Assembly (NCBI GenBank): GCA_965372335.1
Contig: CBDVBX010000001.1
Location: forward strand, 1 to 50,835
DNA length: 50,835 nucleotides
From: an uncultured bacterium
Lineage (GTDB): Bacteria > Krumholzibacteriota > Krumholzibacteriia > WVZY01 > JAKEHA01
Direction of reading: 5' to 3'
Shown: piece after piece, positions 1-50,835 of the stretch
How the letters are laid out: each line of letters begins with the position of its first letter
Position numbering within the stretch: position 1 is the first letter of the stretch
Made by a program: the position numbers and the translations under genes
Notes under the pieces: generated by a model
Seen by the model: only the letters and a program-made list of their open reading frames with translations
Told to the model about the DNA's origin: nothing
Database searches by the model: none

Positions 1-734
1 AGTAACTGGCTGAATGCACGGAATCCGTAGTAAGACTCGTTGAAGCCCGGTTTCCGCCGCCTGATGGCTTGCTTGACCATCGACCCCCACAGCTTCTCTT
101 CTTCCCCGCGTTCTTCGACGAGCATGTCGATTGTCTCCACGACCAGGTCGAGTGCCTTTTGCCTTCGTACGTCGTCATTCTTCTTCTTTGTCGTCGATTT
201 TGTCGTTCCCTTCTTCATGGTCTTCGGCGGCTTGGCGGGGCGTTTTCGCTTTTCCCGTTTTCGAACCAAATCATCGTAGAAAATAAACTCGTCGCAGTTG
301 GCCGTAAGCAGGTCGGATGTGGAATCCTTTACGCCCACGCCGATCACTACCTTGTCGTTCTCGCGCAGTTTGCTAACCAGCGGGGAGAAATCGGAATCGC
401 CCGATAGGATGACGAATGTGTCCACGTGTGGTTTGGTGTAGCACAGGTCGAGGGCGTCCACGACCATGCGGATGTCGGCGGAATTCTTGCCCGACTGGCG
501 GGCGTGTGGAATCTCGATCAGCTCGAATGCCGCTTCGTGCATTTTGGGCTTGAAATCTTTGTAATAGGACCAGTCGCAATATGCCTTCTTTACCACGATG
601 GTGCCCTTTAGCAGCAGCCGCTCGAGAACTTTGCTGATGTCGAAGTCGGCATATTTAGCCTGGCGAACGCCGATGGCGATGTTTTCGAAGTCGCAGAAAA
701 CCGCCAGGTTGGCTGCATCGGATTGTCCGGTCAC
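1..734 (-). CDS. NYN (LabA-like PIN-fold) domain protein with a C-terminal OST-HTH/LOTUS-like region. The 3' end runs off the window.
   Basis: Absent from the ORF track because it stays open to the window edge. My minus-strand translation starts at GTG 732-734, with GAGGTGA just upstream and an in-frame TGA immediately before it. It reads MTGQSDAANLAVFCDFENIAIGVRQAKYADFDISKVLERLLLKGTIVVKKAYCDWSYYKDF...IEIPHARQSGKNSADIRMVVDALDLCYTKPHVDTFVILSGDSDFSPLVSKLRENDKVVIGVGVKDSTSDLL. A Lys-rich linker follows, then ...LWGSMVKQAIRRRKPGFNESYYGFRAFSQL. The CDxEN, GKNxADI and SGDSDF motifs are the LabA/NYN signature. Confidence 0.8.
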   Translation of the reverse strand, partial: MTGQSDAANLAVFCDFENIAIGVRQAKYADFDISKVLERLLLKGTIVVKKAYCDWSYYKDFKPKMHEAAFELIEIPHARQSGKNSADIRMVVDALDLCYTKPHVDTFVILSGDSDFSPLVSKLRENDKVVIGVGVKDSTSDLLTANCDEFIFYDDLVRKREKRKRPAKPPKTMKKGTTKSTTKKKNDDVRRQKALDLVVETIDMLVEERGEEEKLWGSMVKQAIRRRKPGFNESYYGFRAFSQL

Positions 735-890
735 GTCGGGTCACCTCATTCGGTTTTTGGGTGTTTGTCACGCGCCTTTTGAGTCTGATCATACACGACA
801 CCCACGTCGAGCAGCAGAGAAATTTCAACTTGGTGCTACGACGTCTCTTGTGTTAGCCTCGCCCCTGGACTCACCACAAGGAGGATCGGC

Positions 891-1373
891 GTGCCATCAT
901 TCGATATCGTATCCGAGGTCGACCTGCACGAAGTGTCGAACGCTGTCGACCAGGCCAACCGGGAGCTGACCAAGCGTTTCGATTTCAAGGCTACCAACGC
1001 CCGCTTCGATCTCGAGGGGAGCCAGGTGACCCTTCGCGCCCCAAACGAATTCCAGGTCAAACAGATGTTCGATATTCTCCGCGACAGATTTGCCGCCCGT
1101 AAGGTGGACACCCGGTGCCTTTCCGCCGAAGCGCCCCAAGCCAACGTAAGTGAAACCTGGCAGCTCATTACCGTTCGCCGGGGCATCGAAACGGACCTCG
1201 CCAGGCAGATCGTCAAGATGATCAAAAAAGAAAAGCTCAAGGTCCAGGCGAGCATTCAGGGAGACAAGGTTCGGGTCGCGGGCAAAAAGAAAGACGATCT
1301 TCAGCACGTGATCGAGCTGATGAAAGAGTCCAAAATCGACATGCCGCTGCAGTATGAAAACTACCGCGACTGA
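891..1373 (+). CDS. yajQ: YajQ family (UPF0234) nucleotide / cyclic-di-GMP-binding protein
   Basis: 160-aa ORF with a GTG start preceded by AAGGAGGA. MPSFDIVSEVDLHEVSNAVDQANRELTKRFDFK...KVQASIQGDKVRVAGKKKDDLQ matches the YajQ family over its full length. Confidence 0.9.
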   Translation: MPSFDIVSEVDLHEVSNAVDQANRELTKRFDFKATNARFDLEGSQVTLRAPNEFQVKQMFDILRDRFAARKVDTRCLSAEAPQANVSETWQLITVRRGIETDLARQIVKMIKKEKLKVQASIQGDKVRVAGKKKDDLQHVIELMKESKIDMPLQYENYRD

Positions 1374-1411
1374 ATCGTCAGTGGCACCCCTTGGCGGGAT
1401 GAATATCGCGG

Positions 1412-4400
1412 TTAGATCACGTCTTTGATTCCGGTGTATAACCGCTTCAGCCAGCCCGGCGATTTCTGGGGAAATTCGGTGCGAAGTTCGGTGACGGATT
1501 CCGGCCAGAACGCCGTACCCAGCAAGAACATCATGTCGGCCAGCGTGATGGTGGCATCGCACCCGGATACCGCCACCAGCACTTCGCCGTCCAGGATCAT
1601 TCCCCGTCTGTCCTGATTGTGCGAACCGATCGTGAAGACGAACGTTGCCTTCTCGCATTCCTCACCCGGCAGCGCGGCGAGCTGGCGGTCAAATGCGCTT
1701 TCCAGACCGGAAGCGGAATCGCCCGTTGACGGAATATGAAGCAGATCGGGCGTGATACCCGGGGTTGTCAGCCCCAGGGACTGGTCGTGCCGAATCGCCA
1801 GGTACCGCTCGATCACCGGCCGCCATTCCGCGCAGCGAAAGATATCAAACGCCTGCCTGCTGGCAAAGAACTGCGCTTTCATATGAATGAACGGCTCGTG
1901 GTCGCTGGTGAGCGCCGGAACGCGCGACCTGTCGGGGGGCTCGGGCGGAAACAGCGAATCATAATGCGCGTTGGTCTCCCGCAGATACTCCACAACCGAC
2001 GGGTGGAGTGCAAACTCGCCGGCGAGGAACGGATAGCTCTCCACGCCGTCGACGAATGCTTCCAGCCGGCGCTTCAAGTCATAGACCGGTATATCGCTCG
2101 TGTACAAGCCCACGTGCAGCTCTCCGCCCGTACTCTCGATGTCTTCGCGGAAATACTCGCGCGCCTGAAGCATCATCTCCATGTTTTCGCGCATGAGGTA
2201 CATCGTGGGGGCGGCGCGGCTGGGAGCGTTTTCCGCCGCCGGCCCCACGGGATAGGCGTGTGCGCCGCGAAGCGCCGCGGCGATGAACATGCCCGCCCAA
2301 TACTCGCTGGCCCATATCGAATCCAGCGCGATCATCACACCGCCGGGACCCGCCAGATTGTACAACACCGCTTTGAGCACGGTCGCTTGCTTGTTGCCAA
2401 ACCCGGTGTCGTTTACGAATACGGCGAGCGGTGTGGTACACCCCGACACGCGAAGACCTTCGCAACGTTGTTCGTAGTCCGCCGGCATGGGCCGCGGCCG
2501 AAGGAAAAATGGCACTTCCTTATCTTTGAACCCCTGGCTTAGAAACAATGCGCGTGCGGTCTTCTTGAGCTCGAGGTTCGCCGGACCGCGCACCATCAGG
2601 CTCCGGTCCTCCCAACTGGGACCGTTGTAGTGTTCGCCTACTCCCTGTCCGGTAAAGATTGCCGCCCCCAGCGACGGGTCGTCTTCGAACACGTCACGAA
2701 ACGCGACCTTGCGGTGGTCGCGCAGCAGCGAATCGTCGGCGAATGCGGGGTCGAACGGGTGGGTGATGTTGACTTGGAGCTTGATCAAGCCTCTCAGTTG
2801 GTCTTCACTCATCCCCCGCAGCGTCGAAGACTCCGATATCGTGGCGCGCAAAGCGGCGTGGGCGGCCACCACCTGGGCCTGAATATCTTTGTCTTTGAGC
2901 TTCAGCTTCGTTCCATCGTAGAGGTTCTCCAGAAAAGTGATGACCTCGCGGGATTTGTTGGTCTGGTAATAAAACTCATCGAGGAACAAGATGAACTGCG
3001 GAAGCCGGTCGCGCTTACCCTCGTCCATCTCGCGAATCGCCGTTCGAAACGCCCGAATATACCCGTCCATGACCACGTTCCACCCGATGACATCCGTCTC
3101 GCCCTTGCCGACGCGGCCGCGGAAATCGTGAATGACGAACACGTGGTAGGCTCGCGTCTCCTGTATCATCTGCTTCAAATGGATGTGGAACTGTTCGTTG
3201 AGAAGGTACTCGATGCAGTTGGCATCCGTGAACGCCTGTCCGGTCAGTCTCGAAATAACCTCGTCGACCTCCGCCTGGGTATCGTACTGTTCCGGCCGTA
3301 GGCCATAGTTCAACGGCAGCCACGCCAGACGCGACTGGCGGAGCCAGATGAGATGGGCCTGCTTCCACCGGTTGCGGTTGTCGATTGCGACGTCTTGTAT
3401 TTTGTTGCAGGTGCGCCAGAACACTTCCCGCGATGCCGTCTCGCGTTGGGTATTGCCGGTCACGTACTCGCTTTGCGCCAGGTGGGCGTCGAACGCCGCG
3501 ATCGCATTGGCGATCAAACCCGCCGGGTGATGCGGATCCTTGTTCTGACCGAATAACCGGTTCCACGGTACGACGATTTCGTCGAACACGATTGACTCCG
3601 CAGCCACGGCGGTTTCCTCACCGGCGGCGCTGTCGCCACCCAGCACGATCGCGTAAGCTCTTGCCATCGAACCGTGATAGCGATTGTCCTCGTCCAGGAA
3701 GGTGTGGCCCGGTTGCGATATGTGTTGCTTGTACGTTTGCGCGCTCTCATCGAAGTCTTCGCCGGTCTTGAAATGCGGTGTCAGCAGACGGTCCATCCAC
3801 ACCAGGCCGTGCTCCACGTTTGCCATCGCCCGATTCAGGTCGTCGCGATCGTCCGCCGACAATCCGTCCAAGGCACCTTCTTTTTCCTTGGGCACTTTGC
3901 CTTTGGGGAGAGTGGTGTAGTCTTTGGTGGGCCGCGTTAGTCGATACTTGCTGAAGGGATTGTTGAACGTGATTCCGACCATCAATTGCTGGTCCCACGG
4001 CCGGACGTCGATACGAAACTCGTCTCCCTTGTTTAACAGTCCCCCTCTGGTGATGGCGAGTTCGGCGACGATGGCGGGGATGAACTTCTGATCAAGAAAA
4101 TTGTATTCGCCCCCGAGCCGCACCCAAGGGACCTTGAAGTACGCCCCAATCGCGTAGTCGAATTCGCGGTCCGCCGCGCCGAGAGCCAGTTCCGCGGTGA
4201 CCGACCCGAAACCGAATTGCGGGTACAGCCCCAGGGTGGTCACATCGAGGAACACACGGCCCGAGAAGCGCTCGACGTCGAAGTCGTATCCGACCAGCGG
4301 CCCCCACGTGTATCGGATCTTGTTCGGCTGACCCATGGTGACCGGCGTTGGCGGAATCTTCGGCGTGTCTGGAAGCTGCCCGAACGCCGTATCCATTATC

Positions 4401-4444
4401 ACGATGGCCAGGATCATGCTGCAAAGAAACAATTTCACGCGCAT
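1412..4444 (-). CDS. Large (1010 aa) secreted or envelope protein with phospholipase-D-like HKD motifs
   Basis: Has an N-terminal signal peptide (MRVKLFLCSMILAIVIMDTAFG). The first ~170 aa are rich in beta-strands and look barrel-like. HRKVAFRD fits HxKxxxxD. A second HMKAQFF is followed about 90 aa later by TIGSHNQDRRGMILDGE, which fits the GSxNxDxRS...E tail of an HKD motif. It is the last gene of the OMP/patatin operon. Confidence 0.55.
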   Translation of the reverse strand: MRVKLFLCSMILAIVIMDTAFGQLPDTPKIPPTPVTMGQPNKIRYTWGPLVGYDFDVERFSGRVFLDVTTLGLYPQFGFGSVTAELALGAADREFDYAIGAYFKVPWVRLGGEYNFLDQKFIPAIVAELAITRGGLLNKGDEFRIDVRPWDQQLMVGITFNNPFSKYRLTRPTKDYTTLPKGKVPKEKEGALDGLSADDRDDLNRAMANVEHGLVWMDRLLTPHFKTGEDFDESAQTYKQHISQPGHTFLDEDNRYHGSMARAYAIVLGGDSAAGEETAVAAESIVFDEIVVPWNRLFGQNKDPHHPAGLIANAIAAFDAHLAQSEYVTGNTQRETASREVFWRTCNKIQDVAIDNRNRWKQAHLIWLRQSRLAWLPLNYGLRPEQYDTQAEVDEVISRLTGQAFTDANCIEYLLNEQFHIHLKQMIQETRAYHVFVIHDFRGRVGKGETDVIGWNVVMDGYIRAFRTAIREMDEGKRDRLPQFILFLDEFYYQTNKSREVITFLENLYDGTKLKLKDKDIQAQVVAAHAALRATISESSTLRGMSEDQLRGLIKLQVNITHPFDPAFADDSLLRDHRKVAFRDVFEDDPSLGAAIFTGQGVGEHYNGPSWEDRSLMVRGPANLELKKTARALFLSQGFKDKEVPFFLRPRPMPADYEQRCEGLRVSGCTTPLAVFVNDTGFGNKQATVLKAVLYNLAGPGGVMIALDSIWASEYWAGMFIAAALRGAHAYPVGPAAENAPSRAAPTMYLMRENMEMMLQAREYFREDIESTGGELHVGLYTSDIPVYDLKRRLEAFVDGVESYPFLAGEFALHPSVVEYLRETNAHYDSLFPPEPPDRSRVPALTSDHEPFIHMKAQFFASRQAFDIFRCAEWRPVIERYLAIRHDQSLGLTTPGITPDLLHIPSTGDSASGLESAFDRQLAALPGEECEKATFVFTIGSHNQDRRGMILDGEVLVAVSGCDATITLADMMFLLGTAFWPESVTELRTEFPQKSPGWLKRLYTGIKDVI

Positions 4445-4596
4445 TGTACCTTTCTTCGAAGTTGGCGCGACCGGATAAGAGTCGATTGTACTACACTACC
4501 CTTATGATTAACGACATTTCCCACAGCGGTTTGTGTCGATTTTGGCCATCCGGCCGGCAATTCGACCATTATATGGATTGTCCGAAGCTTGGCCGG

Positions 4597-6831
4597 TTAC
4601 CACGCACGGAATCCGGAAGGCCGGTGGGTGGGCGGTTGGCCCAGGAATAGATAGTAGTTGGAGCGGCCGCCTTCGGCGAGACCCCACGCGAGGTAGATCG
4701 GCCCGATGATCGTGTCGACGCCGAAAAACACACTGCCTGCAGCGATGCCACTGTCGAAGTTGATGTCGCTTTTCTGCCCGAATACATTCCCGTATTCCAC
4801 CGACAGACCAAGGTAAGCCGGCAGCAGCTTTGAATTCCACATCCGGCGGAAGAACGTGCCGTATAGCAACGCGGCGTGTTGGCCGCGTAGCTCGTTGTAC
4901 TCCAAGCCGGAAAGACGGGTGAATCCACCGAGGCCAAACAGATTCTGAAACGGCGCGTTGCTGTTGCGGGTGGTGCCGTACATGCCGCCGACGAGACCCG
5001 TGTAGCGTCCCCGCGTGTACGGGTACGAACCTTGGACGAATCCCTGCTCGTAGTTGACGTCGGACCCCAACGCCTCCCGCCCGGCCGCGAACCGAATTCG
5101 AAACGTGCCCCCGTAGCGCGGAAATGCAACGTCGTCCACCTCGTCCACAAAGAACTGCACGAACGCGTCTCCCGTGTCAAAACTGCTCTTGGGTAACGAT
5201 GGATCACCCACCTGTATACTGGTCGTGCCGGCCTCGCGGATAATGCCAAGGCGGACGTCGCCCCACGTCCCCAACTCGCGACCGATGGCGGCGTTGATCC
5301 CGTAGCGCCTCACGTTCCATTCGGTGAGCTTTTGGCCCTCGTCGTCGAACACGTTTTCGGCCTGCTCGCCGGCCAGAGCCATCAAGTGGACGTATTTGCG
5401 AAGCTTGTGGTCGATAGGCTGGAACAGCTCGGTGAAAACACCGGGCTCCCGGCCGATCTGGATGGCGGTACGCCACTCACCGCCCAGCCGGTTTATCGGC
5501 GTGCGTGTGAAGGCCCCAGCAATATTGAAGTTGGGGCCCTCGTAGTCCTCGAACACCGCCACGCCGAACTGAAGGTAGTTTGGCCCCCACGACGCCTCGC
5601 GGACCGTGACCGTCAGCACCGTGCGTCCCGACTCGATGGTGACGTCGTAGTACACCAATTCGAATATTTCCAGCCCGTAGATCTGGCCCAGGTCCCTTTC
5701 CAACCGCGCGATGTCGAGAGGCTCGCCGGTCTTTGTGCCGAGTCGGGCGGCAATTACGCCGTCGGACAGACGCGACTGGTTGACGATTCGGATCTCATCT
5801 ATAACTGGCCGCTCGGTGGTACGACGCTCGCGACCGTCTACGTGAGCCTGGTATTCCTCTACCGGTAGCGACAATCGTTCGAGCTTATCGAGGGCCGTCT
5901 CCGCGGCGGTCACACCCGCGGGTATCGCTTCGGCGGCGCGGTCGAACGACGCCGTCGTGATGTCACCAAGGTCGGGTTGAATGAACACGTCGATATCGGT
6001 GAGCGACGCAATTTGTTCGTCGGTATTGCGTCGCGTCAGAATGGTCATCAACTGATCCGTGACGGCCAACAGCGACTGGATCTGCTCGCGTTCCGCCAGC
6101 GGGGTGCTGATGTCGACCGCGATCACCACATCGGCGCCCATCCGTCGAACGGCGTCTATGGGCAAGTTGCTGCTCACACCGCCGTCGACGAGCAGCCTTC
6201 CGTCGATCTCCCGCGGCGCGAACACCACAGGGATAGACATGCTGGCTCGCATCGCCAGCGCGAGGTCGCCGTGGTCCAGCACCACCGGCTCACCCGTCAC
6301 AATGTCGGCAGCGACGGCGCGGAAAGGAATCGCCAGGTCGTCGAAGTCGCGTACTGTCACCACAGGCAGCGTGTACTTCTTCAACAGCAGATCGATCTTC
6401 TGGCCGTCGAGTATGCCCTTGGGAAAGTGGAAGCCGCCGGGAGCCACGCCCGGTTTGTTCTTGACCAAGAACAGATCGTCGTCGCGCTTGCGGCGAAACG
6501 ACCGGTCCTCCCTCGGGATCCTGTCGACGAACGCGTCCGCCCAGTCCACCTCGGAGATCAGCGCCTCCAATTCATCGGTCGACAGGCCCGACGCGTACAG
6601 TCCGCCCACGATCGCTCCCATACTGGTACCGGCGATGTAATCGATCGGGATGCGGTACTCTTCCAGTACCTTGAGCACACCGATGTGCGCTGCGCCGCGC
6701 GCGCCCCCGCCGCTGAGAGCTAGGCCGATTTTCGGGCGGTCTGCGGATCCACTCGCCGGTACGGGCAGCACTGCCGAAGCCACGGCCAACGCGCAAAGAA
6801 TGCTGATCGCCCGTCGCACCCTAGAACACAT
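4597..6831 (-). CDS. Patatin-like phospholipase fused to POTRA and an Omp85-type beta-barrel (PlpD-like, type Vd autotransporter architecture)
   Basis: Signal peptide present. GLALSGGGARGAAHIGV is the oxyanion motif, GTSMG is the GxSxG nucleophile elbow and LVDGGVSSNLP is the catalytic Asp motif. About 350 aa of beta-strand-rich C-terminus ends in an aromatic residue. Overlaps the upstream OMP gene by 11 nt. Confidence 0.85.
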   Translation of the reverse strand: MCSRVRRAISILCALAVASAVLPVPASGSADRPKIGLALSGGGARGAAHIGVLKVLEEYRIPIDYIAGTSMGAIVGGLYASGLSTDELEALISEVDWADAFVDRIPREDRSFRRKRDDDLFLVKNKPGVAPGGFHFPKGILDGQKIDLLLKKYTLPVVTVRDFDDLAIPFRAVAADIVTGEPVVLDHGDLALAMRASMSIPVVFAPREIDGRLLVDGGVSSNLPIDAVRRMGADVVIAVDISTPLAEREQIQSLLAVTDQLMTILTRRNTDEQIASLTDIDVFIQPDLGDITTASFDRAAEAIPAGVTAAETALDKLERLSLPVEEYQAHVDGRERRTTERPVIDEIRIVNQSRLSDGVIAARLGTKTGEPLDIARLERDLGQIYGLEIFELVYYDVTIESGRTVLTVTVREASWGPNYLQFGVAVFEDYEGPNFNIAGAFTRTPINRLGGEWRTAIQIGREPGVFTELFQPIDHKLRKYVHLMALAGEQAENVFDDEGQKLTEWNVRRYGINAAIGRELGTWGDVRLGIIREAGTTSIQVGDPSLPKSSFDTGDAFVQFFVDEVDDVAFPRYGGTFRIRFAAGREALGSDVNYEQGFVQGSYPYTRGRYTGLVGGMYGTTRNSNAPFQNLFGLGGFTRLSGLEYNELRGQHAALLYGTFFRRMWNSKLLPAYLGLSVEYGNVFGQKSDINFDSGIAAGSVFFGVDTIIGPIYLAWGLAEGGRSNYYLFLGQPPTHRPSGFRAW

Positions 6832-7489
6832 ATCCTAACAGGAAGGAGAAACCTTGGTTTTTGATGTTGTCCGCCTCGATCGTCTCCGTGTCGCCCATGA
6901 TCTCGAAGTCACCGGTGGTAATGACGTTGGTAAATCCACGTTGATACCGTATGTCGAACGTGATCATCGCGTTTCCGACGTCCCACTCGAAGCCCGTTCC
7001 CAGAATCCCTCCGAAGTCATTCACGTGAGTCAGAGAACCGAAATCAACCGACACCGAGAGCAACGAAGCGGAAAGCTCCAACTCTGAGTTCAACGTGTAC
7101 GAAAGCACCGGTCCGGCATAGAAGATCGGCCTAAAGCTCCCTTTGAGGGGAACGGTATAGACGAGCAAGAGCGGCAATTCTACGTAGTCGAATGACGCAG
7201 TTAGATCGACGTCGACGATATCATAGTCGAGCAGCTTGGTTGTCACCCCTCTCTGGGAGTACAACAACTCTGGCTGGAGACTGAGCCAGTGGTTGAACCT
7301 ATAGATTAGGACAGCGCCAGCGGCAAAACCCGATTTGAAAGACATGTCGGCATCCCACGACGTCGGGTTCTCCGTAATCGTGGTCACGTTGAGACCCGCT
7401 TTGATGCCGAAGGATACATTGCCAGCGTCGGCGGTGTTATGGGCTATAGAAAGTAGGAGGACGATGATGAGGTGTTTGCGAAGCTTCAA
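6821..7489 (-). CDS. Small outer-membrane beta-barrel protein (OMP_b-brl_2-like)
   Basis: 222 aa. Signal peptide MKLRKHLIIVLLLSIAHNTADA. Alternating hydrophobic beta-strand pattern (FGIKAGLNVTT...) and a C-terminal ...FSFLLGYVF typical of OMP sorting signals. Confidence 0.75.
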   Translation of the reverse strand: MKLRKHLIIVLLLSIAHNTADAGNVSFGIKAGLNVTTITENPTSWDADMSFKSGFAAGAVLIYRFNHWLSLQPELLYSQRGVTTKLLDYDIVDVDLTASFDYVELPLLLVYTVPLKGSFRPIFYAGPVLSYTLNSELELSASLLSVSVDFGSLTHVNDFGGILGTGFEWDVGNAMITFDIRYQRGFTNVITTGDFEIMGDTETIEADNIKNQGFSFLLGYVF

Positions 7490-7532
7490 GGTTGCCCCCT
7501 TGTGTTGTGGGTTGCGCGCGTCCGAATATTTC

Positions 7533-8258
7533 TCACAAGAACCGATATCCCAAGCCGACGTTCACCGAGATCAAGTTCAAGTGTCCCAGGCCGAACAAGC
7601 CGTTGTTGCAGATCAACCCCGAGAAACCGGGCGGAAACACCGAGAATTCGATTTCTCCGAAATCAATGTACTTCAAGCTGGTCCCCAGACTCCAAGACTT
7701 GTCGAAATAGTAGTCCGCCGAAAAGCTCAACCCTAGGGCGATGTCCTTGCTGATCTCGATATTGTCGGCTGGCCACCCCGTCGCGATGACCCCCAGCGCG
7801 ATCAATCCGCCCGCGTACAGATCCAAGTTTTTACCGGGCGTGAAGTGGTAGTTCGCCCCGACGGTTGGAAACGTGAAGTTGGGGGCGCCTTTGATATCGA
7901 AGCCCGTCGCGACGAATTCAATCTCCACAATTTCGGCCCAGTATATAAAGCTGACTTCGATCCCGATCCTGCGGGCGAACACGTACTCGAAGGCGGCCAG
8001 GACTCCGCCGGTCGTGTTGACCTTGATCGAGCTGTAGAAATCCAGCAGGTTGAGTAACGGTATGTCGCACGTATTCCAAGCCTCCACCTGGTTTTCGCCC
8101 AGGGGGACGGCCAGGCTGCCCTGGAATTTCAGTGTCCCCCAGTGAGTCGCGGACTTCCAATCTTCTTCCGCTACAGAATCAGAAACCAACAGTCCAATCA
8201 TGATGGCGGCCACTACGGCGATGACCACAAGGGGATCGGCCCTAAAAGGTTTGTCCAT
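7533..8258 (-). CDS. OmpW-like outer-membrane beta-barrel protein
   Basis: 241 aa with an N-terminal hydrophobic anchor or signal. Amphipathic strands such as GANYHFTPGKNLDLYAGGL and GLSFSADYYF. C-terminus is NVGLGYRFL. First gene of the minus-strand envelope operon. Confidence 0.65.
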   Translation of the reverse strand: MDKPFRADPLVVIAVVAAIMIGLLVSDSVAEEDWKSATHWGTLKFQGSLAVPLGENQVEAWNTCDIPLLNLLDFYSSIKVNTTGGVLAAFEYVFARRIGIEVSFIYWAEIVEIEFVATGFDIKGAPNFTFPTVGANYHFTPGKNLDLYAGGLIALGVIATGWPADNIEISKDIALGLSFSADYYFDKSWSLGTSLKYIDFGEIEFSVFPPGFSGLICNNGLFGLGHLNLISVNVGLGYRFL

Positions 8259-8388
8259 ACGGTGCTACTTCCGGAAGTTGACGGTTGGATTACAATTATA
8301 CAATTTCGGACAAAACAGGTCAAATATCACCTTGCTTTAGACTGGGATGGTTTTTTTGTTCGAATTCACTTTTTCCAGAGCAAGGGGC

Positions 8389-8417
8389 TTGACAAATAAA
8401 TCGGACCGTTTTAGTGT
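8389..8417 (+). promoter_or_regulatory. Candidate sigma-70-type promoter (TTGACA-17 nt-TAGTGT) for the leader of the cysteine operon
   Basis: TTGACA lies at 8389-8394 and TAGTGT at 8412-8417, with a 17-nt spacer, inside an AT-richer 354-bp intergenic region. The organism's promoter consensus is unknown. Confidence 0.3.
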
Positions 8418-8559
8418 TATTAAGTGACAGGTAAACTGATGAGACTCAATCCGCGGAAGGATCGTCATTGTTGTTGCGGAATCCATATCAGTCCGGTTGC
8501 CGCCGCGGATCGGTCTGTGGGTTGACGACTCGATCGACCTGACAGAATCTAACGAGCGG

Positions 8560-8583
8560 CCGCCGGACACCCGGCGGTTTTTT
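8560..8583 (+). terminator. Intrinsic terminator-like hairpin inside the 5' leader of the mec/cysO-moeB/cysM operon
   Basis: CCGCCGG-ACAC-CCGGCGG is a 7-bp perfect GC stem, followed by TTTTTT. It sits 30 nt before the GTG start at 8613. No plus-strand gene ends upstream, so it cannot be an ordinary gene-end terminator. Confidence 0.6.
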
Positions 8584-8612
8584 CACTCTCGACATAAGGT
8601 GGAACGATAAAC

Positions 8613-9044
8613 GTGATTGACGAGGCAAGATACGCATTGAGATTGCGGAAAGTGCTGCGCGAAGAAATCGAGTTGAACGCGTTGAACGGTTATCCGGATG
8701 AGTCCTGCGGTTTGTTGATCGGCGGGTGCAACGGGGATGAAACGATCGTCGAACACATGACTGCTGCGCTCAACCTCGACACCAAACGTCCGCGAGACCG
8801 CTACGTACTCGACCCGGACGATTTCGCCCGTGCCGATCGACTGGCATCTGCCCGTGGTTTGGATGTTGTCGGGATCTGGCATTCGCACCCCGATCATCCT
8901 GCAGAGCCGTCGCAAACCGATTTGGAAGCGGCTTGGCCGCGGTACTCGTATGTAATCGTCTCCGTCACCGAGGGAAGCGCGGGACCAATCCGATCTTGGC
9001 GTCTCGCCGATGGTCGGTTCGAAGAAGAAAGGTTGGAGTTATGA
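8613..9044 (+). CDS. mec: JAMM/MPN+ metalloprotease (Mec-like, CysO/Ubl C-terminal hydrolase)
   Basis: 143 aa with a GTG start after AAGGTGGA. An E-x-C-G region (PDESCGLLIG) and the HSHPDHPAEPSQTD motif (HxHx7Sx2D) are the JAMM signature. Its stop overlaps the next start as ATGA. Confidence 0.85.
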   Translation: MIDEARYALRLRKVLREEIELNALNGYPDESCGLLIGGCNGDETIVEHMTAALNLDTKRPRDRYVLDPDDFARADRLASARGLDVVGIWHSHPDHPAEPSQTDLEAAWPRYSYVIVSVTEGSAGPIRSWRLADGRFEEERLEL

Positions 9045-10510
9045 GCGAGATCGTCGTGAGAATACCATCACCGTTAAGATCGTTTACCGATGGCGCTCCG
9101 ACGCTGCCGGGCAGCGGAGGCACGGTCGGAGAGGTCCTGCGCGACGTCGGCAGCCGCGCGCAGGGGTTGCTGGACAACATACTGGATGACGGCGGCGGTG
9201 TGCGCAGCTTTGTCAATGTGTACGTCGACGATACCAACATCCGTTCGCTCGAAGGGCTTGATTCGCCAGTGTCCGCGGGAACCGTCATTTCGATTATACC
9301 CGCCGTCGCCGGCGGCTTGGCACGGAAGAGTGACCGGCGGCTGGGCGAGTTGAGACAGCGGATTGCCGAACTTACGCCCCATCAGGCGTACACGATGAGC
9401 GGTAACGGCTGCGTGTTGATCGATATTCGCGAACCGGACGAGGTAACCGCCGGAAGCCCCCCCGGTGCAACGCGCATCGTGCGCGGGTTTCTCGAGCTGC
9501 AGATCGAGGACGTGGTGCGGGACGCCGCCACACCCGTCGCCCTTTTGTGCGCTGGCGGCCACCGTTCGCTTTTTGCTGCCGACGACCTCAGGCGGCTGGG
9601 TTTCGACGAAGTCTATTCGATCACGGGCGGTTTCGCTCGCTGGAAGAATGACGGCCTGCCGATAGAAATGCCGCGGACACTGAACGACCGCGCGCGAGAA
9701 AGATACAGCCGGCACCTTGTGATACCGGAGGTGGGAGAGGCAGGACAGCTCAAATTGCTATCGAGCAGCGTCCTGCTGGTGGGCGCCGGCGGCCTCGGCT
9801 CACCCGCGGCGTTCTACCTCGCCGCGGCCGGCGTCGGCACGATCGGTATCGTCGACGACGACGTGGTCGACCGTTCGAACCTTCAGCGGCAAATTCTCCA
9901 CACTGACGACCGTGTCGGAACGTCGAAGGTGGCGTCAGCCAGAGACACATTGCTTGCGCTCAACCCCGACGTCGACGTCCGGATCTACGAAACCCGGCTG
10001 GATCGCCACAACGTAGAAGACATTTTCACAGGTTACGACCTGGTGATCGACGGGACCGACAACTTCCAGACGCGATACCTCGTCAACGACGCTTGCGTCA
10101 AGCTACGGCTGCCAAACGTTCACGGCAGCATCTTCCGTTTCGAAGGACAGGTATCAGTGTTCTGGCCCGGACACCCGGAGACTCCGGGCCCGTGTTATCG
10201 CTGCCTGTATCCAGAGCCCCCCCCGCCCGAATTGGCACCGTCGTGTGCCCAGGCGGGAGTACTCGGCGTGTTGCCCGGCGTTATCGGTACGTTGGAGGCG
10301 GTCGAAGCAATCAAACTGCTCCTCGGCCGGGGCACCCCACTGATCGGCAAGTTGCTGCATTACGACGCGCTCGCCTCACGTTTCAGCACGCTTCGCGTTG
10401 AGCGCGACCCGCGCTGTCGTTACTGCGGCGATGGTCAGGAGGAATTCCCCGGTTACGTCGACTACGACCAGTTCTGCTCGGGCACCACGCCGGCCAGGAG
10501 ATCGGCATGA
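9041..10510 (+). CDS. Fusion protein: CysO/MoaD-type ubiquitin-like sulfur carrier (ends at an internal ...AVAGG), a rhodanese domain, and a MoeB/ThiF/MoeZ E1-like adenylyltransferase
   Basis: I chose the ATG at 9041. It is in frame with track ORF 8933, and the 36 upstream codons are Arg-rich and overlap mec. aa 1-93 (MSEIVVRIPSPLRSF...VNVYVDDTNIR...ISIIPAVAGG) resembles M. tuberculosis CysO, including the terminal AVAGG. The rhodanese loop is CAGGHRS. The E1 part has VGAGGLGSPAAFYLAAAGVG, DRSNLQRQ and Zn-type CYRC...CRYC pairs. Confidence 0.85.
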   Translation: MSEIVVRIPSPLRSFTDGAPTLPGSGGTVGEVLRDVGSRAQGLLDNILDDGGGVRSFVNVYVDDTNIRSLEGLDSPVSAGTVISIIPAVAGGLARKSDRRLGELRQRIAELTPHQAYTMSGNGCVLIDIREPDEVTAGSPPGATRIVRGFLELQIEDVVRDAATPVALLCAGGHRSLFAADDLRRLGFDEVYSITGGFARWKNDGLPIEMPRTLNDRARERYSRHLVIPEVGEAGQLKLLSSSVLLVGAGGLGSPAAFYLAAAGVGTIGIVDDDVVDRSNLQRQILHTDDRVGTSKVASARDTLLALNPDVDVRIYETRLDRHNVEDIFTGYDLVIDGTDNFQTRYLVNDACVKLRLPNVHGSIFRFEGQVSVFWPGHPETPGPCYRCLYPEPPPPELAPSCAQAGVLGVLPGVIGTLEAVEAIKLLLGRGTPLIGKLLHYDALASRFSTLRVERDPRCRYCGDGQEEFPGYVDYDQFCSGTTPARRSA

Positions 10511-11475
10511 CGTCGCGACGCGAGCAACTGCCATCGTTGGTCGACGCCGTGGGCAACACACCGCTCATTGAACTTTCCTTTCTCGAGGGCGTGCCCAAAC
10601 ATACCCGGCTGTACGCCAAGTTGGAGACGGCCAATCCCAACGGTTCTCTCAAGGACCGTCCAGTCGCCCGCATGATTACAAACGCGATCGCCGCCGGCCA
10701 TCTCGACGACGGCCGGCGGCTTTTGGACAGCACCTCGGGTAACGCCGGTATCGCCTACGCCGCTTTTGGGGCCGCGTTGGGCGTCGGCGTCACGCTGGTC
10801 GTTCCCGGAAACGCCAGCCGTGAACGCATCGATCGCATTCGCGCCCACAACGCAGAGGTCATCTTAACCGACCCGATTGAAGGCTACGACTTCGCAATTC
10901 AGGAAGCGCACCGGTTGGCGGATCTCGAACCGACGCGGTACTGGTATTGTAATCAGTACGACAACCCGGATAATTGGCAAGCCCACTACCGTGGAACCGG
11001 GCAGGAGATTATCGAGCAGTTGGAGAAAAACTCAGTCGACCCGCCGGATGCGTTCGTGTGTGGAGTCGGAACCGGCGGCAGCATCACCGGGGTCGGCCGG
11101 CTGCTCCGCGAGGCGAACCCAGACACAACAATCATTGCCGTGATACCCGAAACTTTTCCTGGTATCGAGGGTCTCAAACCGCTTGGCCACCCGGGCGATT
11201 TCGTTCCCGGTATACTTGACCACTCGTTGTTGGGTGAATCGATGATCGTCACGATCGAGGAGTCGTTGCAGTGGTGCGAGCGGCTGGCGCGCGAAGGTAT
11301 TTTTGTCGGCCCATCATCGGGGGCTTACGTTCATGCGGCCGTCACGGTGGCGGCGACCGGGCGGCATCGTCGCATTGTCACGATTCTGTGCGATACCGGA
11401 GATCGTTATTTCTCGACCGGGATGTGGTCGAATAGAAGCATCGAAATGACATCGGAAAAACGGCGAACAGGATGA
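10507..11475 (+). CDS. cysM: PLP-dependent cysteine synthase, CysM/CysK family (probably the CysO-thiocarboxylate-dependent type)
   Basis: 322 aa. NPNGSLKDRP carries the PLP lysine. STSGNAGIA and GVGTGGSITG are also present. ATGA overlap with the preceding E1 fusion gene. Confidence 0.85.
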   Translation: MTSRREQLPSLVDAVGNTPLIELSFLEGVPKHTRLYAKLETANPNGSLKDRPVARMITNAIAAGHLDDGRRLLDSTSGNAGIAYAAFGAALGVGVTLVVPGNASRERIDRIRAHNAEVILTDPIEGYDFAIQEAHRLADLEPTRYWYCNQYDNPDNWQAHYRGTGQEIIEQLEKNSVDPPDAFVCGVGTGGSITGVGRLLREANPDTTIIAVIPETFPGIEGLKPLGHPGDFVPGILDHSLLGESMIVTIEESLQWCERLAREGIFVGPSSGAYVHAAVTVAATGRHRRIVTILCDTGDRYFSTGMWSNRSIEMTSEKRRTG

Positions 11476-11523
11476 TCGCCGAAAACACAAACACGAGCGA
11501 TTGTCACCCGTACCGCACGCGGA

Positions 11524-12168
11524 TTAGTTATCGCCGTCTCGGAACTCGATGTGCCAGTGGGTGCCGTCGCAGAAAGGCTTGTTCTTCGAACCGCCGCACC
11601 GGCACAGGGTGAAATGCTCTGTCGATGCGCCTTCGCCGCGTTCGGTGTCGACGAGCTCAGGACCACCGGTGACGACATACGGCCCGTCCTTCGACACGAA
11701 GATACCCGGTTCGCGGTCCTGGTCGCGGTGCTCGGTTCCGCCAATGGAGTGGCTGAGCGCTCCGGATGGACATCTTTTGACCGTCGCCAGCAGTTCTTCT
11801 TTGGATGCAGAGTCGGGGTGGATCCAGGGTTCTTCCTTCATCCGGAAAACCGCCGGTAGGCCGTCGGTACAGCGGCCGGCGTGTGCGCAGATGCCGCGGT
11901 TGTCGTGGACCGTGACCTGCTCGCCTTGGTAGCTGTCCCTCTTGTCGAGGCGGCCGTCGGTTATCTTCTCACTGTTGAATCCGTTCTTGGCGTGGGTCCC
12001 GTCACAGAACGGCTTGTTGGCCGATCCCCCGCAGCGGCAAAGGGCAATCTTCGGTTTGGTCTCGAGAGAACTGCCTATCGAGTTGGACAGGTTCTCTAGA
12101 TCGTTGACGAGGTAGGGACCGTTTTCAGAGGGGGTAATAGAATGCTTTTTCTTGTCGCTGGAACTCAT
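11524..12168 (-). CDS. CDGSH-type iron-sulfur protein with two CDGSH domains flanking a ferredoxin-like Cys cluster
   Basis: CRCGGSANKPFCDGTH and CRCGGSKNKPFCDGTH are two C-x-C-x2-S-x3-P-x-CDG(S/T)H motifs. Between them lies ICAHAGRCTDG...KRCPSGA. Confidence 0.85.
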   Translation of the reverse strand: MSSSDKKKHSITPSENGPYLVNDLENLSNSIGSSLETKPKIALCRCGGSANKPFCDGTHAKNGFNSEKITDGRLDKRDSYQGEQVTVHDNRGICAHAGRCTDGLPAVFRMKEEPWIHPDSASKEELLATVKRCPSGALSHSIGGTEHRDQDREPGIFVSKDGPYVVTGGPELVDTERGEGASTEHFTLCRCGGSKNKPFCDGTHWHIEFRDGDN

Positions 12169-12505
12169 CTTGGACGCCTCCGTTGGATTAGGGTTTAGGA
12201 TAGTCTAACATCCCCCCCCGGCTCACGGAAACCAAATCTTCTGTGTTGTTCGTCTGTCAACTCAACTTCAGGATGTTCCGCCCACCGGGACAGACATGCG
12301 TAGGCTCGAGAAAACGCACCGGACGGTCCGCCTACTGGTTACGTTAGAAGTCGACAACATTACCGATGAGTTGTATTATCAACACCTGTCTTATCTCCGA
12401 AATCCGTTTGCGTCCGGCAGTTCGGTGTGGGAACCGGGAATAACGGTGACGCTGGGCGTCCGCGTGACGATCTAACGTCCTCGAAACCAACTGCGAGGGA
12501 GTACG

Positions 12506-13042
12506 ATGAACCAGGAAGTATTGAAACTTTGGCCCGAACTGGAATGGATTCAGGACGAAGATTTGCGCGAAGCAACCGCCAAGACATGGCAGCTGGCGCT
12601 TGAACGCAGCCCATTGAATGCCGAGGACCTGGATTCGATCCCCTTCACGCTGCTGGTGCCCGACCTGAAGGTCAGCTTCATGGCGCATAAAAGGTGCGTG
12701 GTGCACGTGGCCCGCGACGCTGCCGAGAAGATGAACCAGTTTTTCGGAGACGACCTTCCCGTGGACATGGACGTCACTATCGCCGGCGCTATTCTCGCCG
12801 ATGTCGGCAAGCTGCTCGAGTACGACATCCAGGACGGCAAGTCTTGCAAGAGCGAAATGGGTAAGTACGTGCGACACCCGTTTAGCGGTGTCGGACTGGC
12901 GATGGAGGCAGGTGTGCCGCCGCAGGTGTGCCACATTATTGCCGCCCATGCCGGTGAGGGCGACATGGTCAAGCGTTCGACCGAGGCATACGTCGTGCAT
13001 CACGCGGACTTCATGACCTTCCTGCCGTTCAAGAACCGCTAG
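12506..13042 (+). CDS. HD-domain (metal-dependent phosphohydrolase-like) protein
   Basis: 178 aa with GAGGGAG before the ATG. Contains H...H(V)ARD, ILADVGK, RHPFSG and AAHAGEGD, which fits an HD/HDIG-type fold. The assignment is from memory only. Confidence 0.55.
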   Translation: MNQEVLKLWPELEWIQDEDLREATAKTWQLALERSPLNAEDLDSIPFTLLVPDLKVSFMAHKRCVVHVARDAAEKMNQFFGDDLPVDMDVTIAGAILADVGKLLEYDIQDGKSCKSEMGKYVRHPFSGVGLAMEAGVPPQVCHIIAAHAGEGDMVKRSTEAYVVHHADFMTFLPFKNR

Positions 13043-13090
13043 TTTTCGAGCGAGAGATAAACCCGGGTACATTGGGCAACTGAAAACACC

Positions 13091-14359
13091 TTACGTCGCG
13101 GCTTGCGGGGCGTCGGCGTCGCCCGGGCGTGTGCGCGGCTCCGGCCCGGCAGGCGGCGGAGAGGCGGCGTCCGAGCGGACGTCGTCCCACGGCGGAAGGA
13201 CCTTGAACAGAACGTAGAGGATCAAAAACGGCAGGAGCATCAACGCGAGAGACACGAGCAACCCTTCGATACCAAAGAAGCTCATCTTGTAGACGGTAAG
13301 CCCCCGGAAGCTCTTGGAGAACAGTTGGCCTCCGACCACCACGTTCCAGCGTGTTGTGAAGATTCCCATCTGGACCAGCAGCGCCGCCACGAAGTAGACC
13401 AGCTTCCTGACTTCCGCTGGGGATTTGAATATCTTGACCGCGGATATCGCAAACAGCGGCACAATCATCCCCAACAACAGTTGAATGACGACCAAGCTCA
13501 CAAACAGCTTGCTCGCCACGAGTTCCGATATGATTTTTATGGACTCCTCGGATTCATAAACGCGGTGGATGAAGTCGAGCGCCTCCAACGAGAAGTCGAC
13601 GATCATGACATAGAACAAAAAGCTCGCAAGTTTGTTGAGGCACAACATGTCAATCGTCTTACCGCGCAGGGGCGTCACTATCATATAGATGAGCAGCACC
13701 ATGGCGACTCCCGACACGATCGCCGAAAACAGAAACACGATCGGCATCAGCACGCTCGACCACCACGGGTTCGCCTTGACAGAACCGAATATAAACCCGA
13801 CATACCCGTGCAACAGAAACGCCGACGGGATACCGACGATAGTAATGAGCTTGAGCGCTTTGCGGTCGAACGCCAGTGAGCGTTCGGAAATATCGTTTGA
13901 GAAAAGCGACATGAGCCGGCGCAGCCACTTCATCGGCCCACGGTCCCGTCGAGCCCACACGATCAGGTCCTTGCGGTAGTCGAACCAGACCTCCAGCAAC
14001 AGCACTGCCATGAGGTACCACGCGTACACGAAACCGAACATGGCCATGGCAGAACTGGTGTTTGGGGTGAGGAAGATCTCGAACGACCTCTCTGGATGCC
14101 CCAGATGCGCGAGCAGCGGCAGAGGCGCGACCAGCAAAAACGCCAGCGCCGTCAGCAGTGACATCCGATAGGTCGGCTGCAGCTCCTTGACGTTGAACAC
14201 CTTTACCAGGGACGCGAGGATGAACGCTCCCGCGACGAGGCCCGTTAGGTACGGATATATCACTACGAGGAGGCCCCAATGGAGCTCGATCTCGTTGGGG
14301 TAGATGTACCCGGATATCTTGTCCAGCAGTGGCTTCAGATGCTCGACGATCTCTTCCAA
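13091..14359 (-). CDS. NrfD/PsrC-family integral membrane quinone-interacting subunit
   Basis: About 10 predicted TM helices, with the HPERSFEIF motif region typical of the NrfD family. I favour the TTG start at 14359 (GGAGG about 10 nt upstream, immediately after the Fe-S gene stop). The track ORF starts at 14431, but those extra 24 codons overlap the Fe-S gene. Confidence 0.8.
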   Translation of the reverse strand: MEEIVEHLKPLLDKISGYIYPNEIELHWGLLVVIYPYLTGLVAGAFILASLVKVFNVKELQPTYRMSLLTALAFLLVAPLPLLAHLGHPERSFEIFLTPNTSSAMAMFGFVYAWYLMAVLLLEVWFDYRKDLIVWARRDRGPMKWLRRLMSLFSNDISERSLAFDRKALKLITIVGIPSAFLLHGYVGFIFGSVKANPWWSSVLMPIVFLFSAIVSGVAMVLLIYMIVTPLRGKTIDMLCLNKLASFLFYVMIVDFSLEALDFIHRVYESEESIKIISELVASKLFVSLVVIQLLLGMIVPLFAISAVKIFKSPAEVRKLVYFVAALLVQMGIFTTRWNVVVGGQLFSKSFRGLTVYKMSFFGIEGLLVSLALMLLPFLILYVLFKVLPPWDDVRSDAASPPPAGPEPRTRPGDADAPQAAT

Positions 14360-14360
14360 A

Positions 14361-15170
14361 TTAATTGACCTCCATGTCGAGGTGCGCGTAGATGACTTTG
14401 GGTTCGGTGTTGTGAGCCGGCTTGAGCACACCGATCCGATTCATGCGCTTGAACCTCGCTAGCGGGCTGGCCTTTTTCTCCATATCCCCGAACACCCGTG
14501 CCTGCGTGGGGCACACCTCGACGCAGGCAGGCTTGAGGCCCTTCACCAGGCGGTGATAACAGAAGGTGCACTTCTCGGCGGTGTGAGTCTCGGGGTGCAG
14601 AAAGCGAGCGCCGTACGGACACGCCTGGATGCAGTACCGGCAGCCGATACAGTAGTCGGCATCGACCAGGATAACGCCGTCGGGCGACTTGAACGTCGCA
14701 CCTACCGGACACACCTGTACGCAGGGCGGGTTGTCACACTGGTTGCAAAGTTTGGGAACAAAGAAGGACCTGACGATTTCCCGTTCGCGCGGCTCGTAGT
14801 TGAAGCTGTCGATGGCGCCGTTGGGGCTGTCCACGATCGTCTGGCCGTCGACCATGACGCGGTAGCGCTCCACCCATGTGCGGAAGAAGAACGGTTCGCG
14901 CGGAACGTTGTTTTCGTTTTTACACGCCTCGACGCACCGCCCGCAGCCGATGCACTTGCTGATGTCGATCCCCATCCCGTAGTAGTGCTCGCTGGGTTTG
15001 TAGTCCCCGATGATCAAATCGAGGATCTTTTCCTGCTTGTCCTTGGCGAACAGATAGCCGGGCAACAGAAGCGATGCGAAGGCCAGCGTCAAGTTTTGTA
15101 GAAAACGGCGCCGACCCGGTTTGTTGTTTTGCTCCTGCTTGCTGATCTTCTTTTCTCCGCCTCCAGACAC
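14361..15170 (-). CDS. Tat-exported 4x[4Fe-4S] ferredoxin subunit (NrfC/PsrB/DsrO/ActB-like)
   Basis: Twin-arginine signal GRRRFLQNLTLAFASLLL. Four Cys clusters: CIGCGRCVEAC, CNQCDNPPCVQVCP, CIGCRYCIQACP and CTFCYHR...CVEVCP. The likely start is GTG at 15170 (GGAGG upstream, 1-nt overlap with the cytochrome gene's stop). The alternative is ATG at 15209. Confidence 0.85.
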   Translation of the reverse strand: MSGGGEKKISKQEQNNKPGRRRFLQNLTLAFASLLLPGYLFAKDKQEKILDLIIGDYKPSEHYYGMGIDISKCIGCGRCVEACKNENNVPREPFFFRTWVERYRVMVDGQTIVDSPNGAIDSFNYEPREREIVRSFFVPKLCNQCDNPPCVQVCPVGATFKSPDGVILVDADYCIGCRYCIQACPYGARFLHPETHTAEKCTFCYHRLVKGLKPACVEVCPTQARVFGDMEKKASPLARFKRMNRIGVLKPAHNTEPKVIYAHLDMEVN

Positions 15171-15961
15171 TAGTGAACCTCCGGTAGGTGTGGATAGTGA
15201 CATTGCCAACAGACGTAACCCTCGCCGTGATCGGCCATGTCGATCTTCTTTATGTCCTCGTCTCCGGGCCCCTCGGGATCGTGGCAGCCGCCGCAGAATT
15301 CCCGATCGGCCGGACGTGTCGGCTTAAACCGCCTTGGGTTGATCTTGTGCTCCTCTGGTGCCTCGTGGCACCGGCCGCACGGCACGTACACGTGGGAGGA
15401 CAGCGCCTTGGTGCGGGCGATAGTCGCGTGGCACGCCTGGCACTCTCCCGGCGTCTCGGGCGGTATGGGATCATGGGCGTCGTGGCACGAGATGCACGGC
15501 TTGATCGGGTTGTGCGACGCGGAGATGATCTGCGGAAACCCGGTCGGCCGGGAGGGCAGGTACTCGTGACACAGCGGACAGTAGCCTCGTTCACGGGGCG
15601 CGCGGAGTTCGACGTCCCCGTCCTCGGCGACGTGTTCCACCGCGGGGCCGTGGCAGACCTCGCACGAGAGGTTCTTATGGTAGCCGCCGGCCTTTGTCTC
15701 GACCACGTCGTCGTGACATTCCACGCACACCTGTTTTCCCGCGTATTTGATCTCCAGCGCTGCTGCATCCGCCAATGCCGACCCTCGATAGTGGCCGTAC
15801 TCGCCAAAGTCGCTGGGCACGACGTACATCCGGAACACGATGAGCGCCGCGATGACGATGACCGCCAAAATGGGCAGGCGGCGCATCTGCTCCGGGACAC
15901 GGGACCAGAACGACCGAGCGGGATCAAGGAAGTCGTCCGTTTTCAATACAGAATCCCCCAC
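15170..15961 (-). CDS. Membrane-anchored octahaem c-type cytochrome
   Basis: One N-terminal TM helix (LPILAVIVIAALIVF). Eight CxxCH motifs: CVECH, CEVCH, CPLCH, CISCH, CQACH, CGRCH, CGGCH and CWQCH. Confidence 0.85.
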   Translation of the reverse strand: MGDSVLKTDDFLDPARSFWSRVPEQMRRLPILAVIVIAALIVFRMYVVPSDFGEYGHYRGSALADAAALEIKYAGKQVCVECHDDVVETKAGGYHKNLSCEVCHGPAVEHVAEDGDVELRAPRERGYCPLCHEYLPSRPTGFPQIISASHNPIKPCISCHDAHDPIPPETPGECQACHATIARTKALSSHVYVPCGRCHEAPEEHKINPRRFKPTRPADREFCGGCHDPEGPGDEDIKKIDMADHGEGYVCWQCHYPHLPEVH

Positions 15962-16273
15962 TGTCTAGCAAATCTTCCGGAATCCAAGGACTCACAAGAA
16001 AAGTGGGTCTATTATTCTGATATATCTGACGTTCGTCAAGCGTAAAATAGCACAAGCAGGTGGGAGATTTGGGGGCTGCCCAAGTTTCCGGGGCGATACC
16101 GACTCCGCCGTGGGACTTACCATTTACTCAGGAAGAATCTTCGCGGTCGGAGACTATACGGATAGCCCGCGAGACGATCATTCTGGACGGTCACATCGAC
16201 GCGAGCTATGCGTCCAGGGCATTTCGGTGAAGCGGGTGACGCTTCGAGCAGAATGCAGTACTCGGCTATCGCG

Positions 16274-17638
16274 TCAAATGACCCCTTGGTCAATCATCGC
16301 GTCCGCGACCCTCATGAAACCCGCAATGTTCGCGCCGCTCACGTAATTACCCGGAGCGCCGAACTCTTCCGCTGCGTTCAAGCAGGCCTCGTGGATGTTC
16401 TTCATGATCACCTTGAGTCGGTTGTCCACCTCCTCGCGCGTCCAGGCAAAACGCATGCTGTTCTGGGCCATCTCGAGACCCGAGACCGCGACACCGCCGG
16501 CGTTGGCCGCCTTCCCCGGAGCGTATAGGATGCGCCGGTCGGTGAACGCATTGATTGCATCCGGCGTTGCGGGCATGTTGGCGCCTTCGCAGACCAACTG
16601 GACGCCGTTCTGCAACAAGTTCTGCGCATCTTTACGGTTGATCTCATTCTGGGTCGCGCACGGGAAAGCACAGTCCGCTTTGCGGGCCCAGAGCGGATTC
16701 TCGTCCCAACCTCCGATTTCCGCGGAGGTAAACTCTGTGTCGGGATACCTTTCTGCGAATTCACGGATACGGCCTCTATGCAAGTTCTTCAAATCCTTCA
16801 GCCACTCCAGCTTTTCACTGTCGACACCATCGGGATCATAGATATAACCGCTCGAATCCGAGAAAGTCACTACCTTCGCCCCGAGATCGATTAGCTTTTC
16901 TATAACAAACTGTGCAACCTTGCCGCTCCCGGAAACCAGGCAGGATTTGCCTTCGAGCGTCTGATCTCGGGTAGCGAGCATTTCCGTGGCGAAGTACGCG
17001 ACACCATAACCGGTTGATTCGAGACGCATGACGGAGCCACCCCAGTTGATACCTTTCCCCGTCAGCGCTCCGGTAAATTCGTTCCGAAGCTTGCGATACT
17101 GACCGAACAGGTAACCGATTTCGCGTCCGCCTACACCGATATCCCCGTCCGGGATGTCCGTATTCGGTCCGACGTGACGATGCAGCTCGTTCATAAAGCT
17201 CTGGCAGAAACGCATGACTTCGAGATCGCTCTTTCCCTTCGGGTCGAAGTCGGACCCTCCCTGCGCCGCACCCATCGGCAACGTTGTAAGACTGTTCTTG
17301 AAGACCTGTTCCAAGGCAAGGGATTTGAGGATGCTCTGGCCGACCGAAGGATGGAAACGAAGACCGCCTTTGTACGGTCCGATGGAACCATTCATTTCGA
17401 CGCGATAACCGCGGTTCACTTGTACACGGTCGGCGTCGTCCAACCAGGCAACGCGAAAAGTGATCGTCCGTTCGGGCTCGATGATCTGCTCCAGGATCTT
17501 TGCCGTCCTGTAATGAGGATAACGCTCCAGGACGGGGCTCAACGACTCGGCCACGTCTTGGACCGCCTGGTGGAATTCCGGTTCAGCGGGATTCTTTGAT
17601 TTTACCTCAGCCAACAGTTTCTGAACATTATAAGTCAT
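16274..17638 (-). CDS. gdhA: NADP-type glutamate dehydrogenase
   Basis: 454 aa. GPYKGGLRFHPSV, GAAQGGSDFDPKGKS and GSGKVAQ are present, and the protein looks like hexameric GdhA over its full length. Its start overlaps the upstream stop as ATGA. Confidence 0.95.
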   Translation of the reverse strand: MTYNVQKLLAEVKSKNPAEPEFHQAVQDVAESLSPVLERYPHYRTAKILEQIIEPERTITFRVAWLDDADRVQVNRGYRVEMNGSIGPYKGGLRFHPSVGQSILKSLALEQVFKNSLTTLPMGAAQGGSDFDPKGKSDLEVMRFCQSFMNELHRHVGPNTDIPDGDIGVGGREIGYLFGQYRKLRNEFTGALTGKGINWGGSVMRLESTGYGVAYFATEMLATRDQTLEGKSCLVSGSGKVAQFVIEKLIDLGAKVVTFSDSSGYIYDPDGVDSEKLEWLKDLKNLHRGRIREFAERYPDTEFTSAEIGGWDENPLWARKADCAFPCATQNEINRKDAQNLLQNGVQLVCEGANMPATPDAINAFTDRRILYAPGKAANAGGVAVSGLEMAQNSMRFAWTREEVDNRLKVIMKNIHEACLNAAEEFGAPGNYVSGANIAGFMRVADAMIDQGVI

Positions 17639-20600
17639 TTGTCAGCTCCCTTTCCTGATTCGTGCACGTGTTCGTCCGGCAGCTGCTGCGTCTCTTTTTC
17701 AGTCGTCCTAATTTTTAGTGGGCGTGCGGCGTCCGTGACTGCGTTGATTTTTGAAGCGTAGCTGGTCTTTTTTGCGACATCTTCATCGGTAATAATATGG
17801 AAATCCAGCAGTCCTCCGGACCGGTATCCCGTCCGAAGGTAATTGATTTCATCAAGGCAGAGGCTCCAACCCTCGAGCCAATGCACAAGGTCCTTGCGTT
17901 GGGATGCCGTACCTCTGAAGTGGATCAACATGTCGATATCGCTCGCCGGTCCCGCCGTGCCGTTTTTCGTGCTTCCAAACACGTAAATACCCTCAACCCC
18001 AAACTCTTCGGGATCCAGCTGAAAGGCGATCTGCTCGGCCATGCGATAACGCCAGCGCCAATAATTCTCCGGATGACCGTCTTCGAATGTATCCCCTTCC
18101 TCCGGGGACCCGATATCCTGCTCGGGATCCGCCAGCAGGCCCACTGCCTCGCCGAGTTCAGCGTTCATCAATACCTGCATCATTTTCCCGTCTGTGGCGC
18201 TTGCGACATCAATCACCCGAATCACATCGGCGAGATACGCATATTCGGGAAGTAGTTCCGGGAGAATGTTTTCCGAGCGTAGGAGAACGCGCTCGTTGAA
18301 GCATGTTTCCTCATCATCCGGGAACACAGGAAGGTAGTTAATGCCCGATTGCACGAGGTCCTGCAGGAAATGGACTCCGATAGACAAGGCGCTGTCTTCG
18401 GTGTTATCTGGCTGCAGCAAATCGACCAGGACTGCCGCGTTTTTGAAATCGTTGCACTTTAGGTCCACGCCGGCCCGGTGATCGCCGCGGTCACTCCAAC
18501 GACCGGGCCGCATGAGGATGAACTGCCGCTTGGGAAGCAACTCGTTCAACTTCGCCACCGCCTTGCCGACGGCCTGTCGCTGCGCTGGTTCTTCTAGCGC
18601 GTCGAGCGCCGCGGCTCGCAAGTAGACAATGTGGGTGATGTTAGAAACCCATCCGTTCGATACGTAGCGGTTCGCCGAGAATATCAACTTGTCTTCGGTA
18701 ATGTCCTTCGGAATGGGAGCCGGCCGCGGTGCACGGGCAAGGGCCTGGGGGCAACATTGCAAAAGATAAATGTGCTCTCCGTCGGAGGCGAACTCGATCT
18801 CCACGGGCACGCCAAACTTTTCCTCGAGTGTTCGCAGAAGATCCCGGATTTGTGTCCCAAAGGGCCCCCGTGTGATCAATCCATCGAAGGTCACCACGAG
18901 ATCATCGTTCTCGAGGTTTGACTTCCCCTCATCCAGCGGTTGGACCTGGCCGTTTTTATACACAGACACAACTTGTTCCGCGTTGGGATACTCCTCGCCG
19001 AAGCTCCTCATCAGCTCGCTCAGCTCGAGCGTTTGCAAACGGTTGGTCTCCAAGTTGATCACGTCGATACTCCTGGGGGCGCTGCGGAAGCTATCTTCCC
19101 TTACCCCATTTACCTGGATCGACGGCCGGCCCGGCACGACCAGCACAGGATACTCTTCGCCGGTGCGGTCCGAGGCGCGGGTTCCGAGTCCGGGGACGAT
19201 GTGGACCATGCCGTCCTCTCCCGTAATACCGGGCAACCATTGAAAGTCGTTCCGACTTCGGGCTACCCCCGAATAGGCAGGCAGAAAACATGGACCGACC
19301 CGGGTTCCCACTACCTCCTGAATCATGACGCCCATTTGCTCGCTGAACTCCAGCAGCCCACGGTCCGCCCTGTATTCGATCGGATCCGGGCCGAAGTTCG
19401 ACGCGTACACCTCGGCCACCGCGCGCATGAGATCGCGGAGGCGCTCCGCCCTGGTTCCCTGGTTCCCCAAGAATACGCTCTTGTATTTACCGCGGAAAGC
19501 TGACCCCGTTCGGTCTTCCAGTAGCGACGAACTGCGCACGACCAAAGGGCTGTCTTCGAAGTCGTCCAGTGCCATCGACAGCCCGTTGGTCATTTCGGGT
19601 GGATGAACCGTCTGCTGGAACATTTCAATGACGTGTGGGTATTCTAAACGGACCCTTTCGATATCCTTGTACTTCTGCTCAACAATCTCATCCATATTGT
19701 TGTAATGTATGAATTCGAGCATCATGTCCGAGGAGATGTACCAGGTCTTGGGGATCCGGAACGGTGAGTCCGCCCTGAGGCCACCGTTCGTTTTTCTCAA
19801 GATCTGCGACGCCAGGAACAGGCCTGCGCTCTTGCCTCCGAGCTTTCCGTGGCTCTCCGCGGAGCAGATCACCTTCTGGAGAAGCTGGTAGAGATCTTCG
19901 ATGTCCACAACATCCTTCGCGAGGTTGATGTACTCCATCCTGTCCGAAAGAATGCACTCGATGAGAAGGACTTTCAGGCCCCTCGCGAGGGGATACCGGT
20001 TATTCGTTTCTTCATGAGTTGTGAGGATATGCCGTCGGAGGCCGCTGGCGACATCGGAGTGGGGTAGGTGACGGCGCACGGTTCGGAGCAATCCGCCGAG
20101 CTTATCCTCCTGAATCCACATCTGGACGCGGGAAAGAACTTCCTCATTGCTCAGATGTTCGGCGGCGATTCGAAAAATTTTTTCTGTAGATTCGGTGGAG
20201 AAGTCCAGTGGACGGCGCGGCAGTTGCTCCCTCGCTTCGTCGCCGTAGACATTGTACCCCAGCGTGCCCCGGTGTTTGTCCACCCGCCTCAACGCCTCTG
20301 CCTCTTCCACTCCGCTCCAGCACAGGTGGTTGAGCATTTTGTTGGACAGTCTGAGAAAAAGGGCGTTATCCGTCTGACGAATGAGGTCCAGCACGGCCTC
20401 CCAGTCGCCTCTTCGGCTTTCTGAGCGATCCCGGTCGGCGATTTTCCACTCCTGAAAAACGTGCTTCATCTTCTTGTATGTCAGGAAGTGGTTGATCCGG
20501 TCCGCGATGGTCTCGATGAGTTTTTTCTCCTCCTTGAGGAAGGGACCGATGTCCGCCGCGGGCATTTCGCGGGTGTAGTACACGCCGATCGTGCCCAAAT

Positions 20601-20877
20601 TTTGATCCTGGTGTACGATGGGCGCGGTCAGTTTCCAAGGCGTCTCCTCGAAGCCCTGGGAACGGTATTCCCTGCCCTCCAATGTGATCGTAGCCTCACA
20701 GATGTCGGGGAATTGCCATCCCGGAGGAATGGCCTTAATGACACACTCGCAAACCTGATCGATGTCCGCGTCTGGTTCCCTCAGTGTTTCTTCAATGGCG
20801 TATAAGCACGTTAGCTCCTTGGCTCGTTCCGCAAGGGCTTCCAGCAATCTAATCGCTGACTGAGTTTGCTCTTTCAT
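17635..20877 (-). CDS. Multidomain protein: N-terminal CLY-type (GAF-like) sensor module, PEP/pyruvate-binding ATP-grasp domain (PPDK_N), a conserved C-terminal module, and a Pol-beta-type nucleotidyltransferase
   Basis: 1080 aa. LVVRSSSLLEDRTGSAFRGKYKSVF and VEIEFASDGEHIYLLQCCP are PPDK_N hallmarks. GIYVFGSTKNGTAGPASDIDMLIHF is the GSx(n)DxD nucleotidyltransferase motif. The N-terminal ELTCLYAIEE...GPFLKEEKKLIETIA is homologous to a module in the kinase at 31116-32891. Confidence 0.8.
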   Translation of the reverse strand: MKEQTQSAIRLLEALAERAKELTCLYAIEETLREPDADIDQVCECVIKAIPPGWQFPDICEATITLEGREYRSQGFEETPWKLTAPIVHQDQNLGTIGVYYTREMPAADIGPFLKEEKKLIETIADRINHFLTYKKMKHVFQEWKIADRDRSESRRGDWEAVLDLIRQTDNALFLRLSNKMLNHLCWSGVEEAEALRRVDKHRGTLGYNVYGDEAREQLPRRPLDFSTESTEKIFRIAAEHLSNEEVLSRVQMWIQEDKLGGLLRTVRRHLPHSDVASGLRRHILTTHEETNNRYPLARGLKVLLIECILSDRMEYINLAKDVVDIEDLYQLLQKVICSAESHGKLGGKSAGLFLASQILRKTNGGLRADSPFRIPKTWYISSDMMLEFIHYNNMDEIVEQKYKDIERVRLEYPHVIEMFQQTVHPPEMTNGLSMALDDFEDSPLVVRSSSLLEDRTGSAFRGKYKSVFLGNQGTRAERLRDLMRAVAEVYASNFGPDPIEYRADRGLLEFSEQMGVMIQEVVGTRVGPCFLPAYSGVARSRNDFQWLPGITGEDGMVHIVPGLGTRASDRTGEEYPVLVVPGRPSIQVNGVREDSFRSAPRSIDVINLETNRLQTLELSELMRSFGEEYPNAEQVVSVYKNGQVQPLDEGKSNLENDDLVVTFDGLITRGPFGTQIRDLLRTLEEKFGVPVEIEFASDGEHIYLLQCCPQALARAPRPAPIPKDITEDKLIFSANRYVSNGWVSNITHIVYLRAAALDALEEPAQRQAVGKAVAKLNELLPKRQFILMRPGRWSDRGDHRAGVDLKCNDFKNAAVLVDLLQPDNTEDSALSIGVHFLQDLVQSGINYLPVFPDDEETCFNERVLLRSENILPELLPEYAYLADVIRVIDVASATDGKMMQVLMNAELGEAVGLLADPEQDIGSPEEGDTFEDGHPENYWRWRYRMAEQIAFQLDPEEFGVEGIYVFGSTKNGTAGPASDIDMLIHFRGTASQRKDLVHWLEGWSLCLDEINYLRTGYRSGGLLDFHIITDEDVAKKTSYASKINAVTDAARPLKIRTTEKETQQLPDEHVHESGKGADK

Positions 20878-22627
20878 AGCAGATCACCCCCCGGCTACTC
20901 GTACCGTCCACTTTGACATGGAGCGGCTCATTCAACGTGACGTGACGCACGAATTGTGATTCGCGGATTTCTTTCTGGCGTTCCAGCCAATCCCAATTGA
21001 CGGGATACCTCTCGGTTTTGTCCGTTGAAAAATACAGAATCCGCAGGCACGTAACGTTGTGGAAGAAATGCGATCCCTGGCTCATGTCCACGCTCATATC
21101 GGACGAGGAGGCTTCGACGACGACCTTGGCGCCGGACACTTGCCCCCAATTAACGGGAATTCCCAGCCATGGATCGGAGGTCCCGAGACGCCCAAGCACC
21201 ACCAGAGCATAGGGACGACCTGCTTTGAGAAGCTGCCGGTTCATCTCGTCCAGTTCCGCCGCGATCAGCCACGAGTCTTTAGCGGAGAAAACGTCGGGTT
21301 TCACATAAACAATGTCTTTAATGCAGTCCAGCTGTCCGTTACCCAAAACCTGCTCGGAAGCTACGAATACGTGGTCTCCGCGGAGTTCTTGTTCGTTGAT
21401 TTCCACGCGGTCATCGGATATGAACATCGGTCGAACCTGGAGGAAACCGAACCGCGCGCTGTTGCTCGTACCCTGACCGAAGTCTACGGCAAACTCGATC
21501 TCCACAGGATTCCCCAACTCGTCCTCGCAAACAGTCAAAAGATTTCGGACCAGGTCATTCAATGGGATTTCGTTGAGTTCCAATAAGGGACAAAAATCCA
21601 AGACTCGTGCTCCCGGCCTGGCCGTGCCTGGAGTCAGCCGTTCGGTTTGGGGATCGTAGGTCGAAGCCATCTTCCCGAGTACACCATCTTCCTCCGCGTG
21701 GCGGAGATTCCCGTCGAATAGGTATTCTGTTTCCTGGATGGGGTCGTAGGTAGGGGGCTTGCCCATGTTCACGGACCAGAATTGAGTCTGAGTTTGCGTG
21801 AGAAGCTCTTTCATGGAACCGAAAGGAGGTTTTACTTTGGGATAAGCTGGGCAGTAGGTCCACGTCCTGCCTCCGTCTACGATAGTCTTTCCCAATCCCA
21901 GCGCCAGGCTCACCACACCGTGCTCGGGCTGTGTATATCCCAGCGAGTAAAAATTGTACGAGCGGGCCACACCGGAAACATTTGGGTAAAACCGATCGCC
22001 ACGGCGGAGGCCCACGACTTCTTGAATCATGATGGCCATTTTCTCATCTCCGTGCGACCGCCCCAGAGCCTGACGGTAGCTCTTGGCGTCTCGAGAAAAA
22101 GTCGAAGCATAGACAAATTTGACCGCTTCCACCAACGTGCGAAGACGTGCCTCCGCGCTGAACTGGTTGTTGGGTACCATTTTTGTGGCGTAAACACCCG
22201 CCAAGGGCTCTTGAAGGGCATCCTCCAGAAGGCTGGACGACCTTACCGCCAGAGGAGCATGCACGTCGGAGATGAGTTTTCTTAGTTCATCGACGAGCTC
22301 CGTCGGTAGCTCCGCCCTTTGAAAGGCGTTCGCCATGTGTCGATCCTTAGTATCTGACAGGGCAACGTCGTAAAGGCGATTCTTCTCCATGAATAGATCG
22401 AACCAGTCGGTTGCGATTACCCAAAACCACGGGATGTCCACTGCGATGGAGGGAAACGCGTCCTTGTCAAGCCGGGTTTTCAGGATGTGTTCGATCCGCA
22501 CCAGCCCCTGCGCTTTCCCCCCGATTTCCCCCTTCCCAACCTGGGTGAAGAACTTCGCAGTTTGGGCAGTACTCCCGTCGGAGCCACCATCACCTCGTGG
22601 AAATGAGCCGCTTTCTCTGTTCACCAT
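20849..22627 (-). CDS. PEP/pyruvate-binding (PPDK_N ATP-grasp) domain protein, a paralogue of the downstream gene
   Basis: GGKAQGL, LAVRSSSLLEDALQEPLAGVYATK and VEIEFAVDF are present. The C-terminal module GRLGTSDPWLGIPVNWGQVSGAKVVVE...SQGSHFFHN parallels GRWSDRGDHRAGVDL...IGVHFLQD in the 1080-aa protein. I prefer the ATG at 22627. The track start at 22705 is a GTG directly abutting the upstream stop. No canonical GGxTSHAA swivel motif is seen. Confidence 0.75.
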   Translation of the reverse strand: MVNRESGSFPRGDGGSDGSTAQTAKFFTQVGKGEIGGKAQGLVRIEHILKTRLDKDAFPSIAVDIPWFWVIATDWFDLFMEKNRLYDVALSDTKDRHMANAFQRAELPTELVDELRKLISDVHAPLAVRSSSLLEDALQEPLAGVYATKMVPNNQFSAEARLRTLVEAVKFVYASTFSRDAKSYRQALGRSHGDEKMAIMIQEVVGLRRGDRFYPNVSGVARSYNFYSLGYTQPEHGVVSLALGLGKTIVDGGRTWTYCPAYPKVKPPFGSMKELLTQTQTQFWSVNMGKPPTYDPIQETEYLFDGNLRHAEEDGVLGKMASTYDPQTERLTPGTARPGARVLDFCPLLELNEIPLNDLVRNLLTVCEDELGNPVEIEFAVDFGQGTSNSARFGFLQVRPMFISDDRVEINEQELRGDHVFVASEQVLGNGQLDCIKDIVYVKPDVFSAKDSWLIAAELDEMNRQLLKAGRPYALVVLGRLGTSDPWLGIPVNWGQVSGAKVVVEASSSDMSVDMSQGSHFFHNVTCLRILYFSTDKTERYPVNWDWLERQKEIRESQFVRHVTLNEPLHVKVDGTSSRGVICYERANSVSD

Positions 22628-22705
22628 AGCTTTCGACCTGTCTCCTGAAGGTAAGGGATCGCAGCGGTTATTTCGCGTAGCTATCACCCGAAACGTTTGT
22701 GGCAC

Positions 22706-24295
22706 CTACGCGTCCAGGATCTCCTGCGCTTCCATTTCATCGACATCCTTGATGTATTTGATCCCGCTAATCCTGGCCGCATCTTGTGTCAGTGCCGCGA
22801 CGTCATCCCGGCTAATGTAGCTCAGATCAAACTTGCGCGCTCCACTCATCAACTGGCGCAACCCCTGCGCGAGGCGCTCGTAATACGTGTAGAGACCGAT
22901 CGCTCCCGTCGGCAGCTTTTCGAATTCCTCGTCGCCAAGCTCCTTGCGCAGCTCGGGGGCCGTGACAAATATCTCGTCCTTGGTTTTACCGAAACGCTCC
23001 ACGTACACAGGAAGCTCTTGCGCATCTATGGTTTTTCCTATGGTCTTTCCCACCATGGCAGCGGCAATGGGAGAGCGGGCCATGCCCACGAGTTTTACGA
23101 AAGGCGCACCAAGAGCGAGGGCTTTGAAAATGTGGTCTTCGAACGTGAATCCGCCGGCTGGCGCCAAAGCCGGGACGTATTCGCCCCTGTCGGCCAGACG
23201 TTTTGTGTACTCATAGAGCAATGAATGCAGTTCAACGGGCGGCATTCCCCATTCGTTCATCATTCGCCAAGGACTCATGCCCGTTCCACCTCCGGCACCA
23301 TCAACCGTAAGGAGATCGATTCCATACTTGGACGAAAACTTCACCGCCCGCGCTAGATCGGCGGGCCGGTAAGCCCCCGTTTTCAGGAACACGTATTTAG
23401 CGCCCGCGTTGCGCAATTCTTCCACCCGCTGGGCAAAGGACTCTTCGTCCACCATGCCGACACGTGAGTGCCGCTCGAATTCCTTGAACGATCCGCGCTC
23501 GAACGCCGCGATGACGTGAGGATCCGTGGGATTCGGAAGTACGACGTACCCCCGCTCGTACAATAACTGGGCCTTTTCGAGGTCCGTTATTTTCACCTCG
23601 CCACCGATGTTTTTTGCGCCCTGGCCCCATTTGATCTCCACGATTTCCACACCGAGTTCACGAATGGCGTATTCCTGTACGCCAAGCCTGGTGTCTTCCA
23701 CATTCGCCTGGACGATTATGGCGCCGTAGCCGTCGTGCTGGTGATCCTGGTATAACTTGATCCTTCTTTTGAGGTCTACCGTATCGAGTATTTCACCGTT
23801 CTTGAGTCGCGCTTCGGGATCCATGCCGACCACGTTCTCCCCGATGGTGAGTCCCGTGCCGGCCAGTGCCGATCCGATCGCCAGACCCTCCCAGTTATTT
23901 TTGGCGATATTCGTAGAACCGATGCCCGGAATGATCCACGGATACCGGAACTTGATGCCGTTGTCCCTGCCGAAACGCACTTCGAGATTCACATTGGGGA
24001 AAATGGCTTTGTCCGAGTCTGCCTCGATTCCGTGGGCTCCGACCGCGGTACCCATAATGTTGAAGTGCGAGTAGTCCACGGGATACACTTTTTCCGATGC
24101 GGTGGTAATCACACCGAACGGCTGCGGATAGATCACCTCGTGGCCTCGGAAAGCGGACTTTCCGATCTCGCACATCCCCACGCAGCCGTCTACGCAGGTG
24201 ACACACATGCCGGAGCCCGGCGTGACCGATCCTTCGGTCCTGTTCTTGGTCAGAGTTGCGGCAGAAGAGTTTACTCTCGACAATGTCTGAAACAT
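22706..24295 (-). CDS. FMN-binding glutamate synthase family protein (GltB central/FMN domain only, archaeal-type split subunit)
   Basis: 529 aa. N-terminal Cys cluster CVTCVDGCVGMCEIGK. TIM-barrel FMN region with LTVDGAGGGTGMSPW and APAGGFTFEDHIFKALALGA. No amidotransferase or GXGXG domain is fused. Confidence 0.85.
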   Translation of the reverse strand: MFQTLSRVNSSAATLTKNRTEGSVTPGSGMCVTCVDGCVGMCEIGKSAFRGHEVIYPQPFGVITTASEKVYPVDYSHFNIMGTAVGAHGIEADSDKAIFPNVNLEVRFGRDNGIKFRYPWIIPGIGSTNIAKNNWEGLAIGSALAGTGLTIGENVVGMDPEARLKNGEILDTVDLKRRIKLYQDHQHDGYGAIIVQANVEDTRLGVQEYAIRELGVEIVEIKWGQGAKNIGGEVKITDLEKAQLLYERGYVVLPNPTDPHVIAAFERGSFKEFERHSRVGMVDEESFAQRVEELRNAGAKYVFLKTGAYRPADLARAVKFSSKYGIDLLTVDGAGGGTGMSPWRMMNEWGMPPVELHSLLYEYTKRLADRGEYVPALAPAGGFTFEDHIFKALALGAPFVKLVGMARSPIAAAMVGKTIGKTIDAQELPVYVERFGKTKDEIFVTAPELRKELGDEEFEKLPTGAIGLYTYYERLAQGLRQLMSGARKFDLSYISRDDVAALTQDAARISGIKYIKDVDEMEAQEILDA

Positions 24296-24323
24296 GGCGT
24301 TCCGCTCCTTTTCGCAGATGCTC

Positions 24324-25022
24324 CTATTTTCCGGGGATTTGTTGTTTACTTTTCACAATTTCACAGGCCACACAGGGATCCATGTAGCACATCATATCGT
24401 CGAAGCTATTCTTTTCGAGGCACGGCGGTGCCAGGTTGGCACAGCCTCCGCAGACCGCTTTGTCCGGCTCCGTATACGTACACCGGAGAGTACAGACCGG
24501 ACAGACATACATGCAGGCGCCGCACAAACGGCACTCCTCCGACTTGATGTCGAAGGGGGTGCCAATGCTGCGGTGTTCTCCGCGGCCGCGGAAACCGATG
24601 GCTTTGGCGACCATCTGCTCTTCACACATGCGTACGCAAAGACCGCAGAGAATGCAGTCTTCGTATTCCTGTTTGAACCTTTGCGTGCGAACATCGTGTT
24701 TCGCCGCCAGATCTTGAATCACTTTTGATTGCGGGCACGATGCCAGCAAGAGTTCGAGGATCATTTTGCGCGCTTTCACCACTCGAGAGGACGCGGTCCT
24801 GACGGCCAGACCTTCTTGTACCGGGTGAGTGCAAGAGGTGACCAGTTTTGCGTTTTCCCCTTTCCCAACCTCCACCACACAGAGCCGGCATGCACCGTAG
24901 GGTGAAAGACCTTCCATGTGACAAAGAGTGGGGATGGAAAAGCCCAGGAACTGGGCAGCTTCCAGGAGGCTGGTCCCCTTCTCCACGGTTACATCCACAC
25001 CGTTGATTTTGAGGGTAATCAC
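24324..25022 (-). CDS. 2Fe-2S plus 4Fe-4S ferredoxin protein (like the N-terminal part of NuoG/HydA) with a Cys-rich tail
   Basis: MITLKINGVDV...CHMEGLSPYGACRLCVVEV is the plant-type 2Fe-2S fold of NuoG/HydA N-termini. CILCGLCVRMC and CRLCGACMYVCP are ferredoxin motifs. The tail adds CGGC...C...C...CVAC. 4-nt overlap with the NuoF-GltD gene. Confidence 0.8.
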   Translation of the reverse strand: MITLKINGVDVTVEKGTSLLEAAQFLGFSIPTLCHMEGLSPYGACRLCVVEVGKGENAKLVTSCTHPVQEGLAVRTASSRVVKARKMILELLLASCPQSKVIQDLAAKHDVRTQRFKQEYEDCILCGLCVRMCEEQMVAKAIGFRGRGEHRSIGTPFDIKSEECRLCGACMYVCPVCTLRCTYTEPDKAVCGGCANLAPPCLEKNSFDDMMCYMDPCVACEIVKSKQQIPGK

Positions 25023-28000
25023 GCGCTCTGCCTCCCAGTTTCGGTTACTGTTTGTTTTTCTTTCTCGTTACGGGTGAATTCGAGATCGCATCGCAAACAC
25101 CTCAACGACTCCCGACGAGCTTCTGCCTGGGACAGGGCCACCTCCACCTCGGCGAAGTTCCGTCTACGCCATTCCGCCGGAGCACGGGGCGTTTCAGACC
25201 GGTCGCCGCCCAAGGCGGCTTCGTCCACCATCGGTTCCACATACACCTGGGGCAGTCTGGCGAACATAGGTTGAAGCAAGGGTTCTTTTTTGAGAAATCG
25301 CTCAATAATAACGGCCGCTTTTTTCCCGTCTGCGATGGCCTCGACCACTGTGTTGGGGCCGCGGACAACATCCCCGGCGGCGAAAACCCCCGGCCGGTTC
25401 GTCTGCATCGTCGTGGGATCCGTCCGCACGGTGTTCCAGGGCGTCGTCTCGATCTGACTCGACTTCGCGGGTGTGATCGCGTCGATGCCCGAATCCTCGC
25501 CGATCGCGACGATAAGCGTGTCGAGGTCGATGACGTGCTCCGTGCCGTTGATCGGCATCGGTCTGCGTCGGCCGCTCTCGTCGGCTTCGCCCAGCTCGTT
25601 CCGGATGCATTCCAGCCCGGCCAGGCGGCCATTGTTATTGACTATTCTGACCGGAGTAACAAGGGTTTCGATGCGGATTCCCTCCTGATCGGCGGCTTCG
25701 ATCTCCTCGGCGAAGGCGGGCATCTCGTTCCGCGTCCTCCGGTAAAGAATGGTGACCTCGTCCACGTCCTTGAGGCGAAGGGCCATACGGGCCGCGTCGA
25801 TCGCCGAATTTCCGCCTCCGATGACGCCCACCTTTCCCTTGGCCAGCTGTCGCTCTTGTAAGTTAAAAGCCTTTAGAAACTCTATGGAGGGATACACTCC
25901 CTCAACGTCCTCGTTTTCCAGGCGCAGAGGTTTGCTCTTGTGCGCGCCGATGGCCAGGAGAACGGCTCCGTATCCCGATTCGAATAGCTCGTCGATATTA
26001 ATGTCCCGGCCCAGCGCAGTTCCGCATTTCACGGTGATGTTCTCGTTGAGCAAGGCGTCGATTTCTTTCTCGATCACCTCACGAGGTAGACGATACGAGG
26101 GAATGGCGCACGTCAGCATGCCGCCGGGTTCTTTCTCCGCCTCGAACACCGTGACCTCGCACCCTTTGAGGGACAAGTAATGGGCCGCAGTCAGCCCGGC
26201 AGGTCCCGCGCCGATAATCGCAATTTTGGGCGGGGCACCGTCGCTCCACTCCTGCTTGACCGGTTGGTACGCGGAGGGATCGATCCGATCGGTGATGAAA
26301 CGTTTCAACGCCCGTATGGCCACGGGGTCGCCTCCGGCCGCACCAGCCCGGCATTTCGCCTCACACGGATGGTGGCAGACTCGGGCACAGATGGAAGGAA
26401 ATGGATTGGGTTCCCGGATAACGCGGTAGGCCTCGTCGTACTCCCCGTGCCCGATTAGGGCTACGTATCGCCACGCCTCGGTCCCCAAGGGGCACGCGGA
26501 CTGGCAGGGCGCGCCCACTAATTCCTTGCAAACGAAAGCGTCGCACCGTTTGTCTATGATGTGCCGTTCGTACTCTTCGCGAAAGTAGCGCAGCGTGCTG
26601 AGCACGGGATTGGGCGCAGACTGTCCCAGACCGCACATCGTCGTGTCCTTGACCACGTGGGCCAACTCTTCCAGGAGGTCGAGTTCCTCCAAGGTCGCCT
26701 CGCCCTTGGAGATGTCGTCGAGGATCTCGTACATCCGTTGTGTACCCTTCCGGCAGGTGAAGCACTTCCCACACGATTCGTCCTTGAGAAAACCCATGAA
26801 GTATTTGGCCACGTCCACCATGCAGGTGTCCTCGTCCATAACGATCATCCCGCCCGATCCCATGATGGAACCGGCCTTTATCAGGCTGTCATAGTCGATA
26901 GGCAGATCAAACATGCGAGCAGGGATACACCCACCTGAGGGCCCCCCCGTTTGAACCGCCTTGATCTTCGTGTTTCCGGACGCACCCCCTCCGATGTCGT
27001 AAACCACTTCCGAAATCTTTATGCCCAGCGGGACCTCCACCAGGCCTGTGTTCTGTATTTTTCCCACCAGGGAAAAGATCTTAGTGCCCGTGTTCCCCGG
27101 TACGCCCACCCTCGCGTAAACGTCCGCTCCCCCATCAATGATCACGGGAATGTTAGCCAGCGATTCCACGTTGTTAATGCAGGTGGGATGCCCTCCGATG
27201 CCCTTTTCTATCGGATAGGGAGGACGCTGGCGGGGTTCACCTGTGAAACCTTCGACGGATTTGATGAGCGCCGTCTCCTCCCCACACACAAAGGCGCCCG
27301 CCCCTCGTACGATTGTGATGTCAAAGTCGACCCCGGTGCCGAGGATATTCTCCCCCAGCAAGCCCAGGTCCCGAGCCTGACGGAGGGCAATGATGGTGTG
27401 CTTGATAGCGATGGGATACTCGCTGCGCACGTAGATGTAGCCCTGGGTTGCGCCGATAGCAATCCCTCCGATGAGCAGACCTTCGATGATGGCGTGAGGA
27501 TTGCCTTCTAGGAGACTCCGATCCATATAGGCGCCGGGATCCCCCTCGTCGGCATTGCATACTATGTATTTCTGCTCTGCACCGTTTCCGGAAGCCCGCG
27601 CGAGCTCCCACTTCTTTCCGGTCGGGAAACCGGCTCCTCCCCGTCCCCGTAGACCTGATTTTTTGACTTCCTCTACGATCCATTCGGGATCGATCCGTGA
27701 CAGCACTTTCTCGGCGGCCGCATATCCACCCACCTCGATATAATTGATGATTCGGATGGGATCGAGCTTCTGGTTGCTCCCCAGTATGGTGCGCTTCTGC
27801 TTCTTGAAGAAGGGAATGTCGTCCTGGCTGTGGTACTGCCTTTTGTCGTGCGGGTCTCTGTAGATGAGACTTTCGTCGACGAAACCGCCCACGGCAGCGT
27901 CGATAACTCTGGGAACGTCCTCCATCTCGAGCTTTGGATAGAGATGCCGGCCCGGTTCCACGAGGACGAATGGATCCATCTCGCAGAATCCCTGGCAGCC

Positions 28001-28204
28001 GGTAACCCGCAGATCGATCTTTGTCTGGAGCCCTCTATCGAGAATGTATCGCTTGATAATGCGTAAGATATCGTTCGAGCCGCTGGCCTGCCCGCCCGTC
28101 CCGGCGCATACAACCAGGGTTGGGTTGTCGTACTGGAGTTTCTTGTCGTCATGAATGCGTCGACGAAACTCAATGAATTCTGCTACCGTTGAAAGTCTGC
28201 TCAC
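25019..28204 (-). CDS. Fusion: thioredoxin-like 2Fe-2S domain, NuoF-type NADH/FMN flavoprotein (51-kDa subunit), and GltD-type NADPH/FAD oxidoreductase
   Basis: 1061 aa. NuoF part: GLRGRGGAGFPTGKKWE, SLBB region and ESCGKCFTCRKG. GltD part: CQSACPLG...CARVCHHPCEAKC (Fer4_20-like), IAIIGAGPAGLTAAHYL and VGVIGGGNSAIDAAR (two Rossmann sites). Confidence 0.85.
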   Translation of the reverse strand: MSRLSTVAEFIEFRRRIHDDKKLQYDNPTLVVCAGTGGQASGSNDILRIIKRYILDRGLQTKIDLRVTGCQGFCEMDPFVLVEPGRHLYPKLEMEDVPRVIDAAVGGFVDESLIYRDPHDKRQYHSQDDIPFFKKQKRTILGSNQKLDPIRIINYIEVGGYAAAEKVLSRIDPEWIVEEVKKSGLRGRGGAGFPTGKKWELARASGNGAEQKYIVCNADEGDPGAYMDRSLLEGNPHAIIEGLLIGGIAIGATQGYIYVRSEYPIAIKHTIIALRQARDLGLLGENILGTGVDFDITIVRGAGAFVCGEETALIKSVEGFTGEPRQRPPYPIEKGIGGHPTCINNVESLANIPVIIDGGADVYARVGVPGNTGTKIFSLVGKIQNTGLVEVPLGIKISEVVYDIGGGASGNTKIKAVQTGGPSGGCIPARMFDLPIDYDSLIKAGSIMGSGGMIVMDEDTCMVDVAKYFMGFLKDESCGKCFTCRKGTQRMYEILDDISKGEATLEELDLLEELAHVVKDTTMCGLGQSAPNPVLSTLRYFREEYERHIIDKRCDAFVCKELVGAPCQSACPLGTEAWRYVALIGHGEYDEAYRVIREPNPFPSICARVCHHPCEAKCRAGAAGGDPVAIRALKRFITDRIDPSAYQPVKQEWSDGAPPKIAIIGAGPAGLTAAHYLSLKGCEVTVFEAEKEPGGMLTCAIPSYRLPREVIEKEIDALLNENITVKCGTALGRDINIDELFESGYGAVLLAIGAHKSKPLRLENEDVEGVYPSIEFLKAFNLQERQLAKGKVGVIGGGNSAIDAARMALRLKDVDEVTILYRRTRNEMPAFAEEIEAADQEGIRIETLVTPVRIVNNNGRLAGLECIRNELGEADESGRRRPMPINGTEHVIDLDTLIVAIGEDSGIDAITPAKSSQIETTPWNTVRTDPTTMQTNRPGVFAAGDVVRGPNTVVEAIADGKKAAVIIERFLKKEPLLQPMFARLPQVYVEPMVDEAALGGDRSETPRAPAEWRRRNFAEVEVALSQAEARRESLRCLRCDLEFTRNEKEKQTVTETGRQSA

Positions 28205-28252
28205 CGAAACACCTCTCTATGTAACGCCCATACAACCCACACAATCAGTGGA

Positions 28253-29104
28253 TCACTCCAGTGGGACACCGCCCGGGTCCAGCATGTGACCCCGGCAACC
28301 TCTGCGAGCACAAATCTGAACGACACCCCCACCCCGAACGATCATCGGCACCATGGGAGCGCCGCAATCGCTGCATTTCCCGCCACCAATCAATTCGGCA
28401 TGACAGTGGGGACAGAACGCGTGGATGATCTCGTCGCTGGGAATTTCGTATTCTGAAGCTACCTTGTAGCTTCCGTACAAGCTGGAGAGGGCCAGCCAGC
28501 CGTGCTTGTTGCCGAAGGAGACCGTCACACGAATAGAAGGGTGGCCGTCGATGACATGCCGGGGATCCATGAGGCTGTGGTTACAGCGCGCGCAGCTCAC
28601 CTCCACCGGGAAAATGCGGTCGTCCGTTTCGATCTCGATCAAATCCAGCCCCTTCTGGGTCCGCTCGATGATCTCCTTGACTTCAGAGGTTCTGACCTTG
28701 GAAAAGTAATGGCCGTCGGCCACCACCACCGGACCCAGGGCGCAAGCTCCCAGACAATTCACGGTTTCCAACGAAAACTCCCTGTCGGACGTCGTCTCCC
28801 CCGATCGGATCCCCAGCTTTTCCTGGAAAACCTCCGCGATCCTCGGGCCGCCGTGCACGTGACAAGCAGTACCGAGGCACACGGAGATGACGTGCTTACC
28901 CCGGGGCTCCAAACTGAACGCCCTGTAAAACGTGGCAACGCCGTAGACATCAACCAGCGAGCGTCCGGTTTCCGTGGCGAGCGACCTCAATTCCTCTTCC
29001 GGAAGATAACCGTATTTCGCCTGGAGCCGCTCCATGCGGGTGATGAGTCCGCTTTGTTCTCCGTCGGCTTTTTCGATGGGAGCCTCTGCTTGATCCGGAT
29101 TCAT
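28253..29104 (-). CDS. NuoE-like (24-kDa subunit) thioredoxin-like 2Fe-2S protein with a C-terminal Cys-rich extension of about 120 aa
   Basis: YGYLPEEELRSLA...VATFYRAFSLEPRGKHVISVCLGTACHVHG...VNCLGACALGPVV carries the four NuoE Cys residues. The extension contains CARC, CPHC, CSDC and C..GC pairs (zinc-ribbon-like). Confidence 0.8.
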   Translation of the reverse strand: MNPDQAEAPIEKADGEQSGLITRMERLQAKYGYLPEEELRSLATETGRSLVDVYGVATFYRAFSLEPRGKHVISVCLGTACHVHGGPRIAEVFQEKLGIRSGETTSDREFSLETVNCLGACALGPVVVADGHYFSKVRTSEVKEIIERTQKGLDLIEIETDDRIFPVEVSCARCNHSLMDPRHVIDGHPSIRVTVSFGNKHGWLALSSLYGSYKVASEYEIPSDEIIHAFCPHCHAELIGGGKCSDCGAPMVPMIVRGGGVVQICARRGCRGHMLDPGGVPLE

Positions 29105-29151
29105 GTCTTGCGCGTTCCTTGTGTTTTAGGGTTTGTTCTGGTTCCTCGACG

Positions 29152-29352
29152 TCAACGTTCCTCAACATATTCTTCGCAGTGCCATACCCCACCCTCCGGC
29201 TTCGGGAAGAGGCAGGTTTGGCGGTTCGCACAGTTCACGCACAACCCCTTGCAGTCTCCTGCGTATTCCGCAGGACTTTTCGTGCCAGGGCGCTCACCTT
29301 GGGATTGATCCCTGTCGTCCTTTCGGAATCTAGAGGGATGGCGAACCACCAT
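29152..29352 (-). CDS. Small (66 aa) Cys-rich protein, putative first gene of the sigma-54 operon
   Basis: The ATG ORF ends in GDCKGLCVNCANRQTCLFPKPEGGVWHCEEYVEER (C-x4-C-x2-C-x6-C ... WHCEEY). It lies 47 nt upstream of the NuoE-like gene. The SD is weak, so whether it is truly coding is unproven. Confidence 0.45.
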   Translation of the reverse strand: MVVRHPSRFRKDDRDQSQGERPGTKSPAEYAGDCKGLCVNCANRQTCLFPKPEGGVWHCEEYVEER

Positions 29353-29494
29353 AATTCTCTTTTTCTAAGCGAAGAAGGTTACCGTCGCCTCTCCACAGCA
29401 CACAGTCGACGTCTACGTGCTCCGTCGGGTCGAGAAAAATGAAGCATCATTGCCGTTCACATCGATTGCCGTCGACTCAACTCTCTAACGGTAT

Positions 29495-29511
29495 ATCAAG
29501 GGGCGTGCCAC
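29495..29511 (-). promoter_or_regulatory. Candidate sigma-54 (-24/-12) promoter
   Basis: The minus strand reads CAG-TGGCACG-CCCC-TTGAT. This matches TGGCACG-N4-TTGCW with correct spacing and one mismatch (C to A in the -12 GC). It sits about 145 nt upstream of ORF 29352 and immediately downstream of a sigma-54 activator gene. Confidence 0.4.
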
Positions 29512-29574
29512 TGAAAAACCGGGCGCAACTGCGTCGAATCAGCACCGCAACGATCAGATGGAGGCTTGTAACTG

Positions 29575-29589
29575 ATTGTGTCGCACAAT
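29575..29589. promoter_or_regulatory. Perfect 15-bp palindrome ATTGTG-TCG-CACAAT, a candidate enhancer (UAS) site for the NtrC-type activator
   Basis: Read directly from the sequence. It is centred about 70 bp upstream of the -24 element. A second inverted repeat, GGGGTG-TTT-CACCCC, lies at 29663-29677. Confidence 0.3.
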
Positions 29590-29766
29590 GTTATCTTGGT
29601 GATCCGCGGTGGCGGGTTTCTTTGACAAGACAGCGTGAGCTCGGGAGGTGAACACAGTGACTGGGGTGTTTCACCCCGGTGGGGCGAATCGTCCCGCCTA
29701 CGTGCCTTGACGGTCGCCTCGAAGGGACAGAGTCTGGTCTTTGGAAGGTAGAGTGTTGGCAGAGAG

Positions 29767-31119
29767 CTATTCGGTGTCTAGTTTCAGGCGTTTCATTTTC
29801 TCGCGCAGCGTCTTGCGGTCGATTCCAAGAATCTCAGCCGCGCGAGTCTTGTTGCCGCTCACTGATGCCAGCACGCCGCGGATGTGGGTGATCTCCACCT
29901 CAATCAGCGTGCGATGCAACCCTTTTTCTCGAACACCGGCGTAGCGCATTAAATCGGGTAAGTCGGGTACGTCTATGAAATTCGAATCTGTCATCACCAC
30001 CAGTCTTTGAACCAAGTTCTCGAGTTCGCGCACGTTGCCCGGCCAAGCGAAGTTTCTCAGTATCTCGAGAGCTTTGTCCGAGAACCGAGGTTCCGGCTTC
30101 TCCACTTCCTCGGAAAACTTTCGCACGAAATGCCTGGTCAGGAGAATTATGTCATCTCCCCTCTCCTGCAACGGAGGAATGGCGATTTCGATGACGTTCA
30201 AACGATAGTATAGGTCCTCCCGGAAGCTGCCTTTTTTCACTAGACCTAATAGGTTTTTGTTTGTTGCAGCGAGGATCCTTATGTTGACCTTCCTCGGTTG
30301 AGTGGAGCCAACCATAAAGATTTCTTTCTCTTGCAAGACTCTTAGGAGTTTGACTTGCATGGCGAGGCTGGTCTCGCTAACTTCGTCTAGAAAAATGGTG
30401 CCCCCGTCCGCAGTCTGAAAGAATCCGGCCCGTGACTCCAGCGCTCCCGTAAAGGCGCCCTTGACGTACCCGAACAGTTCGCTCTCCAACAGGGTTTCTG
30501 GAATCCCACCGCAGTTGACCGGAACGAAGGGCGCAGAAGCACGTTTGCTGCTGTAATGGATCGCGCGGGCCACCAGCTCTTTGCCCGTACCACTCTGGCC
30601 GGTGATCAAAATCGTAGCGGGAGTGGACGCAGCCTTGGTGATAGCGCCGAACACTTGGTACATGGGCTCCGATTCGCCCAGAATGCCATACTGAGACTTG
30701 ATGGACTGCGGAAGCCAATCCTGACTGGCCATACGCAATCTGAGTTTGTCCAATGCCCGCCGCACAGCGGTGAACAGTTCCTCATCCGTGAAGGGTTTGG
30801 TCAAATACTCTTCCGCACCGGATTTGATGGCGTCCACGGCGCCTTCCACCGTGGCGTAGCCGGTGATCATCATCACTTCCGTATTCCTGAGGTTCTCCCG
30901 GACGTAACGGATCAAATCCATCCCCGAGTTTTTTGGCATCTTGTAATCCGTTATCACCAGATCCGCCATCGTGTCGTCCAGGATTTTGATTGCCTCGGCC
31001 ACGCTGGATGCCGTGAGCACGTCGTAGCCCTCGGACCGCAGGTTTCGGTCCAGCATTTCCAGCGTCTCCGGGGAATCGTCCACGACCAGGATACGTTCTT
31101 TCTCAGTTATGTTTCTCAT
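29767..31119 (-). CDS. Sigma-54-dependent response regulator (NtrC family: REC, AAA+ and Fis-type HTH)
   Basis: The REC domain has DD...D...K. Walker A is GQSGTGKE. GAFTGA is present (YVKGAFTGAL). DGGTIFLDEV and a C-terminal HTH (AAEILGIDRKTLREKMKRL) are also seen. ATGA overlap with the kinase gene. Confidence 0.95.
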   Translation of the reverse strand: MRNITEKERILVVDDSPETLEMLDRNLRSEGYDVLTASSVAEAIKILDDTMADLVITDYKMPKNSGMDLIRYVRENLRNTEVMMITGYATVEGAVDAIKSGAEEYLTKPFTDEELFTAVRRALDKLRLRMASQDWLPQSIKSQYGILGESEPMYQVFGAITKAASTPATILITGQSGTGKELVARAIHYSSKRASAPFVPVNCGGIPETLLESELFGYVKGAFTGALESRAGFFQTADGGTIFLDEVSETSLAMQVKLLRVLQEKEIFMVGSTQPRKVNIRILAATNKNLLGLVKKGSFREDLYYRLNVIEIAIPPLQERGDDIILLTRHFVRKFSEEVEKPEPRFSDKALEILRNFAWPGNVRELENLVQRLVVMTDSNFIDVPDLPDLMRYAGVREKGLHRTLIEVEITHIRGVLASVSGNKTRAAEILGIDRKTLREKMKRLKLDTE

Positions 31120-32891
31120 CCTTTATTCTCGGCAGGGCTTTCTGAACTCGTTAGCGGCAGGTGGATCAGGAACTGTGTGCCTTTTCCTACCTCCGTTTTG
31201 ACCGTGATCTTTCCCCCGTGTGAGGTGACGATGCCGTGAACCACTGCCAGTCCCAAACCCGTCCCCTCATTGATGTCCTTGGTGGTGAAGAAGGGCAGGA
31301 AGATCTGACTCGTGATATCTTCGCCGATTCCGGTCCCCGTATCCTCCACCACGACACCGATTCCCGTCTCGGTCACCTGCGTCTCTACAGTCAACGTGCC
31401 GCCTTCCGGCATGGCCTGGATGGCGTTGACCACCAGGTTCACCAATGCCTGGTTTATCTGACCCGGATCGGCCGTTATCATTGGCAGATCGGGGGCCAGC
31501 CGACACACCAGCTGGATATCCGCTTTCACACACCGGGCCTCGAAGAAGTAGATCCCATCGGTCACGATGTCGTTCAGGTTTACCGGGACCTTTTTGGGAG
31601 GAAGCTGCCGGGCAAATGTCATGAGCTTCTTTATGATCTCCCTGGCATGGAGCGAGGCGGATTCAATGTTTTTCAGGTCTTTCTCCACCTGCGCGGACAA
31701 TTTTGGAGACTTCTTCGCTAGCTGAGCGAAGCCCAGGATGTTGCCCAAAGGTTCATTCAGTTCGTGTGCCACACCGGCGGCCAGTTGGCCGATGGTGGCC
31801 AGACGGTCAGCGTGCCTTAGCTGTTCTTGAAGCAAAGTTTTTTCTTCCTCCGCCTGAGCGCGCTCGTAATAAATCGCGACTTCTCTGGCCACGCTGTCGA
31901 TGAGGCTTCGCTCTTCTGCCAGAAAAGGTCCTTCGTCCAAGGTTAGTTTCTTTTCGAGATAGGCCACCTCCACGAAACCGACTTTCTCGTTCTGGACGAC
32001 AACCTCGGATACCTGACGGTAAGGCGACTCACGGAAACCTCCGGTTGTATAAGACTGGCCGTTCAAGACGATGCGCGCGCAGGCGACCTCGGGAAAGAGC
32101 CACGCCGCGGGCAGCAGGTCGGCGATGTTCTGAATGATCTCGTCAAACGAAGCCCCCGGTTTTGCCACCACGCGTGCGATCCCATAAAGGCACGAGATCT
32201 CCTTGATTCTTTCTCTGAGCTCGATCTGGGCATATTGGTGAGAAAGCGCGACTCCAAGTATTTGGGAAATGTCCTCGTAAAAATCAATATCGCGGATGGA
32301 GAAAAAACCCGTCCTCCTACTTTTGAGTTGCATAATCCCTATGCACTCTTCCTCAAGTCGGATGGGTATGACCGCAATGCTCTTATAAGGACTGGGAAGA
32401 AGCCCAGGTCGAGAAGAAGATTCGCTTTTCGTGGAATCATTCGAATCCGCTGCTCCGGACGCATCGCCAATCCAAAAGCTGCCCCGATCGGTGACGTAGG
32501 GACGCAACTTGTCGATCGACCCTTTGACTACGTCGCAGCACAGTCTTTCCATGCTCAACTCGTTTCCGTAGTCCTGCGACACGGCTGTCTCTTCGCCCAA
32601 AGGGCAGGGCACCAGAATGAAGCCAAAGGGCATCTTCTTCGAACCCGTGACCGAACATCGAAAGTGTTTGTCCGGATCTTCCTTGACCCACAACTCGATG
32701 GCGTCGCATCCAGAGTGTTCCTTGATTCTCTCCGACACCTCTGGTAGAAAGTCTCTCCTAAGAAGTCCCCGAGTCGAGTGTGCTAATAACTCATAGGTCA
32801 ATTGGCGGAACCGCTCTACATCGTACTGGGATGAAGGACCGAGGGAATCCGATTGTTTAATGCTCTTGCCGCTTATTTTGTGAGTAGCCAT
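31116..32891 (-). CDS. Cytoplasmic sensor histidine kinase (GAF, CLY-type sensor module, HisKA, HATPase_c)
   Basis: H-box AAGVAHELNEPLGNI. N, G1 and G2 boxes (NLVVNAIQAM, VEDTGTGI, GTGLGLAVV). No TM helix. The start is set at ATG 32891. The track ORF runs on to 33281, but those 130 extra codons are low-complexity (RRDHRHWTWRRERRR) and lie antisense to an IS remnant. The start is uncertain because there is no SD. Confidence 0.8.
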   Translation of the reverse strand: MATHKISGKSIKQSDSLGPSSQYDVERFRQLTYELLAHSTRGLLRRDFLPEVSERIKEHSGCDAIELWVKEDPDKHFRCSVTGSKKMPFGFILVPCPLGEETAVSQDYGNELSMERLCCDVVKGSIDKLRPYVTDRGSFWIGDASGAADSNDSTKSESSSRPGLLPSPYKSIAVIPIRLEEECIGIMQLKSRRTGFFSIRDIDFYEDISQILGVALSHQYAQIELRERIKEISCLYGIARVVAKPGASFDEIIQNIADLLPAAWLFPEVACARIVLNGQSYTTGGFRESPYRQVSEVVVQNEKVGFVEVAYLEKKLTLDEGPFLAEERSLIDSVAREVAIYYERAQAEEEKTLLQEQLRHADRLATIGQLAAGVAHELNEPLGNILGFAQLAKKSPKLSAQVEKDLKNIESASLHAREIIKKLMTFARQLPPKKVPVNLNDIVTDGIYFFEARCVKADIQLVCRLAPDLPMITADPGQINQALVNLVVNAIQAMPEGGTLTVETQVTETGIGVVVEDTGTGIGEDITSQIFLPFFTTKDINEGTGLGLAVVHGIVTSHGGKITVKTEVGKGTQFLIHLPLTSSESPAENKG

Positions 32892-33068
32892 AACTGATAG
32901 ATTACCCGATACTGGCCGCGATATACGAAAAAGTTCATCGCTTGTCGAGTTTATTCTACGTCTTTCCCGCCGCCAGGTCCAGTGACGGTGGTCGCGTCGG
33001 CAATTGACATTTCCCCAAGATTTTGAGCCGGCGGTAGAGCTAGTTTCTGTGTCGTAGAGGAAAACAAG

Positions 33069-33248
33069 ATGACCCGGAGACGGTTCACCCCAGAACAGAT
33101 CGTAGCGATCCTCCGCGAGGTTGAGCGCAAGAAGTTGTTTCGCAAGCATGGTATCAGCGAGCAAGCCTTCTACCGTTGGAAACGGTACTTCATTGTGTGC
33201 TTCAGGCGTGTCCGAGAACCGTCCGGCACCGGAGGCAATGCCGAATAG
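33069..33248 (+). mobile_element. Remnant of an IS3-family transposase OrfA (HTH_Tnp_1), truncated and degenerate
   Basis: My translation is MTRRRFTPEQIVAILREVERKKLFRKHGISEQAFYRWKRYF..., then nonsense and TAG (59 aa, below the track cutoff). RRFTPEQK.AIL.E and RKHGIS.QTFYRWK are the conserved OrfA helix-turn-helix. The segment between them is deleted, and no OrfB/DDE part follows. Confidence 0.6.
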
Positions 33249-33477
33249 ATCCCACCCGTCCTTCTTGCCTGCCTTTGCCACTGGGACAAGCTACCCAACC
33301 ATATCCGAACAGCGGTCGTGACGCTGCTCGAAACCGTTGACTTTCCGCCTGATGACTAGGTGGTTGCAGCTGGTCAAAACCTGGCCCAGCTCTCTGAAGA
33401 GCCATTCGGCGAGACCCGTGACCGGAGCGGTTGGCGGGACACCGTCCATCTCCCCTTCACGTGCCCCACTGGAGGAA

Positions 33478-33890
33478 TCAAACGATTTCTACCAGGATAT
33501 TCATCAGGATGTCGAGTTCGATCAAAGTGTCGGGTATCTCGACAACAGCGGGGCGTGAATCACGCTCGAGTGAGTCAAGTGGATACGTGGATGGATAGGC
33601 GTTGGCCCCGCGATTCGCGCGACGCCCTGGGCCCGAAGGGCCACGTCTGTGCCTTCCCGAGGACAAGTGCTTGTTTCGGTGGCAAATGAGGCCGTTGAAA
33701 GCGGTATGCGGCTTGAGATTCCACGCCCGGGAACTTTTGGGCCAGATCTCCGCAGACCCTACTGTTTCACCCACTCCTGCAATCGGGTGAGCTCTACCTT
33801 GAGCTTTTCTAGTTCTTTATCAAATATCTTCCGGCTGAGTTTCTTGACCACGTCGCCTCCGGTGTCAGAGCCCGCTGGCATAGGTGGCAT
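33478..33890 (-). pseudogene. Decayed polyphosphate kinase 2 (PPK2) gene fragment
   Basis: The minus strand from ATG 33890 reads MPPMPAGSDTGGDVVKKLSRKIFDKELEKLKVELTRLQEWVKQ*, then GLR... This matches the PPK2 N-terminus (K.Y.KEL..LQ.ELVKLQEWV...GL+). The Walker-A region is garbled. PPK2-like pieces reappear in other frames: YRFQRPHLPP (cf. WYFQRY.AHLP) and VVEIPDTLIELDILMNILVEI (cf. VPEFERML..SGI.L.K.W). At least one premature stop plus frameshifts are present, and the C-terminal third is missing. Confidence 0.65.
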
Positions 33891-34019
33891 TCTATCAAGA
33901 AAACGCTACCAATTCACAGAGTCCAATATAGGTTGCGCCAGCGCCCAGTAACCTCTATGCTGCAAACTGGTTCATGAGACATATAATTCGTTTCGGTTGA
34001 TTCTTGAAGGGGACTGATT

Positions 34020-34805
34020 ATGAACGAATTCGATAATGAAATTCTGAAGGAGGAAGCCGAGTTTGCCGATGGCCAGTACCTGGGCTATGCCGATGATCTC
34101 GATATTTCGGAGATAATGTTCCGCAGATACTCCCATCCTGTCGATATGTGGGATTGGCGCCAAAAGGCGGCCGCCCTGATCGGAGATCTCGAGGGAAAAT
34201 CATTTCTGGATTACGGTTGCGGTATGGGTGAGGAATCCGTTTACGCGGCAAAACTGGGCGCCATAGTCACCGCGATCGATATTTCGCCGGTGGGAATCGA
34301 GATCACCCAGAAAAGAGCCGCGCATAACAACGTCTCCGACAGAATCACCACACACCTGATGAAGGGGAATCCGACAGACTTTCCCCCTGATACTTTCGAC
34401 ATTGTGCATGGACTCGGGATACTCCATCATATCGGCCTGGACGATGCACTTCCAGAGGTGGAGCGCATCCTGAAACCGGGTGGTGCCGGAATATTTTTGG
34501 AGCCGCTGGGAAACAGCGCCGCTGTAGAATGGATGAAGTACTGGCTGAGCGTTAAGCTGCGCCACGTCAAAGAGACAACGGAAGTGACCGAGAAAGAAGA
34601 AAACCTCCGATTGAAGGACTTGAAGAAGTTCGCGAACGAGTTTTCACATTTCAATGTTTATCCTTATCATCTCATCGCTCGTATTAAGTTGTTTTTCCCA
34701 AGACGACTTCACCAACCCATTTGGAAGACGGATTATTACACGCTGAAATTACTTCCGTTCCTGCAGCATTACGCAGGGGCCGCGGTGATACATTTTGTAA
34801 AGTAG
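34020..34805 (+). CDS. Class I SAM-dependent methyltransferase
   Basis: 261 aa. Motif I is FLDYGCGMGEES. AIDISP and ILKPGGAGIF are also present. GC content is visibly lower than in the flanking genes. Confidence 0.8.
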   Translation: MNEFDNEILKEEAEFADGQYLGYADDLDISEIMFRRYSHPVDMWDWRQKAAALIGDLEGKSFLDYGCGMGEESVYAAKLGAIVTAIDISPVGIEITQKRAAHNNVSDRITTHLMKGNPTDFPPDTFDIVHGLGILHHIGLDDALPEVERILKPGGAGIFLEPLGNSAAVEWMKYWLSVKLRHVKETTEVTEKEENLRLKDLKKFANEFSHFNVYPYHLIARIKLFFPRRLHQPIWKTDYYTLKLLPFLQHYAGAAVIHFVK

Positions 34806-35152
34806 TACTCTTCCATAATCCTCCTCGTCCGCTTTCGACCGCATGGCCTCCGGCTCTCGGTATGGCCCGCAGCTCCGTACGTGATTTTACGTAGACACCT
34901 TGAGGAGGTCCGCAGATCTCGATCCCGTTTCAACCACCCTATTTCTCATAATCAGGAGGTCAGAGAGCCATGCTGTCAGTTCGACTCCTTGTCTTTGCCG
35001 GGCGATTCGTATTGCAGACACCCTTGTGAAGATGGTCACAAGACGCTCTCCCCACTTCTGCATACGTGCTTGCCAATTTGCCGCGGAATTTGTTAGAATA
35101 GCCGAACTTTCAGGGCCCGTACCCATCCGGCTCGAACCCGAAGGGAACTCCG

Positions 35153-37234
35153 ATGATCGGTAAGACGATCGCGCAATACGAGATCACTGAGAAGCTCGGC
35201 GAAGGCGGTATGGGCGTCGTGTACAAGGCGCGGGATTTCAAGTTGGATCGAAACGTCGCGCTGAAGTTTCTCCCCGCCCACCTCGGCGACAACCCCGAAC
35301 AAAACATCCGGTTCATGCACGAAGCACAGGCCGCTTCCTCTCTCGACCACCCGAACGTTTGTACGGTTTTTGACATCAACACCACGGACGACGACAGGCT
35401 GTATATCTGCATGGCATACTACGAGGGCGTGACGCTCCGTGAGAAACTCAAGGGCGATGTCATTCCCGATGATGAAGCGCTCGACATCGCCGTTCAGATC
35501 GCCAGAGGACTGGCCCGCGCTCACGAAGCGGACATCACCCACCGCGACGTCAAACCGGCCAACATCATCGTGACGCCACGAAACGAGGTCAAGATTGTCG
35601 ACTTCGGTGTCGCCAAACTGGCGCAGGGAACGGGACTGACGCGCACGGGTACCACCGTCGGAACGGTTTCTTACATGTCGCCCGAACAGGCTCGCGGCGA
35701 GCTGGTGGATCACCGCACCGACATTTGGGCGCTCGGCGTCATCCTCTACCAGATGTTCGCCGGCGAGCTGCCGTTCAAAGGCGACTTCGAAAATGCGGTG
35801 GTCTATTTCATCTTGAACGTGGACCCTCCGCCGATTCAGGAACTGCAACCGGCTGTTCCGGACGAGATCACCCGCATCGTCGACCGTGCGATGAAAAAAG
35901 ATATCAAAGAACGCTACCAGTCGATGGACGAGATTCTCGCCGACCTGGAGTCGGCGCGTGGGCAGACGCCGACGGCGATCGTCGCGGCCCGTGGCGGTCC
36001 CTGGCGGCGGTCCCGGCGGCGGTGGCCGCTCGTGGTTGGAAGTATCGTAGTGTCCGCCGCCATGGCAGTGGCCGCGACGTGGTGGTTGGCGCGGCCCGGC
36101 GGGGCCGAAGCCGGCCGCCCCGCGGCGGAAAGCGCGCGCGCGACGCTCGTACAAACAAAGCAAGAAGCGGCGGAGGTGCGGGATTTTGCGCCCGGCGAGA
36201 TCCGGACGGCACGGAAGATCCAGGAGGATGCCGAGCGGTCGTTCCAATCCGGAGACTACGAGACGGCACAACTGCTGTTCGCCCGTTCCCGGGCGATCTA
36301 CGAGCGTGTGTTGGTGGCAGCCGCGTCCTCGCAGTCAGCGTTCGAGGAGGTCGGAGGCGATGCCGTGGCCGAAGGCGACGCGGTCGAAAAGCCCTCGGAC
36401 GAGCAAACACCACCACCCGCGGTAGCGGTTTCCGCGCCGCCTTCGGAGCGGACGTCGCGTTCCGATGCGAAAGCTCGCGACCGGTCGCGGCGAGTAGAAA
36501 ACGCTCGGTCGGCCGCTATCGCAGCCGAGGCATACCTGTACGTGCAAAACGAGTACAACGCAGCCGAGGCACGCGCCGCGTTTGGGCTCGAGCGAATGGA
36601 AAAGGGAGACTACGCCGCCGCCGAAACCGCGTTCATCGACGCGGAAGCGGAGTTCCGGGCGGTCGCGGCCGCGGCTGAGACACAGAAACGCCAGACCATG
36701 GACCAGGTAGCGCAGCTTCGCGCCCGCGTCGAGACGCGCCGGAGAGAGCTCGACTCGCACCGGGGCATAGAATTATACACGCAGGCGATTGAGTTCGAAC
36801 GCGAAGCGCGCGATATGGAATCGGGCGATCCCAGGGGTGCGTTGGCGGCGTATCAGAAGTCGCTCGAGAGTCTGGAATCGGCCGCCGAGATGAGATCGCG
36901 CGACGACCGGGAAATCCGGGCGCTCATCGTCGCCTACGCGAACGCACTCGAGGGCGAAGACATCACCCGCATGAGGGACCTCTACGACTCGTTGTCAAGA
37001 GACGACGAAGAAACCTGGAGAAATTTCTTCGGCACCGTGAACGGCCTCGACGCGGAGATGCTCGTGGAAGAAATCGTGTTCGACGGCGATCGTGCGACGG
37101 TCGACGTGTCGGTGACACTTCTGTACGCCGGAGCGAGCGGATCGGATTCGCCACACCGGTGGCGCGTCGACGCCACGAGAACAGACGAGCGATGGAAAAT
37201 TTCGCACATCAACAGAGGGGATTCGTCGAGATGA
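35153..37234 (+). CDS. Hanks-type Ser/Thr protein kinase with one TM helix, extracytoplasmic helical repeats and an NTF2/SnoaL-like C-terminal domain
   Basis: GEGGMGVVYKA, VALKFL, HRDVKPANI, DFG and SPEQ are present. The TM helix is WPLVVGSIVVSAAMAVAATWWL. Repeated AE..Y..A...F helical units follow. The C-terminal IRALIVAYANALEGEDITRMRDLY...ERWKISHI looks NTF2-like. Confidence 0.9.
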   Translation: MIGKTIAQYEITEKLGEGGMGVVYKARDFKLDRNVALKFLPAHLGDNPEQNIRFMHEAQAASSLDHPNVCTVFDINTTDDDRLYICMAYYEGVTLREKLKGDVIPDDEALDIAVQIARGLARAHEADITHRDVKPANIIVTPRNEVKIVDFGVAKLAQGTGLTRTGTTVGTVSYMSPEQARGELVDHRTDIWALGVILYQMFAGELPFKGDFENAVVYFILNVDPPPIQELQPAVPDEITRIVDRAMKKDIKERYQSMDEILADLESARGQTPTAIVAARGGPWRRSRRRWPLVVGSIVVSAAMAVAATWWLARPGGAEAGRPAAESARATLVQTKQEAAEVRDFAPGEIRTARKIQEDAERSFQSGDYETAQLLFARSRAIYERVLVAAASSQSAFEEVGGDAVAEGDAVEKPSDEQTPPPAVAVSAPPSERTSRSDAKARDRSRRVENARSAAIAAEAYLYVQNEYNAAEARAAFGLERMEKGDYAAAETAFIDAEAEFRAVAAAAETQKRQTMDQVAQLRARVETRRRELDSHRGIELYTQAIEFEREARDMESGDPRGALAAYQKSLESLESAAEMRSRDDREIRALIVAYANALEGEDITRMRDLYDSLSRDDEETWRNFFGTVNGLDAEMLVEEIVFDGDRATVDVSVTLLYAGASGSDSPHRWRVDATRTDERWKISHINRGDSSR

Positions 37235-38556
37235 CGAGGACCATTCGGTTACTGGCACGTTTGACCTTGGTGTCGACGATTCTCGTCGTCGTCCCCGGCC
37301 TGGTGAGTGCACAAAGCCTCAGGCACAAGATGGAAAGGATTTTCGACGATTCGCTGCGCTTGCAGCTGGGGGGGAGTCCGGATAAGCACGCAAACCACTT
37401 CAACCCGGACAGGGTGGCCACCAGCCAGCAAACGATCGACGTTCTGACCCGCTTCATCGGCGCTAACATCTCGTTGTTCCCGCTCAATTCTACTTCCGCT
37501 TCGGTGACGTTCGACCTGAGCAGCGGCATTCCCGTGCGCAAGACATCGAGCCTCGGACCGGTCTACACCGACCGCGCGTCGTCGATCGGCAAAGGCCGCA
37601 CGATCCTCGGTTACAATTTCACGTTTATGCGGCTCAACAAGATCCGCGGTCTCGACACGCAGTCGCTGCGGTTTACGTTTTCCCACGAAGACGTGGGAGA
37701 ACCGGGCCTCGGCGATTCGGACAACGAGTTGGACACCGTCGACCTGTTCATGAATATGGATCTCGAAGCGTCGGTCCTCGCTTTTTATTTTACCCACGGC
37801 GTTTCGAAGCGGCTGGATCTGAGCCTGGCGATTCCAATCGTCAACGTTCGCATGCGAGCCGACCCGGTCGCGTACATGAACAGTTTCACCTTCGTCACCA
37901 ACGATTCGGCCAATCATTTTTTCGACGGCACGACAGTCGATCCGGTCCTGTCCACAACACCCCAGCCGATCGACGACGACGCGACCGGGATTGGAGACAT
38001 TGCTCTGCAGGCCAAATATAACTTTCTGCGCGGCGGACGGATCGAACTGGCCGCGTTGCTGGGAGCGCGGCTCGCGACGGGCGACGAGGACAACTTTCTC
38101 GGCGCCGGCGATCCTTCGTATCGCGTCGCGCTGGTGGCTTCGGGCACCCATGAGGCCGGCGCCCCCCACCTAAACCTTGCTTATGTATTCAATCAGAACG
38201 AGCTGGTCCGCGACCAGGTCGACGCGTTCCTGGCGTACGACCACAAAGCGGGAGACCGCTTGACGCTGGCGTTCGAGGTGCTGGGAAGATTCGAGGTGGG
38301 TGAGCGGATTCAGGGGAGCGACGTCCCGAATTCAGTCACGATCAGCCGGCCGGTCAGCGAGGGGACTTTCACGCGCGAAGTCGACCTGTCCAACCTCCCG
38401 GATTTTGACGACGACCACCGCGTCAGCGGCGGGGTCGGCATCAAGTTCGCCCCACGGGACTTCTTTGTTTTCATCGCCAACGTCCTGGTCCCGCTCAACG
38501 ACGGCGGCCTGCGTCCCGACGCGATAGCCACGCTGGGCTTCGAATTCAACTTCTGA
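37231..38556 (+). CDS. Outer-membrane beta-barrel protein (possibly the MetA-pathway/transporter-like OMP family)
   Basis: The start is taken at ATG 37231 (ATGA overlap with the kinase stop). This gives the signal peptide MTRTIRLLARLTLVSTILVVVPGLVSAQS. Amphipathic strands are seen throughout, and the C-terminus is ...ATLGFEFNF. Confidence 0.7.
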   Translation: MTRTIRLLARLTLVSTILVVVPGLVSAQSLRHKMERIFDDSLRLQLGGSPDKHANHFNPDRVATSQQTIDVLTRFIGANISLFPLNSTSASVTFDLSSGIPVRKTSSLGPVYTDRASSIGKGRTILGYNFTFMRLNKIRGLDTQSLRFTFSHEDVGEPGLGDSDNELDTVDLFMNMDLEASVLAFYFTHGVSKRLDLSLAIPIVNVRMRADPVAYMNSFTFVTNDSANHFFDGTTVDPVLSTTPQPIDDDATGIGDIALQAKYNFLRGGRIELAALLGARLATGDEDNFLGAGDPSYRVALVASGTHEAGAPHLNLAYVFNQNELVRDQVDAFLAYDHKAGDRLTLAFEVLGRFEVGERIQGSDVPNSVTISRPVSEGTFTREVDLSNLPDFDDDHRVSGGVGIKFAPRDFFVFIANVLVPLNDGGLRPDAIATLGFEFNF

Positions 38557-38588
38557 CGGACCCCCGCGCCGACAGCCTGCCTCGAGAT

Positions 38589-39020
38589 TCACCAGCCTCT
38601 CCGTTTCAAGAGGTCGGACATCTTTTTTTCGAGGTCCTCCTCAAAAAGAACGGCGCGCCGGTCATGCGCCTCGCCGACTTTGTCGGCTAGGGCATCGATA
38701 TCAGCCGGTTTCTCCAGAAAATCGGCGGCCCCTTGCTTGACAGCCTCGACACCCTTCTTCACCGAACCGTAACCGGTCAATATGATGATTTGCAGCGTAT
38801 CATCTTGGGCGAGCATACGCCTCATCGTCTCTATACCATCCAGCCCCGGCATGCTCATATCAAGCACGATGGCATCGTATTCTTTCTCTTTGATTCTCTC
38901 CAGTCCGTCGGCGCCGCTGTTCGCCGTGTCGACGTCGAATCCGCGGCCGCGCATCCGCTCGGCGATCACATCGGCGAACTCGACTTCATCGTCAACAATG
39001 AGCACTTTTGCCGCTGCCAT
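38589..39020 (-). CDS. Single-domain response regulator (CheY-like receiver)
   Basis: 143 aa. Contains VLIVDDE, AIVLDMSMPGLDG, IIILTG and K(Q)GAADFLEKP. Confidence 0.9.
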   Translation of the reverse strand: MAAAKVLIVDDEVEFADVIAERMRGRGFDVDTANSGADGLERIKEKEYDAIVLDMSMPGLDGIETMRRMLAQDDTLQIIILTGYGSVKKGVEAVKQGAADFLEKPADIDALADKVGEAHDRRAVLFEEDLEKKMSDLLKRRGW

Positions 39021-39064
39021 ATCGTGTTCCTTTCTCTACCCCCCGACTCCGCGACATTCCCGCT

Positions 39065-39742
39065 TTACTCCTGCGAGCCGTTGCTCCTTCCACCCGAAAA
39101 CGTTATCTCCAGCCCTCCGCTTATCGTATCCACCCGCGCATTCATGTATCTCGCAATGAGCTGGAGTTCCGCCATATCGCGGTGACCAGTATCAATCTGT
39201 CTTGGGCAGTCCAGTGTAACGAGGACGCCGTCACCTTTCGCGTGGGCTGACACGTCTATGGTATCATCGCGTTCCGCTGCCTCGAGAGCCAGTCGAATCG
39301 ATAAAAACACCGCAGCCTGCGCAAAGAACGCGCTTCCCACCAACGTCAACGGTTCTGCAGAAGAACGTAACCTGAGCCGTACGTATTTTAGCTTGGCGAG
39401 CCGCTGACAGAGCTCAACGAGGTTGCTGAGTCCTTCTGACAAGTCAAATTCGACGCGGGCCGCGTCGGTGCTGTGCGCAAACCGATTGAGCCGCCGGATG
39501 ATTCCGAGGCTACGTTCGGTTTGAGCCTGCACGGTACGAACCGCATCAGCCAACCGGTCGATGTTGATTGGGGTTCCTTCTCTTTCGGCGGCGATCATAT
39601 CCTGGAGCAACCCTGCCGTTTGATCAATAACCGACAACACGTTGTTCTGTTCATGCGTGACCGAAGCTGTGACTGCTCCGAAGAACGCCAAGCCGGCATC
39701 CAGCACGGACTGATCAGGATGTCCGATATCGTGTTTAGCCAT
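39065..39742 (-). CDS. Histidine-kinase-like protein with an H-box but a degenerate ATP-binding domain (ChpT-like histidine phosphotransferase candidate)
   Basis: 225 aa with no sensor or TM region. The H-box is ASVTHEQNNVLSVI. I can find no N-box Asn, no DxGxG and no GxGxG in the C-terminal alpha/beta part (FLSIRLALEAAERDD...VTLDCPRQID). Overlaps the upstream REC gene by 8 nt. Confidence 0.6.
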   Translation of the reverse strand: MAKHDIGHPDQSVLDAGLAFFGAVTASVTHEQNNVLSVIDQTAGLLQDMIAAEREGTPINIDRLADAVRTVQAQTERSLGIIRRLNRFAHSTDAARVEFDLSEGLSNLVELCQRLAKLKYVRLRLRSSAEPLTLVGSAFFAQAAVFLSIRLALEAAERDDTIDVSAHAKGDGVLVTLDCPRQIDTGHRDMAELQLIARYMNARVDTISGGLEITFSGGRSNGSQE

Positions 39743-40106
39743 TATCGCTCACCGCCTCACGCATCTTGGCAATCAAGTCTTCCAGCTGAACCGGCTTGAG
39801 CAGATAGTCAAAAGCACCCATTAGCTCCACGTCGGTCTCGTTGTCCGGCGCGCCGTGTCCAGTGATCAACAATACCGGCACCCGCGGGTAATCCCTGCGA
39901 AATAGCTTCAAAAGTTCGCGGCCTCCCATGCCCGGCAGTTTCAAGTCGAGCAAGACGACGTCATAATCGCACTCGCGCATCTTGAGCAAGGCGCTATAAC
40001 CATCCAATGCATAATCGGCTTCGACCCCGCGGTAGCCAAGACGCTCTACAAGAGTGGTCACCAGTTCTTCTTCGTCGTCAATCAAAAGTGCCTTGAGTTT
40101 GTCCAT
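39735..40106 (-). CDS. Single-domain response regulator (receiver)
   Basis: 123 aa. Contains ALLIDDEEE, VVLLDLKLPGMGG, VLLITGHG and DYLLKP. It starts 3 nt after the kinase stop. Confidence 0.9.
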   Translation of the reverse strand: MDKLKALLIDDEEELVTTLVERLGYRGVEADYALDGYSALLKMRECDYDVVLLDLKLPGMGGRELLKLFRRDYPRVPVLLITGHGAPDNETDVELMGAFDYLLKPVQLEDLIAKMREAVSDNG

Positions 40107-40109
40107 GGG

Positions 40110-41837
40110 TTATCCCCTCGCACCTGTGTTCTTGGCGGGCAACGTCACGGTAAACCGCGTGCCCTTACCCGGGACGCTGTGAACATGGATTTCGCCACCG
40201 AGCTTCTCGACGATGCTGCGGGTAATCGACAGCCCCAGCCCGGTCCCGAACTTGCCTTTGGTCGAGAAGAATGGTTCGAATATATGCTCCAGGTTCTCAT
40301 CAGAGATACCCACGCCGTTGTCAGTGATGGCGATCACCACCGAGCCTTCCGCACGCCCCGCACCGGAGATGTCGATACGACCACCGTCGCCGATGGCGGC
40401 GATCGCGTTACTAATGATATTCAAAAAAACCTGCTGCAGCTGACTCCGTTCGCTTTCGATTTGGGGCAGGATATCTTCGATGTCGTAATTGATTTCAATA
40501 TTACGGTGGGTCATTTCGGTGCGCTGAAAACCGACGACTTCCTCGAGCAGTTTCTTCAAGTCGACCTGCTCCTTCTGTACCTCTATGCGTCGCGAAAATC
40601 CGAGTAGCCGATGTGTCACCCGCGAGCAGCGATCGACGGACTGAAGAATAGACTCGAGCAGGCCCAGCATTTTCTCGCGTTGGGGGAAGTCCTCGGAGAA
40701 GCCGATCATGTCCTTCATCAGCCCCGCCTTCTCGTTGATAATGGCCATTGGATTGTTGATCTCGTGAGCAACCCCGCCAGACATCCGGCCTATGGTCGCC
40801 ATCTTATTCGTGTACTCCATATCATGAAGTACTTGGACCCGGCGCCGATCCGCATCGCGGAGCCGCCGGGTCATTTGGTTTGCCCCGTATACCACCACGG
40901 TTAGAATCAGGGCCGAACTGACCAACAAAAACCAGAGCACATCGGAGCGGTTATTCAACCAGTGTTGCAGGGGGTTCTCCAACCGCTTGATCACCATCAG
41001 GATAAAGGGTGTGCCATCGATGTAGGCGAATCCCGAGACGAGAAGCCCATCGGGGCCCTCAGACATCTCGATTACTTCCCGGTTGCGAGGGCCGGGTGGA
41101 ACGGCCATCTCTACCTCGCTCAAAACGGGCCCGTAAAAAACTGACTCGGTCTGCAGAACACCTCTCTGATTAATGATAAAAGCGTCGGTGAAACGATCCA
41201 GATTCAGCGAGTACACTTGGCGGTTGACCAGTTCCATATCGATTGTGGCGCGAACAATGTAAATATCTCCGGGCCGGCGTTCTTGCTTCAAAGCAATGAC
41301 GAAATGAGGGAAATTACGGTGTCCCATGAACACATCACTGACATGAACCCCCCTCAGGACCACCTCGTGGAACCAGTTTTCACCTTTGTAAACATGACCC
41401 TTGAGATCGTAGGGACCAGTATAGAAACGCTGCTGGCCGTCTGAATCGATCAACCCGAGATCAACGAAACCGCCGAACGAGTCATTGAGGTTCCCCAGTG
41501 CAATAGCAAGGGCGGAATCGCTCGCCAACTCATGGTACGCCTGCTCGCGGACCAGCAGAGCCAAAGCGGAACGGCGTTCCTCGATCACAAACTCCAGGTT
41601 GCGCTTCGTGTTGGAGAGTATCTCTGACACGGCGAAGTTACTTTCGATGTAATAGGTCTCGCGGTCCTGCCAGTAGTTGATGGCAGTCAGTATGGCTGGT
41701 GGCACCAATGCAACGACGGCGGTGATGAGGATCACATTTCGGCGCAGCCGCCGGTATTGCGGCAGCCTCGTGCCCCCGAAACCAGGATGAGGGTACGGCG
41801 GGGGAGATGGCGTCTTGGGGTCTTGGTGCGGTTCCAT
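40110..41837 (-). CDS. Membrane sensor histidine kinase with a Cache-like periplasmic domain
   Basis: Two TM helices flank an extracytoplasmic region of about 250 aa. The H-box is [14 protein letters not shown]. The N, G1 and G2 boxes are [15 protein letters not shown] and GTGLGLSI. Confidence 0.9.
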
Positions 41838-41886
41838 GTGCGAGTCCGGAACTGACCGGTCGACAATCCCGGCTGCGGATTCCCTC

Positions 41887-43191
41887 CTATGAGTCGTCGT
41901 CGCGTCGACCGACAGTTCCCTTTTTCGCCCGCGCGTAGGCCTCCCGCATCACCCGCGCCAGGATGTCGATGTCAACGGGTTTGCGGAGATAGGCATGCGC
42001 GCCGAGTTCTTCGGCCACCCTCTTTTCTTCATCGGAACCGTGGCCGGTGAGAATAATCACTTCTACTTTCGGATGGTCTCGTTTGACTCGGCGTAACGTC
42101 TCTATGCCATCGATGCCGGGCATCATCAGATCCAAAACAATCACATCCGCTTCTTTTTCCCCGAGCATTTCGAGGGCTTGTTCGCCGTCGTACGCTATTG
42201 ACGATTCCAGATTGCGGCTTCGTAGACGCTCGGATAGGGTGTGGACAAACTCCTTCTCATCGTCGACGAGCATGATCTTCGGCGGCCCTTCGATGTCGCC
42301 CCAGGGGTTGAGCGACGGTGACTCGTACCTGGCCCCCAGTCGGGTTGAGACGCTCTGCACGCCGCCCACCCTGCCGGCCACATCGGACAAGCGTTCTCGG
42401 TACCGCCCTAGCCGCATGACGTACCGGTTGATGGAAAGCACCACCTCGCCGTTCTCCGAGTGTACGTCGGCCGCCAGACCGGCCTCAGTGATTGCCAAGG
42501 CCACTTTGGCCGACACTACAAAATCCTGCATCGCCCTCCGGCAGCGTTCGGTGCTCCGCAACGGCTCGCTACGGGCGAATTCACATATCTCTTTGGCAGC
42601 TTGTTCTTCGCTGCGATCATGCATCGGCAGAACCAGATCATACAAGCTCTCGTCGTACGCCGTTTTGCCGAACAGGTACTCCGTGCACGCGAATTTCCGC
42701 TTGTCGTCTTCCTGAATGATCTTCCCAGCCTCTTTTTCCGACCTACCCCCTTGCCGGACCGCTTCCTGCACTCGATACTGGTGGTTGGCGATCAGACAGA
42801 CGCGCAAGACGTTTCCCATTGTTCGCGGCAGCAGGTGACCGGCGCAGCCACGCATGATTATATTGTCGGATTGGATCAGTTCGGACAGAACGATTCTCAT
42901 ATAGGAGACGTACTTCTCGCGCTGGTGCGTAAACTTGTTGAAAAACGGATCAGGCCCGTCGAAGGCCCTTTCCAATTTGGGAACGGGGATGCTGTAGCGT
43001 CGGGAGGTTTCTTCCATGAGCTGGTCGTCAATAAGCGAATATCCCAGCTCTTGCACCACTGCCGATGTCACCCCGTCTTCCCCACAGAAGGCGCCGCTGA
43101 AAATGCTGACAACCGCCACGGGTCCTCTCTTTCGTCGTAATCGAATCTCAGCCGTCGGATCAATTTTATATTCTTCGCCCCGGGCTTGCAA
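41887..43191 (-). CDS. Response regulator with an N-terminal cytidylate-kinase-like (Cytidylate_kin2) domain and a C-terminal receiver
   Basis: 434 aa. The N-terminus VAVVSIFSGAFCGEDGVTSAVVQELGYSLIDDQLMEE...VLRVCLIANHQYRV resembles the cytidylate-kinase-like family, but the P-loop is degenerate (no GxxGxGK). The C-terminal REC has IMLVDDEKE, VIVLDLMMPGIDG, IILTGHG and YLRKP. A non-ATG start is implied by the track. Confidence 0.7.
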   Translation of the reverse strand: MQARGEEYKIDPTAEIRLRRKRGPVAVVSIFSGAFCGEDGVTSAVVQELGYSLIDDQLMEETSRRYSIPVPKLERAFDGPDPFFNKFTHQREKYVSYMRIVLSELIQSDNIIMRGCAGHLLPRTMGNVLRVCLIANHQYRVQEAVRQGGRSEKEAGKIIQEDDKRKFACTEYLFGKTAYDESLYDLVLPMHDRSEEQAAKEICEFARSEPLRSTERCRRAMQDFVVSAKVALAITEAGLAADVHSENGEVVLSINRYVMRLGRYRERLSDVAGRVGGVQSVSTRLGARYESPSLNPWGDIEGPPKIMLVDDEKEFVHTLSERLRSRNLESSIAYDGEQALEMLGEKEADVIVLDLMMPGIDGIETLRRVKRDHPKVEVIILTGHGSDEEKRVAEELGAHAYLRKPVDIDILARVMREAYARAKKGTVGRRDDDS

Positions 43192-43502
43192 ACCATTATT
43201 TGCCTATCCCGGCGTTGTGCGCCCCCATCGCCTACACGCCCGCATTACGTGGTACGAGACACCAATGAAAACGCTTGTTACCGGAAAGACGATGGCCTAA
43301 AGTGCGTTATACCAAGGTCCGTATCCCCTGCAAGAAGCACGAGCCACGATGACCCGATGCTTTGTTGCAGAGGAGACCAGCAGCCGTGGCGTAGCCGTGA
43401 GAATCACCCGGGGCCGCTGACCCGCGCGTGGTCGAGCTCGATGTCGACCAAGTTTATGGGGTGATGACCACGATTCCATGACACGGCGATGGAGACCGAT
43501 CG

Positions 43503-45986
43503 TTGAGCAACGGCAAACTGATACAAATACTGCCCTTTCTGGACTGGTTCCGCACCTACAACATCGGTCGGTTTCGTATGGACTTCGTGGGCGGCTTGAC
43601 CGTCGCCCTGGTGCTCGTGCCACAGTCGATGGCCTACGCGCAGCTCGCCGGGTTACCCTCGTACTACGGGCTGTACGCGGCGTTTCTTCCACCGACGATC
43701 GCCGCCCTGTTTGGGTCTAGCCGGCAGCTCGCCACCGGTCCGGTAGCGGTGGTGTCACTCATGACGGCCACGGCCTTGGAACCTCTTGCCACGGCCGGCG
43801 GTCCTCAGTATATCGCCTACGCCATTCTGTTGGCGTTGCTGGTCGGCGTATTCCAGCTCGTCTTGGGATTACTCCGGCTCGGCGTGGTGGTCAATTTCCT
43901 TTCACACCCGGTGATCATAGGTTTCACCAATGCGGCCGCGCTGATCATCGCCACCTCCCAGCTCAGCAAGTTTTTTGGCGTCACCATCGACAACGCGGAT
44001 CACCACTACGAAACGGTCTTCGATGTCGTCAAGTCCGCTGTCCACTACACGCACGTGCCAACAATATTGCTGGCGGTGCTGGCTATCGCCATCATGGTGG
44101 TTTTGAGGAGAGTCAACCGGCGGATTCCCAACGTGCTGGTGGCGGTGATGGCAACGACCGTGATTTCTTGGGCTGTCGGTTTCGAGAAGAACGCCCTTTC
44201 CGACCTGGACCACATCCGTGACGATGTCACGCAGCACCTGGTTCCCCAATACTGCGATGCCGTCCGTCAACTCGATCAAAAACTCGAAAATCGCGTTCAT
44301 TTGCGGACACTGTTCGAGCGGGCGGCGGATTCGAGTGGGGTTCAAGACGTGAGAACCTTGGAACTGCGTCAGCAACTGGAGCTGCTCGGCATCGAAATCG
44401 AGCACCGAGAAGAAGAAGTGCGGCACCTGAGGTACCAACTTCGCCACCGCCTCTTTGCGGCTTTTCAGGGTGATGATGGGCAATTGTGGTTTCAACCGCA
44501 GGAACTGGCAACGGACCAATCCGGCAGGTACGGCGGAACGTGGCGGTTGAGGGTGGGCAACCAGGAGCTCGACCGGGGAGCGATGGTAATGACTGGGGGC
44601 GGCGCTGTGGTCGGCAATATCCCCAAGGGTCTGCCCGCCATCACGATTCCCAAGGCGGACAAGTCCGCAATTCTCCGCTTGTTCCCCATGGCCATGATCA
44701 TTTCTCTCCTGGGGTTCATGGAGGCGATTTCGATCGCCAAGGCCATGGCAGCCAAGACCGGACAGCTGCTGGACCCAAACCAGGAACTGATCGGGCAGGG
44801 GTTGGCCAACATCGTCGGCGCAGCGGGTCAGAGTTATCCGGTATCTGGCTCTTTTTCCCGGTCGGCGGTCAACCTCCAGGCGGGTGCGTACAGCGGCCTG
44901 TCGAACGTCATCAGTAGTCTGGTCGTGGTTATCGTACTGCTCTTCCTCACGCCGCTCCTGTACCACCTGCCGCAGTCAGTGTTGGCTTCCATCATCATGA
45001 TGGCGGTGATCAGCCTCGTCGGCGTCAAAGCGTTCGTCCACGCTTGGCGTGCCCAGCGTCACGATGGATTCGTTGCCCTCATCACTTTCGTGGGCACCCT
45101 GCTTTTTGCCCCGCATCTAGACCGTGGCATTCTCATTGGCGTAATTCTTTCACTTTTGTTGTATCTGATCCGAAACATGAAGCCGGCCCTCGCTATGCTG
45201 TCCCTCCACACGGACGGTACCTACCGCGATCGCATGCGATTCGGTCTAATGCAATGCCGGTATGTTGCTGTTATCCGTTATGGAGGATCGCTGTTCTTTG
45301 CCAACGTGAGTTACCTCGAAAACAGCGTGCTCGAGACCGTCCGCGCTATGCCAGAACTCAAGCACGTCATCATCGTTGGGAACGGCATGAATGAAATCGA
45401 CGCATCCGGCGTGGATGTTTTGGGGACGCTCCTCGAACGGCTCCACGGCCAGGGGTTGCGGGTGTCTTTGAGCGGATTGAACGACCGGGTCATCGAGACG
45501 CTGAGTCGGTGCGGACTGCTCGCAAAGATCGGCGAAGAGAATCTGTACCGTAACGCTTCGAGGGCCATCAACGCCATCTGGGAATCTGCCCATGAAGGCG
45601 GTGATGAAGCGGAATGTCCGCTCAGGATGGTGCCCACTATGAGACTGCCCGTTTCCGAAGACGCCGCCCATCGGATGGATGAGAAGTGGTTGCAAGCCGG
45701 CGAAGCCGGCAGATCGGGTCCGGGCGAAACAGCCCCCATTCCCCCCCAGGCCCAAACCATTAAACAAAAAACAGTTACGCTCACTATCAGCGGAATGATC
45801 GACAACACCTGTGCCGCGAAAGTCGAGAGGGCGTTGGGGAGGGTGCACGGGGTTGTTCACGTAGAAACCAATTATGAACTGGGACGGGCGCTCGTCAGCG
45901 TCGATTCCCAAGCATCTCCCGACGCGGCCGCTTTGATCGAGGCCGTGAAGAATGCAGGCTACACCGCGGCGGTTGAAGAACGATAG
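43503..45986 (+). CDS. SulP/SLC26-family anion transporter with a STAS domain, a ~140-aa internal insertion and a C-terminal HMA-like domain
   Basis: LPFLDWFRTYN...GLTVALVLVPQSMAYAQLAGLP is the SulP N-terminal signature. The STAS region is YVAVIRYGGSLFFANVSYLEN...IIVGNGMNEIDASGV. The last ~70 aa (TLTISGMIDNTCAAKVERAL...AVKNAGYTAAVE) have the HMA fold pattern. A non-ATG (TTG) start is implied. Confidence 0.85.
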   Translation: MSNGKLIQILPFLDWFRTYNIGRFRMDFVGGLTVALVLVPQSMAYAQLAGLPSYYGLYAAFLPPTIAALFGSSRQLATGPVAVVSLMTATALEPLATAGGPQYIAYAILLALLVGVFQLVLGLLRLGVVVNFLSHPVIIGFTNAAALIIATSQLSKFFGVTIDNADHHYETVFDVVKSAVHYTHVPTILLAVLAIAIMVVLRRVNRRIPNVLVAVMATTVISWAVGFEKNALSDLDHIRDDVTQHLVPQYCDAVRQLDQKLENRVHLRTLFERAADSSGVQDVRTLELRQQLELLGIEIEHREEEVRHLRYQLRHRLFAAFQGDDGQLWFQPQELATDQSGRYGGTWRLRVGNQELDRGAMVMTGGGAVVGNIPKGLPAITIPKADKSAILRLFPMAMIISLLGFMEAISIAKAMAAKTGQLLDPNQELIGQGLANIVGAAGQSYPVSGSFSRSAVNLQAGAYSGLSNVISSLVVVIVLLFLTPLLYHLPQSVLASIIMMAVISLVGVKAFVHAWRAQRHDGFVALITFVGTLLFAPHLDRGILIGVILSLLLYLIRNMKPALAMLSLHTDGTYRDRMRFGLMQCRYVAVIRYGGSLFFANVSYLENSVLETVRAMPELKHVIIVGNGMNEIDASGVDVLGTLLERLHGQGLRVSLSGLNDRVIETLSRCGLLAKIGEENLYRNASRAINAIWESAHEGGDEAECPLRMVPTMRLPVSEDAAHRMDEKWLQAGEAGRSGPGETAPIPPQAQTIKQKTVTLTISGMIDNTCAAKVERALGRVHGVVHVETNYELGRALVSVDSQASPDAAALIEAVKNAGYTAAVEER

Positions 45987-46010
45987 CTTTTAAAGAAACT
46001 CTCGCATTGG

Positions 46011-46502
46011 CTACCCTCCAGTCGGCCCGGACCTCTGGCGAAGGATGTGTTCGCAAAACGGATCCCCCTGCGGTATGGAGCGACCGATCCGGTATTCGAG
46101 GTTTTCGTCCAAAGTGGTCACCAGGGCTTGTTCCATGCACGTGTGGGCCCGACAGATCTCGTCGCGGGAAAATGGGTAAGGACAACGGTGCACGGCGATG
46201 ACCAGCCGGTCGTGGGCAAATTCCCGGACCTCCCAATCGTCACTAACCATGTCAAACACCCTGAGGAGATATTTCCCTACTTGAGCCACGCCTTTGAGAT
46301 CTCCCGTCTTTTTCACATTCTTGCCGATCTCTGCGCCGTACCTGCGGCTTACCTCCCGGATCAGGTCGAGCCCATCATCCCCGAATCGTTCGTAGACGGC
46401 CTCGTAAATGTCGCATAGGCGCCTCATGTAACCGGGCACAGCGCGGTGGTATTTCTCAGCGAAGCTTAATCTCTCAAAGGCTAGTTCGTCTGGCAGATCC
46501 AT
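46011..46502 (-). CDS. Small Cys-containing protein, possibly of the L-2-amino-thiazoline-4-carboxylic acid hydrolase-like family
   Basis: 163 aa from ATG 46502, with AAGGAG 8 nt upstream. The track start at 46565 would overlap the permease gene. The AVHRCPYPFSRDEICRAHTCMEQALV...DPFCEH pattern recalls PF14196, from memory only. Confidence 0.4.
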   Translation of the reverse strand: MDLPDELAFERLSFAEKYHRAVPGYMRRLCDIYEAVYERFGDDGLDLIREVSRRYGAEIGKNVKKTGDLKGVAQVGKYLLRVFDMVSDDWEVREFAHDRLVIAVHRCPYPFSRDEICRAHTCMEQALVTTLDENLEYRIGRSIPQGDPFCEHILRQRSGPTGG

Positions 46503-46545
46503 ATCTCTACTCCTTGGCCGTATTTGTTCCGATTTGTCGCCATGG

Positions 46546-47874
46546 CTACTCCAACCCGAGTACATCGTTCAGACCGGCGACGGCCTCCTGATTGGACGGC
46601 GCGGCGAACGGCTGGTCGATGTCGTACGGCACCTCCCGCCCGGTGACCTCCTCTAGCTTGTCGACGATCGTCAGACGGAACAACAACGGCGGGTCGCCCT
46701 TCAAGAACTCGATCGCCATACGCACGCCCAAACGAACGTCGACCTCGAGTGTCCGGCATGCGACCATGCTGTGCTCCTCCGCATCGGTGGCTCGTGTGTA
46801 TATCGCCTCCAGTTGTTCGATATCACTGATCGTCGCCAACCACTCGACGTCAATTTCATCGCGCTCGTTCTCGCTATCGCCCGCGGGTTCGGGAGCCGAT
46901 TCTGCATCGTGTGAATGCGAGTGCGTGATAGAGCCGGCGCTCGGCGCTTTCCCAAAACCACCCGTGGGGCCGGAACCGCGCGCAATAGAGCCGGCGGCGA
47001 ACCAACCGCCTAGGGCCACTGCGATGATCAGCCACGCGGTCGCCGTCGCTATTTTAGCGACCCGGACTAGCCTTAGCAGACTGACAACAATAAGCGCTAC
47101 GCCGAGGAACAACGCGATAGAGGGACCGACGGAGAAATCGTAGCGATCGGCGAACAACAGGCCAAGCGCGGAGGACACGGCGCCGGTCCCCCACGCGACC
47201 AGCAGACGCCCCGTCCATCCGGATGCGAACACGGCCGACAGCGTCGCCGGCATGATGAGAAAGGTAAACACGACGACCACGCCGGCGATCCGGACGGCCA
47301 TCGTGATCACCACGCCGACCAGCGCGTAGAACAAAAAGTCCCATCCCAACGTGTTGTACCCCCCGGCGACGGCATCTTCGTAATTGTCCGAGATCATCCG
47401 GAACGGTTTGCGGAACAGAAAGAAGCACAAGCCGACGGCTGCGAACACACACGCGCTCCACACAATTTCGCTCCACGTCGCCCACAAGATGCTGCCGGCC
47501 AGCATCTCTTGTATGTGGACATGCCCGCCCGGGGCGACACCGACCAGGAACAGCGCTGCCGCGGCGGAGACGGCGTAGGACACGCCGATAACCGCTTCCA
47601 GCGGGATCTGTACGACCCTACGACGGACGATCGCAAAGAACGCGGCGGCGATGATCGTCGAGGCCATCGCCAGCGCGTGGGCGTAGAGCGAATGCCCGTG
47701 TAAGTGGAAGATCACGTGGGCCGCGATTGCACCCACGGCGGCGATCTGTGCCAACGCGATGTCGACGAAGATGATCTCGCGTTTGAGCACGTGGATGCCA
47801 ATGTAACCCAGAATCGCGAGCATAACCAGGCAGGCGAGGAAAGGCAGCCCCTGAATGCCGATGATTTCCAACAT
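46546..47874 (-). CDS. Metal ABC transporter permease (ABC-3/ZnuB/TroD-like) with a ~150-aa C-terminal soluble extension
   Basis: About 8-9 TM helices over aa 1-275, in the ABC-3 pattern. A His-rich linker (GSITHSHSHDAESAPEP) follows, then a non-membrane domain of unknown family. Confidence 0.8.
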   Translation of the reverse strand: MLEIIGIQGLPFLACLVMLAILGYIGIHVLKREIIFVDIALAQIAAVGAIAAHVIFHLHGHSLYAHALAMASTIIAAAFFAIVRRRVVQIPLEAVIGVSYAVSAAAALFLVGVAPGGHVHIQEMLAGSILWATWSEIVWSACVFAAVGLCFFLFRKPFRMISDNYEDAVAGGYNTLGWDFLFYALVGVVITMAVRIAGVVVVFTFLIMPATLSAVFASGWTGRLLVAWGTGAVSSALGLLFADRYDFSVGPSIALFLGVALIVVSLLRLVRVAKIATATAWLIIAVALGGWFAAGSIARGSGPTGGFGKAPSAGSITHSHSHDAESAPEPAGDSENERDEIDVEWLATISDIEQLEAIYTRATDAEEHSMVACRTLEVDVRLGVRMAIEFLKGDPPLLFRLTIVDKLEEVTGREVPYDIDQPFAAPSNQEAVAGLNDVLGLE

Positions 47875-47894
47875 CGTTTACTGCTTCCTTTCCA

Positions 47895-48707
47895 TCACGC
47901 GACCTGCCGTCGGAAGGAGCGGACGACGACGGCTGCGAGAAAAAAGAGCCCGAGGGACAATACCAAGCTGGGACCGTAGGGCAGATTCCAGTTGTACGAG
48001 GCGATCAGGCCAACCAGGCAGGCCACCAGTCCGACGGCCCAACCAAGGACCACGGCGCGGATCCATCCCGTCAAAAACATCGCGGCGATGGCGGCCGGTA
48101 TCATGAGAAAGGAATACGCCAGAAGCACACCGGCGATGGGAACGATCATCACGGTGATAATCCCCTGAGTGACGAAGAACAGAAAGTCCCACCACCGCTG
48201 ATGCTTTACGAGGTCGGGGCTCTCCGACAGTCCAATAAACCTGTCCCGGTACCGATAGTGAAACACGATAAGCCCCGCATACGCCGCGACGGTGATACCG
48301 ACGAGCTTCCAACTGACCCACAGCATGGAACCGGTGAGCGTTTTGGTGACATACGCACCGCCACCCGAGAGTTTGTCTCCCAGAAGCAACGAGGCCACCA
48401 GCGCCAGTGCGAACATAATGCCGATCACCGCCTCGCGCGGAATCAACGGGTTCTTGGGTTTGACTACCGCAAGGAGCACCGAACCGATCAGCACGGTGAC
48501 TAACGATACCAGGTACGAGCCCCCCGTCGCGTACTTCATGCCCAGGGCGATGCCGACAAGGGCACCGAGGGCGGCCTGCTGGGCGAGCACGAGGTCGCAG
48601 AAAATGATCGTCCGCCGGATGATGTGCAAACCCATGTACGTGTGCAGGACGAGCACGACGGAGATCAACGTGAGCTGCACAGCGAAGAACTCGAAGGCGC
48701 CGCTCAT
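47895..48707 (-). CDS. Metal ABC transporter permease (ABC-3/ZnuB/TroC-like)
   Basis: 270 aa and multi-TM. Resembles the N-terminal part of the neighbouring permease. 4-nt overlap with the SBP gene stop. Confidence 0.85.
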   Translation of the reverse strand: MSGAFEFFAVQLTLISVVLVLHTYMGLHIIRRTIIFCDLVLAQQAALGALVGIALGMKYATGGSYLVSLVTVLIGSVLLAVVKPKNPLIPREAVIGIMFALALVASLLLGDKLSGGGAYVTKTLTGSMLWVSWKLVGITVAAYAGLIVFHYRYRDRFIGLSESPDLVKHQRWWDFLFFVTQGIITVMIVPIAGVLLAYSFLMIPAAIAAMFLTGWIRAVVLGWAVGLVACLVGLIASYNWNLPYGPSLVLSLGLFFLAAVVVRSFRRQVA

Positions 48708-49846
48708 TTCGACCTCCCGCCCGAGTGGTGCCGGTCGTCGTGGTGCCGGTCATCGTGATGACGTTGGCGCTGGTGGTGAAGGCGATCGCCATCGATGAGC
48801 CCTTTGTCCAAAGCGGCAGCGAGTATTCCGTCGACCCAGTAGTCGACGAGCTGAAAGTAGTCGCCCACGCCGGGAACACCTCCAACGTAGAGCGGGACTA
48901 TCACCGGGGCGGCGTCGACACGGCCGGCCACCGTGCGAATCTTCTGTTCGTCGAAGTAATTCGCCGCCAGCAGAATCTTGATTTGCTGAACCCGCATCAG
49001 ATCAACGAGGTGGGTCACGTGCTGGGGCGAAGGCGGGATCCCCGGCTTGGGCTCGACGGTGCCAGCCTCCTCCAGGCCGAACAGTCGCACGAAGTACACC
49101 CAGTTCTTGTGGTAGGTCACGATGGGCGTACCCCGCAGCGCCAGCATCTCGCCCAGCCAACCTCCGAGATAGTCGATCAGCGGCTTTCCACGGAATTCGA
49201 GCTCTTCGAGGAAGGATATCAGTGTTCCTTTCTCGGCGAGTTTGCACAGCGTCTCACCGCCGATAAAGTCCACGAGTTCGTCGCCGAAGAGACTCCGATC
49301 GATCCAGTCGAGCAGTGTGTCGAGATTGGCGTTGTAGTAGTCCTTGCCTTCGGGGTCGTTTTTGATCAGTCCGATGGTGATGTTGCGGGCGGCGACTCTC
49401 ATATTGATCGGACTGCAGTTGATATGCGGATTGCCGTAGATGTGGACGCCGCCTTCCGATCGCGACATCACCCTTGGTTTCTCCAAAAGATTCATACCCT
49501 GAGCCGCGGCGACGTATCCCGGTTCACCACTGCGGACGCGCGTGTTCCCCGACTTGTCCACCACGGTGGGAAGCCACAGCTCGAGGTCGAGGCCGGTAGA
49601 AATCAGGAGTTCTGCGCTGCGCACCATAGTGACAAACGACGGTTTTGGACGGATAAAGTGCGCATCCTGGTCGCCTCGTACGATGGCCGTCACCTCGACA
49701 CGGTCACCGCCGATGAACTCGGCGAAAAATTTGTAGTCGGGCAGGGTGGTGACGACCCGGAGCGGCGTGTCACCGTGCACCGGCCCGCCGAGCCCTGCGA
49801 CCACGGCGAGAGCCAATATCACTATCAATAGTTTGTTCATGACCAC
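48704..49846 (-). CDS. Metal (Zn/Mn-type) ABC substrate-binding protein (ZnuA/TroA family) with a His-rich C-terminal tail
   Basis: Signal peptide present. VVTTLPDYKFFAEFIGGDRVEVTAIVRGDQDAHFIRPKPS...ELLISTGLDLELWL fits cluster A-I SBPs. The tail is HHQRQRHHDDRHHDDRHH. Confidence 0.85.
   Translation of the reverse strand: MVMNKLLIVILALAVVAGLGGPVHGDTPLRVVTTLPDYKFFAEFIGGDRVEVTAIVRGDQDAHFIRPKPSFVTMVRSAELLISTGLDLELWLPTVVDKSGNTRVRSGEPGYVAAAQGMNLLEKPRVMSRSEGGVHIYGNPHINCSPINMRVAARNITIGLIKNDPEGKDYYNANLDTLLDWIDRSLFGDELVDFIGGETLCKLAEKGTLISFLEELEFRGKPLIDYLGGWLGEMLALRGTPIVTYHKNWVYFVRLFGLEEAGTVEPKPGIPPSPQHVTHLVDLMRVQQIKILLAANYFDEQKIRTVAGRVDAAPVIVPLYVGGVPGVGDYFQLVDYWVDGILAAALDKGLIDGDRLHHQRQRHHDDRHHDDRHHSGGRSK
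48725..48754. repeat. Tandem 15-nt direct repeat (GTGGTGCCGGTCRTC x2) encoding the duplicated (R)HHDD(R) unit of the SBP His-rich tail
   Basis: Read directly: gtggtgccggtcgtc / gtggtgccggtcatc. Confidence 0.7.
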
Positions 49847-49860
49847 TTCTCCTTATTCGT

Positions 49861-50835
49861 CTAATAACGTTCGTGCTTATGCGGGCCGGCCGCGAAAACC
49901 ATCTGTAATGTAACGAAGTGGACATCCGGCCCCACCCCCTTACCCTCCTCATAAGAATATCCTCCCCTGAACTTCACGAACGGGCTCTGCCACCAGGTCA
50001 GCCACGCGCCAACCAGCTGCCGGTAGGCGCCGGTCTCGGTGACCGCGTGGGGAGCGAGCGACAACTCGTCGTTCAGGGACGCGTAGTCTTTCGCATCGGG
50101 CGCGAAGTAATCGTAGCGAGCGCCGATCTCAACTGTGCGCGACACTTTCGCCTGAAGCTGGGAGTAGAGTCCCCACGGCTCGAGCTGGTCGGGACCCGAA
50201 CCGTCGGGAGCGTAGATCTTCTTGTCCAGGTAGTACCCCTCACTCCGCCACTCGATATTGCGGTAACGCATTCGATCGGTGGGCTCCCAAAGCAGCACGA
50301 GGTCGACTCCGTAAACGACTGTGGTTTGCGTGTCGTCGAAGGTCGTGACGGTTCCCGCTGTGTCGATCATGGCCCAGGAGTTGTTCCACCCGACCAATCC
50401 CGTCAGACCTATCTGGACGTATGTACTGGGGGAAACGTCGTAGTACGCCACGTAGCGGCCCAGAATACTGGGGAGGTTATCCGTGTTCTGTCCGAACACC
50501 TGCGGGTTGCGGGCGTCTGTCACCTGGGCCCACAGGCCGTGGACGACGGATCCGGTCGAAGCGGACCAATCGAGTGACAATCCGATCTGGTTTAGGCCAC
50601 CCGGACCGAAAACTCCCCGGAGCGCCAGTGGGAAGTTGAACCAATCGAGCGCGTGAAGGTGCCACCGGTTGACGACACCAAACTGCTGGCGGAATTTGCC
50701 GAGGGTCAGGTTTATATTCCACACAACGCCGTAGCGCGTGAAGTAAGCCTCTCCCAACTCCGCGTCCACGATGCTGATCGGCACCGCCGCCTTGAACCGC
50801 GAGTAGGGATCCAGGTAGGCTTCGAAATGGAGGCC
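49861..50835 (-). CDS. Putative outer-membrane porin-like beta-barrel protein. The 5' end lies outside the window.
   Basis: The reading frame stays open to the window edge (GLHFEAYLDPYSRFKAAVPISIV...), so the track M at 50784 is an internal GTG. It shows an alternating-strand pattern with many Y/W/G residues. It ends 14 nt upstream of the SBP gene, so it is probably in the same operon. Confidence 0.6.
   Translation of the reverse strand, partial: GLHFEAYLDPYSRFKAAVPISIVDAELGEAYFTRYGVVWNINLTLGKFRQQFGVVNRWHLHALDWFNFPLALRGVFGPGGLNQIGLSLDWSASTGSVVHGLWAQVTDARNPQVFGQNTDNLPSILGRYVAYYDVSPSTYVQIGLTGLVGWNNSWAMIDTAGTVTTFDDTQTTVVYGVDLVLLWEPTDRMRYRNIEWRSEGYYLDKKIYAPDGSGPDQLEPWGLYSQLQAKVSRTVEIGARYDYFAPDAKDYASLNDELSLAPHAVTETGAYRQLVGAWLTWWQSPFVKFRGGYSYEEGKGVGPDVHFVTLQMVFAAGPHKHERY

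Follow-up and report, generated by a model that had tools for sequence, protein, structure and literature searches.

The locus raises the question of which enzyme is encoded by an operon that brings together relatives of NuoE, NuoF, glutamate synthase and glutamate dehydrogenase (GDH). In the window, the whole analyzed stretch of 50,835 nucleotides, eight minus-strand genes (16274–29352) are tightly packed behind a sigma-54 −24/−12 element and a histidine kinase/NtrC-family activator pair. All features discussed below lie on the minus strand. A preliminary description of the DNA had listed the same eight ORFs with identical coordinates, and we confirm its position of the operon behind the regulatory pair and the sigma-54 element, as well as the 4-nt overlaps at 25019–25022 and 17635–17638 and the 29-nt overlap at 20849–20877. 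The remaining gaps are 28–48 nt, with one further gap of 78 nt should translation of the first PPDK_N gene begin at Met27 (22627). Each domain named in that description was recovered by Pfam and NCBIfam profile searches.

The operon as a whole is not the conserved unit that it had been taken for. We compared the neighborhoods of 80 related loci, which represent at least 12 phyla, using the informative loci as denominators for gene adjacency. The conserved unit is formed by the two-component system and the genes of a 66-aa cysteine-rich protein, a NuoE-like protein, a NuoF-like protein, a 232-aa HoxU/WorA-like protein and a 529-aa FMN protein. PPDK_N genes are found downstream of the cluster in 10 of 50 loci and GDH genes within 10 kb in 16 of 80 (absent from 64), and both are therefore accessory. 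When all neighboring ORFs were clustered without bias, ELFV dehydrogenases (15 loci) and PPDK_N proteins (14 loci) were the only accessory families to recur. The first gene of the operon (29152..29352) encodes the 66-aa protein, which matched no Pfam family in a profile search. It has 97 homologues, is detected in at least 44 of 54 loci, and carries the invariant motif GLCxNCxxRxxCxxxKxEGGVWHCEEY.

The gene for the FMN protein is adjacent to those for the HoxU-like (73/73 loci), NuoF-like (60/60) and NuoE-like (55/55) proteins wherever this could be assessed. The arrangement is far above chance: the four-gene core is adjacent in each of the 55–73 informative loci. The host lineages include Latescibacterota, Krumholzibacteriia, Planctomycetota, Ignavibacteriales, Zixibacteria, Calditrichia, KSB1 and Marinimicrobia, among others. 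Relatives of the FMN gene occur in at least 585 species genomes, and the predicted complex is spread over hundreds of uncultured anaerobic bacterial species. A 4–8-nt stop/start overlap between the NuoF-like and HoxU-like genes is kept across related loci. That the genes are mere neighbors, sharing a promoter but encoding redox proteins that work independently, is hardly credible given this invariant adjacency across at least 12 phyla, the retained overlaps, and a small HoxU-like protein that lacks a catalytic domain and, among solved structures, is closest to a connector subunit.

The core of the operon resembles flavin-based electron-bifurcating enzymes. The BfuC/HydC-like [2Fe-2S] subunit (28253..29104, 283 aa; Pfam 2Fe-2S_thioredx, E = 6e-44) is composed of a NuoE fold (residues 8–149) and an additional domain of some 130 residues at the C-terminus, with four CxxC pairs and weak matches to Zn-ribbons. 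Its top eight solved relatives are BfuC subunits of bifurcating enzymes (111–137 bits), and NuoE proteins score 75–85 bits. The 1061-aa protein (25019..28204; Pfam, NCBIfam) contains Complex1_51K, SLBB, NADH_4Fe-4S, Fer4_20 and Pyr_redox_2 domains and carries the motifs GRGGAGFPTGKKWE and ESCGKCFTCRKG. Residues 1–565 form a BfuB/HydB-like NADH-FMN-Fe-S part, and residues 565–1040 a GltD/NfnL-like 2x[4Fe-4S]-FAD-NAD(P)H module. The N-terminal half scores 655–535 bits against nine solved BfuB subunits, with the highest score for HydB of A. mobile (7t2r_B), and about 350 bits against NuoF/Nqo1. The Bfu signature residues, in the numbering of T. sibiricus NfnB (PMC12018979), are all found in this part (D195, A201/M203, F281 and GGPSG), whose N-terminal [2Fe-2S] site has three cysteines only. 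The subunit logic of bifurcating enzymes had been recognized in the preliminary description, and it is borne out by these residues and by best solved relatives that are all bifurcating, with about twice the scores of complex I subunits. Sequence comparison thus supports the assignment of the NuoE, NuoF and Fe-S proteins to the HydABC/Bfu type; bifurcation itself is predicted.

The third core protein is a small type-2 BfuA-like Fe-S connector (24324..25022, 232 aa; Pfam Fer2_4 and Fer4_7), the gene of which overlaps the BfuB-like gene by 4 nt. It contains one [2Fe-2S] and two [4Fe-4S] sites and a cysteine-rich C-terminal tail, lacks the HxxxCxxCxxxxxC (A3) motif, and has a median identity of 79% over 73 of 73 loci. 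Its best solved relative is WorA (9mqx_A, 247 aa; E = 4e-37) of the type 2 Bfu enzyme WorABCSL from Acetomicrobium mobile (PDB 9MQX), which shares the BfuC + BfuB core with the operon and whose WorB and WorC are strongly matched by the BfuB-like and BfuC-like proteins. WorA is a short BfuA of 247 aa without the A3 cluster that only connects a separately encoded catalytic module, and acts as a "plug" coupling this third-substrate module (PMC12318220). Where WorABCSL has the tungstopterin WorL/WorS pair as catalytic module, the operon has the GltB-like FMN protein. In the operon's BfuB, a GltD module substitutes for the ferredoxin-type domain, and its BfuC partner gains the 130-aa cysteine-rich domain. 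The operon further has a small cysteine-rich ORF and a sigma-54 two-component system dedicated to it.

In the protein from the window, the GltD module stands where BfuB subunits have their defining ferredoxin-type B3/B4 domain. The NuoF-GltD fusion noted earlier is present here and in 48 of 60 loci (long form), but it is not obligatory, as the other 12 carry a short form, a 616-aa NuoF of HydB type with a canonical C-terminal 2x[4Fe-4S] ferredoxin-type domain. E. coli GltD is 34% identical to the 1061-aa protein (tblastn, E = 4e-63), and the nearest solved relatives of the GltD-like half are the NADPH-binding parts of NfnA and StnC (9bov_A, 361 bits; 9n5u_A; 8oh5_C). As in the operon, NfnABC/StnABC enzymes (PDB 9BOV, 9N5U, 8OH5) join a BfuBC core to a GltD/NfnL-like FAD-NADP(H) module after two [4Fe-4S] clusters; however, their module is located within a large BfuA, whereas here it stands at the C-terminus of BfuB.

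An Nfn-type NADH/ferredoxin:NADP+ transhydrogenase (NfnABC/Stn-like), with the GltD module moved from BfuA to BfuB, could provide NADPH for, or take it from, GdhA, with the FMN protein as an auxiliary or regulatory factor. The module's kinship to NfnA/StnC speaks for it, as do the stretch YRRxxxEMPA in this half, typical of NADPH-binding GltD/NfnB, and the match of GdhA to the NADP-specific equivalog. Nevertheless, we regard this reading as doubtful. The 12 of 60 orthologous loci without the GltD module retain the FMN subunit, and three of these (L031, L050 and L069) have a GDH gene. The FMN protein, a fourth and universal subunit, is the most conserved component (median identity 82%, compared with 59% in the GltD half), whereas the Nfn-Bfu enzymes known so far work without a fourth subunit (PMC9304861).

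The presumed catalytic subunit is this FMN TIM-barrel protein (22706..24295, 529 aa), which is 80–96% identical across phyla. Its match to Pfam Glu_synthase (PF01645) is weak: at 60 bits it exceeds the gathering score but covers residues 281–402 only, and no NCBIfam family was matched. The protein keeps the motifs RxGV, EIKxGQGAK and DGxGGGTGxSP, which align with E. coli GltB as RLGV/RFGV, EIKWGQGAK/QIKVAQGAK and DGAGGGTGMSP/GYDGGTGASP, at about 24% overall identity. Residues Q225, K228 and R248 map to positions that would contact 2-oxoglutarate in GltS. The N-terminus bears a C-x2-C-x3-C-x3-C motif, and the canonical 3Fe-4S cysteines are absent in the alignment with E. coli GltB. The predicted AF2 model (pLDDT 80.7) is poor in the cysteine-rich N-terminus. 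We classify the protein by sequence as remotely related to the GltB synthase domain; the N-terminal cysteine cluster noted earlier is present, but the label of a GltB FMN subunit holds for the motifs and not as a plain GltB.

Neither phmmer nor a family profile found a significant match to any solved GltS (E = 0.15–0.2). Foldseek places lactate monooxygenase, flavocytochrome b2 and glycolate oxidase at the top (E about 1e-10), level with GltS, although the GltS structures, 7mfm included, have the highest identity among the matches (17–19%). It is possible, though on balance unlikely, that the same Bfu-type complex uses its FMN subunit on a 2-hydroxy acid (lactate or 2-hydroxyglutarate, for example), some other 2-oxo acid or imine, or else an unknown metabolite, with GDH as a metabolic neighbor. 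Roles other than GOGAT are known in the Glu_synthase family, such as N-methylglutamate synthase, and Ldh/Etf sets a precedent for a confurcating 2-hydroxy-acid dehydrogenase. However, the motifs shared with E. coli GltB are of the GltS type, GDH of two classes is the only recurrent metabolic neighbor, and the alignment of the FMN family contains no invariant His or Tyr, whereas alpha-hydroxy-acid oxidases require a catalytic His.

Bacterial NADPH-glutamate synthase GltBD shares with the operon a GltD-type electron input and a Glu_synthase FMN TIM barrel with the motifs RxGV, (E/Q)IKxxQGAK and DGxGGTGxSP. A split, otherwise ordinary glutamine-dependent GOGAT would account for the GltB-type motifs and the GltD-type module, and the domains of archaeal GOGATs are encoded as separate proteins. 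We consider it very unlikely. A tblastn search of the window with E. coli GltB domains recovered none of the Ntn-amidotransferase, central and GXGXG domains (best E at least 0.1), the 10 kb on either side in 88 related loci are likewise free of GATase_2, central and GXGXG domains, and none of these domains is among the recurrent neighbor families. The absence of both from the window, remarked on before, thus extends to the relatives. The lack of the C-x5-C-x4-C 3Fe-4S site, in place of which the FMN protein has the N-terminal Cys4 motif, the low identity to GltB, electron entry via the Bfu core, and the fifth of loci without GltD also set the operon apart. In dihydropyrimidine dehydrogenase (PreT/PreA), a GltD-like NAD(P)H-FAD-2x[4Fe-4S] module passes electrons via Fe-S clusters to an FMN TIM barrel (PMC8097209). 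Its design principle is that of the operon's enzyme, but its barrel is DHODH-like and it has no NuoE/NuoF module.

GdhA (16274..17638, 454 aa) is an NADP-specific GDH (NF006929, 710 bits; cut-off 536), the gene of which shares 4 nt with the one before it. The GDH association pointed out earlier recurs independently: the neighboring enzymes belong to two non-orthologous classes, GdhA-type and archaeal/GdhB-type (NF040817, 535 bits), and their genes occur in at least four arrangements: ahead of the small ORF, immediately behind the FMN gene, behind the PPDK_N genes, or in divergent orientation. In locus L099, the kinase/activator/small-ORF module precedes a lone GDH gene. The gdhA gene is a lineage-specific yet recurrent accessory, and the recurrence supports a 2-oxoglutarate/glutamate substrate, short of proof. 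The Bacillus subtilis GltAB-GudB counter-enzyme complex (PDB 7MFM) offers a precedent for physical or regulatory coupling of a GltS-type enzyme and GDH, and sigma-54/RocR-dependent rocG for sigma-54-dependent GDH expression in catabolism; the former contains a canonical GOGAT, neither has a Bfu core, and the likeness is by analogy only.

Two PPDK_N proteins are encoded between the FMN gene and gdhA. The first (20849..22705, 618 aa; ATP-grasp, Pfam E = 1e-38) has no recognizable phospho-His or PEP-utilizer domain, and its C-terminal 185 residues matched nothing. It likely starts at Met27, since the 92%-identical relative from locus L007 (592 aa) starts there. It is 31% identical to the PPDK_N region of the second protein (17635..20877, 1080 aa; Pfam), which is composed of a GAF-like sensor (residues 15–128; 20494–20835) homologous to the sensor domain of the kinase, a PPDK_N domain (residues 345–725) and a Pol-beta-type nucleotidyltransferase (NTP_transf_2, residues 958–995) with a GS...DxD motif. 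In other loci, orthologues of 718–1071 aa are encoded after the FMN gene.

The sensor histidine kinase (31116..33281; Pfam) contains a GAF domain, the GAF-like sensor domain (residues 355–468; 31878–32219), HisKA and HATPase_c. Its 721-aa ORF is probably over-extended, with the true start downstream of 33281, because relatives have 541–591 residues; some orthologues consist of the sensor domain and kinase core, nothing more. The gene is found upstream of the cluster in 32 of 40 related loci and overlaps by 4 nt that of the sigma-54 enhancer-binding response regulator (29767..31119; Pfam Response_reg, Sigma54_activat with GAFTGA, HTH_8), present in 33 of 41. The activator is below the NCBIfam NtrC and AtoC equivalog cut-offs and the kinase below that of NtrB; with an uncharacterized GAF-like domain as the kinase's sensor, the nitrogen control proposed earlier is not supported.

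The promoter element described as TGGCACG-N4-TTGA, TGGCACGCCCCTTGAT (29495..29510), found by pattern matching, is the sole exact TGGCAC-N5-TTGMW match in the 50.8-kb window. An equivalent element lies 400–530 nt upstream of nuoE in 18 of 55 loci with a strict pattern and 36 of 55 with a loose one, against a background per 900 nt of 0.015 and 0.10, respectively. Judged by this pattern, the sigma-54 promoter is real and conserved. An imperfect palindrome read from the sequence, CGATTCGCCCCACCGGGGTGAAACA (29667..29691), which precedes the −24 element by about 170 nt, is a candidate for the activator-binding site. Similar elements occur in loci L001, L002 and L004, but most distant loci did not yield one (3/54), and the assignment is therefore tentative.

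We propose, at about even odds, that the operon encodes a widespread, sigma-54-dependent, soluble multi-subunit oxidoreductase of the Bfu family, the GltB-like subunit of which would act on 2-oxoglutarate + NH4+/glutamate. The BfuC-like, BfuB-like, BfuA-like and FMN proteins would assemble as one complex, in which the small BfuA may wire the bifurcating FMN/Fe-S core to the Cys4 cluster and FMN of the GltB-like subunit. The third substrate would be the glutamine-free 2-oxoglutarate + NH4+/glutamate couple. In the short form, the low-potential branch would end in the 2x[4Fe-4S] ferredoxin-binding domain, and the enzyme would use NAD(H), ferredoxin and the substrate. As the GltD/NfnL-type FAD module replaces the ferredoxin domain in the long form, NADP(H) would be used instead of, or besides, ferredoxin. 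GdhA would share the substrate pool with the complex, and the PPDK_N proteins may modify or regulate it through the same ligand as the GAF-like sensor of the kinase.

The potential of the 2-oxoglutarate, NH4+/glutamate couple is about −130 mV at 1 M NH4+, estimated from textbook values, and more negative at low NH4+. This estimate would favor confurcation, in which glutamate and reduced ferredoxin or NADPH yield 2 NADH, similar to lactate dehydrogenase/Etf. The reductive direction would be allowed only at high ammonium, and NADH-driven bifurcation onto 2-oxoglutarate and ferredoxin appears thermodynamically marginal by our own estimate. Since the FMN subunit is remote from GltB and the 3Fe-4S cysteines are missing, we can only infer the reductive 2-oxoglutarate amination put forward in the preliminary description. 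From its overall interpretation, the bifurcating-type core, sigma-54 promoter, missing amidotransferase and GDH link stand; the eight-gene unit, the GltD fusion as a general feature and the plain GltB need revision, and nitrogen control is not supported. It had also stated that no characterized enzyme has such a composition, and our literature search found no paper describing one. The operon combines a known electron-bifurcating NADH/iron-sulfur module with a protein that is only distantly related to the glutamate synthase flavin subunit, yet unusually conserved.

The minus-strand operon (16274-29352) is composed of the eight ORFs claimed in the preliminary description, with overlaps at 25019-25022, 17635-17638 and 20849-20877 and otherwise short gaps. 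A 66-aa Cys-rich ORF (29152-29352) comes first. Profile searches recovered every domain named earlier in the remaining genes: a NuoE-type 2Fe-2S protein of 283 aa (28253-29104), a 1061-aa protein in which Complex1_51K, SLBB and NADH_4Fe-4S domains are fused to Fer4_20 and Pyr_redox_2 (25019-28204), a 232-aa protein with Fer2_4 and two [4Fe-4S] sites (24324-25022), a 529-aa Glu_synthase-family protein (22706-24295), two PPDK_N proteins (20849-22705 and 17635-20877), the second of which also contains a Pol-beta-type nucleotidyltransferase, and the NADP-specific GdhA (16274-17638). The operon description stands overall, with minor corrections to start codons and to the Glu_synthase match, which is weak.

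Within the window, the sigma-54 pattern is matched exactly at a single place, 29495-29510, by the sequence TGGCACGCCCCTTGAT, with TTGA as its -12 part. The NtrC-family response regulator encoded upstream (29767-31119) contains a Sigma54_activat domain (E = 3e-69) with a GAFTGA motif. The operon is thus equipped with both the -24/-12 element and the AAA+ enhancer-binding protein of a sigma-54-dependent unit. Among related loci, an element located 400-530 nt 5' of nuoE was found by the strict pattern in 18 of 55 and by the loose pattern in 36 of 55, over backgrounds of 0.015 and 0.10 per 900 nt, respectively. Terminators and sigma-70 promoters were no more numerous in the operon than in shuffled sequence, and none was located in the intergenic gaps. 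An imperfect palindrome, TTCGCCCCAC-GGGG-GAAA, lies at 29667-29691 on the minus strand, about 170 nt upstream of the sigma-54 element, and is present in nearer relatives (loci L001, about 4600-4640, and L002, about 4585-4620). A search with its consensus recovered it in only 3 of 54 loci; the simple consensus missed the distant ones. The palindrome may tentatively be regarded as a candidate activator-binding site.

Databases contain thousands of relatives of the 529-aa FMN protein; the 120 best are 82-96% identical to it and carry the labels Krumholzibacteria, Latescibacterota, Bacteroidota, Ignavibacteriae, Aminicenantes and Acidobacteriota. When one genome per species was scanned, a relative of the gene turned up in at least 585 genomes, and the 80 best loci were analysed. 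Neighbours were counted by tblastn with the proteins of the window, among loci having enough flanking DNA. A HoxU-like gene is positioned directly 5' of the FMN gene in 73 of 73 loci, and NuoF-like and NuoE-like genes accompany it in 60 of 60 and 55 of 55. The small Cys-rich ORF is present in at least 44 of 54 loci, the response regulator in 33 of 41, and the kinase in 32 of 40. The proposed co-occurrence of the operon genes therefore holds throughout for the HoxU-, NuoF- and NuoE-like genes, but PPDK_N genes lie downstream in only 10 of 50 loci and a glutamate dehydrogenase (GDH) gene within 10 kb in 16 of 80. Unbiased clustering of all neighbouring ORFs revealed no further recurring family, whether of glutamine synthetase, PII, Amt or amidotransferase. 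The families that are sisters to the FMN protein and 45-55% identical to it (P0121, P0122, P0123 and P0127) have no NuoE/F genes in their neighbourhoods and provide no functional clue. A 55-codon ORF 5' of the archaeal homologue is unrelated to the small Cys-rich ORF.

The median identity to the window protein across the 80 loci is 82% for the FMN subunit, 79% for the HoxU-like subunit, 68% for the NuoF half, 64% for the NuoE-like protein and 59% for the GltD half; since the loci were picked by FMN-protein similarity, only the within-locus ranking of these values carries meaning. Between phyla, the FMN subunit is 80-90% identical, whereas its operon partners drop to 50-65%. This difference points to an important, strongly constrained reaction in anaerobic carbon or nitrogen cycling. 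The carriers belong mostly to uncultured sediment and subsurface phyla, including Planctomycetota, Ignavibacteriales, Zixibacteria, Latescibacterota, Calditrichia, KSB1 and Marinimicrobia.

The Bfu-type enzymes were defined only recently as a class of electron-bifurcating enzymes, and their mechanism is under debate. The N-terminal half of the fusion protein has the Nuo51 FMN-binding, SLBB and NADH_4Fe-4S domains of a BfuB subunit (PF01512, E = 1e-43; PF10531, weak; PF10589, E = 4e-34). It matches nine solved BfuB subunits (NiFe- and FeFe-HydB, WorB, and NfnB of three organisms) with 655-535 bits, compared to about 350 bits for NuoF/Nqo1 and 382 for FdsB. When aligned to NfnB of T. sibiricus (9n5u_B), the residues D195, A201/M203, F281 and GGPSG are in place, and F202 is replaced by Tyr. 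The set D195, A201-F-M203, F281 and GGPSG (T. sibiricus numbering) is reported to be conserved in bifurcating and absent from non-bifurcating homologues (PMC12018979). The N-terminal thioredoxin-like domain was detected as a weak PF01257 match (E = 0.0037, aa 29-103), and the B5 [2Fe-2S]/Zn site retains three of its four cysteines (CAGTGG...GCQGFC). NfnB of T. sibiricus likewise lacks the B5 cluster, yet bifurcates (PMC12018979).

The NuoE-like protein has the features of BfuC (PF01257, E = 6e-44; Cys motifs CLGTAC and CLGAC), and its eight best relatives in the PDB are all BfuC subunits. Its residues 150-283 (28253-28660, minus strand) form an extra C-terminal domain with four CxxC pairs and weak Zn-ribbon matches, which is kept in orthologues (e.g. 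in locus L079) and has no counterpart in solved BfuC/HydC subunits. The 232-aa protein corresponds to the N-terminal [2Fe-2S] and [4Fe-4S] part of BfuA (clusters A1, A2 and A4; Fer2_4 and Fer4_7). Its best solved match is WorA of WorABCSL (247 aa, E = 4e-37), followed by HydA1 of T. kivui. It lacks the His/Cys A3 motif, as do type 2 enzymes, and has a Cys-rich C-terminal tail. WorA, itself a type 2 BfuA that has no A3 cluster, serves to plug into the core a catalytic module that is encoded separately (PMC12318220). The BfuB, BfuC and WorA scores, together with the signature residues, bear out the assignment of these three proteins as bifurcating-type subunits. Judged from these comparisons and classified according to PMC9304861, the core has the architecture of a type 2 Bfu enzyme to which a new fourth subunit is added. 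The system has most Bfu features, and a tightly coupled three-substrate activity, bifurcating or confurcating, would be predicted for it.

The C-terminal half of the fusion protein is a GltD-type module (PF14691, Fer4_20, E = 3e-21; PF07992, Pyr_redox_2, E = 2e-35), 34% identical to E. coli GltD (E = 4e-63) and homologous to the NADPH-binding part of NfnA/StnC. The NuoF-GltD fusion proved to be optional, as the GltD module is missing in 12 of 60 orthologous loci, where the NuoF-like gene matches residues 1-574 of the window protein only. These short-form clusters (L079 and 11 other loci) occur in Planctomycetota, Marinimicrobia and others. The 616-aa NuoF-like protein of L079 (7423-9273) ends in a classical 2x[4Fe-4S] ferredoxin-type domain and is thus a canonical HydB/BfuB. 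In the window, the place of this C-terminal domain (B3/B4, IPR017896) is taken by the Fer4_20 2x[4Fe-4S] of the GltD module. The canonical ending of the short-form proteins indicates that the long form swapped B3/B4 for a GltD/NfnL module, which carries two [4Fe-4S] clusters of its own.

The fourth subunit matches the Glu_synthase FMN TIM barrel family PF01645 with 60.3 bits, above the gathering score of 20.4, over aa 281-402 only, and matches no NCBIfam model. Pairwise alignment with the FMN domain of E. coli GltB gave 24% identity over 301 columns, with motifs RLGV/RFGV, EIKWGQGAK/QIKVAQGAK, GGE/GGQ, LPNP/SPPP and DGAGGGTGMSP/GYDGGTGASP in register. Comparison of the two by hhalign reached a probability of 61.5% over only 85 columns. 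In PDB sequences, phmmer detected IMPDH only (E = 0.2), and solved glutamate synthases (GltS) were not significant. A 16-sequence family profile retrieved de novo TIM barrels, and GltS no better than E = 0.15. Sequence alone therefore could not assign the subunit. Its AlphaFold2 model (pLDDT 80.7) is about as similar to FMN alpha-hydroxy-acid oxidases as to GltS (E ~1e-9 to 1e-10), and among the structure matches the identity is highest to GltS, at 17-19%. Taken together, the protein is a genuine, if distant, relative of the GltB synthase domain.

The canonical [3Fe-4S] motif C-x5-C-x4-C after barrel strand 8 is absent from the subunit, where the aligned stretch, GMARSPIAAAMVG, contains no cysteine. 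A conserved C-x2-C-x3-C-x3-C motif at aa 31-42 probably takes the place of this site. In GltS, 2-oxoglutarate is enclosed by Q-x2-K-x5-Q...R; the probable counterparts in this subunit are Q225, K228, E233 and R248, which would be consistent with a 2-oxo-acid site. The reported absence of the amidotransferase and GXGXG domains from the window was confirmed, as E. coli GltB domains 1, 2 and 4 match nothing there. The Ntn amidotransferase (E. coli GltB aa 43-470) gave a best tblastn E of 5.3 in the window, no hit at 1e-3 in 88 loci and no Pfam match; for the GltB central domain and the GXGXG beta-helix, E was at best 0.46 and 0.11 in the window, and the loci gave no hit. The system falls outside GOGAT as defined by an amidotransferase, a GXGXG domain and a 3Fe-4S site.

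The GDH genes beside the cluster belong to two non-orthologous classes, GdhA-type at 60-82% identity and archaeal/GdhB-type at about 30% (NF040817, 535 bits), and occupy at least four positions relative to it. GDH follows the PPDK_N genes, as in the window, in L009 and L011-L013, and directly follows the FMN gene in L050, L062 and L084. It lies between the regulator and the small ORF in six loci, directly 5' of the nuoE-like gene on the same strand in L069, and on the opposite strand, on either side of the cluster, in L031 and L080. By a rough estimate, a single-copy gene would fall within 10 kb on either side by chance in well under 1% of loci. We regard the recurrence of GDH above this estimate as good evidence for a role of the system in glutamate/2-oxoglutarate metabolism, but not for a particular reaction. 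In L099, the same sensor kinase and activator are encoded together with a two-motif small ORF, and a GDH gene comes 38 nt after it; Bfu genes are missing from the surroundings. This arrangement indicates that the small ORF may belong to the regulatory module and not to the enzyme.

The small Cys-rich proteins (58-116 aa, 97 homologues; window 29152-29352, minus strand; A2; L099 10704-11072) belong to no Pfam family and share the invariant motif GLCxNCxxRxxCxxxKxEGGVWHCEEY, with four Cys and one His, a second copy of which is present in longer members. A RiPP or peptide-cofactor reading was rejected, as no radical SAM or YcaO maturase recurs nearby.

Nitrogen control through an NtrC-type pair, as initially proposed, is not upheld by NCBIfam cut-offs, which place neither the regulator (TIGR01818, 418 against 558.6) nor the kinase (31116-33281; NF008293, NR-II, 102 against 240) among the NtrC/NtrB orthologues. 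Their best NCBIfam matches, AtoC and AtoS, are likewise under the cut-off. The input domain of the kinase, about 115 aa long (31878-32219, minus strand), shares 35% identity with the N-terminal part of the 1080-aa PPDK_N-nucleotidyltransferase protein (20494-20835, minus strand; E = 3e-23). The domain belongs to no Pfam family and matches GAF weakly (E = 0.0025). Its model (pLDDT 92.8) resembles the compact GAF domains of NifA, NLH1, CodY and PtsP, all at E > 0.002. Outside the window, the domain was located at L095 6001-6630 and L100 8001-8669. In another lineage, it forms a stand-alone 209-aa protein encoded 31 nt 3' of the FMN gene, and it is also N-terminal to a sigma-54 activator beside a Liv-type amino-acid ABC transporter. 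As one sensor domain is shared by the kinase, the PPDK_N protein and the stand-alone form, one ligand seems to govern transcription and, probably, the enzyme. Candidate roles of the PPDK_N ATP-grasp and nucleotidyltransferase are covalent regulation and substrate activation. Neither the C-terminal regions of the PPDK_N proteins nor the small ORF had any Pfam match at E <= 10; the degenerate swivel domain of the phospho-His type that was suspected by eye (GRLGTSDPWLGIPV) is unsupported.

Further genes lie elsewhere in the window. Directly 3' of gdhA, 13091-15961 (minus strand) encodes a multihaem cytochrome c7/Fer4_11/NrfD set, a quinone-interacting membrane redox module. The 312-nt gap separating it from gdhA contains a sigma-70-like promoter; the set apparently forms a transcription unit of its own and is not kept beside the cluster elsewhere. 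A 214-aa protein (11524-12168, minus strand) has a divergent 4Fe-4S mono-cluster domain (Fer4_19) and, in addition, two iron-sulfur domains of the CDGSH type. A 525-aa ThiS-Rhodanese-ThiF triple fusion (8933-10510, plus strand) overlaps by 4 nt with a PLP-dependent (PALP) enzyme (10507-11475, plus strand), and the two look like a protein-thiocarboxylate sulfur-transfer/cysteine-synthase-type pair. A 693-aa eukaryotic-type Ser/Thr protein kinase (35153-37234, plus strand) and the MetA-pathway outer-membrane-like protein that follows it are unrelated to the operon.

The following mechanism is proposed for the system. NAD(H) would react at the BfuB FMN, and the flavin-cluster site of BfuB/BfuC would split or merge electron pairs. 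From there, one branch would pass by way of the BfuA clusters and reach the Cys4 cluster and the FMN of the GltB-like subunit, and the second would end at ferredoxin in the short form or, by way of the clusters and the FAD of the GltD module, at NADP(H) in the long form. The potentials are about -280 to -320 mV for NADH, -420 to -500 mV for ferredoxin, and about -130 mV for 2-oxoglutarate,NH4+/glutamate at 1 M NH4+, falling by about 30 mV per ten-fold drop in NH4+. By estimate from these textbook values, oxidation of glutamate and reduced ferredoxin to form 2 NADH is favourable, and the reduction of both 2-oxoglutarate and ferredoxin by NADH is marginal. The short form provides a natural experiment that separates ferredoxin from NADP(H) coupling.

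We speculate, as a possibility that we hold to be rather unlikely, that the system is a hitherto unrecognised, widespread, glutamine-independent Bfu-type glutamate synthase/dehydrogenase, the bifurcating NADH/FMN/Fe-S core of which couples 2-oxoglutarate and NH4+/glutamate to ferredoxin in the short form or to NADP(H) in the long form, under double control by a dedicated GAF-like sensor. This sensor would act on transcription through the kinase and on activity through the PPDK_N/nucleotidyltransferase or stand-alone sensor proteins.

WorABCSL is the closest known system in architecture, NfnABC/Stn the closest for the GltD-like module, and GltBD the closest for the catalytic fold and GltD; DPD is similar in design principle. 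The Nfn-Bfu enzymes (NfnABC/Stn) have three subunits, with the NfnL/GltD-like domain on a large BfuA, whereas here BfuB carries the GltD domain as a fusion, BfuA has a length of only 232 aa, and a fourth conserved subunit is present, which sets the system apart from the Nfn-Bfu architecture. No description of the gene set was found in the searchable literature or in the Bfu-family supplement; a paper mentioning NuoEF and glutamate synthase in relatives of Ignavibacteria concerns unrelated genes. We rate the system as an abundant, strongly conserved, uncharacterised Bfu variant.

Known or predicted third substrates of the Bfu family are H2, formate, NADP+, F420, aldehydes, CO, pyruvate, aryl-CoA, quinone and H2O2 (PMC9304861). 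If the proposed reaction is true, an amino-acid couple would join these substrates, and anaerobes would have a third way to pass between ammonium and glutamate, in addition to GDH and GS-GOGAT. A Bfu member with a glutamate-synthase-like catalytic flavoprotein would carry the family into central nitrogen and amino-acid metabolism.

Follow-up and report, generated by a model that had tools for sequence, protein, structure and literature searches.

Known Covalent Switches and Related Enzymes

GlnE acting on glutamine synthetase (GS) is an established covalent switch. To our knowledge, no dedicated covalent modifier of bacterial glutamate dehydrogenase (GDH) has been described, whereas GS has GlnE. 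GDH connects carbon with nitrogen metabolism, and in the sediment phyla bearing the proteins discussed here it is the key enzyme for fermenting amino acids. GlnE and GlnD both combine a Pol-beta nucleotidyltransferase (NTase) with sensory or regulatory parts and reversibly modify a nitrogen-assimilation protein, and the same logic can be proposed for GDH. The window analyzed here, a stretch of 50,835 nucleotides from an uncultured bacterium, encodes two proteins, SMALL and BIG, next to a GDH gene. Their most plausible role, to which we give a probability of roughly 0.45, is that of a sensor-controlled enzyme that would reversibly modify GDH by AMPylation and/or phosphotransfer; we infer both the chemistry and the target. 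No paper on any member of the SMALL/BIG family was found.

The resemblance to GlnE and GlnD is functional and is not one of family membership. Their signature domains (PF03710, PF08335, HD, and ACT) were not detected by Pfam in either protein, and the only NTase families matching BIG were the generic PF01909, PF18765, and PF22600, which places it outside the GlnE/GlnD families. GlnE has two NTase domains, while BIG has one minimal NTase. Unlike GlnE and GlnD, each protein of the pair contains a PPDK-type ATP-grasp domain and a novel C-terminal module (C-module), and the presumed target is GDH rather than GS or PII. MNT enzymes (MntA/HepT, HEPN-MNT; 7ae9, 7bxo, 8xeh, 2rff) are closer in structure. 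They AMPylate a protein partner, are the best structural matches of the C-terminal domain of BIG, and share with it the hG[GS] motif, the DxD motif, and a third Asp. In BIG, however, the NTase comes last in a 1080-aa protein and carries an invariant extra tail (TDEDI...K.SYA.KI.AVTD), and the MntA profile NF047752 scored 22.7 bits (cut-off 60). The context also differs from that of HEPN-MNT pairs, as the neighbors are GDH and redox enzymes instead of a toxin-antitoxin system; Pfam scans of BIG, SMALL, and the neighbors gave no HEPN (RX4-6H) partner or domain.

The ATP-grasp domains resemble those of PEPS, PPDK, and RPH, with the motifs GGK, VRSSxxxED, D/EIEF, and QxRP (R709 is Cys in the BIG of the window). 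In contrast to these enzymes, the ATP-grasp is followed by a C-module of 185-190 aa, and there is no phosphohistidine swivel or substrate domain. The NCBIfam PEPS equivalogs scored 15-48 bits against cut-offs of 598-1063. The RPH profile NF041857 gave 23-31 bits (cut-off 999), so that the proteins fall outside RPH as well; with the RPH structures 5HV1/5HV6, the ATP-grasp part alone aligned (residues 46-199 and 287-325).

Two further systems offer precedents. VadK (Rv1127c) of Mycobacterium tuberculosis is described as a PPDK-derived autophosphorylating kinase that associates with metabolic enzymes, and thus as a PPDK relative moved from central metabolism to regulation (bioRxiv 10.1101/2025.10.30.685616). 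As presented there, VadK is a histidine kinase that evolved from a complete PPDK, whereas SMALL and BIG are a paralogous pair, miss the His domain, and carry an NTase. SelO AMPylates and inhibits mammalian GDH (Glud1), which sets a precedent for GDH shut-off by AMPylation (PMC12375108). SelO differs in being an AMPylase of the pseudokinase fold, unrelated to the Pol-beta NTases, and its proposed site on Glud1 is the animal-specific antenna, which is missing from bacterial GDHs.

Organization of the Locus

The genes around the pair are as follows.

16274-17638, minus strand: gdhA, NADP-type GDH, the proposed target (NF006929, PF00208, PF02812)
17635-20877, minus strand: BIG, 1080 aa, sensor, helical domain, PPDK_N ATP-grasp, C-module, and minimal NTase (ORF and Pfam)
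20849-22627, minus strand: SMALL, 592 aa, PPDK_N ATP-grasp and C-module (ORF and Pfam)
22706-24295, minus strand: GltB-like FMN subunit, upstream, same operon (Pfam)
24324-25022, minus strand: 2Fe-2S/4Fe-4S ferredoxin, upstream, same operon (Pfam)
25019-28204, minus strand: NuoF-GltD fusion, upstream, same operon (Pfam)
28253-29104, minus strand: NuoE-like protein, upstream, same operon (Pfam)
29495-29510, minus strand: tentative sigma-54-like -24/-12 element TGGCACGCCCCTTGAT, intergenic, upstream of the operon (motif match)
29767-31119, minus strand: sigma-54-dependent response regulator (Pfam)
31116-33281, minus strand: histidine kinase whose sensor-domain type is common with BIG (Pfam, sensor homology)

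The original prediction described a tandem pair in which the BIG stop codon overlaps the gdhA start, and both features hold. The two ORFs lie on the minus strand and encode 1080 and 592 aa, and the junction read in the window is an ATGA at 17635-17638. The longest ORF of SMALL is 20849-22705, but the gene itself begins at the ATG at 22627, preceded by an AGGAGA ribosome-binding site and in agreement with P0121, the gene call in the database. The overlap between SMALL and BIG is 29 nt. The GDH is of the NADP type (NF006929, 710 bits; also PF00208 and PF02812). In three loci of the same clade (L001-L003), gdhA lies approximately 10-60 nt after BIG, as judged from tblastn match ends, and the upstream order of the GltB-like, ferredoxin, NuoF-GltD, and NuoE-like genes is also kept.

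Domain Architecture of SMALL and BIG

The domains, from the N-terminus of each protein, are the following.

20473-20877, minus strand: BIG residues 1-135, GAF-like sensor (weak PF01590, kinase homology)
19858-20430, minus strand: BIG residues ~150-340, conserved helical domain with an MLNHLCWSG motif (orthologue alignment)
18703-19845, minus strand: BIG residues 345-725, PPDK_N-type ATP-grasp (PF01326, E 4.7e-46)
18133-18702, minus strand: BIG residues 726-915, C-module homologous to that of SMALL (hhalign)
17713-18069, minus strand: BIG residues 937-1055, minimal (MNT-type) Pol-beta NTase with an invariant C-terminal tail (PF01909, AlphaFold, Foldseek)
21410-22528, minus strand: SMALL ATP-grasp with the motifs GGKAQGL, VRSSSLLED, MIQEVVG, VEIEFA, and FLQVRPM (PF01326, E 1.2e-38; conservation)
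20852-21403, minus strand: SMALL C-module, 184 aa, GRLGTSDPWLGIPV ... E ... SQGSHFFHN (AlphaFold, conservation)

The family is large: more than 5000 homologues of BIG, at 50-77% identity across the full length, and more than 7900 of SMALL were found. Conservation was counted over 77 species-level BIG orthologues and 51 SMALL orthologues. The PEP/pyruvate-binding ATP-grasp expected in both proteins is borne out by PF01326, which covers residues 60-432 in SMALL. The two domains share 31% identity (E 3e-32), and their motifs line up with RPH-Lm 5HV6 and PEPS 2OLS. Residues K349, R448, E454, E695, and Q707 of BIG occur in all 77 orthologues, and the Arg of QxRP in 74 of them, with Cys709 in the window organism and in P0001. 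In SMALL, the key residues of both the ATP-grasp and the C-module are invariant or nearly so. The predicted lack of a swivel-His and of a PEP-utilizer barrel also stands, since neither PF00391 (the PEP-utilizers swivel domain) nor PF02896 (the PEP/pyruvate TIM barrel) matched BIG or SMALL in Pfam, and PF00391 did not match the isolated C-modules even at E <= 10.

The second C-terminal module that the two proteins were thought to have in common is indeed homologous (hhalign profile-profile probability 98.9%, E 3e-17, 139 columns). One His of the C-module is found in 77/77 BIG orthologues (His836) and in 51/51 SMALL orthologues; the SMALL module has two invariant His residues. In the BIG of the window, GRWGS is degraded to GRWSD and a conserved Glu is replaced by Asp (S796D and E819D, substitutions of the window's clade). 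Substitutions such as these, at conserved positions of the ATP-grasp and C-module of BIG, suggest that, in this organism, catalysis by the ATP-grasp probably falls to SMALL. Pfam found no match to either C-module. The remote-homology search suggested for the module was run on the SMALL AlphaFold model (pLDDT 89.9), and Foldseek gave no fold match in the PDB (best E 0.02, TM 0.29). Pfam and Foldseek against the PDB thus detected no similarity to any phosphohistidine domain, so the His of the C-module may do other work, such as metal binding by the HxxH of SMALL. The module occurs in 1249 clusters at 50% identity and, except in SMALL+BIG fusions, forms the C-terminal end of the best-scoring full-length matches.

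The C-terminal NTase assigned to BIG is supported by PF01909 (NTP_transf_2), which matches residues 958-995 above its curated cut-off (34.7 bits vs 21; E 2.5e-8 for the whole protein and 6.5e-10 for the isolated domain). The motif FGSTKNGTAGPASDIDMLIHF is present, and the layout FGS-x10-DID plus D1025 corresponds to the Pol-beta/MNT pattern of hG[GS]-x9-13-DxD with a third carboxylate. The possibility that the active-site residues are lost in orthologues did not materialize: G968, S969, D980, and D1025 are present in 77/77 and D982 in 76/77. With the AlphaFold model of the domain (pLDDT 82), Foldseek retrieved 2rff, 8xeh, 7ae9, 7bxo, AadA/ANT, and LinB at probabilities of 0.85-1.0. The nearest folds are MNT antitoxins that AMPylate a partner (7ae9, 7bxo, 8xeh) and the ANT/AadA/LinB adenylyltransferases. 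Judging from residue conservation, the NTase and ATP-grasp of BIG are likely catalytic.

The original prediction named the N-terminal module of BIG a sensor. The match to the GAF profile PF01590 is weak (E 6e-4; 20.8 bits vs a cut-off of 22.4) and confined to the final third of the profile. A segment of the histidine kinase encoded at 31116-33281, residues 355-468, is clearly homologous to the module (35% identity, E 9e-27). This kinase segment adjoins, on the C-terminal side, the kinase's own weak GAF_2 match (281-346). Cys24 is conserved in 74/77 orthologues and Cys60 in 70/77, as are the motifs PPGWQYPDIC and GPFLKEE in the sensor. The helical domain that follows has no Pfam match.

Gene Neighborhood across Bacteria

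The link of the pair is to GDH. In 49 of 66 eligible loci, the gene immediately upstream, on the same strand, encodes a GDH, and 63/80 loci have a GDH-family gene at some position; in the other 17/80, it is absent from the sequence examined. Unrelated surroundings, for example antibiotic-kinase loci, are not typical of the pair. GDH-linked loci span at least 10 phyla, including Zixibacteria, Acidobacteriota/Aminicenantes, Planctomycetota, Ignavibacteria, Calditrichota, Cloacimonadota, Krumholzibacteriota, Gemmatimonadota, and Eisenbacteria, so that a GDH-controlling switch is the most likely role. The order gdh-SMALL-BIG is retained across phyla at just ~47-54% protein identity, whereas in the clade of the window gdhA lies directly downstream of BIG. 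The GltB-like enzyme is specific to this clade (L001-L003); the only other case, L014, has it farther off and on the opposite strand. What the synteny shows is a functional link; a role of GDH as substrate goes beyond it and is putative.

SMALL is the gene immediately before BIG in 60/71 eligible loci. Natural fusions of the two exist (P0107, 1633 aa; P0083, 1648 aa), and further fusion-like proteins of ~1520-1650 aa have two C-module matches. The fusions and the adjacency indicate that SMALL and BIG form one unit. A third architecture, in which receiver-like domains precede a PPDK_N domain and a C-module, directly follows type-I gdhA in three loci (L053, L076, and L046). These receiver-like domains, together with the sensor that BIG has in common with a histidine kinase, suggest a signaling character. 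Of 65 eligible loci, 36 have a calcineurin-like metallophosphoesterase as an adjacent gene, and 52/80 loci contain one; it is usually convergent with BIG and not co-transcribed, and none lies within the 50 kb of the window. GDH and the phosphoesterase are the only recurrent neighbors, with no transporter and no further pathway enzymes.

Proposed Mechanism and Alternative Readings

SMALL and BIG would be two subunits of one nucleotide-using regulatory enzyme dedicated to GDH, joined in a single polypeptide in some species. The GAF-like domain of BIG may sense a metabolic signal, and the PPDK-type ATP-grasp domains would bind ATP. With the canonical swivel missing, the phosphoryl group might be passed to the invariant C-module His at a helix N-terminus, or the module might hold the substrate; the candidate acceptor motifs are SQG-S-H-FFHN in SMALL and SxG-T/V-H-FF in BIG, whose phospho-acceptor role is putative. 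The MNT-type NTase would move AMP, or another NMP, onto a hydroxyl acceptor. As a net outcome, GDH would be toggled between active and inactive states by reversible AMPylation and/or phosphorylation, and in most genomes the linked metallophosphoesterase could serve as the eraser. In the window organism, BIG would supply the sensor and NTase and SMALL the competent ATP-grasp. The sensor type of BIG is also found in the kinase of the neighboring histidine kinase/sigma-54 regulator system, so one cue may set both transcription and enzyme activity.

The best-surviving alternative, which we consider unlikely, is an enzyme acting on a small molecule. The ATP-grasp and C-module would form a dikinase and the NTase an adenylyltransferase for a metabolite of the glutamate/2-oxoglutarate node, e.g., an oxo- or amino-acid derivative. 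GDH would be the source or the sink of the substrate, with the metallophosphoesterase hydrolyzing the product. Apart from VadK, the characterized PPDK_N enzymes (PEPS, PPDK, RPH, and PigC/RedH) use small molecules or glucans, the NTase fold also matches the AadA, ANT, and LinB adenylyltransferases, and every catalytic residue is conserved. 2-Oxoglutarate is, moreover, a 2-oxo acid, as is pyruvate. However, no counterpart of the PEP/pyruvate barrel or RIF-binding domain is recognizable, the restricted set of neighbors speaks against a pathway, and fused sensor or receiver-like domains, together with a paralogue beside type-I gdhA, would be more usual in regulators.

It is less probable still that the proteins bind GDH non-covalently, as an allosteric partner or scaffold, and that their ATP-grasp and NTase domains chiefly sense ATP/AMP (energy charge). 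Thermus has regulatory partner proteins of GDH (GdhA/GdhB/APRTh), and the strong GDH synteny would be explained. R709C, S796D, and E819D in the BIG of the window's lineage also suggest that lost catalysis is tolerated in one subunit. Nevertheless, the NTase carboxylates that bind metal and the catalytic residues of the ATP-grasp are almost absolutely conserved (77 and 51 orthologues), which argues for catalysis, and the recurring phosphoesterase suggests a hydrolysable modification.

Also improbable, and slightly more so, is an NTase that modifies SMALL/BIG itself or another protein, with gdh adjacency due only to a shared regulatory response to nitrogen or carbon status. MNT-type NTases normally modify a tightly bound partner, the fusions mark SMALL and BIG as such partners, and gdh is missing from part of the loci (17/80). 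Co-regulation alone, on the other hand, hardly explains the preserved gdh-SMALL-BIG order across such divergent phyla, and the other GDH type likewise has a paralogous protein beside it. An ordinary PEP synthase/PPDK, or a resistance enzyme combining rifampin-phosphotransferase-like and aminoglycoside-NTase-like parts, is effectively refuted by the missing swivel His domain and PEP/pyruvate barrel, by NCBIfam scores of 15-48 bits against cut-offs of 600-1700, and by a GDH context free of resistance or gluconeogenesis genes, despite the source annotation "pyruvate, water dikinase" and partial matches to PEPS and RPH far below the cut-offs.

A reversible GDH switch would be the second covalent switch in bacterial nitrogen assimilation, a "GlnE system for GDH" in at least 10 phyla of sediment/anaerobic bacteria. 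It would give a function to the sets mis-annotated as "pyruvate, water dikinase" or "PEP/pyruvate-binding domain protein" (the BIG and SMALL matches) and extend it to the C-module clusters; the C-module would be a new domain replacing the phosphohistidine swivel downstream of PPDK-type ATP-grasp. In its full form, the proposal is doubtful: a widespread switch by AMPylation and/or phosphorylation, run by a new enzyme class that joins a PPDK-type ATP-grasp, a novel His-bearing domain in place of the swivel, an MNT-type NTase, a GAF-like or receiver-like gate, and reversal by a dedicated metallophosphoesterase. Even if GDH is not the target, the conserved grouping of GDH with paired ATP-grasp proteins, an NTase, and a phosphoesterase makes a clear testable case.

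Transcription of the Locus

The sigma-54-like element at 29495-29510 has one mismatch to TGGCAC-N5-TTGCW, and such matches are not over-represented in the window. Near-identical metatranscriptome contigs, which are assembled and may include DNA, cover parts of gdhA, BIG, and SMALL, and a metatranscriptome contig bridges the GltB-like/SMALL junction.

The SMALL/BIG Pair and Its Linkage to Glutamate Dehydrogenase

SMALL (a PPDK_N-type ATP-grasp domain followed by a C-terminal module, the C-module) and BIG (1080 aa; a sensor, a helical domain, PPDK_N, the C-module, and a minimal nucleotidyltransferase, NTase) are encoded in one row of genes, as follows.

28253–29104, minus strand: NuoE-like protein
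25019–28204, minus strand: NuoF-GltD fusion
24324–25022, minus strand: 2Fe-2S/4Fe-4S ferredoxin
22706–24295, minus strand: GltB-like FMN subunit
20849–22627, minus strand: SMALL, 592 aa
17635–20877, minus strand: BIG
16274–17638, minus strand: gdhA

The start codon of SMALL is the ATG at 22627, which is preceded by an AGGAGA ribosome-binding site, and the resulting 592 aa equal the database gene call (P0121). The gene overlaps BIG by 29 nt, the BIG stop codon overlaps the gdhA start as ATGA, and no terminator was found on the minus strand 3' of gdhA. The original prediction had described the PPDK_N pair without swivel or barrel, the NTase, and the ATGA overlap, and it was correct wherever reading frames, Pfam, and the junction were checked.

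For comparison, 80 loci were drawn from species-representative genomes. They belong to Zixibacteria, Acidobacteriota/Aminicenantes, Planctomycetota, Ignavibacteria/Melioribacter, Calditrichota, Cloacimonadota, Krumholzibacteriota, Gemmatimonadota, Eisenbacteria, GN15, and others, and their BIG proteins are just 46–54% identical to that of the window. SMALL lies directly 5' of BIG in 60 of the 71 loci with enough sequence. In two database homologues, P0107 (1633 aa) and P0083 (1648 aa), SMALL and BIG are fused head to tail, and further such proteins were recovered in a library-wide search with the C-module. In 49 of 66 eligible loci, the pair is directly preceded by a glutamate dehydrogenase (GDH) gene in the same orientation, at a distance below 700 bp, so the pair is not one that occurs generally in unrelated contexts. 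Counting any position in the locus, 63 of 80 have a GDH-family gene. The enzyme encoded 5' of the pair is a highly conserved 428-aa hexameric-type GDH (best NCBIfam match GdhA_Arch, 485 bits); as a tblastn query against the window, it matched gdhA alone, at 31% identity.

In the window's own clade (L001–L003), the order is NuoE, NuoF/GltD, ferredoxin, GltB-like, SMALL, BIG, and type-I GdhA, and genes related to the first four also lie nearby in L014 and L019. The GltB-like enzyme had been proposed, next to GdhA, as a target of a covalent-modification or phosphotransfer switch. In the locus comparison, this neighbor is specific to the window's clade. Beyond GDH and a metallophosphoesterase, no recurrent neighbor was found in the 80 loci.

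Domain Content and Conserved Sites

PF01326 (PPDK_N) matches BIG residues 345–725 (E 4.7e-46) and SMALL residues 60–432 (E 1.2e-38), the two ATP-grasp domains being 31% identical, and PF01909 matches BIG residues 958–995 above the curated cut-off. The phosphohistidine swivel domain (PF00391) and the PEP-utiliser barrel (PF02896) are absent from both proteins in Pfam, even when the C-terminal pieces were scanned alone at E ≤ 10. A sequence search of the PDB with SMALL and BIG gave no match at E ≤ 0.01, and a profile search with the BIG alignment (A1) returned only the ATP-grasp domains of PEP synthase and rifampin phosphotransferase. In the BIG profile, VRSSSLLED and (D/E)IEF...LLQxRP align with motifs of rifampin phosphotransferase (5HV6) and PEP synthase (2OLS). 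K349, R448, E454, E695, and Q707 are present in 77/77 BIG orthologues, and the corresponding residues of SMALL vary little or not at all (K64 in 49/51). The pair belongs to the PPDK_N superfamily by one domain and to the Pol-beta/MNT (minimal nucleotidyltransferase) superfamily by another; tested against their defining features, it falls outside PEP synthase/PPDK, rifampin phosphotransferase, HEPN-MNT modules, GlnE, and GlnD. The NCBIfam names PEP synthase, rifampin phosphotransferase, and PigC were rejected, all matches being partial and sub-threshold. Current database names for the homologues are "pyruvate, water dikinase", "predicted nucleotidyltransferase", and "hypothetical".

The C-modules of SMALL and BIG are homologous (probability 98.9%, E 3e-17, 139 columns), as determined by profile–profile alignment of the sequence that follows the ATP-grasp domain in 38 SMALL and 36 BIG proteins. 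There is no Pfam family for this module. Its AlphaFold model in SMALL (pLDDT 89.9) gave a best Foldseek match in the PDB of E 0.02 and TM 0.29, to unrelated folds. A divergent swivel domain was supported neither by Pfam at E ≤ 10 nor by Foldseek of the pLDDT-90 model against the PDB; to the extent that these tools can tell, the C-module is not a diverged swivel. In the library-wide search, 1249 clusters at 50% identity contained it. Among the best-scoring matches that are full length, it forms the C-terminal end of proteins of about 580, about 1000, or about 1520–1650 aa, the last class including fusions in which the first copy is internal. In SMALL, all 51 orthologues share R506, E531, Q543, G544, H546, H549, and N550 (numbered by the 618-codon ORF), and S542 is kept in 50/51; in BIG, His836, the equivalent of the SMALL C-module histidine, is invariant in 77/77. 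In the SMALL model, this histidine opens a helix after a flexible loop, which is a typical phosphohistidine setting, and it may be followed as a lead to a phosphohistidine.

A model of BIG residues 715–1080 (pLDDT 82) matched best the minimal NTase 2rff and the HEPN-MNT/MntA-HepT complexes 8xeh, 7ae9, and 7bxo. In these complexes, the NTase AMPylates its protein partner, which provides a precedent for BIG. Among species-level orthologues, G968, S969, D980, and D1025 occur in 77/77 and D982 in 76/77. The active site, the loss of which would have told against the original prediction, is thus kept in 76–77 of the 77. An extra C-terminal tail of the NTase (D1031, K1043, D1049) is conserved as well as the active-site residues.

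The BIG protein of the window is itself atypical. Cys709 (18751–18753) replaces the arginine of the QxRP motif, which is present in 74/77 orthologues. It is no sequencing error, since the same cysteine occurs in the 97% identical homologue P0001. In its C-module, GRWSD stands in place of GRWGS, and Asp replaces a conserved Glu (positions 796 and 819). Because BIG carries these substitutions and the key sites of SMALL in the window are fully canonical, a division of labor between the two in this lineage is suggested. One of the paralogues may be drifting towards a pseudo-enzyme.

A Third Architecture and a Recurrent Metallophosphoesterase

In a third architecture (about 1000 aa), two receiver-like domains and a DUF5752-like region precede PPDK_N and the C-module. 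It lies directly 3' of type-I gdhA in L053, L076, and L046.

L076, 15555–20849: third-architecture locus
L053, 1998–6822: third-architecture locus
L046, 14029–18894: third-architecture locus
L026, 14938–18776: third-architecture locus

The row in L053 reads gdhA(I), receiver variant, gdh(II), SMALL, and BIG. L014 (5313–8410, minus strand) encodes a 474-aa receiver-like/DUF5752-like protein and then a 552-aa protein that has no Pfam match but carries the C-module motifs GRLGS…GSHF/GTHF; these two genes, divergent from gdh(II)-SMALL-BIG, apparently represent a split and highly divergent version of the receiver architecture.

Of the 80 loci, 52 have a gene for a calcineurin-like metallophosphoesterase (PF00149, about 287 aa). 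This gene adjoins BIG downstream in 36 of 65 eligible loci (e.g., L033, 7566–8429), convergently in 31 and co-directionally in 5. On the same strand, it often comes directly after the receiver variant, as in L076 and L026, and it lies directly 3' of type-I gdhA in L014 and L001 (14753–15637 in L001, a member of the window's clade). No such gene was found within the 50 kb of the window by tblastn.

A Possible Modification Switch on Glutamate Dehydrogenase

Several features point to a regulatory, protein-directed enzyme as a better fit than a pathway enzyme: sensor or receiver-like domains are fused to the enzymes, the catalytic residues of the ATP-grasp and NTase domains are conserved, the linkage to GDH genes is tight and ancient, a paralogous protein pairs with type-I gdhA, and a phosphoesterase recurs nearby. 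The reading we favor, with a probability of roughly 45%, is that SMALL and BIG reversibly modify GDH. The MNT-type domain would transfer NMP to GDH, and/or the dikinase-type ATP-grasp domain would transfer a phosphoryl group to it via the C-module histidine, and the metallophosphoesterase would act as the eraser.

The best-surviving alternative, itself unlikely, is a small-molecule dikinase or adenylyltransferase at the glutamate/2-oxoglutarate node; the NTase fold matches that come next are the small-molecule adenylyltransferases AadA, ANT, and LinB (probabilities across matches 0.85–1.0), and the regulatory features listed stand on the other side. A non-covalent, nucleotide-sensing GDH partner would fit the same gene linkage and has to be set beside the conserved catalytic residues; it is less probable still. 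Self-modification or another target, with gdh adjacency as mere co-regulation, ranks slightly lower again next to so ancient a linkage. A genuine enzyme of the PEP synthase or rifampin phosphotransferase type, with which the ATP-grasp motifs align, is effectively excluded by the missing domains.

Each element of the proposed scheme has a precedent. GlnE acts on glutamine synthetase, and MntA AMPylates HepT. SelO AMPylates and inhibits mammalian GDH (PMC12375108), and VadK is a PPDK-derived regulatory kinase (bioRxiv 10.1101/2025.10.30.685616). A literature search found no publication on the SMALL/BIG family, and searches on DUF5752, on neighborhoods of gdh, dikinase, and phosphoesterase, and on reversible Bacteroides GDH inactivation returned nothing relevant. 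The GDH of Bacteroides fragilis was reportedly found in the 1980s to be reversibly inactivated in vivo. An NTase-based switch on a nitrogen-assimilation enzyme is of an established kind; in the switch proposed here, the architecture, the C-module, and the presumed target are new.

Regulatory Setting and Traces of Expression at the Locus

A two-component system lies 5' of the operon, together with a candidate promoter element.

31116–33281, minus strand: histidine kinase
29767–31119, minus strand: sigma-54-dependent response regulator, NtrC-like activator
29495–29510, minus strand: tentative sigma-54 -24/-12 element, one mismatch, intergenic and plausibly placed

Matches of that quality are not enriched in the window, and the promoter is therefore tentative. 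A segment of the kinase just before its HisKA domain (residues 355–468) shares 35% identity (E 9e-27) with the weakly GAF-like N-terminal sensor of BIG. Because this domain is shared, one kind of sensor may gate both operon transcription and BIG activity.

Metagenomes from marine sediment and cold seeps contain near-identical sequences of 15900–29300. Among named relatives of SMALL, the closest (78% identity) is in a Latescibacterota MAG, so the source of the window is probably a related bacterium living in sediment. Near-identical fragments of gdhA, BIG, and SMALL were found in two marine-sediment metatranscriptome assemblies. Coverage is fragmentary: one contig spans the GltB-like/SMALL junction, and none spans the BIG/gdhA junction. 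As these data are contigs, in which DNA carry-over is possible, they are weak evidence of transcription.

Other Observations in the Window

The operon from the NuoE-like to the GltB-like gene (22706–29104, minus strand), whose 529-aa GltB-like FMN subunit has no glutamine amidotransferase domain, appears to encode an NADH/ferredoxin-linked, glutamate-synthase-like complex with an unusual set of subunits. A quinone-interacting respiratory module lies on the 3' side of gdhA (13091–15961, minus strand) and is made up of a multihaem cytochrome c, a 4Fe-4S protein, and an NrfD-like membrane subunit; near it, a CDGSH iron-sulfur protein is fused to a divergent 4Fe-4S domain (11524–12168, minus strand). 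At 8933–11475 (plus strand), a 525-aa ThiS-rhodanese-ThiF triple fusion overlaps a PLP-dependent (PALP) enzyme, and the two look like a pair for sulfur-carrier-protein-based thiolation or cysteine-type biosynthesis. Just 5' of the NuoE-like gene, a 66-aa Cys-rich ORF (…GDCKGLCVNCANRQTCLFPKPEGGVWHCEEYVEER; 29152–29352, minus strand) is probably a real small gene, since it is conserved at the same position in L001 with 69% identity.
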